Shown: positions 1 to 52,666 of the stretch, one piece after another | How the letters are laid out: the number at the start of each line of letters is the position of its first letter | How positions within the stretch are numbered: the first letter of the stretch is position 1 | Source of the DNA: Patescibacteria group bacterium | GTDB taxonomy: Bacteria > Patescibacteriota > Minisyncoccia > Phycocordibacterales > VMEP01 | Direction of reading: 5' to 3' | Length of the DNA stretch: 52,666 bases | Assembly: GCA_038064715.1 (NCBI GenBank) | Contig: JBBTSJ010000037.1 | Coordinates: forward strand, 1 to 52,666 | The notes under the pieces: generated by a model | Seen by the model: the letters and a program-made list of their open reading frames with translations, nothing else | Database searches by the model: none | Told to the model about the DNA's origin: nothing | Program-made: the position numbers and the translations under genes

Positions 1-1
1 G

Positions 2-136
2 CACAACAACGACGGGGCTTTTATCACCGCTTTCCGCAATTACTTTGAGACAGGCACCGGACCTACGCCATATTTCGGAGCTCCGCCGTATTTGGATTAC
101 GGAGTGCTTAGGTTCAAATACGGCACGGGGTCGTAA
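2..136 (+). CDS. 3' end of an unidentified CDS entering from upstream (partial)
   Basis: Frame 2 is open from the window edge to TAA at 134-136 (..GAPPYLDYGVLRFKYGTGS*). No family recognised. Confidence 0.3.
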   Translation, partial: HNNDGAFITAFRNYFETGTGPTPYFGAPPYLDYGVLRFKYGTGS

Positions 137-195
137 ACAATTCGAGAATCAAGCCATGGACAAAACCTTACAGAGTTGATATGTTCATTGTTCGG

Positions 196-342
196 TACAC
201 CCACACACTAATTTTGATGCCGTTTTTTGCTTTTTCAAAAAAATATCTATCTGCCTGTGATTTTCTAGCGGCAGGGATAATGTTTTTCCCAAAGTCTTGA
301 GGCAAAACAAAAAAGTAGCGTCAAATTTAGTGTTCGGGTATA
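196..342. repeat. Long imperfect inverted repeat / MITE-like element, copy 1
   Basis: Arms 196-236 and 303-342 are largely complementary (e.g. 205-220 acactaattttgatgc vs 318-333 gcgtcaaatttagtgt). The right end gtgttcgggtat (330-341) and an internal tttttc..caaag..aggcaaaa block recur in the 3068-3193 element. Confidence 0.45.
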
Positions 343-377
343 TTAAGCGGAGCTAGTTAACATGTGCGGAGGTGCAA

Positions 378-569
378 ATGATTACCCTGATTGGTTGCCA
401 GCCAGAAATTGTTATAGTGAATGGCCTTGAGGTCACAGTGCCTCTCAAAGACGGAGAAGAAGTCAAAAAATTTCTTGAGGCGGTAAGCGAGGCGCGAAAA
501 ACCCCCGCCGAACGCTACCAAGAATACGGCCTAATCCACGGATGCTTCGGACAACCGATATCAGAATAA
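378..569 (+). CDS. Small hypothetical protein (63 aa)
   Basis: ATG at 378 sits 5 nt after GGAGG (368-372); the ORF track starts at GTG 372. An intrinsic terminator follows. No family recognised. Confidence 0.5.
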   Translation: MITLIGCQPEIVIVNGLEVTVPLKDGEEVKKFLEAVSEARKTPAERYQEYGLIHGCFGQPISE

Positions 570-586
570 TTTGTCACGGACAATAG

Positions 587-619
587 CCCCTCCTCGCTAG
601 CGAGGAGGGGCGTTTTTTT
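587..619 (+). terminator. Rho-independent terminator
   Basis: Perfect 10-bp GC-rich stem cccctcctcg / cgaggagggg with loop ctag, followed by cgTTTTTTT. Confidence 0.8.
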
Positions 620-705
620 ATACCGACCCGTATGATAGTATTGGCGTATTAATTTGATACGCGTCCCGTAGTGAAAATGGCGGAGGAAGTTATTTAAGAA
701 TCAAG

Positions 706-1833
706 ATGTCAAAATTAGCAAATTTAATAAATATTAAAAAGGTCGCTGCTCCGTTAGGAGCGATGCCATTTTCTACTACCGGGATGAAAAAAATACTAAT
801 TTTAGGAGTCAATGGTTTTATCGGGCACCACCTCTCAAAGAGAATTTTGGAAAAAACCGAGTGGGAAATTTGGGGGCTTGACCGCGAGAGAGACCGCGTT
901 AAACCTTTTCTCAAAAACAAGCGATTCCATTTTCATAAAGGGGATATAACCAAAGACTTGTCTTGGATTAAAAATGCCATTAAAAAATGCGACGTTGTTT
1001 TGCCCCTTGTCGCGATTGCGACCCCGATGAGCTATGTTAAGGAGCCGTTGAAAACATTTGAGCTTGATTTTGAAGCCAATTTGCCTATTGTGCGCATGGT
1101 GGCCAACCACAAGAAGCGCCTCTTGTTTCCGTCAACCTCCGAAGTTTACGGTATGAGCGCCGACCGTTATTTCCACCCTTATGAATCGAATCTCGTTTTA
1201 GGCCCGATTGATAGAGAGCGTTGGATATACTCCGCTTCAAAGCAACTGATGGACCGCGTCATTTGGGCTTTGGGCCATGAAAGGGGACTTGATTTTACGC
1301 TCTTTCGTCCCTTCAACTGGATTGGTTCGGGACTCGACCGGCTGTCCGAGAAAAAAGAAGGCGGGTCCCGCGTGATAACTCAATTTTTGGGAAACATGGT
1401 GCGGGGGGAGCCGATAAAACTGGTTGACGGCGGGCGGCAGAAAAGGTCGTTTACTTATATTGATGACGGTATTGACGCCCTCATGAAAATTATTGAGAAC
1501 AAAAACGGAATTGCCAGCGGTAAAATTTATAATATTGGCAATCCGGAAAATAATTGGTCCATAAAGCGGTTGGCGAAAGAAATGAGAAGTGTCGCTCTAT
1601 GTTATCCGGAATACAAAAAACAGGCGAAGAAGTGCAAAATTATTGTTTCGAGTATTGAGCATTTCTACGGCAAGGGATATCAGGATGTAAAAAACCGGGT
1701 TCCGTATATAGGCAACACGACGAAAGAACTGGGATGGAAGCCCAAAGTTTCCATGGAGACGGCATTAAGGCGAATAATGATTGCTTATCGCAGCGAAGTT
1801 AAAGAAGCTCAAAAATTAGTTGATGTGAAATAA
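706..1833 (+). CDS. UDP-glucuronate oxidative decarboxylase of the ArnA C-terminal-domain type (extended SDR)
   Basis: Near-collinear motif agreement with my memory of the E. coli ArnA dehydrogenase domain: GVNGFIGHHL, CDVVLPLVAIATP, FPSTSEVYGM, RWIYSASKQLMDRVIWA, FTLFRPFNW, YGKGYQDV. The Rossmann fold begins at MKKILILG, so ATG 784 is an alternative start. Confidence 0.88.
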   Translation: MSKLANLINIKKVAAPLGAMPFSTTGMKKILILGVNGFIGHHLSKRILEKTEWEIWGLDRERDRVKPFLKNKRFHFHKGDITKDLSWIKNAIKKCDVVLPLVAIATPMSYVKEPLKTFELDFEANLPIVRMVANHKKRLLFPSTSEVYGMSADRYFHPYESNLVLGPIDRERWIYSASKQLMDRVIWALGHERGLDFTLFRPFNWIGSGLDRLSEKKEGGSRVITQFLGNMVRGEPIKLVDGGRQKRSFTYIDDGIDALMKIIENKNGIASGKIYNIGNPENNWSIKRLAKEMRSVALCYPEYKKQAKKCKIIVSSIEHFYGKGYQDVKNRVPYIGNTTKELGWKPKVSMETALRRIMIAYRSEVKEAQKLVDVK

Positions 1834-1838
1834 ATAAC

Positions 1839-3023
1839 ATGGCTAAAAGAATACTTTTTTTCTCCCTGACATATTATCCGTTTATCGGAGGAGCGGAGGT
1901 GGCTATAAAAGAAGTTACCGACAGGATATCGTTGGCCGATTACAGTTTTGACATGATAACGCTCCGTTTTGATTCCGCGCTTCCCAAGTTTGAACGTTTC
2001 GGCAACGTAGATATTTTCCGCATTGGTTTTGGATATCCCGGCGCCAAGATACAGAATTTCAATAAATTTCCCTTATTTATTATGAAGTATTTATATCCGT
2101 TTTGGGCGCTCGCCTACGCAGTTATTTTGCACAGAAGGAAGCCTTATGACGCGATATCGACAATAATGACCGGATACGCTTCCTTTGCGGCGCTTTTCTT
2201 TAAATTTTTGTTTCCGAAAGTTCCGTATATTGTCCGCTTGGACGACGGCGACCCGTTCGAACATTACAGGGAAAAAGCGAGAATCACAGGACCGCTTTTC
2301 AAACAACTTTTTACAAAAGCCGACTTCGCCGTGTCTACCTCGACTTATCTGTCCGGGATGGCAAGAGAAATGGGATACAAAGGTGAGATAGCGATTGTTC
2401 CAAACGGAGTAAATACCGAACATTTTTCGCAAGTATATTCAAAAGAAGAACTGGACGCGCTCAAAGAGAAACTGGGCAAAAAGGATGGTGACATATATTT
2501 GGTTACCACTTCGCGTCTTGTGAAAAAGAACGCTTGTGACGATGTTGTTCGCGCATTACCGTTTTTATCGGACAATGTTAAGTTTTTGATTTTGGGCGTG
2601 GGGCCGGACGAGGGAATGTTGCGGGAACTTGCCGGTAACCTTAAGGTTGTCGGCAGAGTGATATTCCTCGGACAGATAGGTCACGCCGAGATGCCGAAAT
2701 ATTTGAAAATATCGGACGTTTATATTCGACCCTCGCTTTCGGAAGGATTCGGCATCGTGTTTGTTGAGGCTATGGTGGCGGGACTACCTGTCATCACGAC
2801 TCCCGTCGGTGGCATTACGGATTTTTTGATTGACAGAGAGACGGGGTTGTTTTGCGAAGTTCGGAATCCCGCGAGCATTGCCCAAAAAGTTAATCTGCTT
2901 ATCTCGAAGGCTTCTCTCAGAGAACATATAATAAAAGAAGGCGCGCGCATGGCCCGCGAGCGGTATGACTGGAACTTGGTCGCTAAGATGATGAAAGAAA
3001 AAGTTTTTGACAAAGTATTATGA
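1839..3023 (+). CDS. Glycosyltransferase, GT4-like (GT-B)
   Basis: C-terminal EX7E-type motif: SLSEGFGIVFVEAMVAGLPVITTPVGGITDFL. Confidence 0.9.
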   Translation: MAKRILFFSLTYYPFIGGAEVAIKEVTDRISLADYSFDMITLRFDSALPKFERFGNVDIFRIGFGYPGAKIQNFNKFPLFIMKYLYPFWALAYAVILHRRKPYDAISTIMTGYASFAALFFKFLFPKVPYIVRLDDGDPFEHYREKARITGPLFKQLFTKADFAVSTSTYLSGMAREMGYKGEIAIVPNGVNTEHFSQVYSKEELDALKEKLGKKDGDIYLVTTSRLVKKNACDDVVRALPFLSDNVKFLILGVGPDEGMLRELAGNLKVVGRVIFLGQIGHAEMPKYLKISDVYIRPSLSEGFGIVFVEAMVAGLPVITTPVGGITDFLIDRETGLFCEVRNPASIAQKVNLLISKASLREHIIKEGARMARERYDWNLVAKMMKEKVFDKVL

Positions 3024-3067
3024 AAGTGCTACTGCCTTTTTAGTTTGAAAGACCTACGCGGAGCCCC

Positions 3068-3193
3068 GAATCCGAACACTTAATGAACCTGCGGCTCTTT
3101 TTTAATCTCAAGAATCTTTCGACCCTTTTTCTTTCAAAGAGGCAAAAATGTTTGAATTTTTCCACATTTTCTAATTCTAGGGTGTTCGGATTC
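3068..3193. repeat. MITE-like element, copy 2, with perfect 12-bp terminal inverted repeats
   Basis: gaatccgaacac (3068-3079) is the exact reverse complement of gtgttcggattc (3182-3193). The internal block ctttttctttcaaagaggcaaaa resembles 285-308 of copy 1. Confidence 0.5.
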
Positions 3194-3278
3194 AAAGGTA
3201 AATCTGCTAGACTGTTTTTCGTTCTTCACAATCCTTTAGAGCTACCATTTTGGGCGCTTGAGGGTTTACCGACATTGA

Positions 3279-3566
3279 AAGGACAATACGGAAATATTTG
3301 ATACCTTTTTTGGTCCAACAATCGACTTCCTTGCGCACCCTCTCATAACGAAGGATGGCATAAAAAGACAAGAAAAAAAGTGGCGCAGAAAAGCCATCCG
3401 ACTGGGAGCAACAGACATTATTGTTCGTTATGATACTTTCGAAATGGAGAGTATCCCGTACTTCGTTATGCCTAACGAGAACGTAGACGATGTTTGCGCG
3501 AGGATTACTTCCGCGAGCGCGCATTCTGTGGGTCGTGTGACAAAAATCACCAACACGACCAACTGA
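3279..3566 (+). pseudogene. Possible 3' gene remnant or a 40-codon small ORF (ATG 3444)
   Basis: The frame is open 3279-3566 and reads protein-like (..IVRYDTFEMESIPYFVMPNENVDDVCARITSASAHSVGRVTKITNTTN*). The only ATG is at 3444. A hairpin plus T-run follows at 3583-3626. Confidence 0.25.
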
Positions 3567-3582
3567 AACCTTTAGCACCCAA

Positions 3583-3626
3583 GGCGTGTTGTATGGTAGT
3601 GATACCAAAGCGACACGCCTTTTTTG
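3583..3626 (+). terminator. Probable rho-independent terminator
   Basis: ggcgtgt..tggta gtga tacca..acacgcc hairpin followed by TTTTTTGTTT. Confidence 0.6.
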
Positions 3627-3705
3627 TTTGATTGTCAAAAAACTAGAAACACGATTTTTTGACAAAAACTGTCGGATAAAGTAAATTGTTGTCACACTAC
3701 ACACT

Positions 3706-4659
3706 ATGAAAATCCTTGTTACAGGCGTTGCCGGAGCGATAGGTTCGCATGTCGCGGAAAGACTTGCTCAAATGGGACATGATGTCGTAGGGGTTGATTC
3801 CCTGACGGATTACTACCATCGCGCGATCAAAGAAACAAACCTTTCCGACGTTAGAGAAAGCGGCGTAAAAGTTTTTTTGAGCGATCTCTCCGTGGATGAT
3901 ATTTCGGAAACCATGCCAGACATAGAGGTTATATATCATTTTGCCGCGCAGCCCGGTATTTCCGCCTCCACGGGTTTTGACCTTTACATAAAAAACAACA
4001 TAATAGCGACCCACCGTCTTCTTGAGAAAGCTATGGAACTTTCCGCGCTTAAGGTATTTGTTCATATATCAACCTCTTCCGTATATGGCGCGAGAGCGCA
4101 AGGTGACGAAACCACCGAACCAAAACCCACTTCCTATTATGGAGTAACAAAACTCGCGGCGGAGCAACTGGCTATGTCTTACCACAGGGAACTTAATCTT
4201 CCGGTTACGGTGCTTAGGCTGTTTTCGGTATACGGAGAGCGCGAGAGGCCGGAAAAGCTGTATCACAAACTTATAAAAAGCATTCTTGAAGAAAAAACAT
4301 TCCCGCTTCACGAGGGAAGCGAGCATCACATTAGAAGCTATACGCACATTGAAGATATTGTGGACGCGTGTGTTTTGGTGCTTGATAATTTTGATAAGGC
4401 CATCGGAGAAATTTTTAACATAGGAAACGATAAGACAATCACGACCGGCGAAGGCATAAGCGTCCTGGAAGAAATTCTCGGGAAGAAAGCGAATTTGGTT
4501 ATTATGCCAAGAAGAACCGGAGACCAGACGGAAACAGCGGCCAATATTAAAAAAGCCAGAGAAATATTCGGTTATAATCCCAAAATAAACATTTCGGAAG
4601 GCTTGTCTCGGCAGGTTAAATGGCACAAAGACAAGCTGCACAATAAAATTGAATATTAA
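3706..4659 (+). CDS. NAD-dependent sugar-nucleotide epimerase/dehydratase (extended SDR)
   Basis: N-terminal GVAGAIGSH Rossmann motif, catalytic YYGVTKLAAE (YxxxK), ~317 aa. Confidence 0.88.
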   Translation: MKILVTGVAGAIGSHVAERLAQMGHDVVGVDSLTDYYHRAIKETNLSDVRESGVKVFLSDLSVDDISETMPDIEVIYHFAAQPGISASTGFDLYIKNNIIATHRLLEKAMELSALKVFVHISTSSVYGARAQGDETTEPKPTSYYGVTKLAAEQLAMSYHRELNLPVTVLRLFSVYGERERPEKLYHKLIKSILEEKTFPLHEGSEHHIRSYTHIEDIVDACVLVLDNFDKAIGEIFNIGNDKTITTGEGISVLEEILGKKANLVIMPRRTGDQTETAANIKKAREIFGYNPKINISEGLSRQVKWHKDKLHNKIEY

Positions 4660-4682
4660 TACTTGCTCGAGTATTAATTGCC

Positions 4683-5786
4683 ATGAAAATACTAATTACT
4701 ACAGGTATTTATCCGCCGTCAATTGGCGGACCGGCTACCTATTCAAAAATTCTTTTTGAAGAATTGCCGAAACGAGGGATAGAGACTACCATCCTTTCTT
4801 TCGACGAGGTTCGGTCTTTGCCGAAGATAATTCGGCACGCGGTTTATTTTTTAAAGATATTTGGACGAAGCCGCGGATGTGGCATTATTTACGCCCAGGA
4901 TCCCGTTTCGGTCGGGTTGCCGTCTTTTTTTGCCGCGAAAATCCTTAGGAAAAATTTTTTGCTTAGAGTCGCCGGAGACTATGCCTGGGAGCAGGGAATA
5001 CAGCGTTTTGGGGTGGTTGAAATGTTGGACGATTTTGTTAAAAAACTGGCAGGGCAGTACAAGCTGCCGGTCAGATTTTTGCGTTACATAGAATACTTTG
5101 TCGCGCGTCACGCCGAACGCGTGATTGTTCCAAGCAAATACTTGAAAAAAATCGTTACCGGCTGGGGGGTGCCAGTAGAGAAAATTACCGTTATAAACAA
5201 CGCCTTTGAGGGTGTTCCCCGGGAAGCAACCAGCGACCGTCCGAAGATGCTCTTGAGCGGAAAGACGATAGTGTCAGCCGGCCGGCTTGTGCCGTGGAAG
5301 GGTTTTTTGGTTTTAGTTGAGATGATGCTTGAGTCCGTTAAAAAATTTCCCGACCTCAAGTTATATATAATAGGCGACGGACCGGACAGAGAACTGCTTG
5401 AAAGGCGAATTAAACTGCTGGAACTTAATCGCAATGTTTTTTTGTTGGGCAAAGTTTCGCAGGCGGCTCTCTTTGATTACGTGGGACAGGCGAGCGCGTT
5501 TGTTCTTAACACGGGATACGAAGGGTTTCCGCACCAAATTCTGGAGGCCCTTTCTTTGGGTACTCCGGTCGTGACTACCGATATAGGTGGGAACCAAGAC
5601 ATGATGAGGCACGGCGAGAATGGTTTTCTTGTGCCATACAACGACAAGCAAGCGCTTGCCGCGGCTGTTGAGAAAATACTTCGCGACGAGGAATTGGCTA
5701 GGAGGTTTAAAGAAAACGGAAGGGTTACTGTCGCCAAGTTTACGAAAGAAAGAATGATTAACTCGTTGATTAAAGTTATGGAATGA
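4683..5786 (+). CDS. Glycosyltransferase, GT4-like
   Basis: YEGFPHQILEALSLGTPVVTTDIGGNQDMM motif, GT-B length. Confidence 0.9.
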   Translation: MKILITTGIYPPSIGGPATYSKILFEELPKRGIETTILSFDEVRSLPKIIRHAVYFLKIFGRSRGCGIIYAQDPVSVGLPSFFAAKILRKNFLLRVAGDYAWEQGIQRFGVVEMLDDFVKKLAGQYKLPVRFLRYIEYFVARHAERVIVPSKYLKKIVTGWGVPVEKITVINNAFEGVPREATSDRPKMLLSGKTIVSAGRLVPWKGFLVLVEMMLESVKKFPDLKLYIIGDGPDRELLERRIKLLELNRNVFLLGKVSQAALFDYVGQASAFVLNTGYEGFPHQILEALSLGTPVVTTDIGGNQDMMRHGENGFLVPYNDKQALAAAVEKILRDEELARRFKENGRVTVAKFTKERMINSLIKVME

Positions 5787-5816
5787 GCGCTAGGCGTATG
5801 GTTTTTGAGCTTTAAC

Positions 5817-5837
5817 CTAAACGCTAAACGCTAAATG
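5817..5837 (+). repeat. Heptanucleotide tract (ctaaacg) x3
   Basis: ctaaacg ctaaacg ctaaatg. The last unit contains the ATG at 5835. Confidence 0.8.
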
Positions 5838-7007
5838 CTTATGAAAGTCCTGATGATTTCAACCGACAGTAAAATATTGGATAGTGGGAGCGCGGTTAGG
5901 ACGCGGATGGTTTGGTATGGCGCCTCTTGCGAGGAGTTGCATATTATTGTCACGAAACACGAATCACGAAACACCCCGAGTAGCAGAGCAAAGCTCGCTA
6001 CGGGGCAGGCGAAACACGAAACAAAAATACAAGTTGCGGAAAATGTTTTTGCATATCCCGCAACCGCGTCAAATAAAATTCTCGCGCTATTCCGCGCATA
6101 CCATATTGGTGTCTCAACTTTCAACTTTCAACTTTCAACTTTCAACTGGTTGGTGACTTCCCAAGATCCTTTTGAAACCGGATTTATCGGCTGGCTTATT
6201 GCCAAAAAAATAAAAGCTAAATTGCAGCTCCAAGTTCACACGGATTTTCTAAGCCCGTATTTTATTAATGGAGATTTTTTAAATAGAATCCGTATTTTAT
6301 TGGCGCGCTTTCTTTTGCCCAAAGCCGACAGTATCCGCGTCGTTTCTCGTCGTATTGCGGATTCTCTAAACGCTAAACGCTATACGCTCAACGCTGTGCC
6401 AAAAATTTTGCCCATTTTCGTTGATATAGAGAAAATCCGCGGAACAGCTCCGACAATTGATTTGCGCAAAAAATATCCGCAATTTGATTTTCTGGTTCTT
6501 ACGACGTCGCGACTGACCCGCGAAAAAAATATTGAATTAGCAATTGAAGCCATGCGCGAAGTGGCAAAAAAATATCCGCGCGCCGGGTTGATCATTGTCG
6601 GTTCCGGTCCGGAGAAGTCTAACTTAAAACTAAAAACTGAAAACTTAAAACTTGCCGACAACGTCATTTTTGAAGAATGGTCAGACGACATCGTTTCATA
6701 CATGAAAACCGCGGATGTATTTTTGAACACTTCAAACTACGAAGGATTCGGCATGTCGCTTGTGGAAGCGGCCGCCTCCGGTTGCCCGATTGTTTCTACC
6801 GACGTCGGTATTGTTGGCGACATTCTTCGCCCGGAAGATGTTTTGGTTTGCTCGGCTCCCGACGCCGGTTGCATTTCGGACCAATTGAAGCGTATTATAC
6901 GTTTCCCGGAGCTACGCAGAGAACTTTCTCTAAAGGCCCAAACTTCAATCGAGGCGCTTGTAACAAGCAAAGAAGAGTATTTACTCAAGATAGGCGAATC
7001 GTGGTGA
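5835..7007 (+). CDS. Glycosyltransferase, GT4-like, carrying several heptanucleotide tracts
   Basis: NYEGFGMSLVEAAASGCPIVSTDVG motif. N-terminus MKVLMISTD suggests ATG 5841 as an alternative start. Confidence 0.85.
   Translation: MLMKVLMISTDSKILDSGSAVRTRMVWYGASCEELHIIVTKHESRNTPSSRAKLATGQAKHETKIQVAENVFAYPATASNKILALFRAYHIGVSTFNFQLSTFNWLVTSQDPFETGFIGWLIAKKIKAKLQLQVHTDFLSPYFINGDFLNRIRILLARFLLPKADSIRVVSRRIADSLNAKRYTLNAVPKILPIFVDIEKIRGTAPTIDLRKKYPQFDFLVLTTSRLTREKNIELAIEAMREVAKKYPRAGLIIVGSGPEKSNLKLKTENLKLADNVIFEEWSDDIVSYMKTADVFLNTSNYEGFGMSLVEAAASGCPIVSTDVGIVGDILRPEDVLVCSAPDAGCISDQLKRIIRFPELRRELSLKAQTSIEALVTSKEEYLLKIGESW
5951..5974 (+). repeat. Heptanucleotide tract (cacgaaa) x3.4, inside the CDS
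   Basis: cacgaaa cacgaat cacgaaa cac. Related gaaacac gaaacaa recurs at 6011-6024. Confidence 0.8.
5974..6005 (+). repeat. Imperfect palindrome (13-bp stem) embedded in-frame in the GT gene
   Basis: ccccg(ag)tagc(a)gagc aaa gctc gcta cgggg, flanked on both sides by cacgaaa-type direct repeats. Confidence 0.7.
6114..6148 (+). repeat. Heptanucleotide tract (tcaactt) x5, inside the CDS
   Basis: Four perfect tcaactt units plus tcaactg. Encodes STFNFQLSTFN. Confidence 0.85.
6366..6393 (+). repeat. Heptanucleotide tract (ctaaacg-type) x4, inside the CDS
   Basis: ctaaacg ctaaacg ctatacg ctcaacg, the same unit as at 5817-5837. Confidence 0.8.
6621..6655 (+). repeat. Heptanucleotide tract (aacttaa-type) x5, inside the CDS
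   Basis: aacttaa aactaaa aactgaa aacttaa aacttgc. Confidence 0.75.
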
Positions 7008-7063
7008 AAATACGCCTGATTTGATATACTTTTCGGGCTTATAAAAGTCAATTTTGTCACTAT

Positions 7064-8071
7064 ATGTCAAGAACTATAAATAAATACAAAAAGATTTTAA
7101 TAACAGGAACAGCCGGATTTATAGGTTTTCACCTTGCCAAGGAGTTGCTTAAGAATAAAAATTGCAAGATTATTGGCGTTGACATCATGACGGATTATTA
7201 TGATGTTCGGATGAAGCAAAAGCGCAACGAGATTTTAAAAAGATACCCTAATTACAGGTTCTACAAAACCAACGTCGCTGACTATAAAAAATTTGAGAGT
7301 ATCGTTAAGAAGGAAAAACCGGACATTATTATCCATTTGGCCGCGCAAGCCGGAGTCAGATATTCTCTAGTCAACCCATGGCCTTATGCGGAATCAAATT
7401 ATTTGGCCACACTTAATGTTCTTGAGTCCGCGAAAAGGCACGGTATCAAAAGGGTGTTGGTAGCATCATCTGGCTCTGTGTATGGGAAAAATGAAAAAAT
7501 GCCATTTTCCGAAAAACATGCCACAGATCATCCAATATCAATCTATGGGGCGTCAAAAAAAGCAAGCGAGCTTCTCGCTCATTCGTACCACCATCTTTAC
7601 GGCATCGAGGTGGGTTTGATGAGGTTTTTTACCGCGTATGGTGAATACGGAAGACCCGACCTGGCTCTTTTCAAATTTGTTAAAAGTATAATTACCGATA
7701 AACCAATTTATGTATATAACAACGGCAAAATGACCAGAACATTCACTCATATAAGCGATATAATCTCTGGGATAATAAATTTGGCCAACAAAAAAGAACT
7801 CTCTTGCGATATATATAATTTTAGCGGTAATAACCCGATAAAATTATTGGATTTCATTAAACTTATTGAAAACAGTCTTGACAAAAAAGCAACAATTAAT
7901 TTTTTACCCATGCAGCCGGGTGACGTAAAAGAAGCCCTTGTGGACATCTCTAAGGCGAGGAAAGAGCTTAACTATAATCCGAAAGTAAGCATTGAAGAGG
8001 GCATAGACAAGTTTACAAGGTGGTTTTTGAATAATAAAAATTGGCTCCTTCCGCTTAAAGATTCGGATTGA
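7064..8071 (+). CDS. UDP-glucuronate 4-epimerase-like NAD-dependent epimerase
   Basis: GTAGFIGFHLAKELL, MTDYYDVRMKQKRNEIL (the typical xDYYDxxLK segment of GlcA epimerases), YGASKKASE (YxxxK). Confidence 0.85.
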   Translation: MSRTINKYKKILITGTAGFIGFHLAKELLKNKNCKIIGVDIMTDYYDVRMKQKRNEILKRYPNYRFYKTNVADYKKFESIVKKEKPDIIIHLAAQAGVRYSLVNPWPYAESNYLATLNVLESAKRHGIKRVLVASSGSVYGKNEKMPFSEKHATDHPISIYGASKKASELLAHSYHHLYGIEVGLMRFFTAYGEYGRPDLALFKFVKSIITDKPIYVYNNGKMTRTFTHISDIISGIINLANKKELSCDIYNFSGNNPIKLLDFIKLIENSLDKKATINFLPMQPGDVKEALVDISKARKELNYNPKVSIEEGIDKFTRWFLNNKNWLLPLKDSD

Positions 8072-8087
8072 GCGTTTTGTAAAATTT

Positions 8088-8927
8088 ATGCACAAAAAGA
8101 CAATCGGTTTTATCGGCCAAGGATATATAGGCAAAAATTATGCTGACGATTTTGAGAAGCGCGGCTATAATGTCGTGCGTTATGCGCTTGAAGAGCCACA
8201 TATTGGGAACAAGGAAAAAATATCAGAATGCGACATTGTTTTTATCGCTGTCCCAACCCCCACAACCCCCGAAGGATTTGATGATCGTATTGTAGAGGAA
8301 GCCATTCATCTCGTTGGTGTCGGGAATATTGCTGTGATTAAGTCCACCGTCCTTCCGGGCACTACGAAGAAACTTCAAAAGGCATATAGTGATGTTTTGG
8401 TATTAAATTCTCCCGAATTTCTTTCTGAAACCACCGCCGCGTATGATGCTGCTCATCCGACGCAAAACATTGTCGGTATTCCCGAGGACACAGCCTCACA
8501 CCGCAAAGCCGCAGAGCTTGTTTTATCAATTCTACCGGAAGCCCCGGCATCGCTTATATGCAAAAGTGTTGAATCAGAACTTTTCAAGTACGCGCATAAT
8601 ATGAGCGGCTATGTGCAAATTGTGCTGTTCAATATAATCTATGATTTGGCGCAAAATCTTGGCTGTGACTGGGAGCCTATTCAGAAAGCGGTTGAAGCGG
8701 ATCCCCTTATCTCTAACCGGTACGCGCGCCCAATTCACAAAAACGGGAGGGGTGCGGGGGGCCATTGCTTTATAAAAGATTTTGAGGCTTTTTCAAGCCT
8801 TTACCACAGTATGATTGCTGACCAGCTCGGGGACAAGGTTATGGCATCTTTGAGAGAGAAAAATATTGATTTGCTGAAAAAAAGCGGCAAAGATTTGGAT
8901 TTATTGAAAGAAGTCTATGGCGATTAG
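8088..8927 (+). CDS. UDP-glucose/GDP-mannose dehydrogenase-family protein, short form lacking the C-terminal UDP-binding domain
   Basis: IGFIGQGYIGKN dinucleotide fold. GAGGHCFIKD matches the catalytic GGxCxxKD motif. Only 279 aa, versus about 400 or more as I recall for canonical enzymes. Confidence 0.65.
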   Translation: MHKKTIGFIGQGYIGKNYADDFEKRGYNVVRYALEEPHIGNKEKISECDIVFIAVPTPTTPEGFDDRIVEEAIHLVGVGNIAVIKSTVLPGTTKKLQKAYSDVLVLNSPEFLSETTAAYDAAHPTQNIVGIPEDTASHRKAAELVLSILPEAPASLICKSVESELFKYAHNMSGYVQIVLFNIIYDLAQNLGCDWEPIQKAVEADPLISNRYARPIHKNGRGAGGHCFIKDFEAFSSLYHSMIADQLGDKVMASLREKNIDLLKKSGKDLDLLKEVYGD

Positions 8928-9957
8928 ATTGTTAATCATTACGCAAAAAGTTGATATCAATGATCCAATACTGGGATTCTTTCATAGGTGGATTGAAGAA
9001 TTTGCAAAGCATTGCGAAAAAATTACGGTAATTTGTTTGGGAAAAGGAAAATACAACTTGCCGGACAATGTGGAAGTTCTCTCTCTGGGAAAAGAAAATA
9101 GGGGACCTAGAATTTCTTATGCTTTTTTGTTTTTTAAATATATTTTTTCAAATCTTGGTAACTACAACACGGTTTTCGTGCATATGAACCAGGAATATAT
9201 TCTGTTGGGTGGTGTTTTTTGGCGATTGTTCGGCAAAAAAATTCTATTTTGGAGGAACCATCTCAAAGGCTCTTTTTTGACCGACATATCCGTTTTTTTA
9301 TCCAACATGACTTTTTGCACATCGCCATCTTCATACACCGCGCGTTTTAAAAAAACACAAATTATGCCAGCGGGAATAGATACGGATTTCTTCAGACAGG
9401 ATCTTCCGGTGAAAAAGAAATTAAGTTCCATCCTTTTCTTCGGCAGAATTGCGCCCGTTAAGAAAGTCGATATTTTTGTCGACGCGCTAAAAGAGCTCCA
9501 CGAACAAGGTATTGAATTTTCTGCCACCATTGCGGGGGCATCTTTGCCCATCGACGCGGGGTATGAAAAGACGATTAAAGACAAGGTCAATGCATTTGGT
9601 CTAAATGAGCGGGTTCGTTTTACGGGTTCTCTCTCTCAAGCTGAAGCCCTTGAGACATATAAAAAGCATGAGGTATATGTTAATCTGACTCCATCCGGCA
9701 GTTTAGATAAAACAATTTTTGAGGCCCTTGCTTCGGGAATGAAAGTGCTGGTTTCCAACACTTTTTTTAGTGGAGTACTGCCCGAAGATTGGATTGTGGA
9801 GAGTCCTGAAGACCCGGGGAATTTGGCGCGGATTATAAAGATGGCCCTCAATGGTCCACCCGAGAGTTTGGAGACGCAAAAGAAGATATCGATTTTTCTT
9901 CAAGAACACAGCCTTTCGGCATTAACGGAGAAGCTGGCGCGTGAATTTACTCCATGA
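8917..9957 (+). CDS. Glycosyltransferase, GT4-like (GT-B)
   Basis: GSLDKTIFEALASGMKVLVSN C-terminal motif. Overlaps the upstream gene by 11 nt. Confidence 0.78.
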   Translation: MAIRLLIITQKVDINDPILGFFHRWIEEFAKHCEKITVICLGKGKYNLPDNVEVLSLGKENRGPRISYAFLFFKYIFSNLGNYNTVFVHMNQEYILLGGVFWRLFGKKILFWRNHLKGSFLTDISVFLSNMTFCTSPSSYTARFKKTQIMPAGIDTDFFRQDLPVKKKLSSILFFGRIAPVKKVDIFVDALKELHEQGIEFSATIAGASLPIDAGYEKTIKDKVNAFGLNERVRFTGSLSQAEALETYKKHEVYVNLTPSGSLDKTIFEALASGMKVLVSNTFFSGVLPEDWIVESPEDPGNLARIIKMALNGPPESLETQKKISIFLQEHSLSALTEKLAREFTP

Positions 9958-10092
9958 ACGGCATATTTGGTTCTAAGCGGTCGGAAAGCACGCGGATAAA
10001 TTTCCGAAAAAGATTGATTTTCAAACGGGTTTTTGTAACTACGATTCGAGTTTTAAGAAAGAGTATATTCCCGCTCTTTTAGACACACATTG

Positions 10093-12165
10093 ATGAAATT
10101 AATTTATCTAACTTCCCAAAAATATCCCTCCGCAAAAGCTGATCCTTTTTTTGTGAAATCAATGGCTCTGGCTTTTGCCAAAATCTTGGACAAGAATTTG
10201 TTGTTCGTAGTCAGGGGCGATACTCCGAATGAGTTGAAGCATCTGAACGTTATGTCGGTGAAATTACCCAGACGTTTTAGAACGATACTTTATTTCTTTT
10301 GGGTACCTATATTTATTATATTTCGTAACTGGAGCGATTCGGAAACAGTTTTTTTCTCTTCCGACCCCTATTTGTTGTCAATACTGGTATTTTGGCGTAA
10401 AACTTTGGGATTCAAGTATCTTATCTGCTCCGATTGGCATCAGCTTTTTGGCGACTGGAAAGACAAATACGTGGCGGGCAGCAGCGACTATCTTATATCT
10501 ACGTCCAAGAGATTGAAAGGACTTTTGTCTTCGGTCTGCGCTGTTAACCCAGATAAGATAGTAGTTGCGTACGGTGGAGTAGACGCAAGTCTTTTTCTTG
10601 AAAAATCAAAAACAGTAAAAACGGAATATCAAAAGAATCTTAGATTACCTACGGACTCTTTTCTTGTCGGGTATGTAGGCGGCTTCAGAAGCCTGGGCAT
10701 AGGGAAAGGCTTGGACACGATGATTAAAGCACTTCAGTATCTTGATAATAAAATAACAATGGTATTTGTCGGAGGGTCCAAAAAAGATATTGAAGAATAT
10801 ATAACACTAGCCAAAGAGATTAATGTTGAAAATAGATGTATTTTTGTGGAAAAACAGAAGCCATTTGAAAAAGTGATTGAATATGAGATGGCCATGGATA
10901 TATTGGTTATTCCATATCCGGATGAACCGCACTTCAGAGATTACGGTTTCCCAATGAAAATATGGGAGTATATGGCTTCCGGCAAGCCGATAATATATTC
11001 AGATCTCGAGATTATGGGAGAGGTGTTGGAGGGCAAGGCGGTTTCATTCGAGCCGGATAATGCGTCAAGTTTAGCCGCCGTGATTGCGCGTATTATGAAA
11101 GATACCGATGCGGCGGAAATTATTGCCGCGCGAAACCCCAAGGAAGTAGAAAATTATACTTGGGAAGCAAGAGCCGCAAGAATTATTGATTTTGTGGAGA
11201 ATGGGTCTAAAAACACAAATAACAAAAGGCAAAAAATCACGAATCTACTCTATCGTCATATTTCGATATTTGAAGACCAAATGCGATACATGAAATCAGA
11301 AAAAAGCAAAATAAAAAGGGTCGTCCATAATACGAAGGTATTAGGTTTACCGTATGTTTTTTATAGTTTATCAAGATTCAGATTATTGGGTTTTTTAAAA
11401 AATATTAGAATAAAGTTTTTCTTCGGGAAAATGATGATTCTTCCCGCGAGTGACATGGGCGCCAGTGTTTTTTCCATGTATGGTATTATGCCGCACAAAA
11501 GCGAGAGAAGACTGGCGCTTTGGCTTATAAAAAATTTGAGAGACGAAGAAGTTTTCTATGACGTGGGAGCTCATCTCGGTTACTATACAGCGCTTTCGGA
11601 GAAAATACTTACAAGGGGGGAAGTACATGCTTTTGAAGCGAACAAAAAGCTATGCGGATATCTTAGGCAAAATTTTTCGGACTCAAATAATGTCTTCATC
11701 TCGTGTATGGCAGTTGCTGATTCCGACGGCGAAGTGGATTTTTACGACGCGACAGAAATTGATGACAGTTCTGCAAGCTCCAGGTTTAGGATAAAAAAGC
11801 AGTATACTAGAGTGTCTAAGGTTTCGGCGATTACTCTGGATGACTATGTTAATAAAGGAAACAAACCGCCGACAATTATTAAGTTCGACATAGAAGGCGG
11901 AGAAGGAGATGCTATAATCGGGTCTTTGGGTCTCATAAGGAAATACAAGCCGCGTATTATGATGGAGGTTTGGGGAGGAGAGGCCGGAAAGAAATATTCC
12001 CGTGTGGCAATTGATAAGTTAAAGGAACTTGGATACAAAGCATTTTTGCTTGACTCGGAAGGAGGTATTTCCGGGAAGCCTTTGGATAATCCGATAGCCG
12101 CTATAAGCGCTGGCGGTAACGATTCCAGAGATAATCTTTTATTTCGCCTAGCAAGGAGCATGTGA
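10093..12165 (+). CDS. Fusion protein: N-terminal GT4-like glycosyltransferase plus C-terminal FkbM-family methyltransferase
   Basis: GT part: GFPMKIWEYMASGKPIIYSD. FkbM part: FYDVGAHLGYYT and IIKFDIEGGEGDAIIG. ATG at 10093 (the track starts at TTG 10090). Confidence 0.85.
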   Translation: MKLIYLTSQKYPSAKADPFFVKSMALAFAKILDKNLLFVVRGDTPNELKHLNVMSVKLPRRFRTILYFFWVPIFIIFRNWSDSETVFFSSDPYLLSILVFWRKTLGFKYLICSDWHQLFGDWKDKYVAGSSDYLISTSKRLKGLLSSVCAVNPDKIVVAYGGVDASLFLEKSKTVKTEYQKNLRLPTDSFLVGYVGGFRSLGIGKGLDTMIKALQYLDNKITMVFVGGSKKDIEEYITLAKEINVENRCIFVEKQKPFEKVIEYEMAMDILVIPYPDEPHFRDYGFPMKIWEYMASGKPIIYSDLEIMGEVLEGKAVSFEPDNASSLAAVIARIMKDTDAAEIIAARNPKEVENYTWEARAARIIDFVENGSKNTNNKRQKITNLLYRHISIFEDQMRYMKSEKSKIKRVVHNTKVLGLPYVFYSLSRFRLLGFLKNIRIKFFFGKMMILPASDMGASVFSMYGIMPHKSERRLALWLIKNLRDEEVFYDVGAHLGYYTALSEKILTRGEVHAFEANKKLCGYLRQNFSDSNNVFISCMAVADSDGEVDFYDATEIDDSSASSRFRIKKQYTRVSKVSAITLDDYVNKGNKPPTIIKFDIEGGEGDAIIGSLGLIRKYKPRIMMEVWGGEAGKKYSRVAIDKLKELGYKAFLLDSEGGISGKPLDNPIAAISAGGNDSRDNLLFRLARSM

Positions 12166-12203
12166 ATGTGTAATCACATTCACAATGTCCGAGCGACGGC
12201 GAA
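12148..12203 (+). repeat. GCGAG/CCGAGCGA hairpin element, copy A
   Basis: ctaGCAAGGAGCA-[tgtgaatgtg TAAT cacattcaca]-atgtCCGAGCGAcggcgaa. The stop codon of the upstream gene (12163-12165) lies in the stem. Confidence 0.7.
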
Positions 12204-12222
12204 TCAAAGGTTAAATACCTTA

Positions 12223-12258
12223 GAGCTTCTCGCGAAAAGGCGCGAGCGAAGCAAGCTC
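12223..12258 (+). repeat. Nested hairpin containing CGAGCGAAGC
   Basis: gagctt ctcgcg aaaagg cgcgag cgaagc aagctc. Confidence 0.55.
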
Positions 12259-12266
12259 CGATAATA

Positions 12267-12286
12267 CCTCGGGGCTTGCCCCGAGG
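12267..12286 (+). repeat. Perfect 8-bp GC-rich hairpin
   Basis: cctcgggg cttg ccccgagg, with no T-run after it. Confidence 0.7.
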
Positions 12287-12302
12287 AACCTTTATTCACG
12301 AT

Positions 12303-12353
12303 GTAGGGCGAGAGAAATGGAAAAGGATACCCTCTTATTTCCAAGTCGGAAAG
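12303..12353 (+). repeat. GCGAG/CCGAG hairpin element, copy B (degenerate)
   Basis: GTAGgGCGAGA-[gaaat..ggaaaaggataccctctt..atttc]-caagtCGGAAAg. Confidence 0.5.
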
Positions 12354-12407
12354 TTGTGTGGGAGTTAATAGAGACTTCCTTTGTAGACCAATAATCTTAA
12401 TTAATAT

Positions 12408-14234
12408 ATGTGTGGCATATCAGGATTCAGTTGGAAAAATGACGAAAAAATAAGGGCGATGGTAGAGTCGCTTTCTTATCGTGGTCCCGACGCGGACGGA
12501 GTATTTATCGACGAAGGGATTTCTCTTGGGCACAATCGGCTCTCAATCATTGACTTGTCCGCAAGCGCCAACCAACCCATGTTTGATGATAAAAAAGAGC
12601 TGATAATAGTTTTTAACGGCGAGATTTACAATTTTAGAGAGCTGAAAAAAGAACTTTCCGACTACGATTTCAAAACCAAAAGCGACACGGAGGTTATTCT
12701 TGCCGGATACCAGAAATGGGGCAAGGATGTCGTAAAAAAATTGAATGGTATGTTCGCTTTTGCCATTTGGGACAGGAGAGACGGCTCTCTTTTTTGCGCT
12801 CGCGACCACGCGGGCATGAAACCGTTTTATTATTTTTGGAACGGAGAAAAATTTATTTTTGCTTCAGAAATACCGGCTATTCTCAAACACGATATTCCCC
12901 GGAAACTAAACTTGGAGGCTTTCAACCAATATTTTAGGGTGCTTTATGTTCCCGAACCACTGACCATGTTTGAAAATATTTATAAATTACCGGCATACCA
13001 CACCTTGACCCTTAAGAATGGAGAAATTCACATAGATACATATAGACAAGACAGAGCGGAGACAATCGATATTTCATACACCGATGCCGTTTCTGCCTTG
13101 CGTGAAAAAGTGATTGGGGCCGTAGAGCGGCATTTGGTGGCGGACGTTCCGGTGGGAGTCTATTTGTCCGGAGGTATTGATTCAAGCGCGGTTCTTTCCG
13201 CCATGTCCGGACTTCGCGGGAATATTAAAACATTTAGCGTCGGTTTTGATCTGGAAAATATTGGTGAAGCGGATAAGTTCAATCATGACTTTGAGCTTGC
13301 CAAAAAGACCGCGGAGTTTTTCGGAACAGAGCATCACTCCCTTATTGTTTCCACGAAAGACGCCCTAAGCGCTTTTGAAGGAGCCGTGGCGCATAATAGT
13401 GATCCGATATCGAATCCAACATCTATCGCCATGCTACTTTTGGCCAAGTACGCAAGGAAAGAGGTGACCGTGGCTTTAACGGGTAACGCGGGGGACGAGC
13501 TGTTTGGCGGATATGACAGATATAGGATGGCTTTGGCCGGGCACTACTATAAAAAACTTCCGGGATTTTTGCGGGCACTCGGCAATATGCATGGGAGAAT
13601 TTCAAAATTGGACTACAAAAACAAAACGAGTCTTTTTGCCCAATTCATGTTCGCAAAGGATAATAAGTTATCACGAGTGATTTCTACGAACGTTTTTGTT
13701 GATGATTCAAAAATCAGGGAATCTTTCGAAAGTAAGTATATTTCTAAATGCACAGGTGATCCGGCAGAATGTTTTATGACGGTTGATCAGAGAAGCTGGT
13801 TGCCGGATTATTTTTTCATGCTTTCGGACAAGATGTCTATGGCGAACGCTCTTGAGGAGAGAATGCCGCTTGCGGACAAGGAACTCTTTGGTTTTTCGGA
13901 AACTATTCCAAGGTCTTATAAATTAGATTTGTTTAGGACAAAGAAGGTTTTGAAAAAAGCATTCAGAGACGATTTGCCGGACTTTCTTTTTGATCAGCCT
14001 AAGCGCGGGTGGTTTTCGCCGGCGGCCAAATGGCTTCGCGACCCGGCTTTTTCTAAGTTAGGGAGAGAAGTATTATCGCCTGATTATTTTGAAAATACCA
14101 GAGACCTCTTCAATTGGCGGGAACTTAACGAGATGCTTGAAAAACATATCAATAAAGAAGAATACAATTTGGTTATTATCTGGGCAGCGATTACTTTTCA
14201 GGCTTGGGCAAGGAAATATAAGGTAGAAGTGTAG
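12408..14234 (+). CDS. Asparagine synthase (glutamine-hydrolysing)-family amidotransferase
   Basis: MCGISGF N-terminal nucleophile Cys and the SGGIDSS PP-loop, 608 aa. In glycan loci this family usually acts on sugar carboxylates (context inference). Confidence 0.9.
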   Translation: MCGISGFSWKNDEKIRAMVESLSYRGPDADGVFIDEGISLGHNRLSIIDLSASANQPMFDDKKELIIVFNGEIYNFRELKKELSDYDFKTKSDTEVILAGYQKWGKDVVKKLNGMFAFAIWDRRDGSLFCARDHAGMKPFYYFWNGEKFIFASEIPAILKHDIPRKLNLEAFNQYFRVLYVPEPLTMFENIYKLPAYHTLTLKNGEIHIDTYRQDRAETIDISYTDAVSALREKVIGAVERHLVADVPVGVYLSGGIDSSAVLSAMSGLRGNIKTFSVGFDLENIGEADKFNHDFELAKKTAEFFGTEHHSLIVSTKDALSAFEGAVAHNSDPISNPTSIAMLLLAKYARKEVTVALTGNAGDELFGGYDRYRMALAGHYYKKLPGFLRALGNMHGRISKLDYKNKTSLFAQFMFAKDNKLSRVISTNVFVDDSKIRESFESKYISKCTGDPAECFMTVDQRSWLPDYFFMLSDKMSMANALEERMPLADKELFGFSETIPRSYKLDLFRTKKVLKKAFRDDLPDFLFDQPKRGWFSPAAKWLRDPAFSKLGREVLSPDYFENTRDLFNWRELNEMLEKHINKEEYNLVIIWAAITFQAWARKYKVEV

Positions 14235-14245
14235 CAAGTACATAT

Positions 14246-15331
14246 ATGAGCAGCACCAAAAGGCGCATCAAAGTTCTCTATTTATATTCCGGATCGAGAA
14301 AGGATAAGTTTTTCGGTAAAATAGGGGTTGATTACCCGGACACCCAGTTTTATGGTTTCAATCATTTGGCTAAGTTTGGGGTCGAAGCCGAAACCAGAGA
14401 GTTTAACGACCTAGTTGGAAACCCCTTGGTAAATAAATTATTCGGATTCAGATTAAGGCATTTGTTCCTTTGTTTTTACGCGAGAAAATACGATATAGTT
14501 TTCGGCTCATCCATTCTTTACACAGCCATTCTCAAGAGATTTATTTGTCCAAAGACAAAATTTATATTGCTCAACATCAGTACCGCCAGAACCATTGAAT
14601 CTAACAGGAAAAAACACCTGAAGCTGAAATTTATTTTATGGTTGCTTGATGAAATGGACGGAGTTGTTTGCCTGTCTCGTAGCCAGATTATTTTTTTGAA
14701 AAATATCGCGCTACAGATGGCAGATAGACTTTTTTATGTTCCTCTTGGAGTTGACACCGTCTTTTATCAACCGAATTACACAGGGCGTAAGGATTATCTG
14801 CTTTCGGTCGGGCGCGATAATGGCAGGGATTATAAAACGGTGATTGACACAGCCCGTCTTATGCCCCGACAAAAATTTCAAATCGTTTGCAGTAAGAGGA
14901 ACCTAGCCGGCATAAAAGATATTCCAGGCAATGTGGAGATTATTTACGATCTCCCCATTCGCGAGCTTAAGCAGAAGTATTTAGAAGCGAAAGCGCTGCT
15001 ACTCATCACCCACGAAGACAAATGGTCCGAAGGCGCGGACTGTTCGGGGCAAACCGTACTCTTGGACGCGATGGCTTCTGGTTTGCCTATAATAACCAGC
15101 CGAAAAAAGTATTTAGAAGATTATGCAGTTGACAATAAAGAAGCGACATTCGTTGATTTTTATGATCCCGCTAAAGTTAAAATTGCCATTGAATCTTTAA
15201 ATAGTGTAGAATCGAGGAAAGAAATGACTGCGAGGGCGCGCAAGCGGGCGGAAAGAGAATTTTCGACTGAAAATATGGCCAAAAATTTAGCCACGGTATT
15301 TAACAGTTTATCAGGAAATGAAAATGGATAA
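14246..15331 (+). CDS. Glycosyltransferase, GT4-like (divergent)
   Basis: GQTVLLDAMASGLPIITSR C-terminal motif, GT-B size. Confidence 0.72.
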   Translation: MSSTKRRIKVLYLYSGSRKDKFFGKIGVDYPDTQFYGFNHLAKFGVEAETREFNDLVGNPLVNKLFGFRLRHLFLCFYARKYDIVFGSSILYTAILKRFICPKTKFILLNISTARTIESNRKKHLKLKFILWLLDEMDGVVCLSRSQIIFLKNIALQMADRLFYVPLGVDTVFYQPNYTGRKDYLLSVGRDNGRDYKTVIDTARLMPRQKFQIVCSKRNLAGIKDIPGNVEIIYDLPIRELKQKYLEAKALLLITHEDKWSEGADCSGQTVLLDAMASGLPIITSRKKYLEDYAVDNKEATFVDFYDPAKVKIAIESLNSVESRKEMTARARKRAEREFSTENMAKNLATVFNSLSGNENG

Positions 15332-15890
15332 TTTGCTTAAGATAGTCGGGTCCAATCTAAAAAACAAATCCGCTATTTTAGAGCTTGGTTGCGGTTCCGG
15401 TGAATTGATCAATGCTATTGCGGAGAGATTCAGCGGTTTGAATAAAATCGTTGCGGTAGATTTTTATAATCGCCCGGAAAAATTGGATAAAAAAATTGAG
15501 TTTATCAAGCAAGATATCGAAAATCTGGATATCCCCGGCAATTTTGACCTCGTAATATTAAACCAGGTATTGGAGCATATGAAAAATCCGCTCGGCCTGC
15601 TCGCCAATGTCAAAAGGAGTCTAACCCCTTACGCGCGAGTTCTTATCGTGGTTCCGAATCGTTACGGTTTTAACAACGAGGCTAGGGTATACTTGCCCGA
15701 GCATGGCAAGCATTATTTTTTGTGGGACAGGGAAAATTTGGAGTACAGCTTAAACAGAATAGGATTCACATGCAGATTTTATAATCTTTATACCGCCGCC
15801 AGCCACAACATCTTTTTAAAGTATTTGCCTGCTATACTCAGGTTGCAGAACCCCAACCTGACATGTATTGCGATGATAGACAAACCATGA
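15318..15890 (+). CDS. Class I SAM-dependent methyltransferase
   Basis: ILELGCGSGELI motif I. LVILNQVLEHM. Confidence 0.85.
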   Translation: MKMDNLLKIVGSNLKNKSAILELGCGSGELINAIAERFSGLNKIVAVDFYNRPEKLDKKIEFIKQDIENLDIPGNFDLVILNQVLEHMKNPLGLLANVKRSLTPYARVLIVVPNRYGFNNEARVYLPEHGKHYFLWDRENLEYSLNRIGFTCRFYNLYTAASHNIFLKYLPAILRLQNPNLTCIAMIDKP

Positions 15891-16840
15891 AGGAAATCTT
15901 AAAAACTACGCCGTGCGGCGGCCAGAAAGTAAAAGAGTTTGCAAAAAACCGATACTGGGGAAAAATACCCGAAGCTGAACTCGAAAAGGCTATTGACGTC
16001 ATTGACAGGGAAGGGTGGATTGTTTTCGCGGACAAATACAAAAGCAAACTGGACTTTACCACGGAAGAAAACCGGGCCGACTGGCGATTCTTTGTTCCCC
16101 TTGACCGTAATTCGGTCGTACTCGACGCGGGGGCAGGGTTGGGCAGAATCGCTATTCCCCTGGCTAGAGTCGTGGGAAGGGTTGTTGCTTGCGACACTTC
16201 CGTTGTCAGAATGAGATTTTTGAAAAAACTCGCGGAAGCAAAAGGGTTAAACAATATTGAAACTGTTGTCGCGGACATTTTTAGTACGCCGTTTGAAAAA
16301 GAAAGTTTTGACATGATTGTCATGAACGGACTTCTTGAATGGGTTGGAAAGACAGATTTGTACGACGATCCACGCAAGGCGCAAATCGCCTGTCTGAAAA
16401 TATGCAAGGGGCTTCTAAAAAATGGGGGATTCTTGTATGTTGGAATTGAGAACCGTTTCGCGCTGGCGTATTTACGCGGTCTTGATCACGGTGGCCTAAG
16501 ATTTACAAGCTATATGCCACGTTGGCTAGCCAACGCATACACCCTGTTTAGGAACGGTCACGGATACGACACTTATACATATACTGTTTCCGGTTACAGA
16601 AAATTACTTAATGAAGCTGGTTTCGACAGTCCGGATTTTTATTTAGTGTATCCCGGCTACAATCTGCCCCGGATAATTATGCCATATGACAATCTTAAGA
16701 TATTAAAATATACTCTCATATCCATGATGTCGGGCAACACCCTGGTCAGGAAAATCGCCAGGATAGCCGCGCGTTCTTCGTTTTTGGTATGGATTTACAG
16801 GAATTTCTTTTTCAGCTTCAACATTTTTGCACAAAAATGA
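15887..16840 (+). CDS. Class I SAM-dependent methyltransferase
   Basis: VLDAGAGLGRIAIPLA motif I. ATG 15887 forms an ATGA overlap with the upstream stop (the track starts at 15863). Confidence 0.8.
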   Translation: MKEILKTTPCGGQKVKEFAKNRYWGKIPEAELEKAIDVIDREGWIVFADKYKSKLDFTTEENRADWRFFVPLDRNSVVLDAGAGLGRIAIPLARVVGRVVACDTSVVRMRFLKKLAEAKGLNNIETVVADIFSTPFEKESFDMIVMNGLLEWVGKTDLYDDPRKAQIACLKICKGLLKNGGFLYVGIENRFALAYLRGLDHGGLRFTSYMPRWLANAYTLFRNGHGYDTYTYTVSGYRKLLNEAGFDSPDFYLVYPGYNLPRIIMPYDNLKILKYTLISMMSGNTLVRKIARIAARSSFLVWIYRNFFFSFNIFAQK

Positions 16841-17757
16841 TTAAGATTTTTGACAAGGTGATAAGGGAACGAGGGCCAGAACTTCTGGCCGAAAGCGATT
16901 TTCCTCTTTGTTATTTAAAATTTAGCACGGTAACTTCAGGGTCGAGATTGAATGATAAAGTAATTTTTCTCGTTTTTAAAAACCGCGCGCCCTTGCCGTT
17001 TTTATGCTTGAAGACAGTTAGAAATTATGAAGCCAAACAGGCAATTTCGCGGAATTTTAGCAACCTGAAAAAACTAAATGAGCTGACCACCGATAGCCCA
17101 TACGCTCCCATGTTCGCGCAAGCGCTTCATTTGTATGATGACGGGGAAAATATTTTTAGCATTGAAACCGCGTGTCCCGGGAAAAGAGTAAAACTTAACA
17201 ATGAGAATTTAAAGATTGTGGTGGCGGAATATATCGGTTTTCAACAATACGCGGCGGAGCGGAGCGGAAATTCTATAACTGACATGGCGCAGTTCGCGAA
17301 AGAAATAGTGATTCACTCCGGACTTAAAGAGCGAGACCAGCAGGAACTTTTGCAATTTTTAAAATCATTTTCGCTTGATGGTTTTGGGTTGCCACGAGTT
17401 ATTCAGCATGGAGACCTGACGGAAGACAACATATTGCTATCGAAAGACAAACTATGCGTCATTGATTATGATTTTGTAGACGACATTGACCTTCCCGGTT
17501 TTGATTTATTCGGCCTATTTCGCCGATATAATCAGCATGAAGTGAAAGCGTTGTGTAATAAATATCTGCCGGAATATTTCACAAAGATTGGCGCGGACAT
17601 AGCGGACATAGATGTCAACAAGCATGACGGACTCTTGTTTTTGTATTACTTTACGGAACGCATACTAAAGAAGCGCCGCTCTTCGGAAGGTTTATCCGCG
17701 GAGCTTATTATTTCCGATTTTAATAAGCATATTGCTCGGACAGACGAAACGGCATAA
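16837..17757 (+). CDS. APH/choline-kinase-family phosphotransferase
   Basis: VIQHGDLTEDNILL (HxDxxxxN) and VIDYDF (DxD) kinase motifs. ATGA overlap at 16837 (the track starts at 16789). Confidence 0.75.
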   Translation: MIKIFDKVIRERGPELLAESDFPLCYLKFSTVTSGSRLNDKVIFLVFKNRAPLPFLCLKTVRNYEAKQAISRNFSNLKKLNELTTDSPYAPMFAQALHLYDDGENIFSIETACPGKRVKLNNENLKIVVAEYIGFQQYAAERSGNSITDMAQFAKEIVIHSGLKERDQQELLQFLKSFSLDGFGLPRVIQHGDLTEDNILLSKDKLCVIDYDFVDDIDLPGFDLFGLFRRYNQHEVKALCNKYLPEYFTKIGADIADIDVNKHDGLLFLYYFTERILKKRRSSEGLSAELIISDFNKHIARTDETA

Positions 17758-17766
17758 GTTATTTTC

Positions 17767-18882
17767 ATGAAAGGATTCTATTTTCACAATACGGACATAA
17801 GGAATACAAGGGCCCATACTTCTCAATTGTTGAATACGGTTGTGTCTATTGACGCCCGCTTGTCAATATGCCTGGTTGTTCCAAGATATTATGGTGAAAC
17901 CAAGCTCGACCTTATTAAAGAGAATCATGGTCTGCCGATAATGCCGAAAGTGGCGTTGCTCCGGAATTTTGGCATTCGGAATTCCGGAATCGCATCTTTT
18001 ATTTTGTTTAATCTGCCGGCCATCTGGTTTTTGCTTGTTAAGAAAATCAAAAAAGAAGCGGACTTCGTTTATATTCGGTCGAGCTTTTTTTTGCCTCTGG
18101 TTATTGCCGCCTGCATGCTTCGAGTACCTTGTTACTACGAAACGCACAGGAAACCGATGAGCTTAAGCGAGAGATGCCGCGATTACATCATAAGTAATTT
18201 GGTTACGGGTATCGTTGTGGCGAGCAGTTATGTGCGCGATTACTACTTGTCATATAAAAAAAGAATACTCGTTGCTCATGACGCGGTCTCTTTAAAAAGG
18301 TTTGCTGTCGTCATTGACAAAAAGGAAGCAAGAAGAAATCTTGGTTTTATGCTCGATGAAAATATTTGTGTTTATACAGGCACAATCAGCAGATTGAAAG
18401 GCATAAACTATGTGATTGATGCGGCGCGCGGCGCGCCAAAAGTCATTTTTCTTCTTGTCGGTCTGGTTTCCCCGGAATTTATCAACGCGGACTTGCCTCC
18501 AAACGTGAGGATTTTGGGCAAGAAGGAGCAAAAAGAGCTTCCGGCTATTTTACACGCGGCGAATGTTCTACTTTTGCCACATCCTAATAATGAATACTCC
18601 CAATCGCCGATGAAACTTTTTGAATATATGGCGTCAGGTGTGCCCATTGTTGCGTCTCGGCTGCCTTCAATTTCCGAAGTGTTGAATGATCAAAATGCCA
18701 TACTCGTCGAAGCTAATAGCGGAGAAGCGCTCGCTCTCGGTATTCAAAAAGCGATAAGCGATATCGACTTTTCGCGAGCCGTTGCCGAAAGAGCACATAA
18801 TGACGTGCAAAATTACACTTGGGAGAAGCGCGGTATTGCCATCGCGGAATTTATCAGGAATACAATGCGGATTCCGAATTAA
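17767..18882 (+). CDS. Glycosyltransferase, GT4-like
   Basis: SQSPMKLFEYMASGVPIVASRL motif. Confidence 0.85.
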   Translation: MKGFYFHNTDIRNTRAHTSQLLNTVVSIDARLSICLVVPRYYGETKLDLIKENHGLPIMPKVALLRNFGIRNSGIASFILFNLPAIWFLLVKKIKKEADFVYIRSSFFLPLVIAACMLRVPCYYETHRKPMSLSERCRDYIISNLVTGIVVASSYVRDYYLSYKKRILVAHDAVSLKRFAVVIDKKEARRNLGFMLDENICVYTGTISRLKGINYVIDAARGAPKVIFLLVGLVSPEFINADLPPNVRILGKKEQKELPAILHAANVLLLPHPNNEYSQSPMKLFEYMASGVPIVASRLPSISEVLNDQNAILVEANSGEALALGIQKAISDIDFSRAVAERAHNDVQNYTWEKRGIAIAEFIRNTMRIPN

Positions 18883-18890
18883 GAGAATAT

Positions 18891-20039
18891 ATGAATTTTC
18901 TCGCCAGAATCAATAGGGCAACACTTCTCGTTCGTTGTATGGCGAGAGCTATCTTTCGCGGCGCGGCAGACCAGATTTCACCCGACATTTCTAGGATTAT
19001 AGTAGTTCCATCCGGCAAGTTGGGGGATGTCGTGTGCACCACGCCCGTGTTACGCGCTATTCGAATCCAGTTGCCTAAGGCGCATATTATCGTAGCTGGA
19101 ATATCCAAACTCCATATTCCTCTTTTATCTGATAGCGGATTGGTTGACGAATATCTCGACCTTGAAGAAAATGGCGCGGCAGCGCGCGTCAAAGCATGCC
19201 ACGCGGAAGCGGCTCTAGTTACAGGCCCATCGTTCAAGTCGATTGCCCTCTTGTATCTTGCCGGCATCCCCTTGGTTATCGCACCCAAGGTAACGGGCGG
19301 GTTTTCTCCTTCCGAAACAAGACCATATAAAATTTTAAAACGGTTTGTTAAAACTTTTCCATACAAAATGGGTGAATATGCTCCACGCGAGCGTTTAAAG
19401 GCGCTTGAGCCATTAGGTATCGTTTCTTCCGACACGAAAAAGTATCTTGGGTTTTCAGAGACCGCGAGCAAGAAAGTAAAAAAGTTTTTTATTGACAACG
19501 ATATCGATGTGGAGAAAGATTTTGTGGTTGGAATATCTCCGTCTGCAGGCAATAAAATAAAGGAATGGCCGGAAGAACGATTTGCGGAAGTGGTTGATTA
19601 TTTGACGGCAAAATATCAAGCAAAGATAATTATAGTTGGCGGGCCTGGGGACAAGGAAAAAGTCGAGAAAACCAAAAGTCATCTAAAATCCGCGGAAAGA
19701 GTTTTAGAAATCACAGATTGGAATATAGATGAGCTCAAGTCTCTGGTTTCCAAGCTTCACCTCTTTATCTCCGTTGATACCGGTCCGATATATATTGCCG
19801 AAGCGTTTGGCATCCCTACCATTGATATCACGGGCCCGATAGACGAGCATGAGCAACCTCCACAAGGGCCAATTCATAGAAGCGTCGTACCGCCACATAG
19901 ATCACGACCGGAGCTTTTTGTGCTCAATGCGAGACGTTATAACACAGAAGAAGCGATGAGGCAGATTGAGTCCATAACTGTATCTTTGGTGGAACGCGAG
20001 ATAGATTTATTAATCAAAGATTTAAGAGGCCAAAGATGA
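18891..20039 (+). CDS. Glycosyltransferase family 9 (heptosyltransferase-like)
   Basis: KLGDVVCTTPVLRAIR and FISVDTGPIYIAEAFGIPTIDITGP match GT9 signatures. ATG 18891 lies just after the upstream stop (the track starts at 18819). Confidence 0.82.
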   Translation: MNFLARINRATLLVRCMARAIFRGAADQISPDISRIIVVPSGKLGDVVCTTPVLRAIRIQLPKAHIIVAGISKLHIPLLSDSGLVDEYLDLEENGAAARVKACHAEAALVTGPSFKSIALLYLAGIPLVIAPKVTGGFSPSETRPYKILKRFVKTFPYKMGEYAPRERLKALEPLGIVSSDTKKYLGFSETASKKVKKFFIDNDIDVEKDFVVGISPSAGNKIKEWPEERFAEVVDYLTAKYQAKIIIVGGPGDKEKVEKTKSHLKSAERVLEITDWNIDELKSLVSKLHLFISVDTGPIYIAEAFGIPTIDITGPIDEHEQPPQGPIHRSVVPPHRSRPELFVLNARRYNTEEAMRQIESITVSLVEREIDLLIKDLRGQR

Positions 20040-20491
20040 AAGCTTTTATTACTAAACTGATAAAATGGCGAGTAACGCGGTATCTTATTTCGGGTGGTTT
20101 AGCCGCTGCCGTAAATCTGATATTGCTCTTTGTTTTGGTACACTTTTTTTACGTGTGGTATTTGCTGGCGGCGGTTCTATCCTACATTTCAGGGGTTTAC
20201 GTGAGTTTCATGATGCAGAAATTTTTTACTTTTAGTAATTATTCCAGAGAGAAAATTCGACAAGAGACAACCATTTATCTTATAATTCAAATTTTCAATT
20301 TAGGCACCAATACCCTTTTTATGTATATAAGCGTGGATATACTTAATATTCATTACATGATATCCCAAGTGATTATTGGTGGCGCCATCGCGATTTACAG
20401 CTTTTTCGTTTATAAGCATGTGGTTTTTCGCCAGAGTGTCTATAATAAAAAAGACATAAACGGGTATGAAAAAAATGAAACAGTCTCCTAA
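20036..20491 (+). CDS. GtrA-family membrane protein (putative polyprenyl-P-sugar flippase component)
   Basis: RYLISGGLAAAVNLILLFVLV..SFMMQKFFTF, four hydrophobic helices. ATGA overlap with the upstream gene. Confidence 0.8.
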   Translation: MKAFITKLIKWRVTRYLISGGLAAAVNLILLFVLVHFFYVWYLLAAVLSYISGVYVSFMMQKFFTFSNYSREKIRQETTIYLIIQIFNLGTNTLFMYISVDILNIHYMISQVIIGGAIAIYSFFVYKHVVFRQSVYNKKDINGYEKNETVS

Positions 20492-21395
20492 AAACTGTAT
20501 TGTCTGTGGCGCGGGAGGTACGCCACAGACGTGGAATGGCATAGACATTCTCAATTGTCGCAGTTGCGGTTTGGCCTGGAGAGCGTCTTTTGATATTCCG
20601 GTGGATTATTATGCCAAGTTGAATGCCGGACGACCGGAGCCGGGGGAGGGGAAAATCGTTTCCCGTCTCCGCAATGCGGAAGACCGACTTGCATCAACCA
20701 TGAGGTTTCTTCCCAAAGACGGTGTTTGCGATATCGGCTGCGGAGACGGCTCTTTTTTATCTGCCCTCAAGGAAGAAGGGTATAGAAATTGTTTCGGCAT
20801 TGAGCCAAGCTATTATAATTGCGAAATAGCCTCAAAAAACCAGCTCGAAGTTATAAAAGGAGACGTTTCTTCTTTGGGACAAGAAGCGCAAAAACGCAAA
20901 ATTAGAGCAATTACCCTTTTTCATGTAATTGAACATCTATCTGGTCCCATGGGAGTACTTCAAAATATAAAAAATGTATTAAGACCGGGCGGAGTTTTGG
21001 TTATTGAAACTCCCGATTCAAATGCTTCTATCCAAAAAGTCACCGACCACAAAAATGCCCTTATCTATCATGAGCATCTTTTTTATTGGAATGAGAAAGC
21101 CCTGCGGATGATTCTTAAAAAATTAGGATTTAGAATTCTAGCAATACAACATCGCTCATTTGATTGGAAAAATGCTCCCATTAGAGCATCATTGGCGCGA
21201 CTCGGTTTTTTTAATAAGTCATTTGTAAATTTTGGAAGTCAAGAAGGAAAAACATCAGAAAAAATAGGGCCGATAAACAACGGAAAAAAGTTGCGTAATA
21301 ATCCCTTTCGGAAGTTAATGAGAAGTATGCTTGCTTATCTGGTTCATTCGCTTGGAAGGGATGACTATATTTTTGTGGTGGCAGAGCGAACATAA
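20466..21395 (+). CDS. Class I SAM methyltransferase with N-terminal CxxC..CxxC zinc ribbon
   Basis: CIVCG..CRSCG, then VCDIGCGDGSFL motif I, then LFHVIEHL. Confidence 0.85.
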   Translation: MKKMKQSPKNCIVCGAGGTPQTWNGIDILNCRSCGLAWRASFDIPVDYYAKLNAGRPEPGEGKIVSRLRNAEDRLASTMRFLPKDGVCDIGCGDGSFLSALKEEGYRNCFGIEPSYYNCEIASKNQLEVIKGDVSSLGQEAQKRKIRAITLFHVIEHLSGPMGVLQNIKNVLRPGGVLVIETPDSNASIQKVTDHKNALIYHEHLFYWNEKALRMILKKLGFRILAIQHRSFDWKNAPIRASLARLGFFNKSFVNFGSQEGKTSEKIGPINNGKKLRNNPFRKLMRSMLAYLVHSLGRDDYIFVVAERT

Positions 21396-21410
21396 AACTT
21401 ATTAGCGGCA

Positions 21411-21460
21411 TAGAGCGAGAGAAATACAAAAGTAATCTTTTGTATTTCCGAGCCGAGGAG
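21411..21460 (+). repeat. GCGAG/CCGAG hairpin element, copy C
   Basis: taGAGCGAGA-[gaaatacaaaag TAAT cttttgtatttc]-CGAGCCGAGGAG. The 12-bp stem is perfect. Confidence 0.75.
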
Positions 21461-21512
21461 TTAATATAGGTCAATACCGCGTGATTTCTGCCGCGCGATT
21501 GAACGAACGGCC

Positions 21513-21547
21513 TGTGGTGAGCTAGGTCAAACCAAGCGAGCACCACA
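21513..21547 (+). repeat. Hairpin with AAGCGAG in the loop
   Basis: tgtggtg agctaggtcaaaccaagcgag caccaca. Confidence 0.45.
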
Positions 21548-21618
21548 TTAACCTGCGGTTTCTGCCAGAGGGGCCTATATATAATTCGGTAACAGCTTCA
21601 TTAAAGTAAACAAGATTT

Positions 21619-22383
21619 ATGGTAGAAATTTTGCGCTTCATATATAAAAATTTTTTTAAAAAAATCGCCCAATCGGCAGGTTATGATTTGGTTGTTAAAA
21701 AAATTTACAAGAACAATTTTGACGGGTATGAAATAGTAAATCCGTCCGCTACTTACGCGCCATGGTCTACGGACCAAAATTTTAAGCAAACATACGAGAT
21801 AGTAAAAAACAATACGCTTGTTGATAAATATCGATGTTATGAACTTTGGCAATTAGTTGAACAAGTCGCTCCTTTAGAAGGAGCTCTGATTGAGGTCGGA
21901 GTATGGAAAGGAGGAAGCGGGTTATTGATTGCCCATAAAGCCGCGCTTAGCGGAATAAAAAACAAAGTTTATCTATGCGATACTTTTACGGGAGTTGTCA
22001 AGGCAGGAGAAAATGATCCGTCTTATAGGGGCGGAGAACATGCCGATACCTCGGTAGATGAAGTAGAAGAAGTAATTAAAAGACTTAATCTTAAAAATAC
22101 CGAAATATTAATCGGCGTTTTTCCGGAAGACACGGGAAAATTAATCAAAGATGGTTTGTTCAGATTTTGCCACATAGACGTAGATGTATATCAATCGGCA
22201 AAAGATATTGTAGAATGGTTATGGTCAAGACTGGTAGTCGGCGGAATCATTGTTTTTGATGATTACGGTTTTCGGGGATGTGCGGGAGTGACAAGTTTCG
22301 TAAATGAGCAAAGGACCAAAAAAGACAGGATTGTCGTTCATAATTTGAACGGGCACGCGGTGCTAATAAAAATTCAAAATTAG
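21619..22383 (+). CDS. TylF/MycF-type (macrocin O-methyltransferase family) SAM methyltransferase
   Basis: GALIEVGVWKGGSGLLIA, LCDTFTG, HIDVDVYQS..GGIIVFDDYG. Confidence 0.82.
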   Translation: MVEILRFIYKNFFKKIAQSAGYDLVVKKIYKNNFDGYEIVNPSATYAPWSTDQNFKQTYEIVKNNTLVDKYRCYELWQLVEQVAPLEGALIEVGVWKGGSGLLIAHKAALSGIKNKVYLCDTFTGVVKAGENDPSYRGGEHADTSVDEVEEVIKRLNLKNTEILIGVFPEDTGKLIKDGLFRFCHIDVDVYQSAKDIVEWLWSRLVVGGIIVFDDYGFRGCAGVTSFVNEQRTKKDRIVVHNLNGHAVLIKIQN

Positions 22384-22386
22384 AAC

Positions 22387-22635
22387 ATGCAGGAAAATCA
22401 AATTTTTAAACAACTTTTCACCCGACTGCGAAACACTAAATTAGGGCAGCTTTTTTTTGACAAGAAGTTCGTTCATTACACATGGATAGGAATTTTTATT
22501 TCACTCCTCAACATATTCTTTCTATGGCTCCTGATAGATGTTGTCGGCATTTCCACGATAGTTTCGGGTACGCTCGTCGTTGGGGTAACCTTTATTCTGC
22601 GGTATGTCCTTTTTGATTCTTTCAAAATCTTATGA
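22387..22635 (+). CDS. Half-length GtrA-like 2-TM membrane protein
   Basis: 82 aa with two hydrophobic helices and an RYVLFDSF tail, resembling the first half of GtrA-family proteins. Confidence 0.45.
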   Translation: MQENQIFKQLFTRLRNTKLGQLFFDKKFVHYTWIGIFISLLNIFFLWLLIDVVGISTIVSGTLVVGVTFILRYVLFDSFKIL

Positions 22636-23258
22636 ACCTCGTCTCCCTTCTCAAAAAACTTCCTGTAGATGTGGGACAGGCCGAGAGAAAACACGATTCT
22701 GCCGGTAAGCTGATAGCCTTTTCTTTTGTTACTAACGGGACCGGGAAACGCGCTCTTGATATCGGGTGTCGAGATGGTTACTGGGCAGAACGGCTTAAGA
22801 AAAAGGGGTATATCGTATCTGCGCTTGACCTCGAACCCAAATATGAATCGGCGCTCACTCATAATGTTGAAAACGGATTTCCGTTTGATGACGACAGTTT
22901 TGACTTGGTCTGGTGTACAGAAGTGATTGAGCATCTGCATAAGCCAAGGTATCTACTCGATGAAATCGAGAGAGTTTTGAAACCGAATGGGCTGGCGATC
23001 CTAACGACACCGAATTCGGCATGGTGGTTCTACACTATTTCGCGGCTTTGGGGTTGGACGCCACAGAGGTTGCAAAATCCGGACCATAAACAGTTCTTCA
23101 GAGAACAAGATATCAAAGATATGGCGAAAGGATATGAGGTGTTTGGCTATTTCCCATACGCTATCCGTTTTTTCCGCATACGCTCGTTTGTCGGGATGCT
23201 TTCTCCCACCTTTGTTCTCGTTCACCGGGCTTTAAATGTGACCCAGAGAAAATCTTGA
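22632..23258 (+). CDS. Class I SAM-dependent methyltransferase
   Basis: ALDIGCRDGYWAERL motif I. LVWCTEVIEHL. ATGA overlap with the upstream gene. Confidence 0.85.
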   Translation: MNLVSLLKKLPVDVGQAERKHDSAGKLIAFSFVTNGTGKRALDIGCRDGYWAERLKKKGYIVSALDLEPKYESALTHNVENGFPFDDDSFDLVWCTEVIEHLHKPRYLLDEIERVLKPNGLAILTTPNSAWWFYTISRLWGWTPQRLQNPDHKQFFREQDIKDMAKGYEVFGYFPYAIRFFRIRSFVGMLSPTFVLVHRALNVTQRKS

Positions 23259-23266
23259 ATAATGGA

Positions 23267-24217
23267 ATGAAATACGGCATAATTACAAACGTGATTTCCA
23301 TCGTCATCCCCGCCCATAATGAAGAAGACGCCCTCGAATCTCTCCAAGTCGAGCTGGTTGCCGTGCTATCTCTAATGGGCAAGCCATTCGAGGTCATATG
23401 GGTGGATGATGGGTCCACCGACCGTACGTATGAACGGCTTTCTGCCTTATCCCCGGTTACGATTATCCGGTTTCGGCGCCAATTCGGTCAGACGGCAGCG
23501 CTTGACGCAGGCATCAAGCGAGCCACGGGCGAATACATCGTAACCATGGATGGCGATGGGCAAAACGACCCCGCGGATATTCCTCGCCTTGTAGAAGCGC
23601 TCGAGAACGGGTCCTTTGACCTCATCGCGGGTTGGCGCAAAGAGCGCAAAGACCCGCTTATGAAAAAGCTCTCCTCGCGTGCCGCCGCATTTGCTCGGAG
23701 GATAATTCTCCGCGACGGCATCCATGATAGCGGCTGTACCCTGAAGATTTATAAACGCGAATGTTTTGAGAATGTTGACCTTACCGGCGAAATGCACCGT
23801 TTTATTCCAGCACTGCTTGCTACTCGAGGATTCAGGGTGGGAGAACTAATAATCAATCATCGCCCTCGTACACGCGGAAAAACCAAATACACCTGGTCGC
23901 GCGGTATCAAGGGACTCTTAGATATGGTCGCTGTCTTTTTCTGGCGAGCGTACGCTAATCGTCCTCTACATCTCTTCGGGGGTGCGGGCGTCGGGCTTAT
24001 CGCGCTTTCGATACTTGCCGGTCTCCTTGCCGCATACGAGAAACTTGCGCTCGGAACCGACCTCTCGAATAACTTCTTGGCGACACTGGCGGTCTTCGGC
24101 GCTCTTACCGGCCTTCAACTTTTTGTCGCCGGTCTCCTCGCCGACATGATGGCAAAAATGTATGCCGTGCATGGGAAGAAGCAGTCGTATGTCATTAGGG
24201 ATATAAGCGTGCGATAA
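23267..24217 (+). CDS. GT2 polyprenyl-phosphate glycosyltransferase (GtrB/ArnC/DPM1-like) with two C-terminal TM helices
   Basis: SIVIPAHNEE, VDDGSTDRT, MDGDGQNDP (DxD), plus two C-terminal hydrophobic helices. ATG at 23267 (the track starts at TTG 23255). Confidence 0.9.
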   Translation: MKYGIITNVISIVIPAHNEEDALESLQVELVAVLSLMGKPFEVIWVDDGSTDRTYERLSALSPVTIIRFRRQFGQTAALDAGIKRATGEYIVTMDGDGQNDPADIPRLVEALENGSFDLIAGWRKERKDPLMKKLSSRAAAFARRIILRDGIHDSGCTLKIYKRECFENVDLTGEMHRFIPALLATRGFRVGELIINHRPRTRGKTKYTWSRGIKGLLDMVAVFFWRAYANRPLHLFGGAGVGLIALSILAGLLAAYEKLALGTDLSNNFLATLAVFGALTGLQLFVAGLLADMMAKMYAVHGKKQSYVIRDISVR

Positions 24218-24239
24218 TATTTTCCGAAAACTTTTACAT

Positions 24240-25982
24240 ATGAAATTTAATGAGATTATATCAAGACATAAAATAGCGGTCGTTTTGGCTATCCTCACAT
24301 CGATTATCGTTGCTTTCCCGCAGATTTATTTTCGCATTGATCATAAGGATGACGGAGTATATCAAGGCATAGAGCTATTGCCTGATTCTCCATGGTCGGC
24401 GCGAGCGAAAGAAGTGCAAGACGGACACCCAAACTTCGGAGCTATTTACTATAAAGACGGGAAAGATAACCCGTATCTTTTTCAGCCACTCGGGTCCATG
24501 GTCGTTGGCTACACGGGAAAGGCGTTTTCTCTCGACATCAACAATACTATCTTACTTTCACGATTTGTTTTTACCTTTGCAGTCTTCCTCTTGATTTACG
24601 GCTTTGTTTTTCTATTATCTAAAGACAGGCTTGCCGCTATCTGTAGTACCGCGGTGATTTTACTTGCTAATTCTGCTTTGAGTTACTCCGGTCTTTCAGA
24701 TCTTCTCCATGGGAGGAGCCCCGAAGATTTCTTAAACATAGCCAGGCCGGTTAACCCCGCCATGATTTACATCTTTTTGTTCGGTTTTCTGGCCGCTTTC
24801 TGGCTGTTTTATAAAAATAAAAAGTGGACATACGGGGTCCTAAGCGCCGTCCTCTTGGGTTTGAATTTCTATAATTATTTTTATTCGTGGACATATTTGT
24901 ATGCTTTTGGAGGTATTTTGATTTTATTTCTTCTCATCCAAAAAAAATGGCAAGAAGCGTTAAAAATAACCGCGGTATTTCTCGGCGCGTTAGTGGTGGC
25001 GATTCCGTACGGCATCAACCTCTATAACGCCACCCTGCATCCTGCGTACCAAGAAGCGGCTTTACGAAATGGCGTCATTCAAACCCACGCGCCCTTGTTT
25101 GTCGGTTTTGTCGTTATTGGCGCTCTGGCCCTCTTTTTATGGAAATTTCCCAGAGAAGATAGGGGAAAATATTTTTTCGGATTGGCATTACTCCTTGCTC
25201 CGTTTATAACAATGAACCAACAGCTCTTGACGGGCAAGGTTCTCCAAGAAAATCATTACCATTGGTTTTTTCACAAGCCGATTGCCGTTATCTTTGTCCT
25301 CATAATTATATTCTACTTTCTTTCCCGCCGTAAACTGGATTTTTATCGGAAGGCGTTTGCCGTTTTGATTATTACGGCCAGCTTTGCGATAGGAATGTTT
25401 GTTCAAGCCGCCTCCTACTTATACGGCAAGAATGATGGTGGCAATGTGGCCATTGAACGCCAGAAGTACGGACCAGTCATGAGGTGGTTGAACGAGAACA
25501 GCGAGAAGGAAGCTGTTGTCTTGGCGAATAACGAGGCTTCACATCTGACTGTTATCTACACTCCCTTGAATGTTTTTTACCATCGAGCAGGCATGTTTTC
25601 GCTCGCCGCCACCAATGACCGTCTTCTTGATACGCTTTTTACGTTCTATAGATTGCGGGGCGTTTCGGCAAAAGGCGCCAGAGAAGTCTTTTTTGCGGAG
25701 CGGGGCAATATCTCCACGAATATCTACGGAATGCATTATCGGAAACTTTCTGGCGCGTACGAGGCGATTCCCGACGAAAAGATAGCGGAAACAGTCACTC
25801 TTTACGAAAAAACACTCGCGGTGCCCGCACACGATTGGTTGAAACAAATGATGGATAAATACGAAGTAGAGTATGTTATTTGGGACAAAAAGAATAACCC
25901 AACATGGAATTTGGATCAGTATGGTTATTTTAATAAAGCGGCCGAATTCGGCGATCTCGCTGTCTACCTTTTTCGTCCATGA
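24240..25982 (+). CDS. Large polytopic membrane protein with a ~185-aa soluble C-terminal domain (putative GT-C-type glycosyltransferase)
   Basis: At least 10 hydrophobic helices in the first ~395 aa. It sits directly after the polyprenyl-P glycosyltransferase. The family is not identifiable by motif, so the function is contextual. Confidence 0.55.
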   Translation: MKFNEIISRHKIAVVLAILTSIIVAFPQIYFRIDHKDDGVYQGIELLPDSPWSARAKEVQDGHPNFGAIYYKDGKDNPYLFQPLGSMVVGYTGKAFSLDINNTILLSRFVFTFAVFLLIYGFVFLLSKDRLAAICSTAVILLANSALSYSGLSDLLHGRSPEDFLNIARPVNPAMIYIFLFGFLAAFWLFYKNKKWTYGVLSAVLLGLNFYNYFYSWTYLYAFGGILILFLLIQKKWQEALKITAVFLGALVVAIPYGINLYNATLHPAYQEAALRNGVIQTHAPLFVGFVVIGALALFLWKFPREDRGKYFFGLALLLAPFITMNQQLLTGKVLQENHYHWFFHKPIAVIFVLIIIFYFLSRRKLDFYRKAFAVLIITASFAIGMFVQAASYLYGKNDGGNVAIERQKYGPVMRWLNENSEKEAVVLANNEASHLTVIYTPLNVFYHRAGMFSLAATNDRLLDTLFTFYRLRGVSAKGAREVFFAERGNISTNIYGMHYRKLSGAYEAIPDEKIAETVTLYEKTLAVPAHDWLKQMMDKYEVEYVIWDKKNNPTWNLDQYGYFNKAAEFGDLAVYLFRP

Positions 25983-28030
25983 CAATTCTTTTAGCCATTG
26001 CGTTTTTTTCAACCCTTTTCTTTTTTGGTTGGCAGACAGCCCGCTTCGCCTTACACGAGAACAAAATTGAGCGTCTGATAGCCCTTAGCGGAATTTTCGG
26101 CATCGGGTTATATGTGTTTTTTATAAATATATCGGGCCTGTTTATACCCATACAAACAGTATTTTATCTCGTATTATTCTTTTTTCTTTTGTTCGCATCC
26201 GCCTGCTTTTTTTGCCGGCGGTTTCGAATTTTCGGCGGCCAGAGGCCGTTGGAATGGGGAATTGATAAGAAGTGGAGGTGGATTTTGTTTTTATTCACCT
26301 TATTTTTTGTTATTTCCATTGGTGTAATCTCTTTTAGCCATCCGATGGATCTTTTCACTCTGCGTGAACCTACTGCCGCGACCATGGCGGAAGGAAATTT
26401 CCCCCCTAAAGAGATATGGAGCCCCGATAATCCTCTTTTGTATCATTATGCTCCCGATCTTTTGTCCGCCGCCATTTATAAAGTGACAGGGATGCCGCTT
26501 TATCTGGCTTACGGTTTTCAAAAAGCTATTTTGAGCGGAGTTCTTTTTCTTCTGGCTTTTATTTTTGTGAATTCATTTTTTCCAAGTGTTTTCGTGGCGT
26601 TCTGGTCCTCGCTCTTTATGTTTTATTCCGGCTCGCTCGTTTTTCTAAAGGGCTTCGGCGGTATTCCGGTTCTTTTCGATAAGTTTGTTTTAGGCAAGGA
26701 AGTTAGCGCCCCTTTTAAATTTGTCACCGATGCTATTGGAGAAGAGTCCGGTCTTCCGGTTATAAACTATGTTCTTCAGATTCATTGGGGCGCGATGGCT
26801 TTTGCTCTCTTGTTGGCGGTCGCGTACATTTATTTCCACCTATTGAATCGCGATGAAACCCCCAATCGTTCCCCCGCCATTTTTATGGCCGGTTTCATGC
26901 TGGCCCTTCTGGCTCTTGTCGCGGAGTCCTATTTCGTAATACTTGCCTTCGTTTTGTTCGCTTTTCCGTTCATCCTGTTTTTGTTCAGAAGATATGACGG
27001 AACGCTGAAAAAATATTTTATAACTTCGTTTTTTATATTGTTGATAGCAATTCCCATAGCCATTTTTCAGGGAGGGGTTTTGAAATCGGCGGTTTATCAG
27101 GAACTTAGAATATCTTCAGCAGGGAACACAAGCGAGGTTATGTTGTATACAGACAAAAATCTTAATAAAGTCCCCATACGACTTAACACATCTCTATTCT
27201 CACACGACGGTACATCGACCTTCAACATTTCCTTCTTTGTGAAATGGGTGTTACTGCTCGTTGTGCTCATTCCCGCTTTCGTTTTTTTATTCAAGCAACA
27301 GTTTGAATTAGCTGTTTTTTTGGCATCCGCGACTTTTCTCTTTTTTGGGGCTCCGCTCCTTTTCTACTCAGACTTCCCGCTTATCAATGAAAATCTGGAA
27401 AGGTTCTTTTATCCAGTAAATCTATTTGGAGGTCTAGTTGTCGGCTTATTTCTGGCAACTTTGTATCTGCGCGCCCGCCGACCGTCGTTCAAATTGGTTC
27501 TTTTATTTCTCACCATCATTCTCTCGGCGCAAGGATTGTGGACCCATTTTGTTTGGCTCTCCTTTGGGTATCCCCCGGGAGGGCAGTGGAACCCGAATTC
27601 GATGTTTTTTGCCGATGCCGGTACTTTTGAGGCGGGCGCATATAGATGGGTTAAGGAAAATACCGCCATAAGCGACAGGTTCCTGATTATTAGAGACGAA
27701 TATTCCGAATGCGGATTTTCCGGCGCGCCGAATTGCCTTTTTATTTTCAATACCGGCAGAATGGCCCCGATTTTTAAGTGGCATCAGGCCATAAGAATCG
27801 AAGACGAGAAAGCGTCACGGAAGATTGACCAATTCGACACGGTCAGCAAAAATTGCAGTTCCTCTATCTTACGGGAATTAGGATATAACTACATATACGT
27901 TGATGAACGCTGGTCGAACAGCATGGAAACGAAATGTTTGAAAAACAATAAACTAGACCTTGTATTTGAAAATAGCAATGGAGCCAAGTTCGTAAGAATT
28001 TACTTAATTAAAGGATATGGTCTAAGATAA
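25979..28030 (+). CDS. Large polytopic membrane protein (putative GT-C-type glycosyltransferase), second of a tandem pair
   Basis: 683 aa, hydrophobic helices through residue ~540, then a soluble tail. ATGA overlap with the upstream gene. Confidence 0.55.
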   Translation: MTILLAIAFFSTLFFFGWQTARFALHENKIERLIALSGIFGIGLYVFFINISGLFIPIQTVFYLVLFFFLLFASACFFCRRFRIFGGQRPLEWGIDKKWRWILFLFTLFFVISIGVISFSHPMDLFTLREPTAATMAEGNFPPKEIWSPDNPLLYHYAPDLLSAAIYKVTGMPLYLAYGFQKAILSGVLFLLAFIFVNSFFPSVFVAFWSSLFMFYSGSLVFLKGFGGIPVLFDKFVLGKEVSAPFKFVTDAIGEESGLPVINYVLQIHWGAMAFALLLAVAYIYFHLLNRDETPNRSPAIFMAGFMLALLALVAESYFVILAFVLFAFPFILFLFRRYDGTLKKYFITSFFILLIAIPIAIFQGGVLKSAVYQELRISSAGNTSEVMLYTDKNLNKVPIRLNTSLFSHDGTSTFNISFFVKWVLLLVVLIPAFVFLFKQQFELAVFLASATFLFFGAPLLFYSDFPLINENLERFFYPVNLFGGLVVGLFLATLYLRARRPSFKLVLLFLTIILSAQGLWTHFVWLSFGYPPGGQWNPNSMFFADAGTFEAGAYRWVKENTAISDRFLIIRDEYSECGFSGAPNCLFIFNTGRMAPIFKWHQAIRIEDEKASRKIDQFDTVSKNCSSSILRELGYNYIYVDERWSNSMETKCLKNNKLDLVFENSNGAKFVRIYLIKGYGLR

Positions 28031-28084
28031 CAAAATGTTTTTTTATCAACATTTATATCTAGCAGGGAGATTCAAGAATATCAT

Positions 28085-28789
28085 ATGATGGTGGACAACA
28101 AATTATCTTCAATTTCGTTTTTTTGTCCGGCTTACAATGATGAAAAAAATCTGCCGGTTCTTATTCATTATGTCAGCCAGTTTTTGAAAGAAATTACCGA
28201 TATTTACGAAATAATAATTGTTCACGATGGCAGTCCTGATAAGACCGGGGAAGTGGCGGATAAGTTAGCCAGTGAATTTCCAAATGTGCGTGTCATACAT
28301 CATCCAAAAAACATGGGTTATGGGGCCACGCTTCGGGACGGGTTTCTTGCGGCCGAATATGATTATGTAATGTATACGGATGGGGACAACCAGTATGATG
28401 TGCGCGAATTTTTGCCGTATCTTAATCTTTTGGATACAGCCGATGTGTTGAGCGGTTATGTGACCGAAAAAGCGGTTTCTTTCCGCCGCAAAGTCCAATC
28501 GGAGGTTTATAATTGGCTTATCAGAATTTTGTTTTTTGTCTGGTGCCGGGATATTGATTGCGCCATGAAGATTTATAAGCGCAAGGTTCTGAACAGCATT
28601 TCAATTAAAAGTCCCAGCTGTTTTATTGACGCGGAAATGATAATCAAAGCCAAGAAAGCCGGCTTTCGTGTCGCCCAGTTTCCGGTTACGCATTTCCCGC
28701 GCACCGAAGGTCTGGCTTCCGGTTCAAAATTGAGCGTTATCACGGCCACTGTGAGAGATATGTTAAAATACAGGTTTGGGATATTATAA
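28085..28789 (+). CDS. GT2 glycosyltransferase (soluble, DPM1/GtrB-like catalytic domain)
   Basis: SFFCPAYNDEKNL, HDGSPDKT, YTDGDNQYD (DxD). Confidence 0.9.
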   Translation: MMVDNKLSSISFFCPAYNDEKNLPVLIHYVSQFLKEITDIYEIIIVHDGSPDKTGEVADKLASEFPNVRVIHHPKNMGYGATLRDGFLAAEYDYVMYTDGDNQYDVREFLPYLNLLDTADVLSGYVTEKAVSFRRKVQSEVYNWLIRILFFVWCRDIDCAMKIYKRKVLNSISIKSPSCFIDAEMIIKAKKAGFRVAQFPVTHFPRTEGLASGSKLSVITATVRDMLKYRFGIL

Positions 28790-29126
28790 TTGGCAGTGAG
28801 GGAGAAATGGAGAAGGCGGTTAGCCTTATACATTTCAACCGAGCGAACCAATTATATTGTATCCAGTTATATAATTGGCAGTGAGGGAGAAATGGAGAAG
28901 GCGGTTAGCCTTATACATTTCAACCGAGCGAACCAATTATATTGTATCCAGTTATATAATTGGCAGTGAGAGAGAAATGGAAAAAGCTAATGCTTTTTAC
29001 ATTTAGACCGAACGAACCGATTATAAGCGACGTAAAGCGAGAGTGATGAAAGAAAAGTAATCTTTTATTTCATTACCGAGCCGAGGAGCTTATATGTAAT
29101 CATATATTGTATTCGGTTATATAATT
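28785..29126 (+). repeat. Tandem array of four GCGAG/CCGAGCGA hairpin modules (D1, D2, E, F), 85-bp period
   Basis: Units start at tataattgg at 28785, 28870 and 28955, and the motif recurs as tataatt at 29120. D1 and D2 appear identical. E and F are diverged but keep stem pairing. Confidence 0.9.
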
Positions 29127-29130
29127 TCTT

Positions 29131-30807
29131 ATGATTCACAAAAGTGACAGAGTGGTAATAACAGGCTGCGGAGGCATGCTCGGAGAGGCCGTTTACGAGG
29201 TCTTTAAAGACGTATGCCAAGTCCGCGCTTCTGATATTGATTTAAATGTTCCTTGGCTGGAGCGGTTGGATGTGTCAGTCTCCAAAGACGTGGAAGTGTA
29301 TTTGGCTAAAGTAAAGCCAAATTACATTATTCATTTGGCCGCTTTGACCGATATGGAATATTGCGAACTGCATCCGGAAGAAGCCTATTCTACAAATACC
29401 GGCGGAGCGCAAAATGTCGCGGAGTATGCCCGAGACCACAACATACCATTGGTTTACATCTCCACAGCCGGCATTTTTGACGGTGGAAAAGATGAATATA
29501 CGGAAAGCGATACGCCGAACCCATTAAGCGTTTACAGCAAATCAAAATATGGCGGGGAATTGGTAGCGAGAACTTTGCCGAAATCAGTCGTCATCCGGGC
29601 CGGTTGGATGATGGGGGCGGGACCGAAAAAAGACAAAAAGTTTATAAATAAGATTATCAAGCAACTGCGGGTCGGGGCTAAGGAAATCGCCGTCGTTAAT
29701 GACAAATTCGGCACACCCTGTCACACCTACGACTTGGCCCAGTCCATAAAATATCTTCTTGACCACGACGCTTACGGTTTGTATCATGGAGCATGTGACG
29801 GCGGCGGAAGCCGGGCCGATATTGCCAGGTTTCTTCTTGAATGTTTCGGGCTTACGGAGCAAGTGAAAGTGAAAGAAGTCGATTCCAGCTTTTTCGCGGA
29901 AAGTTATTTTGCCAAACGCCCGCGCTCTGAAAAGCTTATTAACACGGAGCTTAAAAAAATAGCGCCCCACCTTACCAGGGACTGGAAGATATGCCTCAAG
30001 GAATATATCGAGAGATTTAACTGGAATCTGTGGGACCTTAACACTTCAGGTATGGAAAGAAGCTTTTATAAAAATTATTTCAAAGTTGAAAAAGAACACT
30101 GGCTCATGGTTGTGAGGAGGATGATTGTCAAAGACAACCTGAAGCTTTGTTTGGACAAAAACCCCGCAGAAACCAAAGTTCTGGATTTCGGCTGCGGTTC
30201 CGGAATCTTTGTTGACGAATTGGCGAAGCAAGGCTACCAGGCCTATGGTCTGGATATTTCCGAAGAAGCGGTTAAGTTTGGCATGCTTCAAGGCGTAAAA
30301 AATCTCGGAGCCATTGATGCCCATAAAATTAATTTTCCGGACAATACATTTGACGCGGTTTTTACCTTGGATGTGCTTGAGCATCTGGAGGATGAAAAAT
30401 GGGCGCTAGACGAGATTAGGAGGGTATTAAAGCCGGGCGGGGTGGCTATCATTATGGTCCCCGCCTACATGTTTCTTTGGGGGGTACAGGACGAGGTAGC
30501 CCATCATTACCGCCGCTATACAAAGAGTTCTTTGTTGAAAAAAATTAAAGAGGCTACATCTCTTAAGACACTAAAGGCGTCATATTTCAATACTTTTCTC
30601 TTTCCGCCAATCGCGTTTTTCAGGATTGTAAGCAGAATATTCGGTATAAAGGGCAGAGAGTCGGATTTTGACATCAACAGTCCCCTTATGAATAGATTTT
30701 TCTTTTCCATATTTAATACCGAAAGAAAAATTCTTAAGCATGTCAGATTTCCTTTTGGCGTTTCGATTTTGCTCGTCCTTAAGAAAGAGACAGATTCATC
30801 ATCATGA
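29131..30807 (+). CDS. Fusion protein: RmlD-like sugar-nucleotide reductase (SDR) plus class I SAM methyltransferase
   Basis: N-terminal part: VVITGCGGMLGEAV and YSKSKYGGE (YxxxK). C-terminal part: VLDFGCGSGIFVDELA and FTLDVLEHL. Confidence 0.85.
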   Translation: MIHKSDRVVITGCGGMLGEAVYEVFKDVCQVRASDIDLNVPWLERLDVSVSKDVEVYLAKVKPNYIIHLAALTDMEYCELHPEEAYSTNTGGAQNVAEYARDHNIPLVYISTAGIFDGGKDEYTESDTPNPLSVYSKSKYGGELVARTLPKSVVIRAGWMMGAGPKKDKKFINKIIKQLRVGAKEIAVVNDKFGTPCHTYDLAQSIKYLLDHDAYGLYHGACDGGGSRADIARFLLECFGLTEQVKVKEVDSSFFAESYFAKRPRSEKLINTELKKIAPHLTRDWKICLKEYIERFNWNLWDLNTSGMERSFYKNYFKVEKEHWLMVVRRMIVKDNLKLCLDKNPAETKVLDFGCGSGIFVDELAKQGYQAYGLDISEEAVKFGMLQGVKNLGAIDAHKINFPDNTFDAVFTLDVLEHLEDEKWALDEIRRVLKPGGVAIIMVPAYMFLWGVQDEVAHHYRRYTKSSLLKKIKEATSLKTLKASYFNTFLFPPIAFFRIVSRIFGIKGRESDFDINSPLMNRFFFSIFNTERKILKHVRFPFGVSILLVLKKETDSSS

Positions 30808-32057
30808 AGATTCTATTTCTTTCCGACGATTTCCCGCCGGCTAGTTTCGGCGGAGCGGGGATTTCTACTTACGAACTTGCTCTCGGTATGAAGAATGCCG
30901 GGCATGAGGTTTTTGTTGTTACAACCTGCAGAAAAGAGAGTGAAGAAGGAGAACTCGATTATAACGGTATAAAAGTTTGGAAAATCGCGAACGATTATCC
31001 GGGCAAATGGCGCGCGTATGTGAGCCTGTATAATCGGCCAGTTGTTCGCAAAGTAGAGGAATTGCTAAAGAAAATAAAGCCGGATGTGGCGCACGCCAAC
31101 AACATACACCTCTACCTCTCGTACCATTGTCTTAAGGTGGCGAAGCGATATGCTAAAGCAGTTATAATAACCCTTCGCGACGCAATGTCCTTTAACTTTG
31201 CAAAACTGGAAACAAAGCGGTATCTGGAGCATTTTGATTACCGCACAACATGGCGTGACCATATTAAACAAGCGGGGAAAAGATGGAATCCGCTGCGCAA
31301 TTTCTGCATTAAAAGATATCTTGGATACGCGGACAAGATTTTTGCCATAAGCAGGTCCTTACAGGCAGCGCTCGTTCAAAACGGCATCAATGATGTAGAA
31401 GTTATATATAACGGCATTGATGCTCGCGAATGGGGTGTTGACGCAGATGCCATGGTTCGTTTCCGAGTGAAGTATGGGTTGCAGAACAAAAAAGTGCTTT
31501 TGTTCAGCGGGCGGCTTAGCGCGTCAAAAGGCGGAGAGAAGGCGCTTCAAGCACTCGCGCTAACGGTGAAAGAAGTGCCAGAAGCAGTACTCTTGGTAGC
31601 CGGTAACATTGATGAGTATGCGGAGGTAATGAAGAAGCAAGCGAAGAATTTGGGCGTAGAAAAAAATCTGATTTTTACCGGTTGGATAGAGCGAGAGGAA
31701 ATCAAAGCAGCATATGCCGTTTCAGATGTGGTGCTAATGCCCTCTATTTGTTTTGATGTATTCGGCCGGGTGAATATCGAGGCAATGGCCTCGAGAAAAC
31801 CGGTGGTTGGCACCTGTTATGGAGGCACTCCCGAAATTGTTGTTGATGGAGTCACGGGCTACATCGTGAATCCTCTACACCCGGAAGAGATTGCCGAAAA
31901 AACTCTTGATTTGCTAAAAAATCCGGAAAAAGCGGAAAAGTTCGGTGAAGCCGGCTACGATAGAGTAAAGACAAACTTTAATTTGGAAGATAGGGTAAGG
32001 GAATACATTTCCGTATATGAGAAGTTATTAAGAGCCTGTTCAACATCTAATGTCTAG
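30804..32057 (+). CDS. Glycosyltransferase, GT4-like
   Basis: GRVNIEAMASRKPVVGTCYGGTPEIVVDGVTGYIV. ATGA overlap with the upstream gene. Confidence 0.9.
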   Translation: MKILFLSDDFPPASFGGAGISTYELALGMKNAGHEVFVVTTCRKESEEGELDYNGIKVWKIANDYPGKWRAYVSLYNRPVVRKVEELLKKIKPDVAHANNIHLYLSYHCLKVAKRYAKAVIITLRDAMSFNFAKLETKRYLEHFDYRTTWRDHIKQAGKRWNPLRNFCIKRYLGYADKIFAISRSLQAALVQNGINDVEVIYNGIDAREWGVDADAMVRFRVKYGLQNKKVLLFSGRLSASKGGEKALQALALTVKEVPEAVLLVAGNIDEYAEVMKKQAKNLGVEKNLIFTGWIEREEIKAAYAVSDVVLMPSICFDVFGRVNIEAMASRKPVVGTCYGGTPEIVVDGVTGYIVNPLHPEEIAEKTLDLLKNPEKAEKFGEAGYDRVKTNFNLEDRVREYISVYEKLLRACSTSNV

Positions 32058-32059
32058 AT

Positions 32060-32159
32060 AAAACGTTAAAATTTCGAGCGAAAATCGCGAAACGCGAGGA
32101 AGCGATACGAGTATCGTTGACAAGCGATGAGCGATTTGCAGCCAAAATTTTAACGTTTT
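32060..32159. repeat. Perfect 15-bp inverted repeat enclosing a 70-nt GCGA-rich core
   Basis: aaaacgttaaaattt (32060-32074) pairs with aaattttaacgtttt (32145-32159). The core contains GCGA six times, including CGAGCGAA and GCGAGGAAGCGA. Confidence 0.8.
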
Positions 32160-32319
32160 AGCAGGCAAACAAGCATTCCGGTCTTATTTTGCGCTTAGAT
32201 GCTGAACAGGCTCTAAGAAAAAACAATAACTAACTGACAAATAGCTATGTTTTTGGAAAAAACGCAAGCTGGACATACATACTGAAATATAATAATGTGT
32301 AGTGAAATTTACTATATAA

Positions 32320-33117
32320 ATGAATAATACGAACAGAAAGATTAATATTGTTGGAATTATTCCCGCCCGCATGGGTTCAAGTCGTTTCCCGGGCAAAGCG
32401 CTTGCCCCGATTCTTGGCATGCCCATGATCGGACATTGTTATTTCAGGACTCGCATGTGTGATTTTCTTGACGATGTCTATATTGCCACCTGTGACAAGG
32501 AAATTAAAAACTACGGAGAAAGTATCGGCGCCAAGGTGGTGATGACTGCCGATATCCACGAGCGAGCCATGGATAGGACCGCCGAGGCGGTGACGAACAT
32601 AGAGAAGGCGACCGGGGAGGAAATTGACATTGTCCTGCAGATGCAGGGAGATGAGCCGATGGTGACCAAGGAAATGCTGGAGTCGGCAACTCAAAAAATG
32701 ATTGACGATACATCTATAAATATAATGAACCTCGTCTCGCCGATAGTCGACCAAAGGGATTTGGAAATTCCCGACACCCTGAAGGTGGTGACCGACCTAA
32801 AGGGCAATATGCTGTATTACTCCCGCTCGCACATCCCATATGACACAAAGAAGTACAAAGGCAAAGTGCCGTATAAGAAAACGCTTGGCATCCACCTTTT
32901 TCGGAAAGATTTTCTCTTTGAATTCCACCGCATGAAGCCGACTCCGCTTGAAATCATTGAATCTACCGATATGCTCCGAATTCTTGAGAACGGCTTGCCC
33001 ATAGCGACTTTTCTTACCGAAACACAAATCTACGCGGTGGACACAAAGGCCGATTTGGAATTCGTAGAGGAGAAAATGAAAAATGATCCGCTGTTAAATT
33101 TGTATGCAAAAAAATAA
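32320..33117 (+). CDS. KdsB/NeuA-type cytidylyltransferase (CMP-ulosonic acid synthetase-like)
   Basis: IVGIIPARMGSSRFPGKALAPILGMPMIGH matches the IPAR..S.R.PGK signature. 265 aa. Confidence 0.82.
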   Translation: MNNTNRKINIVGIIPARMGSSRFPGKALAPILGMPMIGHCYFRTRMCDFLDDVYIATCDKEIKNYGESIGAKVVMTADIHERAMDRTAEAVTNIEKATGEEIDIVLQMQGDEPMVTKEMLESATQKMIDDTSINIMNLVSPIVDQRDLEIPDTLKVVTDLKGNMLYYSRSHIPYDTKKYKGKVPYKKTLGIHLFRKDFLFEFHRMKPTPLEIIESTDMLRILENGLPIATFLTETQIYAVDTKADLEFVEEKMKNDPLLNLYAKK

Positions 33118-35308
33118 CCAAGTTAAAACACGCGCTGTCCCGGTTATTATTGTGGGAACAGGCCATCATTTTGGGCGCAATATAATATCGGCGCTAGCCC
33201 GTCTAGAGGAAGAAGGTTTGATAAAAATTTTAATCACCGTCGACATATTGAATCGTGGCGAGAAAGGTCATCTTGACGATGTGGCGCACATTAAAAGAAA
33301 CAATAAGCCGCTTCATGAACAGCTCAAAGAATTTAAAAAAGAAGATCCGCTTGTTATTTTAGGGCATACCAACAGCCTCCACGCCAAAGACGCATTTGAC
33401 CTCTTGTCGCACGGTTTTCGCGCGGCCATTGAAAAACCATACGCGCTTGACTCAAAATCACTCCATAAATTCCTGAAAATTGCCAAGAAAAACCGATGCG
33501 CGTTGCTTGAATATTATCTTGCGATGAAATCAACAGCATTACTGTGGGGTTATGGCGAAATTGACCGGAGAAGTTTTTATGTTACAGATTGGCTCATCAA
33601 ATCATCGCCTGTTTTGACAAAGTATGCTTTTTCTCTCGAAGGATTCAGAAACAAATTACCGGAGATTATCGGTACCATACAGAGAGTAGAAGTTGAGGTA
33701 TTAGAAGGCGAAGGAGAGACAGGGACGCTCGAGGGCAGGGGAATAGATACTATCGATACGAAATTTGGCGGCGGCATGATACAGGATATGGGAACGCACG
33801 CGCTCGTGCCGCTTTTGGCATTGGAGAAAATTATCGGTTCTTTTCCGGATAAAAGAAACTTCCTCGTGCGTACCGCCCGATGTAAAGAATATATGAGTAT
33901 GGCCAAAAGAAGATTTGCCATACCGGTCGGGCGGATAGGCGAGACGTATGCCGAAGTCATGTTTACCACCACTAAGAAAATCCCAGTCACGGTCCGTTTT
34001 GGGAAATACGTCTTTGGCGATCGAAATCGCCGCGGCGTTCTCCTTTCTGGTTCTAAGGGAGAAGCTTATCTTGATATGAATGACTGTACGCTGTATGTAA
34101 ACGGAGAAGCAGTTATCGGTGTTGATAAAAGTTACTACCATACGGTACGCGCGGCCATTGCGGAAATTTCCGGGGAACCGTTGTTTCACTTCGATTCCGT
34201 CAAAGTAGCGGCAAAGGCGCAAGACCTTGTTTTTGATATTCAGCGTCTTGCCTATAAAAACAAAGAAGACATCTGCTATAAAACCGGCGCAGATCCTGCA
34301 GATATATTTGTGTCTGATGCGATTCAGATTAAAGGAAAAGTTAACGAAGAGGATATTCGTCCGGAAGATAGCCATAATGAGTGGCTCAATATACTTGGAA
34401 GAGAGTTATCTGATTTTTTTCCGGCGCATAAAAGAATACAAGTAGTATGTCCCGGGTGCAGTTCGGCGGAAGTAGAATCCGAATTTATAAAACTGGGGTT
34501 TATATATAAATGGTGCAAAAACTGTTTTTCCCTATATGCTTCTCCGCGACCAACCGAGAAAGAGATTGATGCATTCTACAAATCTTCTAAAGCCATGAAG
34601 TTTTACGGAGAGAATATTTTCAAAGCGACCATAGAGGCCAGGTATGAGCACCAGATTACCCCTCTTTCAAGCTGGCTTAAAAGCATTATGATAAAATATA
34701 TTCCCGCGCCTCTCAAAATTTTGGATTTTATGCCGAAGTTTTATTCCGTCTGGGCGGAGGCGCTGCCGCCGTCAAAAAAGACGAAAGTATTTTTGGTGAA
34801 TCCGGTCCATCTTTTTAAAACCCCGTCATCCTTTAAAGTTACCAGCCTTTCAGAGGCAAAAAAGCATAAGTATGATTTGATTACCGCCTTTGACGTATTG
34901 GATCATAGGGCGGACCCGAAGAAGACGATTGAAGATCTTTCCAATCTGTGCGCTAAGGGAGGAATATTGTTTCTGACGCTTAATTCAGGGAGCGGTTTTG
35001 AATATCAGGTTTTGAGCCATGACTCCCATCGCTTGGTGCCGCCGACCAGACTGAATCTTCTGACGATAGAAGCGATGGAAGACATGTTGCTTAAAAATAA
35101 TTTTGAATTGCTTGACTTGTCTACTTCGGGCAAGCTTGATGTGGACATTGTGCTCAAAGCGATTCTGGGAGACCACTCTGTGCCGGTTCCGCGCTTTATC
35201 TCATATCTCTTAAAGAAAAAGGGAACCGCAACATGGGAATCTCTTCAGGCCTTTTTGCAGCTTAATAACTTGAGTTCTTTTCTCCGGATAGCGGCCAGAA
35301 AAAAATAG
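33104..35308 (+). CDS. Fusion protein: Gfo/Idh/MocA-like oxidoreductase, zinc ribbon and methyltransferase-like domain
   Basis: N-terminal Rossmann fold with AIEKPYAL (EKP motif). CPGC..CKNC ribbon near residue 445. The C-terminal ITAFDVLDHRADP..GGILFLTL resembles class I MTase motifs II-III. Confidence 0.65.
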   Translation: MQKNNQVKTRAVPVIIVGTGHHFGRNIISALARLEEEGLIKILITVDILNRGEKGHLDDVAHIKRNNKPLHEQLKEFKKEDPLVILGHTNSLHAKDAFDLLSHGFRAAIEKPYALDSKSLHKFLKIAKKNRCALLEYYLAMKSTALLWGYGEIDRRSFYVTDWLIKSSPVLTKYAFSLEGFRNKLPEIIGTIQRVEVEVLEGEGETGTLEGRGIDTIDTKFGGGMIQDMGTHALVPLLALEKIIGSFPDKRNFLVRTARCKEYMSMAKRRFAIPVGRIGETYAEVMFTTTKKIPVTVRFGKYVFGDRNRRGVLLSGSKGEAYLDMNDCTLYVNGEAVIGVDKSYYHTVRAAIAEISGEPLFHFDSVKVAAKAQDLVFDIQRLAYKNKEDICYKTGADPADIFVSDAIQIKGKVNEEDIRPEDSHNEWLNILGRELSDFFPAHKRIQVVCPGCSSAEVESEFIKLGFIYKWCKNCFSLYASPRPTEKEIDAFYKSSKAMKFYGENIFKATIEARYEHQITPLSSWLKSIMIKYIPAPLKILDFMPKFYSVWAEALPPSKKTKVFLVNPVHLFKTPSSFKVTSLSEAKKHKYDLITAFDVLDHRADPKKTIEDLSNLCAKGGILFLTLNSGSGFEYQVLSHDSHRLVPPTRLNLLTIEAMEDMLLKNNFELLDLSTSGKLDVDIVLKAILGDHSVPVPRFISYLLKKKGTATWESLQAFLQLNNLSSFLRIAARKK

Positions 35309-35394
35309 TAGAAAAGAGCAAAATTTGCAAAAATTATATAGATATCAGCGTATCCTGGTGAATTATCTTCGAGAACATTCTTAATATTTTTTTC

Positions 35395-35422
35395 TTGACC
35401 GTATGCTTATCTGGTATATTAT
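35395..35422 (+). promoter_or_regulatory. Sigma-70-like promoter candidate
   Basis: TTGACC-N16-TATTAT, 30 nt upstream of ATG 35452, in a 143-bp spacer. Confidence 0.35.
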
Positions 35423-35451
35423 CTTAATTTCCCCCAAAAAGTTGACCATAG

Positions 35452-36096
35452 ATGATTGATACAAATTCAATTAAGGCTGTTATATTTGACTACGATGGAG
35501 TTATAATTGACTCAGACCCATTTTCCAGATATGCATTTGGGGAAGTCCTTAAGCAAAAGGGTATTTTACCTACTGACGAAATATATAAAAAATATTTTGC
35601 CGGGCGGAAACTTGAGGACAGCATCACTCTTTTTCTGAAGCCGATGAACAGACTTTCAGAAATAAAAGAGTTTATCTCACTGAAAAAATCTTTTGATTCC
35701 GAATATGGAAAACATGTCGTAGCCTATGACGACGCGGTAAAATTAGTCAGCAGGTTAAAAGGCAAATATCGCCTGGCAATTGCCACAGGTTCTCGCCGAG
35801 TGCTTATTGATACTGCATTTAAGAAACTTGGATTGGGTCATGTATTTGAAGTCGTCATCTGCGCGGAAGATTATAAAAAAGGCAAACCTGACCCGGAGAT
35901 TTACTTAAAAAGTTTAGAAAAGTTAAATATCTCACCAAACGAAGCCGTGGTTATAGAGGATGCCCCGTGGGGGATAGAAGCCGCGCAGAGAGCAGGTATA
36001 AGATGTATTGCTGTCACGCATACCCATTCCGAGCTTGACCTAAAACAGGCCGACTTAATTGTCAAAAACCTTTTGGATATAAATTTGGAAGTATAG
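35452..36096 (+). CDS. HAD-superfamily hydrolase, subfamily IA (beta-phosphoglucomutase/phosphatase-like)
   Basis: VIFDYDGVIIDSD (DxDG) and GKPDPEIY..VIEDAPWGIEAA. Confidence 0.88.
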   Translation: MIDTNSIKAVIFDYDGVIIDSDPFSRYAFGEVLKQKGILPTDEIYKKYFAGRKLEDSITLFLKPMNRLSEIKEFISLKKSFDSEYGKHVVAYDDAVKLVSRLKGKYRLAIATGSRRVLIDTAFKKLGLGHVFEVVICAEDYKKGKPDPEIYLKSLEKLNISPNEAVVIEDAPWGIEAAQRAGIRCIAVTHTHSELDLKQADLIVKNLLDINLEV

Positions 36097-36139
36097 GAAC
36101 TCTTTCTTTACAGGTTTCCCGTTGTATACTAATCCGTAT

Positions 36140-36727
36140 ATGCAAGGTAGCATTAAAGAATCAATTGCGGTTAAAGAGAGTCTGCTCAAAGACCAAATTG
36201 CTCTTAAAGCGCTTGGAAGTATTGCGGATGCGTTAAAGGATGTTTACCGGAGAGGGGGGAAGATTCTTATCGCGGGGAATGGAGGAAGCGCTGCCGACGC
36301 GCAGCACTTTGCCGCGGAGATTACGTGCCAGTATAAAGCGGTTCGGAAGGGATATCCGGCAATCGCTCTCCATACTGATACTTCCGCGCTTACCGCGTGG
36401 GGAAACGATAAAAGTTTTGAAACATTCTTTGGGCGGCAGGTTGAAGCGCTTGGTCAAAAAGGCGACGCGCTTATTGTTATTTCAACAAGCGGGAATTCCG
36501 CGGATTTGCTCTATGCCGTGGAGCAGGCGAAGAAGGGGGGACTGCAAGTATTCGCGCTTCTTGGCCGGGACGGCGGCAAACTCAAGGCGGAAGGCCTGTG
36601 CGATGAGGTTATTATTGTGCCTTCTCAAAATACTCCCCGCATTCAGGAATGCCACATTATGCTCATTCATATTATATGCGAAGCGCTTGATACTTTTCTT
36701 GTAGCACTCGACCAAAAAAATAATTAG
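36140..36727 (+). CDS. gmhA: D-sedoheptulose-7-phosphate isomerase (SIS domain)
   Basis: ILIAGNGGSAADAQHFAAE and ISTSGNS signatures, ~195 aa. ATG at 36140 (the track starts at TTG 36122). Confidence 0.9.
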   Translation: MQGSIKESIAVKESLLKDQIALKALGSIADALKDVYRRGGKILIAGNGGSAADAQHFAAEITCQYKAVRKGYPAIALHTDTSALTAWGNDKSFETFFGRQVEALGQKGDALIVISTSGNSADLLYAVEQAKKGGLQVFALLGRDGGKLKAEGLCDEVIIVPSQNTPRIQECHIMLIHIICEALDTFLVALDQKNN

Positions 36728-36757
36728 ATTAAGCTTGAAAGTTTTTGTAAATGAAAT

Positions 36758-36790
36758 AAAAAAAGCGCCCTCTCCGTAAGGAGTGGGCGC
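36758..36790 (-). terminator. Rho-independent terminator for the minus-strand gene (possibly bidirectional)
   Basis: gcgccctctcc gtaa ggagtgggcgc hairpin. The A7 run on the + side gives a T7 run after the hairpin on the - strand. Confidence 0.7.
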
Positions 36791-36823
36791 GTGTTACTGA
36801 TGCGATGAAGCTTGTTGCCGGGT

Positions 36824-37858
36824 TTAGCCGATGAGACCGGCCACGATTTTTTCCACCGCATTTTCGAACTTCGACGCGGAGAAATTGGCTTCTTGAGCGC
36901 GGAACATTCTCCGCAACACCTCGCTATCCGGCTTGAGGAGCAATCTCATTGCGAGCTCCAGGTCGACAGGCTCTTTGACGAGTTGCGAAGCTCCGAACCT
37001 TGTCGGTGGCCAGAAATCAAGGCCGCTCAGTTCCTCCCAAAACAGCTGGTCAATCGGATGAACCAAATCAATCACTGGCTTGCGCAAGCATGCCGCCATG
37101 ATTCCGACTGAGGAACCACCGGCCGCCACGACAAGGTCGCTGCCAGTGAGCATTTCCTGCGACGACAGCCCAATCTCACGTCCGGCAAACTGGACAGGAC
37201 AGCTGGCCCATTTCAGTATGCCGTCGTAGACATCCTTGCCGTGGTCGGCGCCGGGATGCATGGTGAGTACCATGTGAATTTTCTCGAGCTCACGCCCGGT
37301 CATCACCAGGTCGGTGTACAGAGCCACATTGCGTTCGAGCTCCTTGTTGCCGACGGCCAGAACCATTTTTTCATCCGGCTTGATGCCCAGCTTGCTACGG
37401 ACTTCCTTGCGACTTACCGTCGCTTTGAAGAACTCTGTCCAGTAGGGATTGCCGGAAGGGATAATCCTGGTGGTTGCATTCACGTACCGTCTGGCCGTTT
37501 CAACCTCCTGTTCATCGGTTACGAACAGTATGTCGGTTTTGGTCATGAGGTCCGTGAACCACGGGCGATGGTACATGCCGTAGATGTCCGAGAACACGGC
37601 GACAGGAACTCCCAATCGCTTGGCTTCCGTGAACGCATGTCTTTCCTCGAGTACTCTGTTCGTGGCCGAGGAGACGCTCATGAGCAGACGGTCTGCGCCG
37701 ATGAGAGCCACGCTAACCTTGTCGAGATTGCCGTCGGGAAGGGGTTTGCCCATTCCGAGGAACATCTCTACATTGTGCCCCAAGCTTTTGAGTTTCTCGC
37801 CGATAATCCGGAGAGAATTCCCCGGGCCGACGTCTTGCGTTACAATAACGATTTTCAC
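36824..37858 (-). CDS. GT-B/Rossmann-like protein of unknown specificity, GC-rich relative to its neighbours
   Basis: GTG 37858 lies 5 nt after GGAGG and gives MKIVIVTQD (the track starts at TTG 37888). The C-terminal DLVVAAGGSSVGIMAACLRKPVIDL resembles a nucleotide-sugar-binding GT-B motif. Confidence 0.55.
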   Translation of the reverse strand: MKIVIVTQDVGPGNSLRIIGEKLKSLGHNVEMFLGMGKPLPDGNLDKVSVALIGADRLLMSVSSATNRVLEERHAFTEAKRLGVPVAVFSDIYGMYHRPWFTDLMTKTDILFVTDEQEVETARRYVNATTRIIPSGNPYWTEFFKATVSRKEVRSKLGIKPDEKMVLAVGNKELERNVALYTDLVMTGRELEKIHMVLTMHPGADHGKDVYDGILKWASCPVQFAGREIGLSSQEMLTGSDLVVAAGGSSVGIMAACLRKPVIDLVHPIDQLFWEELSGLDFWPPTRFGASQLVKEPVDLELAMRLLLKPDSEVLRRMFRAQEANFSASKFENAVEKIVAGLIG

Positions 37859-37995
37859 TTTGACCTCCGTTGAGTGGTGAAAAATCAAAAAATCAAAAAA
37901 AGAAGAACAATCTAAACATCGTCCACTATTGTATACTATATCTTGTGTTTTGTCAATGGCTCGTAATGGCTTAAAAACTTAGTGTTTTTGGACAT

Positions 37996-39801
37996 ATGCA
38001 TTTTGAGTGGCGGATATATATGATAATATGTGCCAATATGAAAAATGAGTCGGTTTTAGTAATTTTTGGCGGAGATTTTCCGCCCAGTGGGATATTATCC
38101 AAGCGTCAACATGATGTCATAATTGCTGACGAGAAACTGCGGCAACATATTGAAGATACTGGTTTCAAATTCATTCCGATCGGACCGCTTATTGAGGCCG
38201 GTAGCATTCATGATGCAAGCGCTTTTCTCGAAGAACTTTCTTACTTGAAACTTGCTGATGGCTCACGTTTGGCAAAATCTTTTGAATATAAAGGCTATGA
38301 GTTGTGGTGGACGCATTATGACAGTCTTTTTATATACTTTTGCCTGCCTTATACGCAATATAAAAAATTGCTTGAGTACCTGAAAAGTTTTCGCGCGGTA
38401 TCTTTTTATAAGCCTCCTTTTATAAGCCTCTTCTCTTGTTACCTTAAAGCGCACGGATGCCAGGTCTCTCTCCTTCGCGGGTTGGGGGTAAATACGTCCT
38501 TGTCTCTTACATTTGGTATTTTTCTTCAAATTGCGCTCACCATCCTTTGCTTGCCGGTTTTAATGTTAAGGAACCGCCGCCTTATGATATTTATCGGCGA
38601 TAAATTTGAAAAATCTCAAGACTATGATTTTAGAACGAAATTCATTTACGAAGAGCTTCGGCGGAAAAACATTCCTTTTGTTGAGTTTATAAGAAGTTTA
38701 GGGTCTTGGAAAATAGTGTTGGAACATTTCTTTATAAGAAAACGGCCAGTTGTTTACTCCGAAGCGGTAGTTTTTATCGGACGAATTGCGAGCGTTATTT
38801 CAGGTGGAAGGCGCCGCGCTTTGCAGGAATTTGACTCTCGCACGTTTGCTTTGGGAAAAGACCCAGAGACGAAGTTTAAGCTTTTGGTTGCCACTCAATA
38901 TCTTCTTGGCGTGTATGACGACATATGGGCTATAAGAATTATGAAATGGATCTTACGCGCGGTTGGAATCAAGGTGTCTTTTATAGCAGCAACGTCAGAG
39001 CGTAATTTCCATACTGTTTTGGGCTGCAAATTAAATGGAATGCCGACAGTTGGCATTATGCATGGTGTCCAAATTCGGGACTACAATGTCTATGATTTCC
39101 TTCCCGGTTTTGATGGCGTTAAAAGGTTAACAGTCGATAAGTTCGGCCTCTGGAGCGAGTGGTGGAAAGAATATTATATCAAAAACAGTAAAGCATATGG
39201 CCGGGAGCAATTGTATGTGTCAGGCCCCATGAGACCGCTCTTGAAAAACAGTAACACCGAACCTGTCCCGGCGGAAACACCGGGTGGTATAACGCGCGTC
39301 CTGTTTGTTTCTGAAGAAATGGCTATACCAAGCGAAATATTACCTTACCTTAATGAATTATTGCGACAGAAGGATATGGAATTAACCATTAAGTTCCGTC
39401 CCACCAGAGATGGATTTGAAGAGTGGCTTTTGCAGAATGAACCGGCGATTCTGAAGAGCCAGAATTTAAAGATAGCTAAGGGGAATATGCAGGAGGCAAT
39501 TAGAAACACCGACGTGGCAGTGGGATGCCAAAGTACGGGTGTCATAGAGTCATTGCTTCAGCTTAAGACTCCCATTTATTTCCGGACACGGAAGTGGGGC
39601 GACTACTACAGTCTTAAAGAATATGACAAGAATCATTCCTTTTTTGCGGAAAGCCCGAAAGAGCTTATAGAAAAAATTAAAAACGCCCGGTCGGTGCCGA
39701 TAGAAGCCCTCGAAGATTTGCAAGAGAGATATTTCGGCGACCCGTACGAGAATGGAAGCAAATGGGTTGTTGAACAATTAGGAAAATGCATAACAGATTG
39801 A
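37996..39801 (+). CDS. Putative polysaccharide biosynthesis GT-B protein (Capsule_synth/KpsS-like or TagF-like C-terminal half)
   Basis: RVLFVSEE.., KFRPTRD, DVAVGCQSTGVIESLLQLKTPIYF resemble the ..NST.G.EAL..GkPV pattern. There is one central TM segment. ATG 38038 is an alternative start. Confidence 0.5.
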   Translation: MHFEWRIYMIICANMKNESVLVIFGGDFPPSGILSKRQHDVIIADEKLRQHIEDTGFKFIPIGPLIEAGSIHDASAFLEELSYLKLADGSRLAKSFEYKGYELWWTHYDSLFIYFCLPYTQYKKLLEYLKSFRAVSFYKPPFISLFSCYLKAHGCQVSLLRGLGVNTSLSLTFGIFLQIALTILCLPVLMLRNRRLMIFIGDKFEKSQDYDFRTKFIYEELRRKNIPFVEFIRSLGSWKIVLEHFFIRKRPVVYSEAVVFIGRIASVISGGRRRALQEFDSRTFALGKDPETKFKLLVATQYLLGVYDDIWAIRIMKWILRAVGIKVSFIAATSERNFHTVLGCKLNGMPTVGIMHGVQIRDYNVYDFLPGFDGVKRLTVDKFGLWSEWWKEYYIKNSKAYGREQLYVSGPMRPLLKNSNTEPVPAETPGGITRVLFVSEEMAIPSEILPYLNELLRQKDMELTIKFRPTRDGFEEWLLQNEPAILKSQNLKIAKGNMQEAIRNTDVAVGCQSTGVIESLLQLKTPIYFRTRKWGDYYSLKEYDKNHSFFAESPKELIEKIKNARSVPIEALEDLQERYFGDPYENGSKWVVEQLGKCITD

Positions 39802-41598
39802 TTAGTGTGTCTTGGTATCAGCTAATTTTGTAATTAAATAATTTTCTAAAACCAGATAATCCATTTTGGTGGCCAAAAATGTCCTTACAGCATCCTCTGG
39901 AGTTTCCACAATAGGCTCGCCGCCGAGATTAAAGGAAGTATTTAAAATTAAAGGCACTTGCGTCAGGCCGTAAAAATTTTTAACCAAATCATAATAACGG
40001 CCATTGACAGCCGGGGTGAGAGTTTGAATTCGACAAGTTCCATCAACATGAGTAACTGACGGGATTTTACCTTGCTTATCCTTTTTTACGTTAGCGGCTA
40101 GCATCATGAAGGGGCTCTTACCGTTGAATTCAAAAAAGTCGCCAACTTTTTCCTCCAATACCGAAGCGGCAAACGGCCGCCACGGCTCGCGATGCTTAAC
40201 TTTTAGATTCAACACATCTCTCATGTCGCTTCGTCTGGTATCGCACAAAATCGAACGATGTCCAAGAGCGCGCGGCCCGTATTCCGCGCCGCCGTAAAAC
40301 CAACCGATAATTTTACCCCCGGCTATTAAACCGGCAACTTCGGCGGCAATGTTTGAGGACTTGAAATAAACCAGTTGACCCGCTTTTTCCTTCAATGCCG
40401 TCAGAATTTCAGCTTCGGAATAGGAACGTCCCAATGAAGCGCTTTTCATTTCGTAAAATCGCGGCTGACCGGCAATAATGTGGCATCCATATAGCGCGAG
40501 ACCAAGAGGGATTCCCGCGTCTGATGAGGCGGGCTGGACGAAGATATTTTTAAAGCCAACCTCATCGAGGAAGTTCATGTTGGCGTCAATGTTGAGTCCG
40601 CAACCGCCCGCTACACAAAGATTTTGAGATCCGGTGATGTTTTTTAATTGATTTCCGAACAATATCGCCACCCTTTCGAATATTTTTTGAGCCGCATAGG
40701 CAAGAGAGGAGTAATAGACATCAGGCAGTTTTTCGTCTCCACGTTTCGGTTTTTCTAATTTGATTTCAGGAAAAATATCTACTTCAAAAGTCCCGTCCCT
40801 AGTAAGATGTTTTTGCATAAACCGGACCACAGGCCGCAAAAAAAGGGCTAATCGATGCTTGATCCGAGGCCTCATATTTTTGAGGTCGCGTATTCTGCGT
40901 GAAATTGGAGCCGCAGGATAGCTAATATTGCTATTACATAACACATGACTGTTGTATTCTCGGCACCACTCGTCATACGGATGCGCCCGCAAGACCGAAT
41001 CGTTTCCGTAGGAAGCCAGACCCATTAACTTCCCTTCATTGAGAAGGCCTAAATTACAATAGTCCGTGATGAGTGAGTACAGCTTACCGATGCCGAAGGT
41101 GTACGGGAAAAATCTATCCTCCCGCAGGTGAAGATTTTTTCTGATTTCATAGAGACGGTTGTTTCGTCCGGAATACAGCGTATCGGTTTCGGTTGCATAC
41201 ACGCCAAGATGAGTGGCGAATTTTTCCCCGGTACCGTCATAGACGAGCGTGGCAGCTTCACCAAATGGGGAACAAAAAAATGCTGAAGCGGCATGGGCAT
41301 CGTGATGGTTAATGACATGCGTCTTTGCTCGAGAAAAAACGCCATTGGTTTCCCTGTTAAAAATTTCCAATGGCCGCGTTTTGGAGCGCAGGTTAGTCTG
41401 ATCCATCAGCACCATATCGATATCGGCGGGTTTTAGGCCGAAATGATTCAAGCAGTAGTCGATGGATAGACGGGGAAACATATTCGACGAATGCTTAATC
41501 CGATTGAGCCGCTCTTCCGCAAGGGCCACCACGCGTTGGCCAGAGATTAGAGCTGCTCCGGTATTGTGACCCGTAACTTTAACGCCAAGAATATTCAT
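39802..41598 (-). CDS. NodU/CmcH-family carbamoyltransferase
   Basis: MNILGVKVTGHNTGAALISGQRVVALAEERLNRIKH, HHDAHAASAFF, and the YrdC/Kae1-like C-terminal part. ATG at 41598 (the track starts at TTG 41613). Confidence 0.9.
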   Translation of the reverse strand: MNILGVKVTGHNTGAALISGQRVVALAEERLNRIKHSSNMFPRLSIDYCLNHFGLKPADIDMVLMDQTNLRSKTRPLEIFNRETNGVFSRAKTHVINHHDAHAASAFFCSPFGEAATLVYDGTGEKFATHLGVYATETDTLYSGRNNRLYEIRKNLHLREDRFFPYTFGIGKLYSLITDYCNLGLLNEGKLMGLASYGNDSVLRAHPYDEWCREYNSHVLCNSNISYPAAPISRRIRDLKNMRPRIKHRLALFLRPVVRFMQKHLTRDGTFEVDIFPEIKLEKPKRGDEKLPDVYYSSLAYAAQKIFERVAILFGNQLKNITGSQNLCVAGGCGLNIDANMNFLDEVGFKNIFVQPASSDAGIPLGLALYGCHIIAGQPRFYEMKSASLGRSYSEAEILTALKEKAGQLVYFKSSNIAAEVAGLIAGGKIIGWFYGGAEYGPRALGHRSILCDTRRSDMRDVLNLKVKHREPWRPFAASVLEEKVGDFFEFNGKSPFMMLAANVKKDKQGKIPSVTHVDGTCRIQTLTPAVNGRYYDLVKNFYGLTQVPLILNTSFNLGGEPIVETPEDAVRTFLATKMDYLVLENYLITKLADTKTH

Positions 41599-41650
41599 AC
41601 CTTGAAGATACAACGAAAAATTATATTTGGAAACCCCATCCTATCCGTTA

Positions 41651-41713
41651 TTTCGTCTAGCGAGGATCGCGTGTGAATGTAATCATTCACACGGCGTCCG
41701 AGTGAAGACGAAA
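41651..41713 (+). repeat. GCGAG/CCGAG hairpin element, copy G
   Basis: tttcgtct-AGCGAGGATCGC-[gtgtgaatg TAAT cattcacac]-GGCGTCCGAGTGA-agacgaaa. The inner stem is almost identical to copy A. Confidence 0.75.
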
Positions 41714-41721
41714 CATTGTAC

Positions 41722-42987
41722 CTAGTTATATTTCGGATTTTTAAATCGCCACATGGCTATGTTGATTAACATGCCGACGAAAGATACCGCGACATATGCG
41801 AGCACCAAGCCCATAATTCCTCCCCAGATACCCAAGACCACATAGAGAAGTATTTTTATGACAACTTGAATAAGACTGGTGGTAAAAATCGTCCCTGATA
41901 ATTTTTGAGAAACCAGAAGCAAGCTGATGTAGCGATTGGGCATCGCGAAGACAAGACCGATTGCCAGAATTTGTGAATAAAAAACTCCATCCAGATATTG
42001 TGGCAGTAAATATTTAAACAAATATGGCGAGAATAATATGTAGAAAAATGCCACAATGGCGCCGATAAACATGCCTTGTAAAATTCTTTTATAAAAAACG
42101 GTATTTATTTCTTCGGGCATCTTCGTGGCGAACTTCGGAGAACCTAAACCGACCCACACTTTTATGAAAGAAGTTAATCTTCCGGGAACAGCCATGGCCA
42201 GAGAGTAAGTGGCGAGTTGAGCAGGACCCCAGAAATGGGCAAGAATGATTTTGTCGATTTGGGAAGTGAGGGGTTCAATGAATCCTATGAAAGTGAGTCG
42301 CCGACCATATTTTAGCGTTTCCCCGGCTTCCGCTACGGGCGGTTTGAATTTACGCAAAATAACAATATAGAAAAAGAGAGTTGACGCGAAAGTGGTAACG
42401 GCGTAAGCGGTGATGAGCCAGAAGACTTCCCCGCTAAACAAAATTGCGGCCAGCATTCCCGCGGCATACATGAAGCTCGAGATGACGCTTGAAATGTTGG
42501 CAAACTTGAACTCTTTCTTTCCCTCAAGATATGCGCCGTAAGTATTTAAGGCAAGGGTGAACGGGACGAATATGCCCAAAATCAAAAAAGATGTCGCGAA
42601 GAGGGAATTGCCGTTTACGAAATAATATCCACCGAGGACAAAGAAGGTCGTGAACATCAAAAGGTTCCACTTGAATTGATATCTGACGGAAGTTCGTAAC
42701 GCGCCCTCATGCCCGGTTGCCACGGCTCTCGCAACGGCGCTGTTCATCCCGTTAAGCGCGAAGACGTTCAACACGCCCGCCAGAGAAAGAATATATCGGT
42801 AGGTACCGTATGTTTCTTTCGGTAAATAGTTTGCAAAGAAAATTATTAAAATAAGCGAAATGATGCTTGAGAATGTTTGACCAAAGGTCATCCAAAAACC
42901 GCCCTTGGCCAGGTAGAGCATGTCCGTCTTGGTATATCTCTCGCTCCAGCGTAAAATGCCGACTGTCTTTAGTTTGAGTTTTTCCAT
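41722..42987 (-). CDS. Wzx-like oligosaccharide flippase (MOP/PST family)
   Basis: 421 aa, about 12 hydrophobic helices, N-terminal ..YLAKGGFWMTFGQTFSSIISLILIIFFANYL typical of PST flippases. Confidence 0.82.
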   Translation of the reverse strand: MEKLKLKTVGILRWSERYTKTDMLYLAKGGFWMTFGQTFSSIISLILIIFFANYLPKETYGTYRYILSLAGVLNVFALNGMNSAVARAVATGHEGALRTSVRYQFKWNLLMFTTFFVLGGYYFVNGNSLFATSFLILGIFVPFTLALNTYGAYLEGKKEFKFANISSVISSFMYAAGMLAAILFSGEVFWLITAYAVTTFASTLFFYIVILRKFKPPVAEAGETLKYGRRLTFIGFIEPLTSQIDKIILAHFWGPAQLATYSLAMAVPGRLTSFIKVWVGLGSPKFATKMPEEINTVFYKRILQGMFIGAIVAFFYILFSPYLFKYLLPQYLDGVFYSQILAIGLVFAMPNRYISLLLVSQKLSGTIFTTSLIQVVIKILLYVVLGIWGGIMGLVLAYVAVSFVGMLINIAMWRFKNPKYN

Positions 42988-43063
42988 GTATTTTCAAATA
43001 CTAATGTATACAACGGTTTTTTCCTAGTCATTGGTTACATTGTATAGTATAGTGGTAAATATT

Positions 43064-45427
43064 ATGAATTTGAATAAATTTTTACGGTACGCAATTTTTA
43101 TCGGCCTATTTGCTGTTCCGTTTATACCGCTCCTCGTGTCAAACTCGATGTTTTTCCCGTTTATCACGGGAAAAAATTTTGCTTTCAGGATTATTGTTGA
43201 AATTATCCATGCCGCTTGGGTGATTTTGGCGCTACGAGATTCTTTCTATCGGCCCAAGAAATCAATCATCCTTATTGCTTTTGCCACATTTATCGGGATA
43301 CTCGCTCTCGCCGATTTTTTTGGCGAGAACCCATACAGAAGTTTTTGGTCCAACTACGAGCGAATGGAAGGGCTTGTCGCGCACCTGCATTTGTTCGCGT
43401 ATTTTCTGGTTGCCACCGCGATGTTTTCCACGGAAAAATTATGGCAAAAATTTTTTTACACTTCGTTCGGCGTTAACACGGCCATTATTGGTTATAGTTT
43501 ATTTCAGCTCTCCGGCAAGCTCGCCATCAATCAAGGGGGGGTTCGCGTTGACGCCACTTTCGGCAACGCCACATATCTCGCGGCCTACGCGCTTTTTCAG
43601 GTTTTTCTCATTGCTTTTTATCTGATTCGCGAGAAAAATTTCTCGGACTCGTCAAGCGACAAAGCCGCCTTTGTCATTCTCGGAGCAAGTCTCGGAGCGT
43701 TTTTGGCGATGCCACCCGGATCTTCCGTTACCGCATACTTTTTGATTATTCTTTTGACCATTGCCGTAGACCTCGCCTTGTTTTTTGCCGTAACCGCACG
43801 AGGGAGCAAGCCGTTTTTGTGGGTGCTTTTAATCGCCAATCTTTTTGTTCTTTACAACACCGAAACAAGGGGGGCAATACTCGGGCTTATCGGCGGGGTG
43901 TTCATTTCCGCCACAATCTTGGCTGTAGGAAATTGGAAAAACGCGAAAGTTAGGAACACCGCTGTTTCCGCCATTGCCGCGCTCATGATTTTTGTCGGAC
44001 TGTTTGTGGCGTTTAAAGATTCTAAATTCATAAAAGAGAGAAGCACTCTTGCCAGATTTGCTTCCATTTCGCTTACCGAGCAGACGACCATTTCGCGATT
44101 CACCGTCTGGGATATGAGCTGGCAGGGATTCAAAGAGCATCCCGTTCTTGGCTGGGGACAGGATAACTTCATTGTTGTTTTCAGCAAATACTACAAGCCG
44201 GATATGTGGAATCAAGAACCGTGGTTTGACCGTTCCCACAACGTTTTCTTTGATTGGATGATAGCCGCGGGTCTTTTGGGCATTCTTGCTTACCTCGCGC
44301 TTTTTGGCGCTGGCCTGTATTCCTTGTGGAGAAGCTTGAAACTTTCTTTCGCCGAAAAAAGCGTTTTGACCGGGCTTTTGGCCGGATATTTTTTCCAAAA
44401 TCTTTTTGTTTTTGACAACCTGACGAGCTACATTATGTTTTTCTCCGTTTTGGGATTTATTTCTTTCGCTTCGGTAAACGACGGTGTCGCGGAAAAATCG
44501 GCCGAAAAACCGGCCAAAGCGCGGGAGCCGAAGAATGTCCCGCCCGAACCGGGCGGCGCGGGGTATTTTGGAGCGGCTATGGCTCTAATCATTCTTGTTC
44601 CTGTTTTGTATTTCGGAAATGTTAAGCCGATACTTGCTTCAAGGTATTTAATACAAGCGATAAGCGGGCAGGAAGAAGGTCCCGCGAAAAATCTTGAGTA
44701 CTTCAAAAATGTTTTCGCTTCAGGAACGTTCGGAGGCGGTGAAGCCCGCGAGCAACTGGTTCGCGCGACAATAAGTTTGCGCGGGGCCAATATCCCGGAT
44801 GAGTTTAAACAAGCTTTCTTCTCGCTCTCCAACGAACAAATGCTTGATCAAATCAAAATGGCCCCAACTGACGCCAGGTATGAACTTTATTTCGGGTTGC
44901 TTTTTGGTTCTTTTGGAAATTTTGACGAAGCCGCGAATCATTTGAAAAGAGCGCTGGAACTTTCTCCCAAAAAACAGCAGATTTTATTTGAGCTCGGTTC
45001 CGTTTATTTAAGCAAAGGGGATGTGAATACGGCCAACAAATATTTCAAAGAAGCTTACGACGAAGCCCCGAAGTATCCGGATGCCGCGATTACTTACGCC
45101 ACGGGATTGATTTATGCCGGACGGGTAGAGGAATCAGACGCCATTCTTATTTCATCTTTTGGAACAACGCTTGTGCCCGACAACCGCATCATCAGCGCTT
45201 ATTTTGTCAAAGGTATGCCCGGCCGAGTAATTGATATCCGCAAAAACCAACTCTTAAAATCGCCAAAAGACCAGCAAACGATGCTTGCCCTTGCCGCCGC
45301 TTATTTGAACGCGGGACAAAGGGAAAACACCATCAACGAATTAAATGAAATTATAAAAACATATCCTGGTTTTAAAGACCAAGGAGAATCTTTCATAAAA
45401 GAAATCCGCGCCGGCAGGAATCCTTGA
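43064..45427 (+). CDS. O-antigen ligase/polymerase-like (Wzy_C) membrane protein with C-terminal TPR repeats
   Basis: YNTETRGAILGLIGG loop motif within a polytopic region. The C-terminal part has TPR-like ..AANHLKRALELSPKKQQILFELGSVYLSKGDVNTANKYFKEA. ATG at 43064 (the track starts at TTG 43031). Confidence 0.85.
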   Translation: MNLNKFLRYAIFIGLFAVPFIPLLVSNSMFFPFITGKNFAFRIIVEIIHAAWVILALRDSFYRPKKSIILIAFATFIGILALADFFGENPYRSFWSNYERMEGLVAHLHLFAYFLVATAMFSTEKLWQKFFYTSFGVNTAIIGYSLFQLSGKLAINQGGVRVDATFGNATYLAAYALFQVFLIAFYLIREKNFSDSSSDKAAFVILGASLGAFLAMPPGSSVTAYFLIILLTIAVDLALFFAVTARGSKPFLWVLLIANLFVLYNTETRGAILGLIGGVFISATILAVGNWKNAKVRNTAVSAIAALMIFVGLFVAFKDSKFIKERSTLARFASISLTEQTTISRFTVWDMSWQGFKEHPVLGWGQDNFIVVFSKYYKPDMWNQEPWFDRSHNVFFDWMIAAGLLGILAYLALFGAGLYSLWRSLKLSFAEKSVLTGLLAGYFFQNLFVFDNLTSYIMFFSVLGFISFASVNDGVAEKSAEKPAKAREPKNVPPEPGGAGYFGAAMALIILVPVLYFGNVKPILASRYLIQAISGQEEGPAKNLEYFKNVFASGTFGGGEAREQLVRATISLRGANIPDEFKQAFFSLSNEQMLDQIKMAPTDARYELYFGLLFGSFGNFDEAANHLKRALELSPKKQQILFELGSVYLSKGDVNTANKYFKEAYDEAPKYPDAAITYATGLIYAGRVEESDAILISSFGTTLVPDNRIISAYFVKGMPGRVIDIRKNQLLKSPKDQQTMLALAAAYLNAGQRENTINELNEIIKTYPGFKDQGESFIKEIRAGRNP

Positions 45428-45437
45428 CAAGGAAACA

Positions 45438-45477
45438 CCAAGGGTCGTCCTTGGTCCCTGCCAAGGACGACCCTTGG
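45438..45477. repeat. REP-like perfect palindrome (17-bp arms)
   Basis: ccaagggtcgtccttgg tccctg ccaaggacgacccttgg. Each arm is itself a 6-bp hairpin. Confidence 0.9.
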
Positions 45478-45496
45478 CAGACTTTACTTTAATAGA

Positions 45497-45679
45497 ATGC
45501 AAAGAAAATTTATTTTTTCTGTAGGTGAGTACTACCACATCTACAACAGAGGTGTAGAGAAAAGAAATTTGTTTTTAGACAACACTGACTGCGATAGATT
45601 CATGCGTCTTCTCTATATTTCCAATGGCGTAAAACCGGTAATCTTGAGAGATTGCCAAGGACGACCCTTGGCGGAATAG
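45497..45679 (+). pseudogene. Truncated IS200/IS605-like Y1 transposase (RAYT-type) N-terminal fragment
   Basis: MQRKFIFSVGEYYHIYNRGVEKRNLFLDNTDCDRFMRLL matches the ..YH.ynRG....iF.d..D...F..lL N-terminus of COG1943-type proteins. It ends before the HUH motif, and its last codons are encoded by a REP copy. Confidence 0.6.
45655..45671. repeat. Third copy of the REP-like 17-mer
   Basis: ccaaggacgacccttgg. With flanks, tgccaaggacgacccttggc is identical to 45459-45478. Confidence 0.9.
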
Positions 45680-45707
45680 AAGATTACTATAATGCTATAA
45701 TAATTGT

Positions 45708-46739
45708 ATGGAAAAAATCAAAGTCGGCATCAACGGGCTCGGACGCATTGGCAGGGCGTTTTTGAAGCTGGCTATAAACCGGCCGGAAATTGAGATTGTG
45801 GCGGTAAATGATTTGGGGAACGCGGAAAATCTGGCCTATCTTCTAAAATACGACACGGTTTACGGCAAGAGCGATTTGCGGGTTGAGGCGGGAGAAAATG
45901 TTTTAAATGTGAATGGTCATAAAATTTCTCTCTTCAGAGAAAAAGAACCCGCCAAAATCCCATGGAGTAACGCGATTGTTGATATTGTAGTGGAATCAAC
46001 CGGATTTTTTGAAAGTTATGAAAAAGCCAGAGGGCATTTGGAAGGAGGCGCGAAGCGCGTAATTATTAGCGCTCCAGCAAAAGGCGGCGGCGAGGGAACT
46101 CTCGGAGAAACTGTGCTTATCGGTATAAACGAAGACAAACTTAAAATTTGCCAAATATCTTCCAACGCTTCTTGCACCACGAATGCCGGAAGTCCCGTGA
46201 TGGCCATCTTGGACGAGGGGCTTGGCATTGAGAAAGCGATTCTAAACACCGTGCATGCTTACACCGCGACGCAGAAAATTGTAGACGGGCCGGATGCGGG
46301 AGATTTTAGGCGCGGGCGGGCGGGCGGGCAGAATATTGTGCCCTCAACCACCGGCGCGGCCATTGCCGTAACAAAAGCACTTACTGATTTAGCGGGCAAA
46401 TTTGACGGTATCGCGCTCCGCGTGCCCGTCGTTGCCGGTTCTATTGCCGATATCACTTTTGTTTCATCGCGCGATACAACCGCGGAAGAAGTAAATAATA
46501 TTTTGAGGAAAGCAGCCGAGGAAGACAGATGGAAAGGGATTTTTACGGTTACGGAAGAGCAGGTGGTATCGTCTGATATAGTGGGCGACACGCACGCGTC
46601 CATTGCCGATTTATCTTTTACGAAAGTGGTCGGCGGGAATTTGGTCAAAGTGCTTGCCTGGTACGACAATGAAATGGGATACGCCAATACTCTGGTGGAG
46701 CATGTTATTCGCGCAGGGAGTTATCTAAACAGTAAATAG
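45708..46739 (+). CDS. gap: Glyceraldehyde-3-phosphate dehydrogenase, type I
   Basis: KVGINGLGRIGR and the catalytic SNASCTTN, 343 aa. Confidence 0.95.
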   Translation: MEKIKVGINGLGRIGRAFLKLAINRPEIEIVAVNDLGNAENLAYLLKYDTVYGKSDLRVEAGENVLNVNGHKISLFREKEPAKIPWSNAIVDIVVESTGFFESYEKARGHLEGGAKRVIISAPAKGGGEGTLGETVLIGINEDKLKICQISSNASCTTNAGSPVMAILDEGLGIEKAILNTVHAYTATQKIVDGPDAGDFRRGRAGGQNIVPSTTGAAIAVTKALTDLAGKFDGIALRVPVVAGSIADITFVSSRDTTAEEVNNILRKAAEEDRWKGIFTVTEEQVVSSDIVGDTHASIADLSFTKVVGGNLVKVLAWYDNEMGYANTLVEHVIRAGSYLNSK

Positions 46740-46832
46740 CGAAATATCAAAATAGTTTATGAAAGATTATAAAGATTGGATTGTCTGAAATATTTAGCTA
46801 TTTTATTATTAGGCTTTTTTGATATTTTAGTT

Positions 46833-47321
46833 ATGAAAATTTACATTGCATCTGACCACGGCGGTTTTGAGCTCAAAAAACATTTACTCGGTTTTGTGCG
46901 CGAGCTTGGCTACGAAATTGAAGATTGTGGCGCTTTTCAGAATAATCCCGACGATGACTATCCCCCTATTATTTCCAGTGCGGCGCGAAAACTTTCTTTG
47001 GATGTTGAAGCTGGGATTGACAGTCGCGCCATTGTTGTCGGCGCGTCAGGACAGGGGGAGGCGATAGTAGCCAATCGTTTCAAGGGTGTGCGGGCGGTTG
47101 TTTACTATGGTCCGGCCCCACGCTCGCAAACAGATGTAAGCGGGAAAGAATTGAATATGATTGCTTCAACCCGCGAGCATAATGACGCCAATGTTCTTTC
47201 ATTGGGCGCGCGATTCATAAGCGAACAAGAAGCGAAAGATGCAGTTAAACTGTGGCTTGAAACTCCGTTTTCCGGCGAGGAGAGGCATGCGAGAAGAATA
47301 AATAAAATAGATAAGAAATGA
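46833..47321 (+). CDS. rpiB: Ribose-5-phosphate isomerase B
   Basis: MKIYIASDHGGFELKKHL. ATG at 46833 (the track starts at TTG 46776). Confidence 0.92.
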   Translation: MKIYIASDHGGFELKKHLLGFVRELGYEIEDCGAFQNNPDDDYPPIISSAARKLSLDVEAGIDSRAIVVGASGQGEAIVANRFKGVRAVVYYGPAPRSQTDVSGKELNMIASTREHNDANVLSLGARFISEQEAKDAVKLWLETPFSGEERHARRINKIDKK

Positions 47322-47563
47322 GTTCATATAAAGGAACTATTATTGAAAGCAGTCTGAAAGACAAGAAAATTTTAGATGAAGTCAAGATTGTTAAAAAGTA
47401 CAAAGACGAGGATTGGGTACTTTACGACATAGAAATTGAGGAAAATAAAATAAAAGATTTACAGAAATATATAAATGACGGACCTTGGTACAGACATTTA
47501 TGGAATGGAGAAAAAATAATGATGAAGTTTATGTTGTATACAAAGAAAGTATTTTTAAGATAA
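47318..47563 (+). CDS. Hypothetical protein, probably frameshifted (continues in another frame to 47655)
   Basis: This ORF ends at 47563. A second protein-like frame is open from 47479 (in-frame ATG at 47500) to 47655: ..NNDEVYVVYKESIFKIKYSDKSTWAEAINYGEKVGIPEEQLDFLIH*. The junction lies near the A-run at 47510-47516. Confidence 0.45.
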   Translation: MSSYKGTIIESSLKDKKILDEVKIVKKYKDEDWVLYDIEIEENKIKDLQKYINDGPWYRHLWNGEKIMMKFMLYTKKVFLR

Positions 47564-47656
47564 AATATTCGGATAAATCAACTTGGGCTGAAGCTATAAA
47601 TTATGGGGAAAAAGTAGGAATACCGGAAGAACAATTAGATTTTTTAATTCACTAAC

Positions 47657-48346
47657 ATGACCGAAATAATTCCGGCGATAATGCCCAAAAACTTAAACGA
47701 CCTTGAGAACAAGGTCTCTTTGGTGCGCGGCGCGGCGAGATGGGTGCAAATTGACGTGATGGACGGAAACTTTGTCTCGGCCGTAGATTGGCCGTTTCCG
47801 GACATGCGCCGCGCCGCATCCGCAATTCTTTCGGAAGAAGAAGGATTGCCCTATTGGAATGACATAAATTACGAATTTGATTTGATGATAAAGAATCCGG
47901 AAAAATACGCCGAGGATTTCGTGCGCTTGGGCGGGGGGCGCATTATTTTTCACTACGAAAGCGCGGACAAAGACAAGATATGGGAAGCGGTGCGCAAAGT
48001 GCAGGATATGAATACCGAAGTTGCCATTGCCATAGACACGGTGACCCCAAACGATGCGCTTGATGAATTCTTGACCGACGAGAGGCCTGTTGATTTCGTT
48101 CAGTTGATGGGAATCGCGCAAATTGGTTATCAGGGACAGCCTTTTGACGAACGCGTAATCCCCAAAATAAAAGCCCTTCGCGGGAAGTTCCCTGATATAA
48201 TGATAAGCATAGACGGAGGCGTTAATTTTGACTCAGCTCCGCTTCTTATAGATGCGGGCGCAAATCGCCTTGTTGCCGGCTCGGTGATTTTAAAAAGCGA
48301 AAATCCGCGCGAAGCAATTGGACGACTTAAGTTATTGAGCATATAA
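47657..48346 (+). CDS. rpe: Ribulose-phosphate 3-epimerase (divergent)
   Basis: IIPAIM.., VQIDVMDGNFV, ISIDGGVN, ~229 aa TIM-barrel size. Confidence 0.85.
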   Translation: MTEIIPAIMPKNLNDLENKVSLVRGAARWVQIDVMDGNFVSAVDWPFPDMRRAASAILSEEEGLPYWNDINYEFDLMIKNPEKYAEDFVRLGGGRIIFHYESADKDKIWEAVRKVQDMNTEVAIAIDTVTPNDALDEFLTDERPVDFVQLMGIAQIGYQGQPFDERVIPKIKALRGKFPDIMISIDGGVNFDSAPLLIDAGANRLVAGSVILKSENPREAIGRLKLLSI

Positions 48347-48353
48347 TTAAAAA

Positions 48354-48668
48354 ATGAAGAAAAAAGGGACTATAAAAAAAGGAGTTTCAAACGAAGACCT
48401 GGCTCGCATGGTTGCTAAGGGTTTTGAAAGTATGGATAATAATTTTTCGGGACTTGAAAATAAAATGACGGGGCTTGAGGACAGAATGACGGGACTTGAG
48501 GACAAAGTAGACGGGTTTGAACGACGCGTTACGCAAAAAATAGGGAATCTTGAAAGGCGAATCGATGATGTTGTGATGAATCGCGCCACAAAAGACGAAG
48601 TCTACGCCCTTTCTCTGCGTGTTGATAATCTTGAAATCAAGACCGGGCTAAAAGAGAAGGGAAAATAG
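48354..48668 (+). CDS. Small coiled-coil protein with heptad peptide repeats
   Basis: SGLENKM TGLEDRM TGLEDKV DGFERRV, encoded by four 21-nt units (48447-48530). Confidence 0.6.
   Translation: MKKKGTIKKGVSNEDLARMVAKGFESMDNNFSGLENKMTGLEDRMTGLEDKVDGFERRVTQKIGNLERRIDDVVMNRATKDEVYALSLRVDNLEIKTGLKEKGK
48447..48530 (+). repeat. 21-nt tandem repeat x4 within the CDS
   Basis: tcgggacttgaaaataaaatg / acggggcttgaggacagaatg / acgggacttgaggacaaagta / gacgggtttgaacgacgcgtt. Confidence 0.8.
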
Positions 48669-48674
48669 GCCGCG

Positions 48675-49541
48675 ATGGCATTCACGGACGCAAAAACTAA
48701 AGAGCTTGAGATAAAGGCGAACCAAATCCGCCAATCGATTATTTCTATGCTTGTGGAAGCGGGTTCGGGGCACACGGCCGGACCGCTCGGCATGGCGGAT
48801 GTTTTTACTGCCATGTATTTTGGCATACTTAAGCATGACCCGAAAAATCCGGATTGGGAAAAACGCGACAGACTCGTTCTTTCAAACGGCCACATTTGCC
48901 CCGTGCTTTACGCGGCCATGGCGCACTCCGGATATTTTCCGGTGGACGAACTAATGACGCTCCGCAAATTCGGCTCGCGCCTGCAGGGACATCCTCATCG
49001 CGAATGGTTGCCTTACATTGAAACATCATCCGGCCCTCTCGGTTCCGGCCTTTCGCAAGCCGTCGGCATGGCGCTTGCCGAGAGAATTGATAACGGCAAA
49101 AGCTCGGACAAATTTATTTACTGTTTTTTGGGCGATGGCGAATTGGATGAAGGGAACAATTGGGAAGCGCTTATGCTTGCCGGAAAAGAAAAGTTGCATA
49201 ACCTAATCGCTATCGTGGACAGGAATAATATTCAAATAGACGGATTTACCGAAGACGTGATGCCTCTTGAACCGCTACACGAAAAATTGGCGTCGTTTAA
49301 TTGGCATGTGCAGGAAATAGACGGACACAGTTTCCACGCCATTTTTGACGCGGTGGAAGAAGCCAAAGCGGTGTTCAACCAGCCGTCTGTGATTATCGCT
49401 CACACCATTCCGGGCAAAGACGTGCATATGTTTGAGCGCGATTTCAAATGGCACGGTATGCCTCCGAACAAGGAAAAAGGAGAAGCGGCGCTTAAGGAAT
49501 TGAGGACTCTTGCGGGGAGAATAAAATCTGAACATGAGTAA
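48675..49541 (+). CDS. Transketolase, N-terminal (TPP-binding) subunit of a split enzyme
   Basis: GSGHTAGPLGMADVF, SNGHICPVLYA, GHPH, FLGDGELDEGNNWEA. Confidence 0.93.
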   Translation: MAFTDAKTKELEIKANQIRQSIISMLVEAGSGHTAGPLGMADVFTAMYFGILKHDPKNPDWEKRDRLVLSNGHICPVLYAAMAHSGYFPVDELMTLRKFGSRLQGHPHREWLPYIETSSGPLGSGLSQAVGMALAERIDNGKSSDKFIYCFLGDGELDEGNNWEALMLAGKEKLHNLIAIVDRNNIQIDGFTEDVMPLEPLHEKLASFNWHVQEIDGHSFHAIFDAVEEAKAVFNQPSVIIAHTIPGKDVHMFERDFKWHGMPPNKEKGEAALKELRTLAGRIKSEHE

Positions 49542-49565
49542 ATCTCTTACTTATAACCAATAACT

Positions 49566-49946
49566 ATGACAATAACAAAAACAACCCCTTTTCGCTTCTT
49601 CGAGTGGTCGGTTTACCGCGACGCAAAGGAATTTTTTAATTTAAGTTTTGGGATAGTTAAGAAACTTCCTAAAGAATACAGATTTGAAATAGGAAGCCAA
49701 ATAATCAGGTCAAGCCTATCGGTTTCCTTAAATATAGCAGAGGGAGCTGGCAAAAATTCCGACAAAGATTTTAATCATTTTTTGAATATTGCATCAGGGT
49801 CATTGTTTGAAACTGTTGCCGCCTTCGATATATTAAAAGACAACAACCTTATAAGCGAGAAAGAATTTACAGATACATTGAATTTAGGGGGTGTAATTTC
49901 CAACCAGCTTGGCGGGTTTAAAAAACGATTATTGCGTAATAGTTAA
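49566..49946 (+). CDS. Four-helix-bundle protein (23S rRNA intervening-sequence protein / Avd-like family)
   Basis: IRSSLSVSLNIAEGAGKNSDKDFNHFLNIASGSLFE matches the ..S...NIAEG.gr.s..ef..fl.iA.GS..E signature. Confidence 0.85.
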   Translation: MTITKTTPFRFFEWSVYRDAKEFFNLSFGIVKKLPKEYRFEIGSQIIRSSLSVSLNIAEGAGKNSDKDFNHFLNIASGSLFETVAAFDILKDNNLISEKEFTDTLNLGGVISNQLGGFKKRLLRNS

Positions 49947-49958
49947 CTGTTATAAGTT

Positions 49959-50972
49959 ATGGTTATCTTGAATCCAAAATTGTTTGATGCAGATGTTGAG
50001 CAACTGCCGATTCGCAAAGGTTTCGGCGAAGGGTTGTTGCAGGCCGGTACCGAAGACGAGCGCGTGGTGGGGCTTTGCGCCGATTTGACCGAATCAACGC
50101 AAATGCATCTTTTCCGCAACGCTTTCCCCAAACGATTTATTCAGATCGGCATAGGTGAGCAGAATTTGGCGGGAGTGGGAAGCGGGATGGCGGCTATGGG
50201 CAAAATTCCTTTTATTTCTTCTTATGCCATGTTTTCTCCCGGACGGAATTGGGAACAGATTCGCACTACAATTTGTTACAACGACCGCAATGTGAAAATT
50301 GCCGGTTCACACGCTGGAGTTTCAGTCGGTCCCGATGGCGGGACGCATCAGGCCACAGAAGATATAGCCATTACCCGCGTAATTCCCAGAATGACCGTAA
50401 TCGTGCCGTGCGACGCGATAGAAGCCAAGAAGGCGACACTTGCCGCGGCAAAAATGAACGGCCCTGTTTACATCCGCTTGGCGCGCGAGAAAACGCCCGT
50501 TATTACAACGGAAGAAACGCCGTTTGAAATTGGTAGAGCGCAAGTGTTTTCCCGTCCAAGGGGAGTCCTTGGACAAAAGGTGGGGATAATAGTCTGTGGC
50601 GGGCTTGTTTATAACGCGCTTCGCGCGGCAAAAGATCTTGAAAAGGAAGGAATCGGCGCGACAGTACTCAATCTCGCGACCATAAAGCCGATAGACAGGG
50701 AAGCAATAATTAAATTAGCCCAAGAAAACGAAGGCATCGTGACGGTGGAAGAACACCAAATCGCTGGTGGTATGGGAAGCGCGGTGGCGGAAGTGCTTGC
50801 AGGGGAATATCCCGCGCCCATGGAATTTGTAGGAGTGAGAGATTTGTTCGGACAGTCGGGAACCCCAGCCGAACTCATCGAACATTACGGCATGGGCATA
50901 TCGCACATAAAAGAAGCGGTAAGAAAGATTTTAGGCGGGGAGAGAAAGGCGGTAAATAATTTCCATCTGTAA
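49959..50972 (+). CDS. Transketolase, C-terminal (pyrimidine-binding) subunit
   Basis: GIGEQNLAGVGSGMAAMGKIPFISSYAMF, HAGVSVGPDGGTHQ. Confidence 0.93.
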   Translation: MVILNPKLFDADVEQLPIRKGFGEGLLQAGTEDERVVGLCADLTESTQMHLFRNAFPKRFIQIGIGEQNLAGVGSGMAAMGKIPFISSYAMFSPGRNWEQIRTTICYNDRNVKIAGSHAGVSVGPDGGTHQATEDIAITRVIPRMTVIVPCDAIEAKKATLAAAKMNGPVYIRLAREKTPVITTEETPFEIGRAQVFSRPRGVLGQKVGIIVCGGLVYNALRAAKDLEKEGIGATVLNLATIKPIDREAIIKLAQENEGIVTVEEHQIAGGMGSAVAEVLAGEYPAPMEFVGVRDLFGQSGTPAELIEHYGMGISHIKEAVRKILGGERKAVNNFHL

Positions 50973-51039
50973 AAAATTCATCCAAGGATAGATTTTTTAC
51001 GGAACGGAATATTTTGGCAGGTTTTGTAATTTTTTAACT

Positions 51040-52029
51040 TTAGATTTTCTTCGGCTGGTAATCGGGGGATTTTGCGAGATAATCTTCAATTTTTTCGCGC
51101 GACAAAAGCCCTTCCTGGGCGCCGACATACTGGACTACACTCATTGAATTGACGGGGCCCCAAGGGAGAGCTTCTTCCGGGGTTTTGCCTAAAGCGAGCG
51201 CGGATACAAAGGTGGAAGAAAAAGCGTCGCCCGCGCCCGTGCGCTCATACGGCGGTTTTTCGTCCGGGTATGGAGGAATAAACCAAGCAACACCTTCGTT
51301 TAACATATACGCTCCGCTTGGGCCGTCGGTTATTATTACGATTTCCGGGCCGAGTTTACGCATGTTATTCAGCAGATTGGAGATATTACTTTCTTTTGTT
51401 TCCAAAATTTTTTGCGCCTCTTCTTTGTTGGATATAAAAACTTTTGTTCGCTTATAAATACCGGACAAGCGTTCTTTGCCGAATTTCATCTGATAAGTTC
51501 CGGGTTGGAAAGCCAGATTTGTTTTTGGGTGATTATCCAGATACGCGGCAAGAGAGTCGTGCAAGGAGAGGGAATTTTCTCCGAAAGATGAAAGATAAAA
51601 CCATTTCGGCTCGCCGATATCCGGAAGTTCGTAGGCAAAAGATTCATGTTTGACCAAAATCGTACGGTCGTTGTCATACCAAAGGACATAATGGTAGTTG
51701 GTGCTGACACCCGGATTTACTTTTACGAACGACGAATCTATGCCCTCTCGCTCTATTGTTTCCAGGCATTCTTTGCCATTTTGGTCGTCGCCTACATTTG
51801 TAATAATCGCCGTGGAAAGTCCGAGGCGGGCCGCGGAAACGGCGGCATTGGGGCTGTTTCCGACAGCCCTGATTACTTTTACAAATTCGTACGGAACTTT
51901 CGCTTTAAAAGGCATGCATATTTGGCAATTCTCTTTATCAACTTCGCAGTGTACCTGCGCGTCTTCTAACCTGATGAAACAGTCGGTTGTTATGTCCCCC
52001 ATGGCGACAAAATCCAATTCTTTTGACAT
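51040..52029 (-). CDS. PfkB-family carbohydrate kinase
   Basis: C-terminal RTGAGDAFSSTFVSAL (the GAGD motif), N-terminal FVAMGDITTD, 329 aa. Confidence 0.87.
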   Translation of the reverse strand: MSKELDFVAMGDITTDCFIRLEDAQVHCEVDKENCQICMPFKAKVPYEFVKVIRAVGNSPNAAVSAARLGLSTAIITNVGDDQNGKECLETIEREGIDSSFVKVNPGVSTNYHYVLWYDNDRTILVKHESFAYELPDIGEPKWFYLSSFGENSLSLHDSLAAYLDNHPKTNLAFQPGTYQMKFGKERLSGIYKRTKVFISNKEEAQKILETKESNISNLLNNMRKLGPEIVIITDGPSGAYMLNEGVAWFIPPYPDEKPPYERTGAGDAFSSTFVSALALGKTPEEALPWGPVNSMSVVQYVGAQEGLLSREKIEDYLAKSPDYQPKKI

Positions 52030-52147
52030 AAGGATATTTTAGCATATTGCCGTGGGACAAGAGCATGGTTCATGGTCTATGACTTAAAACGGGAATCTTA
52101 AGTCGGATATCGTGAATCATCGCGCGCAATATGCTAAAATACAAATC

Positions 52148-52666
52148 ATGAAAACCCTGCGAGAATGCATAGTCGAGGCGGAGAAAAAAAGAGTAGCTAT
52201 CGGACATTTCAACATATCCGATTCGGAGGGATTTTGGGCGGTTGTTACGACAGCACGCGCTTTGGATGTTCCGGTAATAATCGGCGTGTCGGAAGGCGAG
52301 CGTGATTTTATCGGCGTGGAGCAAGTAGCGGCTATGGTCAAAAGCGCGCGCGAAAAATTCAACCCTCCGATATATCTAAATGCCGACCATTCGTATTCGT
52401 TTGAGCGTGTGAAGGAAGCGGTGGATGCCGGGTTTGACGCGGTTATTTTTGACGGGGCAAAATTGTCTATCGAAGAAAATATTGTCACAACAAAAAGATG
52501 CGTGGAATACGCCAGAAGCGTTGATCCCAAAATTATGGTTGAGGCGGAATTGGGTTACATCGGGATTTCGTCGAAAGTGCTGGATGCCATTCCGGAAGGG
52601 GTTTCTTTGGCTAATCTGACCACCCCCGAAGAAGCAAAAAGTTTTGTGGAAAAAACGGGCGTAGAC
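52148..52666 (+). CDS. fba: Class II fructose/tagatose-bisphosphate aldolase (5' partial, runs off the window)
   Basis: ATG at 52148, open to the window end. VAIGHFNISD, PVIIGVSEG, YLNADHS, VEAELGYIG are typical of class II aldolases. Confidence 0.87.
   Translation, partial: MKTLRECIVEAEKKRVAIGHFNISDSEGFWAVVTTARALDVPVIIGVSEGERDFIGVEQVAAMVKSAREKFNPPIYLNADHSYSFERVKEAVDAGFDAVIFDGAKLSIEENIVTTKRCVEYARSVDPKIMVEAELGYIGISSKVLDAIPEGVSLANLTTPEEAKSFVEKTGVD

Follow-up and report, generated by a model that had tools for sequence, protein, structure and literature searches.

Results

The window, a stretch of 52,666 nucleotides, carries between positions 706 and 45,427 a block of glycan genes (Table 1), whose domains were called by Pfam and NCBIfam profile searches and two structure predictions (AlphaFold/AF2 models compared by Foldseek); nearly every call of an earlier domain inventory was reproduced in this way. 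There are, as the earlier note had counted, 13 Leloir glycosyltransferases: eight of GT1/GT4 type (above the PF00534 cut-off at 1839, 4683, 5835, 8917, 10090 (N-terminal part), 14246, 17767 and 30804), one GT9 and two GT2 recovered by Pfam, and two orphan GT-B folds recovered by AlphaFold and Foldseek. Thirty-one consecutive genes lie on the plus strand if the 82-aa ORF at 22387-22635 is included, and six ATGA overlaps were located (at 15887, 16837, 20036, 22632, 25979 and 30804), so that the co-directional run of about 31 genes and the six or more junctions claimed before both hold; together they indicate an operon organisation. Repeat-filled intergenic gaps of 220-340 bp lie between blocks.

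Table 1. Genes and other features of the glycan locus (window coordinates; G001, same-genus genome)
Position	Strand	Feature	Evidence
706..1833	+	UDP-glucuronate decarboxylase-type SDR (bifunctional UDP-4-keto-pentose/UDP-xylose synthase, ArnA C-domain-like)	NF008872 576.5 bits, cut-off 294; Pfam Epimerase
1839..3023	+	GT4-type glycosyltransferase, conserved 5' module	PF00534 128 bits
3024..3705	.	682-bp stretch, no convincing ORF	absent from G001, where both GT4 genes abut
3706..4659	+	NAD-dependent sugar epimerase/dehydratase (SDR)	PF01370 173 bits
4683..5786	+	GT4-type glycosyltransferase	PF00534 146.6 bits; 66% identity in G001
5835..7007	+	GT4-type glycosyltransferase	PF00534 118.5 bits
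7064..8071	+	NDP-sugar 4,6-dehydratase/epimerase-type SDR	PF16363 192 bits; 68% identity in G001
8088..8927	+	Short (279 aa) nucleotide-sugar dehydrogenase (Ugd) homologue without C-terminal UDP-binding domain	PF03721 and PF00984 only
8917..9957	+	GT1-family glycosyltransferase, last of conserved 5' module	PF00534 59.8 bits; 54% identity in G001
10090..12165	+	Glycosyltransferase fused to FkbM-family methyltransferase	PF00534 67.4 bits, PF05050 56.4 bits
12408..14234	+	AsnB-type glutamine amidotransferase	PF00733 246 bits; TIGR01536 451 bits, cut-off 267
14246..15331	+	Divergent GT1-family glycosyltransferase	PF00534 weak, 29.5 bits, cut-off 26.4
15318..15890	+	Class I SAM methyltransferase	PF13489 67.6 bits; motif I ILELGCGS
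15887..16840 (also called from 15863)	+	Class I SAM methyltransferase, ATGA-coupled	PF08241 56.8 bits; motif I VLDAGAGLG
16837..17757	+	APH/choline-kinase-like small-molecule kinase candidate, ATGA-coupled	PF01636 29.6 bits, cut-off 23.2
17767..18882	+	GT1-family glycosyltransferase	PF00534 69.7 bits
18819..20039	+	GT9 (heptosyltransferase family) glycosyltransferase	PF01075 67.3 bits, cut-off 22; 44% identity in G001
20036..20491	+	GtrA-family small membrane protein	PF04138 72.5 bits
20466..21395	+	Zinc-ribbon + class I SAM methyltransferase	PF13489 94.2 bits; motif I VCDIGCGD
21619..22383	+	TylF-type (macrocin O-methyltransferase family) methyltransferase	PF05711 78.9 bits, cut-off 23
22387..22635	+	Hydrophobic ORF, 82 aa, half-size GtrA-like	ORF listing
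22632..23258	+	Class I SAM methyltransferase, ATGA-coupled	PF13489 78.6 bits
23255..24217	+	GT2 polyprenyl-phosphate glycosyltransferase candidate (ArnC/GtrB/PgfS-like), two C-terminal TM helices	PF00535 107.9 bits; TM prediction
24240..25982	+	Polytopic membrane protein (at least 9 TM segments + soluble tail), candidate extracytoplasmic GT-C-like transferase	TM prediction
25979..28030	+	Polytopic membrane protein (~14 TM segments + tail), candidate GT-C-like transferase, small family	TM prediction
28085..28789	+	Soluble GT2 glycosyltransferase	PF00535 84 bits; 83% identity in G003
29131..30807	+	RmlD-like 4-ketoreductase fused to class I SAM methyltransferase	PF04321 180.5 bits, PF08241 84.8 bits
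30804..32057	+	GT4 glycosyltransferase, first gene of recurrent KdsB cassette	PF00534 135.8 bits
32320..33117	+	KdsB-like CMP-ulosonic-acid cytidylyltransferase	PF02348 160 bits
33104..35308	+	Gfo/Idh/MocA-like oxidoreductase + Cys4 ribbon + methyltransferase-fold domain, degenerate motif I	PF13489 39 bits; PF01408 E 0.002
35452..36096	+	HAD-IA sugar-phosphate phosphatase candidate	PF13419 118 bits; under all NCBIfam equivalog cut-offs
36122..36727	+	GmhA-like SIS_2 sugar-phosphate isomerase	PF13580 79 bits; TIGR00441 193.8 bits, under 209.45 cut-off
36824..37888	-	Orphan GT-B-fold glycosyltransferase, 344-354 aa	AF2 pLDDT 91.3; Foldseek
37996..39801	+	GT-B-fold protein, ~590 aa, no Pfam family	AF2 pLDDT 86.5; Foldseek
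39802..41613	-	NodU/CmcH-type carbamoyltransferase	PF16861 222 bits, PF02543 135 bits
41722..42987	-	Wzx-type flippase, conserved 3' module	PF01943 65.6 bits
43031..45427	+	WaaL-like Wzy_C membrane domain + C-terminal TPR domain	PF04932 74.3 bits, cut-off 31.7; TPR matches

In the 5' module the decarboxylase-type SDR is 72% identical to its G001 counterpart, the GT4 at 1839 82% (76% in G004) and the Ugd homologue, equally short there, 88%; the latter scores 126.9 bits with TIGR03026, under the 189.8 cut-off, and the SDR at 7064 falls under all NCBIfam equivalog cut-offs. The SDR at 3706 is an insertion relative to G001, whose closest match is 35% identical, and a 165-aa minus-strand ORF in the 682-bp stretch before it has no Pfam match. 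Four 7-nt tandem tracts (5951, 6114, 6366 and 6621; TRF) lie within the GT4 gene at 5835.

The FkbM domain of the fusion at 10090 is also recognised by TIGR01444 (85.8 bits, cut-off 37.7). The AsnB-type amidotransferase proposed at 12408 is confirmed and, because the genome has no other asparagine synthase homologue (this is its sole Asn_synthase match over the Pfam cut-off), may have a housekeeping role. An independent gene call (L041, 382 aa) starts the GT9 gene at 18891, and the GT2 at 23255 scores 137 bits with NF007986 and 124 bits with PgfS, each under its cut-off. The two membrane proteins at 24240 and 25979, previously read as GT-C-like, are indeed polytopic (9 and 14 predicted TM segments) and are tandem distant paralogues (hhalign 92.9%), but their GT-C assignment is a candidate one, on weak and indirect grounds: the former has no Pfam match save a weak one to Acyl_transf_3 (E 0.009) and the latter none, while its family comprises 155 representatives among 1.84 billion proteins, with PF10060 (DUF2298) matched by 4 of 32 distant relatives. 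In L037 an 88-aa gene with a weak PF04138 match, a possible homologue, occupies the position that corresponds to the 82-aa ORF.

Eight SAM-methyltransferase domains had been claimed. Seven exceed Pfam cut-offs and have a canonical SAM loop (the FkbM C-terminus of 10090, 15318, 15863/15887, 20466, 21619, 22632 and the C-terminus of 29131), but the C-terminal domain of 33104-35308 lacks the SAM-binding glycine loop. Since its glycine-rich motif I reads LDFMPK, invariant in all ten members of this rare family (nine homologues among 5.8 billion proteins), we count seven canonical domains and one degenerate, which is unlikely to bind SAM in the conventional manner. The reductase part of 29131 scores 189.7 bits with TIGR01214, under the 224 cut-off, and the protein is 86% identical in G003; for 15318 the syntenic contigs of four relatives carry no homologue. 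The supposedly unusual methyltransferase load is only partly borne out: the host genome has nine strong PF13489 matches and a typical relative roughly three, but the congener has ten, seven of them in a syntenic locus whose methyltransferase number equals that of the host locus. Glycosyltransferase numbers are typical of the order (estimated median of ~8 GT1-family matches per genome in 40 relatives). The APH-type kinase reported at 16837 does pass its PF01636 cut-off, but the match is partial, spanning the catalytic-loop region alone, which makes the call a weak one; no significant relative was found among solved structures.

The KdsB-like protein at 32320, which passes NF009905 (256 bits, cut-off 255) and TIGR00466 (160.6 bits, cut-off 155.2), is the sole sugar nucleotidyltransferase homologue and sole cytidylyltransferase found genome-wide, and its gene adjoins the GT4 at 30804 in L036, L037 and L039. 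The genome was searched for LpxC, WaaA and any lipid A pathway marker, and none was found. Nor did it yield a sugar-1-phosphate nucleotidyltransferase (PF00483, PF01704, and PF12804, which the KdsB-like gene alone matches), so that the activated sugars needed by 13 glycosyltransferases have no evident source. Two aspects are new: a rare KdsB-like cassette predicted to operate in the absence of KdsA, WaaA and the genes for lipid A, and a genome in which profile searches detect no sugar-1-phosphate nucleotidyltransferase. The orphan GT-B protein at 36824, without a match in Pfam, NCBIfam and PDB sequence searches, resembles BshA/MshA-type GT4 enzymes by Foldseek (E 4.5e-11, TM 0.65) and has nine homologues, at least two on contigs that also carry 33104 homologues. 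That at 37996 matches UDP-GlcNAc 2-epimerases, GT-B glycosyltransferases and MurG (Foldseek E 1e-8); its more than 400 homologues share 53-83% identity, and the named ones are all hypothetical proteins, exclusively from Patescibacteria or unclassified-bacterium MAGs.

At the 3' end, both N and C domains of the expected NodU-type carbamoyltransferase were found by Pfam, and the gene has the same position in L039. The Wzx-like flippase (60% identity in G001, 33% in G007) and the O-antigen-ligase-like/TPR protein (64% and 45%) were likewise recovered; the latter, the single Wzy_C protein of the genome, matches 7tpg, a polymerase/ligase of solved structure (E 1.5e-5). No LCP ligase was found in the genome. 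Because neither a separate Wzy polymerase nor a chain-length regulator was identified, the product may be either a polymer or a single long oligosaccharide. The one Bac_transf phosphoglycosyltransferase of the genome (WbaP/PglC-type), with an adjoining GT4, is not in the window but on contig C23, which is homologous to 17.9-26.4 kb of G001 contig C1; the syntenic locus occupies 43.7-76.9 kb of that contig, placing the congener's phosphoglycosyltransferase about 17 kb upstream of it.

The host, a CPR bacterium of the Paceibacteria type, has a genome of 682 kb (97% complete), and its relatives bear the name Candidatus Paceibacterota, in agreement with the small CPR-like genome supposed earlier; the locus makes up 6.56% of the assembly. 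Its ends are conserved in the congener (54-88% identity in 706-9957, 60-64% in the Wzx and Wzy_C/TPR genes), the centre is 26-49% identical or missing, and counterparts of nine genes are lacking from the syntenic contigs of four relatives. In a same-family genome the same GAPDH/RpiB/Rpe/transketolase block flanks the locus.

That several loci were joined in a chimeric or contaminated assembly could be suspected from the splitting of the MAG over 84 contigs and from the windows at 32.5-40 kb, whose tetranucleotide distance (0.196-0.198) is just over the 95th percentile (0.192). However, the genes of 7064-28789 stand in identical order on an independent 28.7-kb contig obtained from a different sample. 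Two 184-kb contigs of a close relative, each assembled independently, keep the order from 23255 to 43031, bar a swapped sub-cassette after the 734-aa gene, and a single G001 contig is collinear with both ends of the locus. The composition is homogeneous, GC content is 43.7% against 44.6% for the genome, and contamination is 0.59%. Chimerism thus has next to no likelihood and is effectively refuted already, and a single contiguous glycan locus is supported. The collinear independent assemblies come from groundwater.

Discussion

As judged from its genes, the 45-kb cluster is a genuine one, devoted to a heavily decorated sugar chain of the cell surface, with O-methyl, carbamoyl, amide and phosphate groups as its reasonably predicted chemistry. 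We consider it, on balance, probable that it serves this bacterium as the main locus for biosynthesis of its cell-surface glycan, with the conserved ends and exchanged centre that it has in common with O-antigen and capsule loci. Such clusters are normal for Patescibacteria (CPR), and just a few sub-modules are unusual.

The order of the steps, their substrates, the acceptor and a single product for all genes are what we infer from the domain identities, folds, synteny and genome-wide counts observed. The single phosphoglycosyltransferase on C23 would start a polyprenyl-phosphate-linked oligosaccharide. The GT4, GT9, GT2 and orphan GT-B enzymes would extend it on the cytoplasmic side of the membrane, and its tailoring would fall to seven SAM methyltransferases (one of them part of a glycosyltransferase fusion, another of a reductase fusion), the carbamoyltransferase, the amidotransferase and the kinase-like protein, with the KdsB-like cassette supplying an acidic CMP-activated sugar. 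Wzx would then flip the chain, and the WaaL-like Wzy_C+TPR protein would transfer it en bloc, or polymerise it, onto a non-LPS acceptor (protein, lipid or wall), while the module of GtrA, polyprenyl-P GT2 and tandem polytopic proteins may attach side sugars on the outer side of the membrane.

O-antigen repeat units typically have 3-6 sugars, and 13 glycosyltransferases far exceed such needs. One possible, though unlikely, reading is general protein O-glycosylation, in which the Wzy_C+TPR protein, as a PglL/PilO/WsaB-like oligosaccharyltransferase, would place one long, non-repeating, heavily tailored oligosaccharide from the lipid carrier on pilins or S-layer/surface proteins and no polysaccharide would be built. 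The lone Wzy_C protein, with no second polymerase-like protein or LCP ligase beside it, the missing lipid A marker and the TPR domain, a protein-interaction module, are in line with this, as is a report (PMC8080830) that type IV pili and surface proteins abound on CPR surfaces; but among solved structures the membrane domain is closest to a WaaL-type polymerase/ligase, not to a PglL, and no protein acceptor was identified. TPR-bearing Wzy_C proteins are, to our knowledge, uncharacterised, which also tells against it. That the 45 kb instead comprise several neighbouring modules, each with a product of its own (the GT4/UDP-xylose-type 5' module, a Gtr/Arn-like lipid-carrier decoration module at 20036-28789 and the KdsB-type acidic-sugar cassette at 30804-39801) seems doubtful: the parts vary independently among relatives, G003 keeping 28085 and 29131 (83-86%) without most others on that contig, the KdsB cassette turns up as a block with differing neighbours in L036, L037 and L039, and the repeat-filled gaps fall between blocks, yet the whole genome has one Wzx, one Wzy_C protein and one initiating transferase, the genes run co-directionally, and single-product O-antigen loci likewise evolve by modular exchange.

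It is also conceivable, though improbable, that part of the methyltransferase load is not for sugar O-methylation, the overlapping trio 15318/15887/16837 (N-methyltransferases and an ethanolamine/choline-type kinase) making a phosphocholine-like decoration. The best solved relatives of 15887 are plant phosphoethanolamine N-methyltransferases (E 5.6e-7) and 16837 resembles Choline_kinase weakly (Pfam E 0.0028, PDB E 0.23), but the former match covers the generic SAM-binding region alone, the kinase evidence is under significance, and in the locus Pfam finds no enzyme of LicC or LicD type for activation or transfer.

Some observations bear on the main reading as such. Counting against it are the failure to find a sugar-1-phosphate nucleotidyltransferase, a separate Wzy polymerase or a chain-length regulator, the Ugd homologue without its UDP-binding domain, the weak GT-C assignment of 24240/25979 and the degenerate methyltransferase-fold domain of 33104. 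For it speak the genome's only Wzy_C protein, its only cytidylyltransferase, eight of its nine PF00534 (GT1-family) matches and both PF00535 (GT2) matches, all of which sit in the glycan locus.

A variable surface-glycan locus in a very small genome

Variable Wzx/Wzy_C-type loci for surface glycans are the norm in this lineage, and the present locus is one of them; its weight lies on a KdsB cassette, on missing sugar-activation genes and on orphan transferase families, not on its size or its methyltransferase count. The window is one entire contig (C37), the longest of an 84-contig, 682,114-bp assembly (97.1% complete, 0.59% contaminated), with a GC content of 43.7% for the window and 44.6% for the genome. 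The nearest relatives in the genome collection (42–82% identity to one GT4 glycosyltransferase of the locus) are MAGs that bear the names Candidatus Paceibacterota, other Patescibacteria lineages or 'Patescibacteria group'; several come from groundwater, and all of the 40 nearest genomes measure 0.4–1.1 Mb. The host therefore belongs, as the earlier note had supposed, to the CPR bacteria, and its genome is very small. An identical stretch is present in assemblies of groundwater from Hainich well H43. As a fraction of the assembly, the locus (44.7 kb) amounts to 6.56%.

The claim that these genes form one contiguous locus is borne out by contigs assembled independently. On a 28.7-kb contig assembled separately, from another sample, gene order is identical for 7064–28789, and two independently assembled 184-kb contigs of one relative, whose homologue of the 734-aa protein encoded at 33104 is 94% identical, keep the same order from the GT2 gene at 23255 to the Wzy_C gene, except for a sub-cassette swapped after the 734-aa gene. 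Both ends of the locus lie on one 76.9-kb contig of the same-genus genome G001, and tetranucleotide distances in 5-kb windows are all within the genome's own range, with just 32.5–40 kb marginally above the 95th percentile. On these grounds (collinear independent contigs, synteny in G001, composition) a chimeric assembly is rejected. Rfam and tRNA scans of the window returned no match.

Features of the locus and its surroundings (genes named by start coordinate; bit scores against cut-offs where both are given)
Feature	Position	Family evidence or remark
Glycan locus	706–45427
Conserved 5' module	706–9957
UDP-GlcA decarboxylase, ArnA-C-domain-like	706	NF008872 576 bits
GT1/GT4-type domains	1839, 4683, 5835, 8917, 10090, 14246, 17767, 30804	Pfam
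Stretch of 682 bp	3024–3705
SDR gene	3706–4659
Candidate phase-variable GT4 gene	5835–7007	intact
Four 7-nt tandem tracts	5951–6653	TRF, 3.4–4.9 copies each
Ugd homologue	8088–8927	279 aa
Methyltransferase domains	10090 C-terminus, 15318, 15887, 20466, 21619, 22632, 29131 C-terminus	family HMM cut-off and motif I
GT9	18819	67.3 vs 22
GT2	23255	PF00535 107.9 bits; C-terminal TM segments at 237 and 273
GT2	28085	Pfam
GtrA-family protein		PF04138 72.5 bits
Polytopic proteins, plausibly GT-C-like	24240, 25979	9 and 14 predicted TM segments
85-bp repeat unit	28785–29025	2.8 copies, 91% matches
KdsB-like gene	32320–33117	NF009905 256 vs 255 bits; TIGR00466 160.6 vs 155.2
Fusion protein gene	33104–35308(+)	734 aa
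Orphan GT-B-like gene	36824–37888(-)	model pLDDT 91.3
Orphan GT-B-like gene	37996–39801	model pLDDT 86.5
Wzx	41722–42987(-)	PF01943 65.6 vs 28.2 bits
Wzy_C/TPR protein		PF04932 74.3 vs 31.7 bits; 12 predicted TM segments
Split transketolase	48675–50972
Bac_transf, another contig (C23)	match C23:5034–5576, ORF C23:4248–5594	PF02397 183.8 bits
Wzx–Wzy_C/TPR spacer cargo, relatives	L039/L040 19814–20679; L037 19907–21556

Conserved ends and an exchangeable centre

All window proteins were compared by tblastn with the syntenic contigs of G001 and of three further relatives (G003, G004 and G007, the last from the same family), and across the four the ends of the locus are conserved and the centre variable. 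The 5' module is 54–88% identical in G001, and so is the 3' pair conserved, with Wzx 60% identical in G001 and the Wzy_C/TPR protein 64% in G001 and 45% in G007. The centre is 26–49% identical or missing in the relatives, and for nine genes none of the four syntenic contigs has a counterpart: 33104, 36824, the methyltransferase genes 15318 and 15863, and the genes for the kinase-like, KdsB-like and GmhA-like proteins, the HAD phosphatase and the carbamoyltransferase. Conserved ends around an exchangeable centre are the pattern of O-antigen and capsule loci. In G007 the locus adjoins the same GAPDH/RpiB/Rpe/transketolase block as here. Within that block, two genes encode the N- and C-terminal parts of transketolase, and between them lies a 126-aa gene of the '23S rRNA intervening sequence protein' family (PF05635, 93.9 bits). 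The G007 transketolase is likewise split, some 450 bp separating the matches to its two halves (78% and 70% identical), and the PF05635 gene finds its best match there elsewhere on the contig.

CPR bacteria are generally regarded as living attached to other microbes, and to our knowledge next to nothing is known of their surface chemistry. Here, about 36 genes of a 0.68-Mb genome are given over to what is probably one decorated glycan, and the centre of the locus is swapped between congeners as in serotype loci. This swapping points to selection on the surface glycan by phages or hosts, in line with PMC9426551. An elaborate, glycosyltransferase-rich surface is described as a common theme among CPR bacteria (PMC8080830; PMC12911398); a paper on Hainich Parcubacteria (PMC11188291) holds nothing on glycans.

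Export, ligation and the likely product

The genome has a single match to the initiating polyprenyl-phosphate phosphoglycosyltransferase family (Bac_transf), on another contig, where the gene adjoins a ninth GT1-family gene; in G001 the homologous segment is carried by the contig that also bears the locus, about 17 kb upstream of it. The genome has no Wzy_C-family member besides the Wzy_C/TPR protein, whose membrane domain resembles the solved WaaL-type ligase 7tpg (E 1.5e-5). No LCP ligase, LpxC (PF03331) or WaaA (PF04413) was found in the 97%-complete genome, and with LpxC and WaaA not found the glycan would not be an LPS O-antigen linked to a lipid A core. On this architecture, with its sole phosphoglycosyltransferase, its sole Wzy_C/TPR protein bearing a WaaL-like domain and no LCP ligase, LpxC or WaaA, we favour a reading in which a lipid-linked heteroglycan would be flipped by Wzx and handed by the Wzy_C/TPR protein to a non-LPS acceptor, while a Gtr-like decoration may be added outside the membrane. 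A serious alternative is that the product is a long non-repeating oligosaccharide, possibly protein-linked; both the number of transferases and the fact that no second polymerase-like protein was found in the genome speak for it.

The decoration proposed for the Wzx-flipped heteroglycan draws on a Gtr/Arn-type feature of the locus, namely a GtrA-family protein together with a polyprenyl-phosphate GT2 (23255) that has C-terminal TM helices and is matched by both the ArnC and the PgfS models below cut-off (ArnC 137 vs 529 bits). The likeness to Arn and Gtr modules extends to the decarboxylase at 706 and to the arrangement in which large polytopic proteins lie directly downstream of the ArnC/GtrB-like GT2 and the GtrA-family protein; unlike the Arn system, there is no ArnB aminotransferase, formyltransferase or deformylase here, nor a lipid A target. 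The two polytopic proteins (24240 and 25979) have no family match, and no GT-C Pfam family hits them directly. They are distant paralogues (hhalign 92.9%, E 3.8e-7, 340 columns), and the family of 25979 is small (155 representatives among 1.84 billion proteins), with 4 of 32 distant members matching DUF2298, which we take to be a member of the GT-C clan; a literature search on DUF2298 gave nothing useful. Of their description as GT-C-like membrane proteins in the earlier note, the membrane character is upheld, and the GT-C nature is plausible. In the spacer between Wzx and the Wzy_C/TPR gene, close relatives carry cargo. One has a toxin-antitoxin pair of AbiEii type; another has a bifunctional ATP-sulfurylase/APS-kinase for PAPS synthesis, which hints at sulfation of the glycan.

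Two known systems invite comparison. Gram-negative Wzx/Wzy O-antigen and capsule clusters (enterobacterial rfb/cps) resemble the locus in their co-directional GT4 and GT2 genes, nucleotide-sugar SDRs, Wzx and Wzy_C-family protein, in their conserved flanks, exchangeable centre and accessory tailoring genes, and in having the initiating phosphoglycosyltransferase encoded away from the variable block. However, the locus differs from them: (i) no genes for LpxC (lipid A) or WaaA were found here; (ii) there are 13 glycosyltransferases rather than 3–6; (iii) the Wzy_C protein has a TPR domain; and (iv) NDP-sugar pyrophosphorylase genes were not found in this genome. A likeness may also lie in the slg clusters for the S-layer glycoprotein glycans of Gram-positive Bacillaceae (Geobacillus stearothermophilus, Aneurinibacillus thermoaerophilus), which serve a monoderm host, in which the Wzy_C-type WsaB moves a lipid-linked glycan to protein, WsaE (a methyltransferase fused to GT domains, comparable with the GT-FkbM fusion at 10090) caps the chain by O-methylation, and heptose is used in Aneurinibacillus (GmhA). 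These clusters export by ABC transporter and carry their own rml/gmh nucleotide-sugar genes, whereas the locus carries a Wzx but neither transporter genes nor, beyond the KdsB-like gene, activating enzymes.

Thirteen glycosyltransferases and two orphan families

Pfam assigns eight GT1/GT4-type domains, one GT9 and two GT2. Two further genes, 37996 and 36824, had no match in Pfam, NCBIfam or PDB sequences and were modelled from alignments of their homologues: the 37996 model matches GT-B enzymes (UDP-GlcNAc 2-epimerases, GT1/GT4, MurG; E ~1e-8) and the 36824 model GT4 enzymes including BshA and MshA (E 4.5e-11, TM 0.65). There are thus 13 Leloir-type transferases, the number first proposed, 11 of them by Pfam and two, previously listed as unassigned GT-B-like, by predicted structure. 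For these two and for 33104, single-sequence and profile searches of solved structures gave nothing past generic Rossmann and methyltransferase matches; Pfam searches of the unassigned proteins at E up to 10 gave faint leads only.

The locus yields in this way two uncharacterised GT-B families. That of 37996 has more than 400 members (~590 aa, 53–83% identity), the named ones all coming from MAGs of Patescibacteria lineages or unclassified bacteria, where they are annotated as hypothetical. Just two of these named members have a Pfam family: one has PF27859, and one of 978 aa has GT4 Pfam matches, presumably a fused GT4 domain. Across 40 relatives, PF00534 matches range from 0 to 13 per genome, with a typical count, as read off the table of genomes, of about 8; the count here is 9, of which eight lie in the locus. 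The 7-nt tracts inside the GT4 gene at 5835 make it a candidate for phase variation, since gain or loss of a single unit would put it out of frame. Upstream, the stretch at 3024 holds no credible ORF, Rfam match or tRNA, and together with the adjacent SDR gene it is an insertion relative to G001, in which the flanking GT4 genes adjoin.

Sugar activation and the KdsB cassette

No sugar nucleotidyltransferase homologue other than the KdsB-like gene was found in the genome. Apart from that gene, searches with PF00483 and PF12804 returned nothing in this 97%-complete genome, three congeners and four genomes of a neighbouring genus; PF00483 is present in 20 of 41 relatives. GT1-family matches number 7–9 in seven of the eight genomes (this one, congeners and sister genus) and 4 in one 88%-complete congener; PF00953 (MraY-type) also has a match in this genome. 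The search for PF01704 (UDPGP) was uninformative, control genomes also having no match. The nucleotide-sugar dehydrogenase (Ugd) homologue consists of the N-terminal and central domains alone, the UDP-binding domain at the C-terminus being absent; it has the same length and is 88% identical in G001, and is therefore not a recent pseudogene. With no sugar-1-phosphate nucleotidyltransferase found and a Ugd homologue of this kind, the donor supply for 13 glycosyltransferases is therefore unaccounted for, and we infer that nucleotide sugars may be taken up from a host. Candidates for parts of an NDP-heptose pathway are the GT9 and a GmhA-like protein (193.8 bits, below the cut-off of 209.45), and no PF00483 nucleotidyltransferase was found; a pfkB kinase nearby is closer to ribokinase than to RfaE.

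The KdsB-like gene, which passes the KdsB cut-offs narrowly, overlaps by 14 nt the gene for the 734-aa protein, in which a Gfo/Idh/MocA-like domain is joined to a Cys4 ribbon and a degenerate methyltransferase fold and which has nine homologues among 5.8 billion proteins. In the cassettes of relatives the order is GT4, KdsB-like gene, 730-aa protein, and then an Ldh_2-type 2-hydroxyacid dehydrogenase and an IMPase-family phosphatase, in place of which the window has a HAD phosphatase and a GmhA-like isomerase; on L036, alone among these relatives' contigs, a Pgl-like lactonase gene lies between the KdsB-like gene and the 730-aa protein. The orphan GT-B gene 36824 has a counterpart in one of three such contexts (L037) and 37996 in two (L037 and L039).

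Comparison with the CMP-Kdo pathway (KdsD-KdsA-KdsC-KdsB-WaaA) cuts both ways. Its likeness lies in a cytidylyltransferase at KdsB cut-offs with a SIS isomerase and a HAD phosphatase nearby. However, the SIS protein is GmhA-like and not KdsD-like, and the partners here are the Gfo/Idh/MocA fusion and, in relatives, the Ldh_2 dehydrogenase, the IMPase-family phosphatase and the L036 lactonase. Members of the KdsA/DAHP-synthase family (PF00793), NeuB and WaaA were not found in the genome, and among 151 genomes of the order CTP_transf_3 genes occur in 52 and the KdsA family in 9; of the strong KdsB-like carriers, just one has PF00793 as well. A literature search for kdsB with Patescibacteria gave nothing useful. 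The recurrent cassette comprises the GT4, the KdsB-like enzyme, the fusion protein and an orphan GT-B. We consider it improbable that these proteins synthesise a CMP-activated acidic keto-sugar, and transfer it, with no aldolase of the KdsA/NeuB type, by way of sugar phosphate, aldonate and 2-ulosonate, in a monoderm-like CPR cell with neither lipid A nor its own activation of ordinary sugars, hence with host-derived other nucleotide sugars; the aldolase-independent oxidative route to a 2-ulosonic acid is a speculative reading of ours. Two testable questions follow: which sugar is activated by the KdsB-like enzyme when KdsA, NeuB, WaaA and lipid A genes are missing, and what is the donor source for 13 glycosyltransferases in a lineage in which no sugar-1-phosphate nucleotidyltransferase is detected?

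Methyltransferases and other tailoring enzymes

Of the eight methyltransferase domains initially counted, seven pass their family HMM cut-off and have the glycine-rich SAM-binding motif I. The eighth, at the C-terminus of 33104, has a degenerate motif I, LDFMPK(F/Y) standing in place of LDxGxGxG in 10 of 10 known family members, and its HMM match is limited to profile positions 77–162, the distal half. Strong PF13489 matches number 9 in this genome, 6 of them within the locus; a typical relative has roughly 3, but the congener G001 has 10, with 7 in its syntenic locus, and two other genomes have 9–10. The locus, real and correctly described overall, is therefore less unusual than the earlier note held: its methyltransferase load is high but common to a congener.

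The AsnB, carbamoyltransferase, Wzx and Wzy_C plus TPR assignments are solid by Pfam, as is that of GtrA, and the six ATGA overlaps are present; the APH-type kinase has a Pfam match, though a partial one of 29.6 bits. A WbdD-like kinase-methyltransferase chain terminator formed by 15887 and 16837 is unsupported, no WbdD appearing among the solved-structure matches of either protein, and is also disfavoured by the finding of no ABC-transporter genes in the locus. The families known from Nod-factor and antibiotic sugar tailoring (NodU/CmcH carbamoyltransferase, TylF and FkbM O-methyltransferases) occur here above Pfam cut-offs; unlike in Nod and secondary-metabolite clusters, they are embedded in a lipid-linked surface-glycan locus, and the carbamoyltransferase scores 151 bits against the NodU equivalog cut-off of 1000. 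The 85-bp repeat fills most of the spacer between a GT2 gene and the RmlD-methyltransferase fusion.

Follow-up and report, generated by a model that had tools for sequence, protein, structure and literature searches.

The closest described systems are short hairpin repeats that lie between bacterial genes. REP/REPIN-RAYT repeats occur in many copies per genome, are structure-dependent, strand-specific, and mostly co-transcribed with their neighbours, and, as folded single strands, are presumably processed by an enzyme whose gene lies elsewhere. ERIC/IRU, Correia (NEMIS), RUP, and BOX-type elements or MITEs are roughly 100-bp imperfect palindromes that lie between genes in transcribed DNA. They differ in insertion sites among strains, occur in both orientations, grow into longer variants through internal insertions, and duplicate an AT-rich target upon insertion. 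The stretch of DNA analysed here (the window; 52,666 nucleotides) is one complete contig of a Patescibacteria metagenome-assembled genome (MAG), and contains hairpins that share these properties of both groups. The hairpins look like a new, REP/MITE-like, mobile family and not like an operon control signal, and probably belong to a family of non-autonomous, mobile DNA repeats that is widely distributed among Patescibacteria (CPR bacteria). They differ from REP/REPIN-RAYT repeats in the absence of inverted doublets and of a GTAG/CGTC head beside a 20–40-bp palindrome, and in the presence of an 85–95-bp unit with a conserved G.A-mismatched internal loop and a 14–17-nt 3′ tail. In contrast to the ERIC/IRU, Correia, RUP, and BOX-type elements, the family occurs in another phylum, is asymmetric, with a hairpin and a tail in place of two equivalent terminal inverted repeats, has a hypervariable inner stem, and duplicates a core that is its own 5′ end.

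The unit has a length of approximately 85–95 bp and can be divided into segment X (TAT and 4–7 nt), an NNAG-YGAG purine loop, a variable hairpin, a CGAR-YGAA strand, segment X′, and the tail ATTGTACCCAGTTA. X′ is the complement of X, and the outer helix that they form (for example TATAATTGG/CCAATTATA or TATTTCGTC/GACGAAATA) encloses the internal loop, which is composed of one to three 4-nt modules of 5′-YGAG-3′ opposite 5′-CGAR-3′. The loop sequences are conserved, strand-specific, and mutually non-complementary. The two loop strands can pair as tandem G.A flanking a 2-bp helix, and the positions of this helix covary (CG 43, UA 26, and UG 12 times). The tail is conserved, single-stranded, and located 3′ of X′. 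A (G)TAG close to the 5′ side of most copies was initially likened to the head of REP elements; this analogy fails because the (C/U)AG residues are part of the internal loop, where they separate the outer helix X from the G.A pairs.

The unit resembles integron attC sites in its conserved outer helix, unpaired or mismatched centre, single bulged bases, and variable terminal stem-loop. Together with CTX-phage attP and the ends of IS200/IS605 elements, attC sites also share with the family the head-to-tail arrays and an insertion site that has a short core in common with the element. However, the units contain neither RYYYAAC/GTTRRRY core sites nor a dif-like 28-mer, have no adjacent intI, and are built as one hairpin without separate left and right ends. 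Searching the window ORFs revealed no integrase. An IS200/IS605-derived PATE was considered and rejected: PATEs have subterminal hairpins at left and right ends and insert without duplication on the 3′ side of a fixed tetra- or pentanucleotide, whereas the unit is a single composite hairpin, and the TATAATT core is present on both sides of the insert.

The first-pass annotation described eight copies, all on the + strand, and all eight are present at or near the positions assigned to them; they extend further in the 3′ direction, however, since the conserved tail ATTGTAYYYRGTTATAT had been overlooked. A strict descriptor (G[CT][GA]AG followed by one hairpin and CCGA[GA][CT]) has nine matches in the window, six of which are true copies, all on the + strand, whereas 30 block-shuffled windows gave a mean of 0.57 matches per window. 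Of the eight copies, all but B and E thus passed this motif-plus-hairpin scan, namely A, C, D1, D2, F, and G. The folding z-scores of copies A, C, D, E, F, and G range from −3.8 to −7.1, and copy E folds as well as the copies that passed the strict scan. The covariance model R1, built from G-type copies from outside the window and copy G, scored 103 bits for G, 75.7 for A, 44.3 for D1, and 14.6 for C on the + strand, compared with at most 25 bits on the opposite strand at the same sites. The TAAT loop in five copies (A, C, E, F, and G) and the outer helices of D, E, F, and G are as originally described, and copy A also has an outer helix, TTTCGCC/GGCGAA. The conserved 5′ and 3′ blocks are likewise present, except that the 5′ block of copy A reads GCAAGGA, with a G-to-A change.

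Copy G (41,648–41,731, + strand; z = −7.0) is an intact G-type unit with X TTATTTCGTCT, AGCGAGGA, a hairpin with the TAAT loop, CCGAGTGA, X′ AGACGAAACA, and tail TTGTACCTAGTTATAT. It lies between two minus-strand genes, as had been noted, and is antisense to both of these neighbours, which were identified by Pfam. Copy A (12,139–12,216, + strand; R1 E = 3e-18; z = −5.8) is of the G-type, and its tail GGTTAAAT is decayed; the glycosyltransferase/FkbM ORF at 10,090–12,165 takes its last codons and TGA stop from the 5′ part of this copy. Copy C (21,399–21,475, + strand; descriptor match of −12.7 kcal/mol; R1 E = 0.4; z = −3.8) belongs to the C/F subfamily and is composed of a 5′ arm TTATTAGCGG, core AGCGAGAG, TAAT loop, and 3′ part CCGAGCCGAGGAG, without a canonical tail. 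Copy B (12,303–12,371, + strand), with core GGGCGAGAG and degenerate tail TTGTGTGGGAGTTAATAG, is present, but degenerate (z = −1.1, without a match to R1), and its assignment as a decayed D/E-type member is based on resemblance of sequence only.

The other four copies are located between a glycosyltransferase (GT2) gene and an RmlD-methyltransferase gene. Copy D1 (28,785–28,869, + strand; z = −7.1) is an intact 85-bp D-type unit that matches the pattern and contains X TATAATTGG, CAGTGAGGGAG, a hairpin, CCGAGCGAA, X′ CCAATTATA, and tail TTGTATCCAGTTA; the TAA stop codon of the GT2 gene falls within its X. Copy D2 (28,870–28,954, + strand) is a tandem duplicate that is 100% identical to D1. The 5′ part of copy E, from X through X′ (28,955–29,025, + strand; z = −6.4), has a U-A loop pair instead of the U.G or C-G found elsewhere, and is interrupted by copy F (29,021–29,106, + strand; descriptor match of −11.8 kcal/mol; z = −5.3). 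Copy F belongs to the C/F subfamily, has a shortened tail TGTAATCATATA, and is nested in E at TTATA, so that its removal restores the D-type sequence CCGATTATA joined to TTGTATTCGG. The tail of E and a second TATAATT core follow at 29,107–29,126 (+ strand), as delineated by a partial R1 match (29,056–29,122) and comparison with empty junctions, and abut the RmlD-methyltransferase start at 29,131.

The same GT2-to-RmlD junction contains no copy in four relatives (L123, L265, L266, and L267), one copy in L121, where the insert is 84 bp long, and four copies in the window, where the stop-to-start spacer has grown from 5–6 nt to 341 nt. This variable filling agrees with the earlier preference for a DNA-level REP/MITE-like element over an operon-internal signal. 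The unit lies in a TATAATT of the host sequence, which then flanks the insert on both sides as a 7-bp duplication. The element boundaries are defined from this single clear comparison of filled with empty sites, as two further comparisons had diverged too far to be read. Were the unit a conventional MITE, mobilized in double-stranded form by a DDE transposase, the repeated TATAATT would be a fixed-length target-site duplication, and the “stem” would represent terminal inverted repeats. The unit size and the AT-rich target are typical of MITEs, and the ends of D-type units, TATAATTGG ... CCAGTTATA, are inverted at eight of nine positions. However, the duplicated core does not vary among the D-type copies and matches the initial 7 nt of the element, and therefore it is not a random target. 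Terminal inverted repeats were found in the D-type only; G- and K-type units do not have them because their tail is kept while X varies. Furthermore, the inner stems are hypervariable, unlike a transposase-binding repeat, the conserved loop strands lack mutual complementarity, and the neighbourhood of the copies showed no DDE transposase. We regard a conventional MITE as improbable.

The family extends far beyond the window, as expected for the dispersed family proposed initially, with more than 100 further copies in other Patescibacteria contigs. Pattern scanning of metagenomes identified at least 119 loci with at least 139 matches and at least 111 distinct sequences; the conservation of the 3′ core and tail among these copies is partly owed to their selection for intact forms of those parts. 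A separate scan, with its anchor in the 5′ part of the unit, detected copies in three further CPR MAGs, and R1 gave 113 plus 29 matches in approximately 0.96 Mb of fetched loci. One 510-kb contig contains at least 11 strict matches, compared with the eight copies of the 52.7-kb window. The neighbours are unrelated housekeeping genes, such as those for EF-G, RpoD, DnaG, and aminoacyl-tRNA synthetases, and the family is also found at the ends of fusA and polysaccharide genes and in rRNA spacers. Among the matches listed, 84 of 133 copies overlap called ORFs by no more than 10 nt. No Rfam family matched the window at the gathering threshold or positions 28,700–29,200 at E ≤ 10, and Rfam 15 identified only tRNA and 16S rRNA in nine related loci, with no family matching the unit. 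Comparison with the literature, phages, and plasmids gave no match, in agreement with the first impression that the family has no name.

The pairing of the stems is maintained while their sequences change, which bears out the covarying stem of the first-pass annotation. In an alignment fitted to the structure of the covariance model, 87% of stem cells are paired, in comparison to 60.5% in shuffles, and 682 cells have changed on both sides, in comparison to 229. Controls with slid partners gave 34–49% pairing. Such covariation, together with very stable folds (z down to −7), would also be expected if the unit were primarily a functional structured RNA, either a cis-acting mRNA element (a stabilizer, processing site, or protein-binding platform) or a small RNA, and its spread were secondary. 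The tandem-G.A loop and tail would then bind a Patescibacteria protein, and sheared G.A pairs in a purine-rich loop are typical of RNA motifs that bind proteins. The orientation is sense-biased: among the matches listed, the upstream gene is on the same strand as the copy in 87 cases and on the opposite strand in 30, and for 56 copies both neighbours share the strand of the copy, whereas for 13 both lie on the other strand. A copy is positioned between the rpoD stop codon and an intrinsic terminator in L154 and L211, and the same gene end is occupied in L220 and L244, so that the rpoD 3′ UTR carries a copy in four diverged genomes. The sense bias of about 3–4 to 1 and the rpoD 3′ UTR copies also fit a role at the RNA level. 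The units were compared with intrinsic terminators, defined by a G+C-rich stem and a direct T-run, and no terminator-like site was found at them; in rpoD the genuine terminator lies after the unit.

Several observations argue against a primary RNA function. Approximately one quarter of the copies, including G and L139, are antisense to neighbouring genes, and this tabulation of both orientations favours a DNA-level element, as had been argued from copy G. Mismatches of the G.T/T.G type (86) are not more common than those of the A.C/C.A type (96), and therefore the decay of resident copies seems to be neutral. The orthologous junction has no copy in four relatives and is variably filled in others, decayed copies (B, L121, and L129), identical tandem duplicates, and nested insertions occur, an Rfam match is missing even at E = 10, and promoter-like sites near copies are no more frequent than expected by chance. 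A structured RNA that spreads secondarily is thus a possible but rather unlikely explanation.

The mobile repeat family also accounts for the variety of arrangements, in which units are gained and lost at orthologous sites, insert into one another, and occur in either orientation. Most copies are solitary; arrays of two to four units, stacked head to tail, are present in L206, L215, L216, and L251. Extra hairpins are found inside the loops of L202 and L203, the hairpin of L187 contains a whole tRNA-Ile gene, and truncated copies exist. Stem-loop TIGR arrays consist of tandem stem-loop units with short conserved motifs beside variable palindromic stems (PMC12045711; bioRxiv 10.64898/2026.09.09.750476), and share with the family the Patescibacteria host lineage and the occurrence of some units in arrays. 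It is nevertheless extremely unlikely that the units serve a Nop-domain Tas protein as stem-loop TIGR guide RNAs (tigRNAs), a system described recently from Patescibacteria. The variable segments pair together and the unpaired segments are conserved; there are no unpaired dual spacers; the copies are dispersed, mostly beside housekeeping genes, without an adjacent tas gene, and the Nop/Tas domain was not found in the window ORFs tested. Membership in TIGR-Tas arrays was also rejected on comparison of the anatomy with the published definition, given the base-paired variable parts.

The element would be moved by an enzyme acting in trans. No recurring transposase or recombinase gene was seen near the copies, and tblastn with Y1 and RAYT queries, a weak test, gave no match over approximately 1 Mb. 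The link to RAYT/Y1 suggested earlier does not hold for the only Y1 relic found, a Y1-transposase (Y1_Tnp) remnant at 45,497–45,679: a 17-nt palindrome of another type, CCAAGGAC(N3)CCTTGG, borders both the remnant and the intact homologue L271, and R1 detected no unit in L271. We expect the mobilizing enzyme to recognize the folded top strand, with the G.A-mismatched loop and the tail as putative recognition and cleavage determinants, while the stems may need only to pair. Integration would take place at short AT-rich cores that resemble the 5′ end of the element, in an att-like manner akin to that of other folded single strands (IS200/IS605 ends, REPs, CTX-phage attP, and integron attC). After insertion, most copies would be co-transcribed in 3′ UTRs or between cistrons, and then decay.

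It is conceivable, but unlikely, that the insertion site is chosen by complementarity or identity of X/X′ to host sequence, and that a Patescibacteria enzyme reads the G.A modules as a new motif in folded single-stranded nucleic acid. Candidate sites of this kind are the last rpoD codons, gene ends that contain TATAAT, and host hairpin tips. Such guidance would give X′ and the (YGAG)n/(CGAR)n G.A-zipper loop roles beyond packaging and, if true, would represent a CPR-specific insertion system that is guided by structure and partly programmable.

The genomes of Patescibacteria are very small and streamlined, and are usually regarded as poor in mobile DNA. The hairpin family represents an abundant, structured, array-forming repeat at the ends of their core genes, and makes genomes plastic and MAG assemblies prone to breaks. 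Its insertion can rewrite the 3′ ends of genes and break translational coupling. A model of the repeats enables annotators to mask the units and to avoid confusing them with regulatory RNAs or guide arrays. The family points to a putative enzyme that recognizes an unusual tandem-G.A motif.

The window contains eight plus-strand copies of the hairpin unit (A, B, C, D1, D2, E, F, and G, positions 12139–41731), and inspection of the sequence confirmed them where the first-pass annotation had placed them. The 3' limits proposed there were too short: copies D1, D2, E, and G run on into a conserved tail, ATTGTAYYYRGTTATAT, which is present in a degenerate form in copies A and B. The fold common to the copies is composed of an outer helix (strands X and X'), a small asymmetric loop, a 2-bp helix, a 2×2 loop, a G-C pair, and a variable hairpin that is often capped by a TAAT loop. 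The fold z-scores of copies A, C, D, E, F, and G range from −3.8 to −7.1, and copy B folds weakly (z = −1.1). Copies D1 and D2 are identical 85-bp units, whereas F sits inside E at the sequence TTATA, and the D-type sequence is restored once F is removed.

A descriptor requiring one hairpin enclosed by the two conserved blocks identified six true copies and three weak chance matches in the window, and a mean of 0.57 matches in 30 block-shuffled windows. The training set of a covariance model, R1, comprised 15 copies from other contigs and copy G. The model assigned 103 bits to G, 75.7 to A, 44.3 to D1, and 14.6 to C, with scores of at most 25 bits on the reverse strand of the same sites. Two more small hairpins are located between copies A and B (12217–12296). 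The first, GAGCTTCTCGCG...CGCGAGCGAAGCAAGCTC, includes GCGAGCGAAGC, and the second, CCTCGGGGCTTGCCCCGAGG, is G+C-rich. Positions 32058–32165 fold into a rod-like hairpin of 108 nt, with several G/A-rich 2×2 loops and an outer stem of 15 perfect base pairs (z = −7.0). It includes CGAGCGAA and GCGAGGA, and may be a rearranged relative of the unit family; R1 gives no match at this site.

The conserved blocks read N-N-A-G / Y-G-A-G on the 5' strand and C-G-A-R / Y-G-A-A on the 3' strand. When placed antiparallel, each four-nucleotide module would consist of a Y-R pair, G.A, A.G, and a G-C pair, which suggests tandem sheared-type G.A pairs held between Watson–Crick pairs. The bracketing pairs covary within the family, which supports this reading: columns 27 and 132 contain CG in 43 sequences, UA in 26, and UG in 12, and columns 26 and 134 contain GC in 69, AU in 10, and GU in 9. 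Some subfamilies have two or three consecutive loop modules, for example GUGAGUGAG facing CGAGCGAAC. The (C/U)AG that had been likened to the GTAG head of REP elements belongs to the G.A loop. Two RNA motifs were compared with the unit by eye and rejected: the essential positions of the hammerhead core (CUGANGA/GAAA) differ, and the K-turn register would disrupt the covarying 2-bp helix.

An R1-guided alignment of 96 distinct sequences, among the matches listed, has 87% of stem cells paired, as opposed to 60.5% in shuffles, and changes on both sides of the pair in 682 stem cells, as opposed to 229. Fitting the alignment to the structure biases these figures in its favour, but the excess over shuffles is wide. 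With the 3' partners displaced by one to three columns, pairing falls to 34–49%. The mismatches in the same stems comprise 86 G.T or T.G and 96 A.C or C.A. Long-term selection on an RNA structure usually leaves much more room for wobble pairs than for A.C mismatches, whereas neutral transitions in a once-perfect DNA palindrome would yield G.T and A.C in equal numbers. We take the near-equal tally as a sign that copies arise with well-paired stems, that pairing is important in propagation, and that resident copies then drift.

The family extends beyond the window. A 5'-anchored scan of species-representative genomes recovered true copies in three other CPR MAGs, beside about 15 chance matches. 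One of the copies lies between ybeY and ftsA, another at the orthologous GT2/RmlD junction, and the third between an NYN-domain gene and pnp, antisense to both. Metagenome contigs, scanned with a pattern of the 3' core, a 6–12-nt gap, and the tail, yielded at least 139 matches, representing at least 111 distinct sequences and at least 119 loci. The source samples of the matches listed are mostly groundwater and sediment, Hainich aquifer assemblies included. A 510-kb contig, with about 90% identity to the window in the genes common to both, contains at least 11 strict matches. R1 found 113 matches at E < 1e-3 in 738 kb of fetched loci, and 29 at E < 0.01 in a further 226 kb. A first loose scan of viral contigs returned chance matches only. 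The sequences can be divided into at least four subfamilies, which differ in X/X', the number of loop modules, and the inner stem, and have the tail in common.

The boundary between the GT2 and RmlD-methyltransferase genes, which holds copies D1, D2, E, and F in the window, occurs in both empty and filled forms. In three related loci (L123, L266, and L267) it is empty and reads ...(C/T)TATAATT(5–6 nt)(G/A)TG, with the stop and start codons nearly touching, and in L265 a 20-nt spacer, also free of the element, separates the two genes. Locus L121 has one 84-bp insert, and the window has four units in 341 nt. On the left side of filled junctions TATAATT is followed by GGCAG; on the right side, ...CCAGTTA is followed by TATAATT again, and then by the original spacer and start codon. 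TATAATT also constitutes the first seven nucleotides of the element in every D-type copy among the matches listed. Its presence on both sides and at the element start points to att-like site-specific insertion at a common core, or to duplication of a strongly preferred target. A long target-site duplication was rejected, since the 3' flank matches the X of its own copy at 3.1 of 6 positions, barely more than the X of other copies (2.8 of 6), so that repetition is generally limited to the constant TAT(T/A) core. A search for further empty sites by flank BLAST gave two candidates, too diverged for exact junctions to be defined, and the window and L183 are non-collinear at rpiB. In distant relatives (L268–L270, positions 1062–1200) a spacer of 139 nt occupies the GT2-to-RmlD junction. 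R1 finds no match in this spacer, which contains CGAGGAG and CGAGAG motifs and may represent either an unrelated insert or one that has decayed extensively.

Further signs of mobility or turnover include head-to-tail arrays, identical duplicates, and truncated and decayed copies. Some copies are followed on the 3' side by 10–16 nt of the next, truncated unit, and others contain extra hairpins within the loop. Perfect flanking palindromes of 17–35 bp, with the unit at their exact centre, surround 12 of the 23 copies of the AAGTGAGYGAG subfamily among the matches listed. These flanks (...CTAT / unit / ATAG...) occur in L157, L159, L161, L163, L184, L192, L227, L241, L261, and others, and their sequences vary from copy to copy. 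They could possibly result from insertion into hairpin tips or from palindrome extension by template switching. In L187 (951–1170), a complete tRNA-Ile gene, encoded on the opposite strand, lies between the two arms of a unit in the 16S–23S spacer, and the tail is followed by a partial copy of the tRNA 5' half, joined at the anticodon loop. Locus L185 holds the last ~75 nt of rpoD and a unit at a different locus, a sign of mobility or turnover in which the unit travelled together with the rpoD end.

Clustering of 438 ORFs beside copies among the matches listed placed the neighbours in housekeeping families only, including EF-G, RpoD, DnaG, ribonucleotide reductase, PheS, GlyRS, and a DsbA-like protein, and revealed no recurrent transposase. 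Among the matches listed, the overlap with called ORFs is no more than 10 nt for 84 of 133 copies, and many copies touch gene ends. Copy A provides the last codons of the ORF at 10090–12165, and X of D1 includes the GT2 stop codon. At the 3' end of rpoD in four diverged genomes (L154, L211, L220, and L244), X and TAG together constitute the three terminal codons (Tyr-Phe-Asp) and the stop, and these 12 nt are repeated after the tail; a true intrinsic terminator follows the unit in two of the four. A promoter or terminator role of the units was rejected, as consensus scans did not exceed chance. Copy orientation is biased without being fixed: among the matches listed, the upstream gene is on the same strand as the copy in 87 cases and on the opposite strand in 30, and both neighbours share the strand of the copy in 56 cases and lie opposite it in 13. 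Discordant cases are too few to separate transcription from replication as the source of the bias.

Most of the window (0.7–45.4 kb; overall G+C ~0.43) is a polysaccharide-synthesis locus encoding glycosyltransferases, methyltransferases, epimerases, a flippase, and a Wzy-like protein. Downstream of it are the genes gap, rpiB, and rpe and a split transketolase, and the nearest relatives of the window genes are in Hainich aquifer assemblies. The check for a RAYT transposase suggested in the first-pass annotation led to a different palindrome system. The spacer at 45428–45707 contains a 60-aa ORF (45497–45679), an N-terminal remnant of a Y1/HUH (IS200-like, RAYT-like) transposase, the full-length homologues of which are about 228 aa long and have a Y1_Tnp domain. 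Three exact copies of a 17-nt palindrome, CCAAGGACGACCCTTGG, accompany it, at 45438–45454 on the minus strand and at 45461–45477 and 45655–45671 on the plus strand. An intact homologue in L271 (3001–3687) is bordered by palindromes of the same type, and no GA-loop unit was found beside it. The lineage thus has Y1 transposases, and this one belongs to a separate, classical REP/RAYT-like system. A tblastn search of about 1 Mb with IS200 TnpA and E. coli RAYT, which is a weak test, found nothing.

Searches of Rfam at gathering and permissive thresholds, and of phage and plasmid collections by blastn, returned no match, and nothing matching the tail sequence or CPR repeats was found in the searchable literature. 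TIGR arrays, located next to a tas gene, have two unpaired 9-nt spacers between box C and box D (PMC12045711; bioRxiv 10.64898/2026.09.09.750476). The anatomy of the hairpin units is unlike that of a TIGR-Tas array, as their variable parts are paired and their unpaired parts are constant. The units work most like REP/RAYT elements, IS200/IS605 PATEs, integron attC sites, and ERIC or Correia-type small repeats, although they do not have the defining features of the first three. The repeat family is real, and the evidence supports the reading preferred in the first-pass annotation, a DNA-level repeat. Among small mobile hairpin repeats, the element represents a new variant that is widespread in Patescibacteria, distinguished by its predicted tandem G.A loop, its conserved tail, and insertion at a core common to the element and its target.

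Follow-up and report, generated by a model that had tools for sequence, protein, structure and literature searches.

Probable nested and tandem hairpin repeats in the spacer between two glycan genes of a Patescibacteria genome

The BIMEs of enterobacteria are mosaic clusters of repetitive extragenic palindromes (REP), some families of which are mobilised by RAYT Y1 transposases. REP units are present in hundreds of copies per genome and carry the tetranucleotide GTAG at the 5' foot of the hairpin. The Correia elements (NEMIS/CREE) of Neisseria target the dinucleotide TA; their terminal inverted repeats are long and conserved, and the copies in one genome are near-identical. The BOX elements of Streptococcus pneumoniae are not known outside a few streptococci. 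Two recent papers describe stem-loop TIGR arrays and the CPR bacteria that carry them (Faure et al., 2025, PMC12045711; Xu et al., 2026, bioRxiv 10.64898/2026.09.09.750476). A TIGR array contains two variable spacers of 8-12 nt that are flanked by box C/D nucleotides (CUU/UG), and the order within a tigRNA is stem, box C, spacer A, loop or hairpin, spacer B, box D and stem (PMC12045711; bioRxiv 10.64898/2026.09.09.750476). A search of the literature found no description of the CPR repeats reported here, and only the two TIGR papers were relevant.

The locus described here belongs to a Patescibacteria (CPR) genome and lies in a window of 52.7 kb, which is the whole stretch of DNA that was analysed. 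A spacer of 341 bases between a GT2 glycosyltransferase gene (28085-28789, + strand) and the RmlD-methyltransferase fusion gene immediately downstream (29131-30807, + strand) is a pile-up of small hairpin-forming repeats. An earlier note had described the spacer as four hairpin modules in a single array with a period of 85 bp, the first two modules being identical. Tandem Repeats Finder reported 28785-29025 at a period of 85, with 2.8 copies, 91% matches and a score of 391, and the 32-mer at the start of the unit occurs three times in the window against zero expected. D1 (28785-28869, + strand) and D2 (28870-28954, + strand) are 100% identical. The identity and the period are thus borne out, the latter for D1, D2 and the third unit, E; the fourth, F, belongs to a different though related hairpin family. 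The spacer is read here, with a probability of roughly 0.6, as a nested and tandem cluster of small non-coding hairpin repeats from two related families that are dispersed in CPR genomes.

The first TATAAT of the spacer (28785-28790, + strand) contains the GT2 stop codon TAA (28787-28789) and, judged from the sequence and from the empty and filled junctions of relatives, is the probable insertion target TTATAA/T. The same hexamer forms the 5' part of the outer stem of D1. D1 consists of a hairpin at 28785-28856 with the outer stem TATAATTGG/CCAATTATA, the linker TTGTATCCAGT at 28857-28867 and a terminal TA. It scores 16.8 bits (E 0.006) with R1, a covariance model built from an alignment of canonical copies of the family to which F belongs. 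D2, the exact copy of D1, scores 15.3 bits, and its presence differs among assemblies. E (28955-29025, + strand) is a diverged D-type hairpin with a partial R1 match of 14.5 bits, and its subtype (apical stem AAAAAGC/GCTTTTT) is the commonest in other genomes. F (29021-29095, + strand) is a canonical CPR hairpin nested inside E, the 3' tail of which it interrupts after TTATA; R1 matches it with 70.1 bits (E 4e-21) over 29018-29100 (alignment A1). The outer stem of F is TTATAAGC/GCTTATA, the core is GACGTAAAGCGAGAG ... CCGAGCCGAGGAG, and the variable inner stem carries a TAAT loop. E and F share a stem segment, in that the 3' arm of E, CCGATTATA (29017-29025), overlaps the 5' arm of F, TTATAAGC (29021-29028). 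The 3' arm of F is overlapped in turn by a mini-hairpin, TATATG-TAAT-CATATA (29091-29106, + strand), which is a recurrent module after canonical units. A terminal linker, TTGTATTCGGT followed by TATATAAT (29107-29125, + strand), completes the spacer. TATAAT occurs at 28785, 28870, 28955 and 29120-29125, the last of these 5 nt before the ATG at 29131. Position 28971 is A in the window and G in other assemblies.

On the plus strand, the predicted RNA folding energies are -29.8 kcal/mol for D (z -7.1), -20.5 for E (z -6.2) and -24.0 for F (z -6.0), and the fold of the entire spacer reaches -114.6 kcal/mol (z -8.2). Unit by unit, the plus strand is more stable than the minus strand by 2.4-7.8 kcal/mol. 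Each unit folds into the hairpin that the earlier note had assigned to it, and the overlap of the E and F arms, the TATAAT positions and the ATG at 29131 were likewise as described. E carries a U-G pair at the position of a U-A pair in D. This change, taken at first as one that preserves structure, is genuine and generalises to strong covariation over 81 copies.

F and copy C (21396-21472, + strand; R1 87.1 bits, E 6e-27) are canonical members of a hairpin family of ~77 nt in Patescibacteria. Copy C sits in another intergenic gap of the gene cluster that contains F. A genome scan with the core flanks of F and C found at least 117 loci; of those listed, ~90 are CPR metagenome-assembled genomes, and these span at least five named candidate lineages. 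Weaker relatives by R1 are D1, D2 and E, together with copy B (12289-12364, + strand; 31.6 bits, E 6e-8), a diverged hairpin of canonical type, and copy H (41648-41718, + strand; 16.4 bits, E 0.009, and by its fold), a degenerate member between two minus-strand genes. By R1, the window holds two strong copies, one medium copy and about five weak copies. Apart from H, which has genes of the opposite strand as neighbours, all of them share their strand with the long glycan operon. In 622 kb of CPR DNA, R1 gave ~12 matches beyond the seeded ones. This modest copy density counts against the reading of the spacer as a repeat cluster. Rfam 15 gave no matches at gathering score in the whole window, and at E values up to 10 no relevant match was found in 28500-29400 and 21380-21640, EAR/eps-associated RNA and riboswitches included. 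A tRNA/tmRNA scan found none.

The core of the canonical family, GACGTAGAGCGAGAG / CCGAGCCGAGGAG, is purine-rich and nearly invariant, and the flanks outside the search pattern are likewise conserved among the canonical copies listed. GTAG is conserved in at least 90% of alignment A1; it does not stand at the foot of the hairpin but further in, within the internal loop that separates outer stem and core. Over the 81 copies, 94.5% of cells are paired. Compensatory cells number 225, whereas shuffles give 49 and slid controls no more than 57; G·U pairs number 52 and A·C 23 in a tally from the alignment table. Copies within one genome (F and C; L052 and L053) have strongly different stems and keep the core. 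This divergence looks like purifying selection on each copy and not like recent bursts of transposition, which counts against the repeat-cluster reading. Each element keeps a rod-like hairpin in which the stems covary around a nearly invariant core, and we read the core as three tandem G·A pairs.

In outline, the units superficially share the layout of tigRNAs, with an outer stem, 13-15 unpaired nt, a central hairpin, a second unpaired segment and the closing stem, in tandem and in a CPR genome. The array might then be a TIGR-Tas stem-loop guide-RNA array, its tandem units being tigRNAs that guide a Nop-domain Tas protein to DNA. Conservation makes this very improbable. Across the window copies, the segments at the position of the guide spacers are alike. 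Wherever the search pattern left these segments free, they are nearly invariant across copies (CGACGTAG); this holds for the 9 nt on the 5' side of AGCGAGAG across ~90 listed genomes. Symmetric CUU/UG box motifs are absent, and the units are mostly solitary and dispersed. No Nop or Tas protein was found by Pfam in 40 of the 41 genes of the window, or among the recurrent families of the 150 ORFs nearest to canonical units. The TIGR-Tas assignment is thus largely refuted, the segments being conserved rather than variable.

The distribution of the family is that of a dispersed repeat. About 80 of 94 copies are intergenic, and the orientation relative to flanking ORFs is random (19/16/14/13 in ~90 listed loci, convergent and divergent gaps included). 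After approximately half of the canonical units comes a module from a small recurrent set. The same composite of ~280 nt was found on two contigs of one MAG, and tandem units also occur at L079, L015, L113 and L129. D and E are members of a second dispersed subfamily, related to the first, whose units begin and finish in TATAAT. A metagenome scan for D-type units found 12 loci, including four copies on one 510-kb contig and one three-unit tandem array; at L131, a near-identical composite of D, F, mini-hairpin and linker stands at another gene. Clustering of 458 neighbouring ORFs by blastp gave no recurrent neighbour family, the largest being found at only 6 of ~90 loci. This largest family adjoins release factor 2 (Pfam PCRF/RF-1) and is unrelated to mobility. 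The 150 ORFs nearest to canonical units belong to housekeeping families by Pfam. Copies between prfB and ftsE occupy the same place in four species; they are co-oriented with these genes and differ in their inner stems. The shared prfB-unit-ftsE site fits long vertical inheritance of a functional element, and as such counts against the repeat-cluster reading.

The spacer is probably a cluster of dispersed repeat elements and not a locus-specific RNA device. Among the roles offered in the earlier note, a REP cluster of BIME type is favoured by the dispersed, mosaic, intergenic hairpins and by the absence of the array in relatives. A locus-specific multi-hairpin RNA serving the RmlD-methyltransferase gene is unsupported. 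An antitermination RNA of polysaccharide operons (EAR- or JUMPStart-like) was rejected: the family is flanked by unrelated housekeeping genes, and its orientation is random.

The orthologous spacer was compared in five relatives, as the earlier note had proposed, and the copy number was found to vary. In this comparison, which is between species (77-86% protein identity) and not within one population, the GT2/RmlD-methyltransferase junction is empty in L140, L138, L141 and L137 (4, 6, 6 and 20 nt respectively), where the downstream gene starts 4-20 nt after the GT2 stop. The fifth relative, L136, has one D-type unit at the junction, and the window population has three to four modules with TATAA on both sides. 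Since four relatives are empty and the fifth holds one D-type unit, the array appears to have arisen when an element inserted at TTATAA(T), across the stop codon of GT2. The left-hand flanking repeat reads TTATAA and the right-hand one TTATATAA, and for this reason duplication of the target and insertion 3' of a fixed target fit the array equally. A history in three steps would be consistent with the present arrangement. A D-type element lies at TTATAA(T) overlapping the GT2 stop, bracketed by a TATAA direct repeat; tandem amplification of D-type units would have given D1 and D2; and in the composite of E and F, the canonical F and the mini-hairpin are set into E just after TTATA. D1, D2 and the L136 unit have an uninterrupted CCAATTATA-TTGTAT at the point where F interrupts E.

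The copy number of D is one or two by assembly and is not secure. L001, an independent assembly, has two copies, L003 breaks inside the second copy, and contig NODE_173 (ERZ1292638; L002/L005) has one. It is improbable that the D1/D2 duplication, or the whole array, is an artefact in which a short-read assembler mis-joined dispersed repeat copies. The single copy in NODE_173, the ends of contigs L003, L004 and L006 within the array and the 100% identity of D1 and D2 would be expected of such an error. Nevertheless, two further independent assemblies (L001; NODE_173 = L002/L005) connect the flanking genes through the array, with the order unchanged, the related genome L136 has its single unit at exactly the same junction, and L129, in an unrelated JGI assembly, contains a three-unit tandem D-type array with mutually different units. 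More generally, these repeats break short-read assemblies of CPR MAGs.

Candidate genes for mobilising the repeats were also sought. The window contains no transposase, integrase or other candidate mobilising gene, no transposase-like ORF was apparent between the inverted copies in L113 and L040 when ORF translations were inspected by eye, and no RAYT-like or mobility gene was present among the recurrent neighbour families of the sampled neighbourhoods. The sequence examined contained no parent IS. The lack of a candidate mobiliser in these places counts against the repeat-cluster reading. As for MITEs, filled and empty sites with a flanking direct repeat are seen in the between-species comparison. 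Conserved terminal inverted repeats shared with an autonomous IS are not seen, the outer stems being short (7-9 bp) and covarying between copies instead of being conserved. Elements derived from IS200/IS605 (PATE-like) transpose by ssDNA hairpins; they have subterminal hairpins, insert strand-specifically 3' of a short fixed target, and have ends that are bound and cleaved by TnpA, an HUH Y1 enzyme. Three observations are compatible with such an element: the hairpins themselves, a TATAA that is constant at both the left flank and the right end, and the strand asymmetry of the pairing. Unit orientation relative to GC skew was 42 against 37, which is not significant.

Read as coding sequence, D1, D2 and copy B (12317-12394) contain 25-codon ORFs, as first described. 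Translation of the tandem 25-codon ORF of D1 and D2 as a short leader peptide that regulates the downstream gene is, however, scarcely credible. An ATG follows GGGAGA in D1, D2, E and B as well as in the D-type copies of other loci, and the two D ORFs are identical. Against this, neither frame nor peptide is conserved among copies: the ORF has 25 codons in D, nine in E (ending in TAG) and more than 30 in L127 and L128, two L129 units have GTG in place of ATG, and copy C has no ATG at the corresponding position. The peptides are unrelated beyond MEK, the substitutions preserve base pairing and not codons, and the genome makes almost no use of Shine-Dalgarno sequences. The 25-residue peptide was rejected on the variable length, the unrelated sequences and the lack of an ATG in copy C.

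The ATG at 29131 does lack a Shine-Dalgarno sequence, as had been remarked, but this is not distinctive, an SD-like motif being present at only 2 of the 41 gene starts in the window. At most D-type loci, the units stand immediately ahead of a gene. Measured from a start codon in the same orientation, the terminal TATAAT ranges from 38 nt before it to 2 nt past it at seven of eight distinct D-type loci, and it lies 5-8 nt ahead of the start codon in the window and at two other loci. Other genes led by a unit have TATAAT or TAAAAT 6 nt ahead of the start. The earlier proposal of iterated promoter-like units is partly plausible on this spacing. The simplest account of the TATAAT before the start is that units inserted into a TATAA(T) target and duplicated it. 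A scan of 28000-29800 for promoter and terminator consensus sequences gave counts no higher than in shuffles and no terminator within the array, and no conserved promoter or terminator flanks the units. Insertion would have uncoupled two previously adjacent genes and given the GT2 message stable hairpins at its 3' end. Through duplication of the TATAA(T) target, a TATAAT hexamer would still stand 5 nt ahead of the RmlD-methyltransferase ATG. In a genome almost without SD motifs, this spacing is the geometry expected of a putative leaderless transcript. A literature search on SD-less or leaderless expression in Patescibacteria returned nothing relevant. D-type units thus appear to insert at TATAA(T) just upstream of starts in a nearly SD-less genome, and this targeting may link the mobility of the repeats to promoter architecture and possibly to leaderless expression.

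Strong covariation around an invariant unpaired core would also be expected of functional structured RNA modules. On this account, the units would be protein-binding RNA hairpins with a purine-rich tandem G·A or kink-turn-like platform, transcribed either with the operon or independently and acting in mRNA processing, stability or inter-cistron insulation, and the array would be a multivalent version. The account is possible, if unlikely. The excess of G·U over A·C pairs and the greater stability of the plus strand fit it, as do the core kept among within-genome copies while the stems diverge, the co-oriented prfB/ftsE copies of four species and the common strand of the window copies, H excepted. 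However, orientation in the family as a whole is random, so that half of the copies would be transcribed antisense unless they have their own promoters; flanking promoters and terminators are not conserved, and the permissive Rfam search gave no family. The array is also not needed for the GT2/RmlD-methyltransferase operon, because it is absent from the same junction in relatives.

The covarying stems and invariant core suggest that the elements are recognised in single-stranded form, as RNA or ssDNA, by a putative conserved CPR factor. A more speculative proposal, also unlikely, goes further. The ~77-nt hairpin, with its core read as three tandem G·A pairs, may serve as ligand for a putative CPR-wide protein or RNP, and the units either a new class of multi-copy structured RNA or the recognition module of a new ssDNA mobilisation system that targets TATAAT promoter hexamers; the array would then be a functional multimer and not debris. 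Under the preferred reading of a repeat cluster as well, covarying stems around an invariant core imply a putative conserved partner that binds single strands. Because CPR genomes are very small and gene-dense, conserved intergenic structured repeats across many candidate phyla are unexpected in them. In the window, the repeats mark module boundaries in a long surface-glycan gene cluster and could promote the shuffling of cassettes.

Among known systems, stem-loop TIGR arrays resemble these repeats in forming tandem stem-loops in CPR and in having two unpaired segments around a central hairpin. They differ in that variable guides stand where these repeats have conserved segments; CUU/UG boxes and a tas gene are lacking here, and most units are solitary and scattered beside housekeeping genes. 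The likeness to BIMEs and REP is closer. Both are extragenic imperfect palindromes that occur in either orientation and in tandem or mosaic combination with a few other short motifs, both lie between operon genes, where RNA hairpins can stabilise the upstream message, and GTAG is conserved in the canonical unit. In contrast to REP, the units here are longer (~77-85 nt), GTAG is inside the hairpin and not at its 5' foot, and the conserved part is the unpaired purine-rich core and not the stem. Copies seem to number tens and not hundreds per genome, as judged from the window and the 622 kb of CPR DNA, the family extends across many candidate phyla and not one genus, and no RAYT-like gene adjoins any copy examined. 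Correia elements are similar as small non-coding palindromic insertions with TATA-type ends and duplicated TA-rich targets; they too are often found just upstream of genes, can supply -10-like hexamers from their ends and are transcribed as hairpins inside operons. In the CPR repeats, however, the stems covary, within-genome copies are diverged, internal loops are conserved and the target appears to be TATAA(T), not TA. BOX elements are likewise modular intergenic repeats with one module in variable tandem number and with predicted stable RNA or DNA folds, and neither has an established mobilising mechanism; they have no sequence relationship to the CPR repeats and are confined to their few streptococci. 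By analogy, the closest counterparts of the array would be mosaic repeat clusters of the BIME, BOX and Correia type rather than a dedicated regulatory RNA.

The spacer between the GT2 gene (28085-28789) and the RmlD-methyltransferase fusion gene (29131-30807) contains a genuine tandem array, which Tandem Repeats Finder placed at 28785-29025 (period 85, 2.8 copies, score 391). The window contains three occurrences of the 32 bases that open the unit, where none would be expected. Units D1 (28785-28869) and D2 (28870-28954) are identical in sequence, as an earlier note suggested, and TATAAT is found at 28785, 28870, 28955 and 29120-29125. The 85-bp period that the same note extended to all four modules holds for D1, D2 and the diverged unit E; F (29021-29095) is a unit of a different kind. 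E and F do have a stem segment in common, with the 3' arm of E, CCGATTATA (29017-29025), overlapping the 5' arm of F, TTATAAGC (29021-29028), and a T-A pair of D is replaced by T·G in E. The rod-like hairpin predicted for every module was confirmed on folding of plus-strand RNA, with energies of -29.8 (D), -20.5 (E) and -24.0 kcal/mol (F) and z of -6 to -7. Per array module, minus-strand folding is weaker by 5.7-7.8 kcal/mol; for the entire spacer the energies are -114.6 (plus strand) and -85.8 kcal/mol (minus strand). A search of Rfam returned no match to known RNA families. The identical 25-codon ORFs of D1 and D2, proposed earlier to encode a peptide, are not conserved: the reading frame stops after 9 codons in E but exceeds 30 elsewhere, the peptides are unrelated, and copy C, another hairpin of the window, has no ATG at the ORF start position. 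Because ORF length and sequence differ among copies, a short leader peptide is highly improbable.

Exact-protein look-ups located the locus in metagenome assemblies from Hainich groundwater (well H43) and in MAG GCA_964363125.1. The gene order GT2-array-RmlD-methyltransferase is reproducible, since the same arrangement was recovered across assemblies. The spacer of assembly L001 is likewise 341 nt, that of contig NODE_173 (L002/L005) is one D unit shorter than in the window, and the array interior forms the contig end in L003, L004 and L006. The varying D copy number (1, 2 or more) may be a real polymorphism or a product of incomplete assembly. At position 28971 the window has A where the other assemblies have G. 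Tandem D-type arrays are more than assembler products, because metagenome locus L129 holds three tandem D-type units that differ slightly from each other.

Five separate heptanucleotide tandem repeats lie elsewhere in the window, at 5817-6653, in or adjoining the N-terminal half of the GT4 gene 5835-7007: CTAAACG (3.3 copies), CACGAAA (3.4), TCAACTT (4.9, perfect), CTAAACG (4.3) and AACTTAA (4.7). These might be slippage-prone glycosyltransferase tracts.

Similar hairpins were found in other gaps of the same long plus-strand glycan-biosynthesis cluster when every intergenic gap was folded and read. Copy C (about 21400-21465) and F have in common AGCGAGAG ... AAAAGTAATCTTTT ... CCGAGCCGAGGAG, with differing intervening stems. 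Scanning one genome per species with the pattern AGCGAGAG-N(20-45)-CCGAGCCGAGGAG returned at least 117 loci, about 90 of those listed being Patescibacteria (CPR) MAGs, which clearly places the family across the radiation. The CPR matches listed include Paceibacteria, Yonath-, Kaiser-, Nomura-, Buchanan-, Komeili-, Doudna- and Shapirobacteria, many Saccharibacteria and Hainich H43/H51 bins, and their conserved sequence extends outside the search pattern, with the consensus ttatTAGC-GACGTAG-AGCGAGAG-[9-12 bp stem + 4-6 nt loop]-CCGAGCCGAGGAG-GCTAata. The non-CPR matches listed are GC-rich chance hits without a hairpin.

An alignment of 81 copies (A1), drawn from the matches listed, clearly defines the structure of this canonical unit. 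RNAalifold gave 21 pairs, 15 with compensatory changes, and a 23-pair manual structure has 94.5% of cells paired, with 225 double-change cells versus 49 ± 6 after shuffling and no more than 57 with partners slid. In our reading of its invariant columns, the unpaired core may be drawn as three tandem G·A/A·G steps with G-C pairs between them and three single-base bulges. In a manual tally of the stems, G·U (52) exceeds A·C (23), which argues that what is constrained is one strand, as a single-stranded molecule. Among the window copies, a covariance model from the alignment (R1) scores C at 87 bits (E 6e-27), F at 70 (4e-21), B at 31.6 (6e-8), D1 at 16.8 (0.006), H at 16.4 (0.009), D2 at 15.3 (0.021) and E, a partial match, at 14.5 (0.039); this makes F canonical, with D and E distantly related. 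A 105-nt imperfect hairpin at 32059-32160 has GA-rich loops (CGAGCGAA..., CGAGGAAGCG...) and is nested in an inverted repeat (32031-32064/32181-32214) that starts in the 3' end of a GT4 gene; within 32031-32214, R1 gives a weak match (8.6 bits). Three additional hairpins lie 5' of copy B, at 12135-12300: one with a TAAT loop whose start coincides with the stop codon that ends gene 10090-12165 (..CCGAGCGACGG), GAGCTTCTCGCG-AAAAGG-CGCGAGCGAAGCAAGCTC, and the GC-rich CCTCGGGGCTTGCCCCGAGG.

The D/E subfamily was searched in metagenomes with a 26-mer from D/E, yielding 12 loci, about 8 of them distinct, and one 510-kb contig with four copies. The full D-type unit is conserved as TATAAT-TGGCAGTGAGGGAGAAATGG...CCAATTATA-TTGTAYCCRGT-TATATAAT. 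TGn precedes the first TATAAT in 6/9 distinct D-type copies, often right after an upstream terminator-like hairpin. At seven of eight distinct loci a co-oriented ORF starts -2 to +38 nt from the end of the terminal TATAAT (window +5, L128 +6, L129 +8, L126 +14, L127 +30, L131 +38, L125 -2).

The earlier note proposed comparing the orthologous spacer in relatives, and unit number there indeed varies. In five related genomes with RmlD-methyltransferase homologues of 77-86% protein identity, the same GT2 gene always lies upstream. Four junctions are empty: TAA-TACC-ATG (L140, 4 nt), cATTATAA-TTTTTC-GTG (L138, 6 nt), TAA-ACTCTC-GTG (L141, 6 nt) and a 20-nt spacer (L137). L136 holds one D-type unit, TTATAA/TTGGCAG...CAGTTATATAA/TTTTCT-ATG, and the window four modules, TTATAA/...TTATATAA/TTTCTT-ATG. 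Comparison of empty with filled junctions thus establishes that the array was inserted at TTATAA(T), across the stop codon of GT2. TATAA stands on both sides of it, and the few bases that originally preceded the start codon were kept. In L138, an empty site already has a TATAAT 5 nt before the start. At the sequence level, F is demonstrably nested inside E: D1, D2 and L136 carry an uninterrupted CCAATTATA-TTGTAT, which in E is interrupted as TTATA/AGCGACG...GAGCTTATATGTAATCATATA/TTGTAT. A near-identical D::F::mini-hairpin::linker composite precedes another gene on contig Ga0082335_1000026 (L131), so that the composite is itself a repeated unit. On this contig a D-type hairpin also has, inserted in its 3' internal loop, a further ~135-nt element with inverted ends CCTGCCCGCC.../...GGCAGGCGGG; insertions nested in such hairpins are recurrent.

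Among the CPR loci listed, the canonical unit is nearly always intergenic and is oriented at random to the ORFs on either side (same/same 19, opposite/opposite 16, divergent 14, convergent 13). Orientation does not track local GC skew (42 vs 37). No neighbour protein family recurs, the biggest blastp cluster covering 6 of about 90 loci listed. Pfam assigned the 150 nearest ORFs to release factor, ABC ATPase, S1, sigma-70 and similar families; Nop/Tas, transposase and integrase were absent from the recurrent ones. Beyond the seeded copies, R1 detects only about 12 more in 622 kb, and copy number is probably tens per genome. Other tandem units occur in L079, L015 and L113. About half of canonical units are followed 3' by a recurrent module from a small set: TTGTATCCAGTTATATA, the tail of the window unit; a TATRnnnnYATA mini-hairpin, as after F; or a larger AGGTnnAATACC-GCGCGG... 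element, as after copy C. The AGGTnnAATACC-starting module follows 19/94 canonical units among the CPR matches listed. A second conserved composite element lies 3' of copy C at 21461-21590 and also in L009, L015, L034, L121 and others; two or three hairpins (AATACC-GCGYG..., one in the middle, and CCTGCG..CAGAGGGG) lie between the arms of its outer inverted repeat, TATAGGTC...GGGGCCTATATA, and the element matches no Rfam family. In the MAG H51-bin152_1, the canonical unit is the apex of a ~280-nt long-hairpin composite (L027, about 4870-5170, and L040) with arms TTTGAATTAC.AAACTC...GAGTTTCGTAATTCAAA. Its near-identity on two contigs is evidence that this nested element was duplicated or mobile recently.

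Copies within a genome keep the core and differ in their stems (F vs C; L052 vs L053). In four different CPR species (L019, L046, L094, L103), the gap from prfB (release factor 2) to an ftsE-like ABC ATPase gene holds a co-oriented canonical hairpin, with a different inner stem in each. Core retention and the prfB/ftsE placement point towards long-lived functional copies. A functional protein-binding RNA is a serious, if unlikely, rival, given that the core is invariant, G·U pairs are in excess and some copies are conserved in position; random orientation and absence of the array from the orthologous junction count against a role specific to this operon.

The earlier note was right that ATG 29131 has no Shine-Dalgarno sequence, but this is not distinctive: an SD-like motif precedes only 2 of 41 gene starts, so its absence is normal for the window. 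TATAAT or TAAAAT ends 6 nt before the unit-leading gene starts 45708, 41613(-) and 52029(-), and 5 nt before 29131. Such spacing would be the geometry expected of leaderless mRNAs; together with the scarcity of SD-like motifs, it suggests that leaderless or SD-independent initiation is widespread in the organism. The hexamer would have been retained beside the RmlD-methyltransferase ATG because the insertion target was duplicated, and the insertion would place 341 nt of stable predicted hairpins between the GT2 stop and this ATG. A promoter and terminator consensus scan gave nothing exceeding background. The gap 5' of the GAPDH gene (45428-45707) starts with a near-perfect GC-rich palindrome, CCAAGGGTCGTCCTTGG...CCAAGGACGACCCTTGG, one arm of which has an extra copy near the gap end; this is a separate repeat family. 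Unusually long gaps between pentose-phosphate genes (rpiB, rpe, split transketolase) at 47322-47656, 48347-48674 and 49542-49958 may contain further insertions or small ORFs that escaped annotation, and a 21-nt tandem repeat (3.2 copies) lies at 48448-48515.

Among the roles raised earlier, a BIME-like repeat cluster is favoured, the modules belonging to dispersed CPR repeat families that appear to be undescribed so far. The spacer is probably (roughly 60%) a mosaic of mobile or duplicative hairpin repeats, comparable to BIME, BOX or Correia elements. TIGR-Tas stem-loop arrays genuinely occur in CPR and are superficially alike in layout, but they are characterized by a tas gene, variable spacers and CUU/UG boxes, all missing at these hairpins, which makes membership in that system very doubtful.
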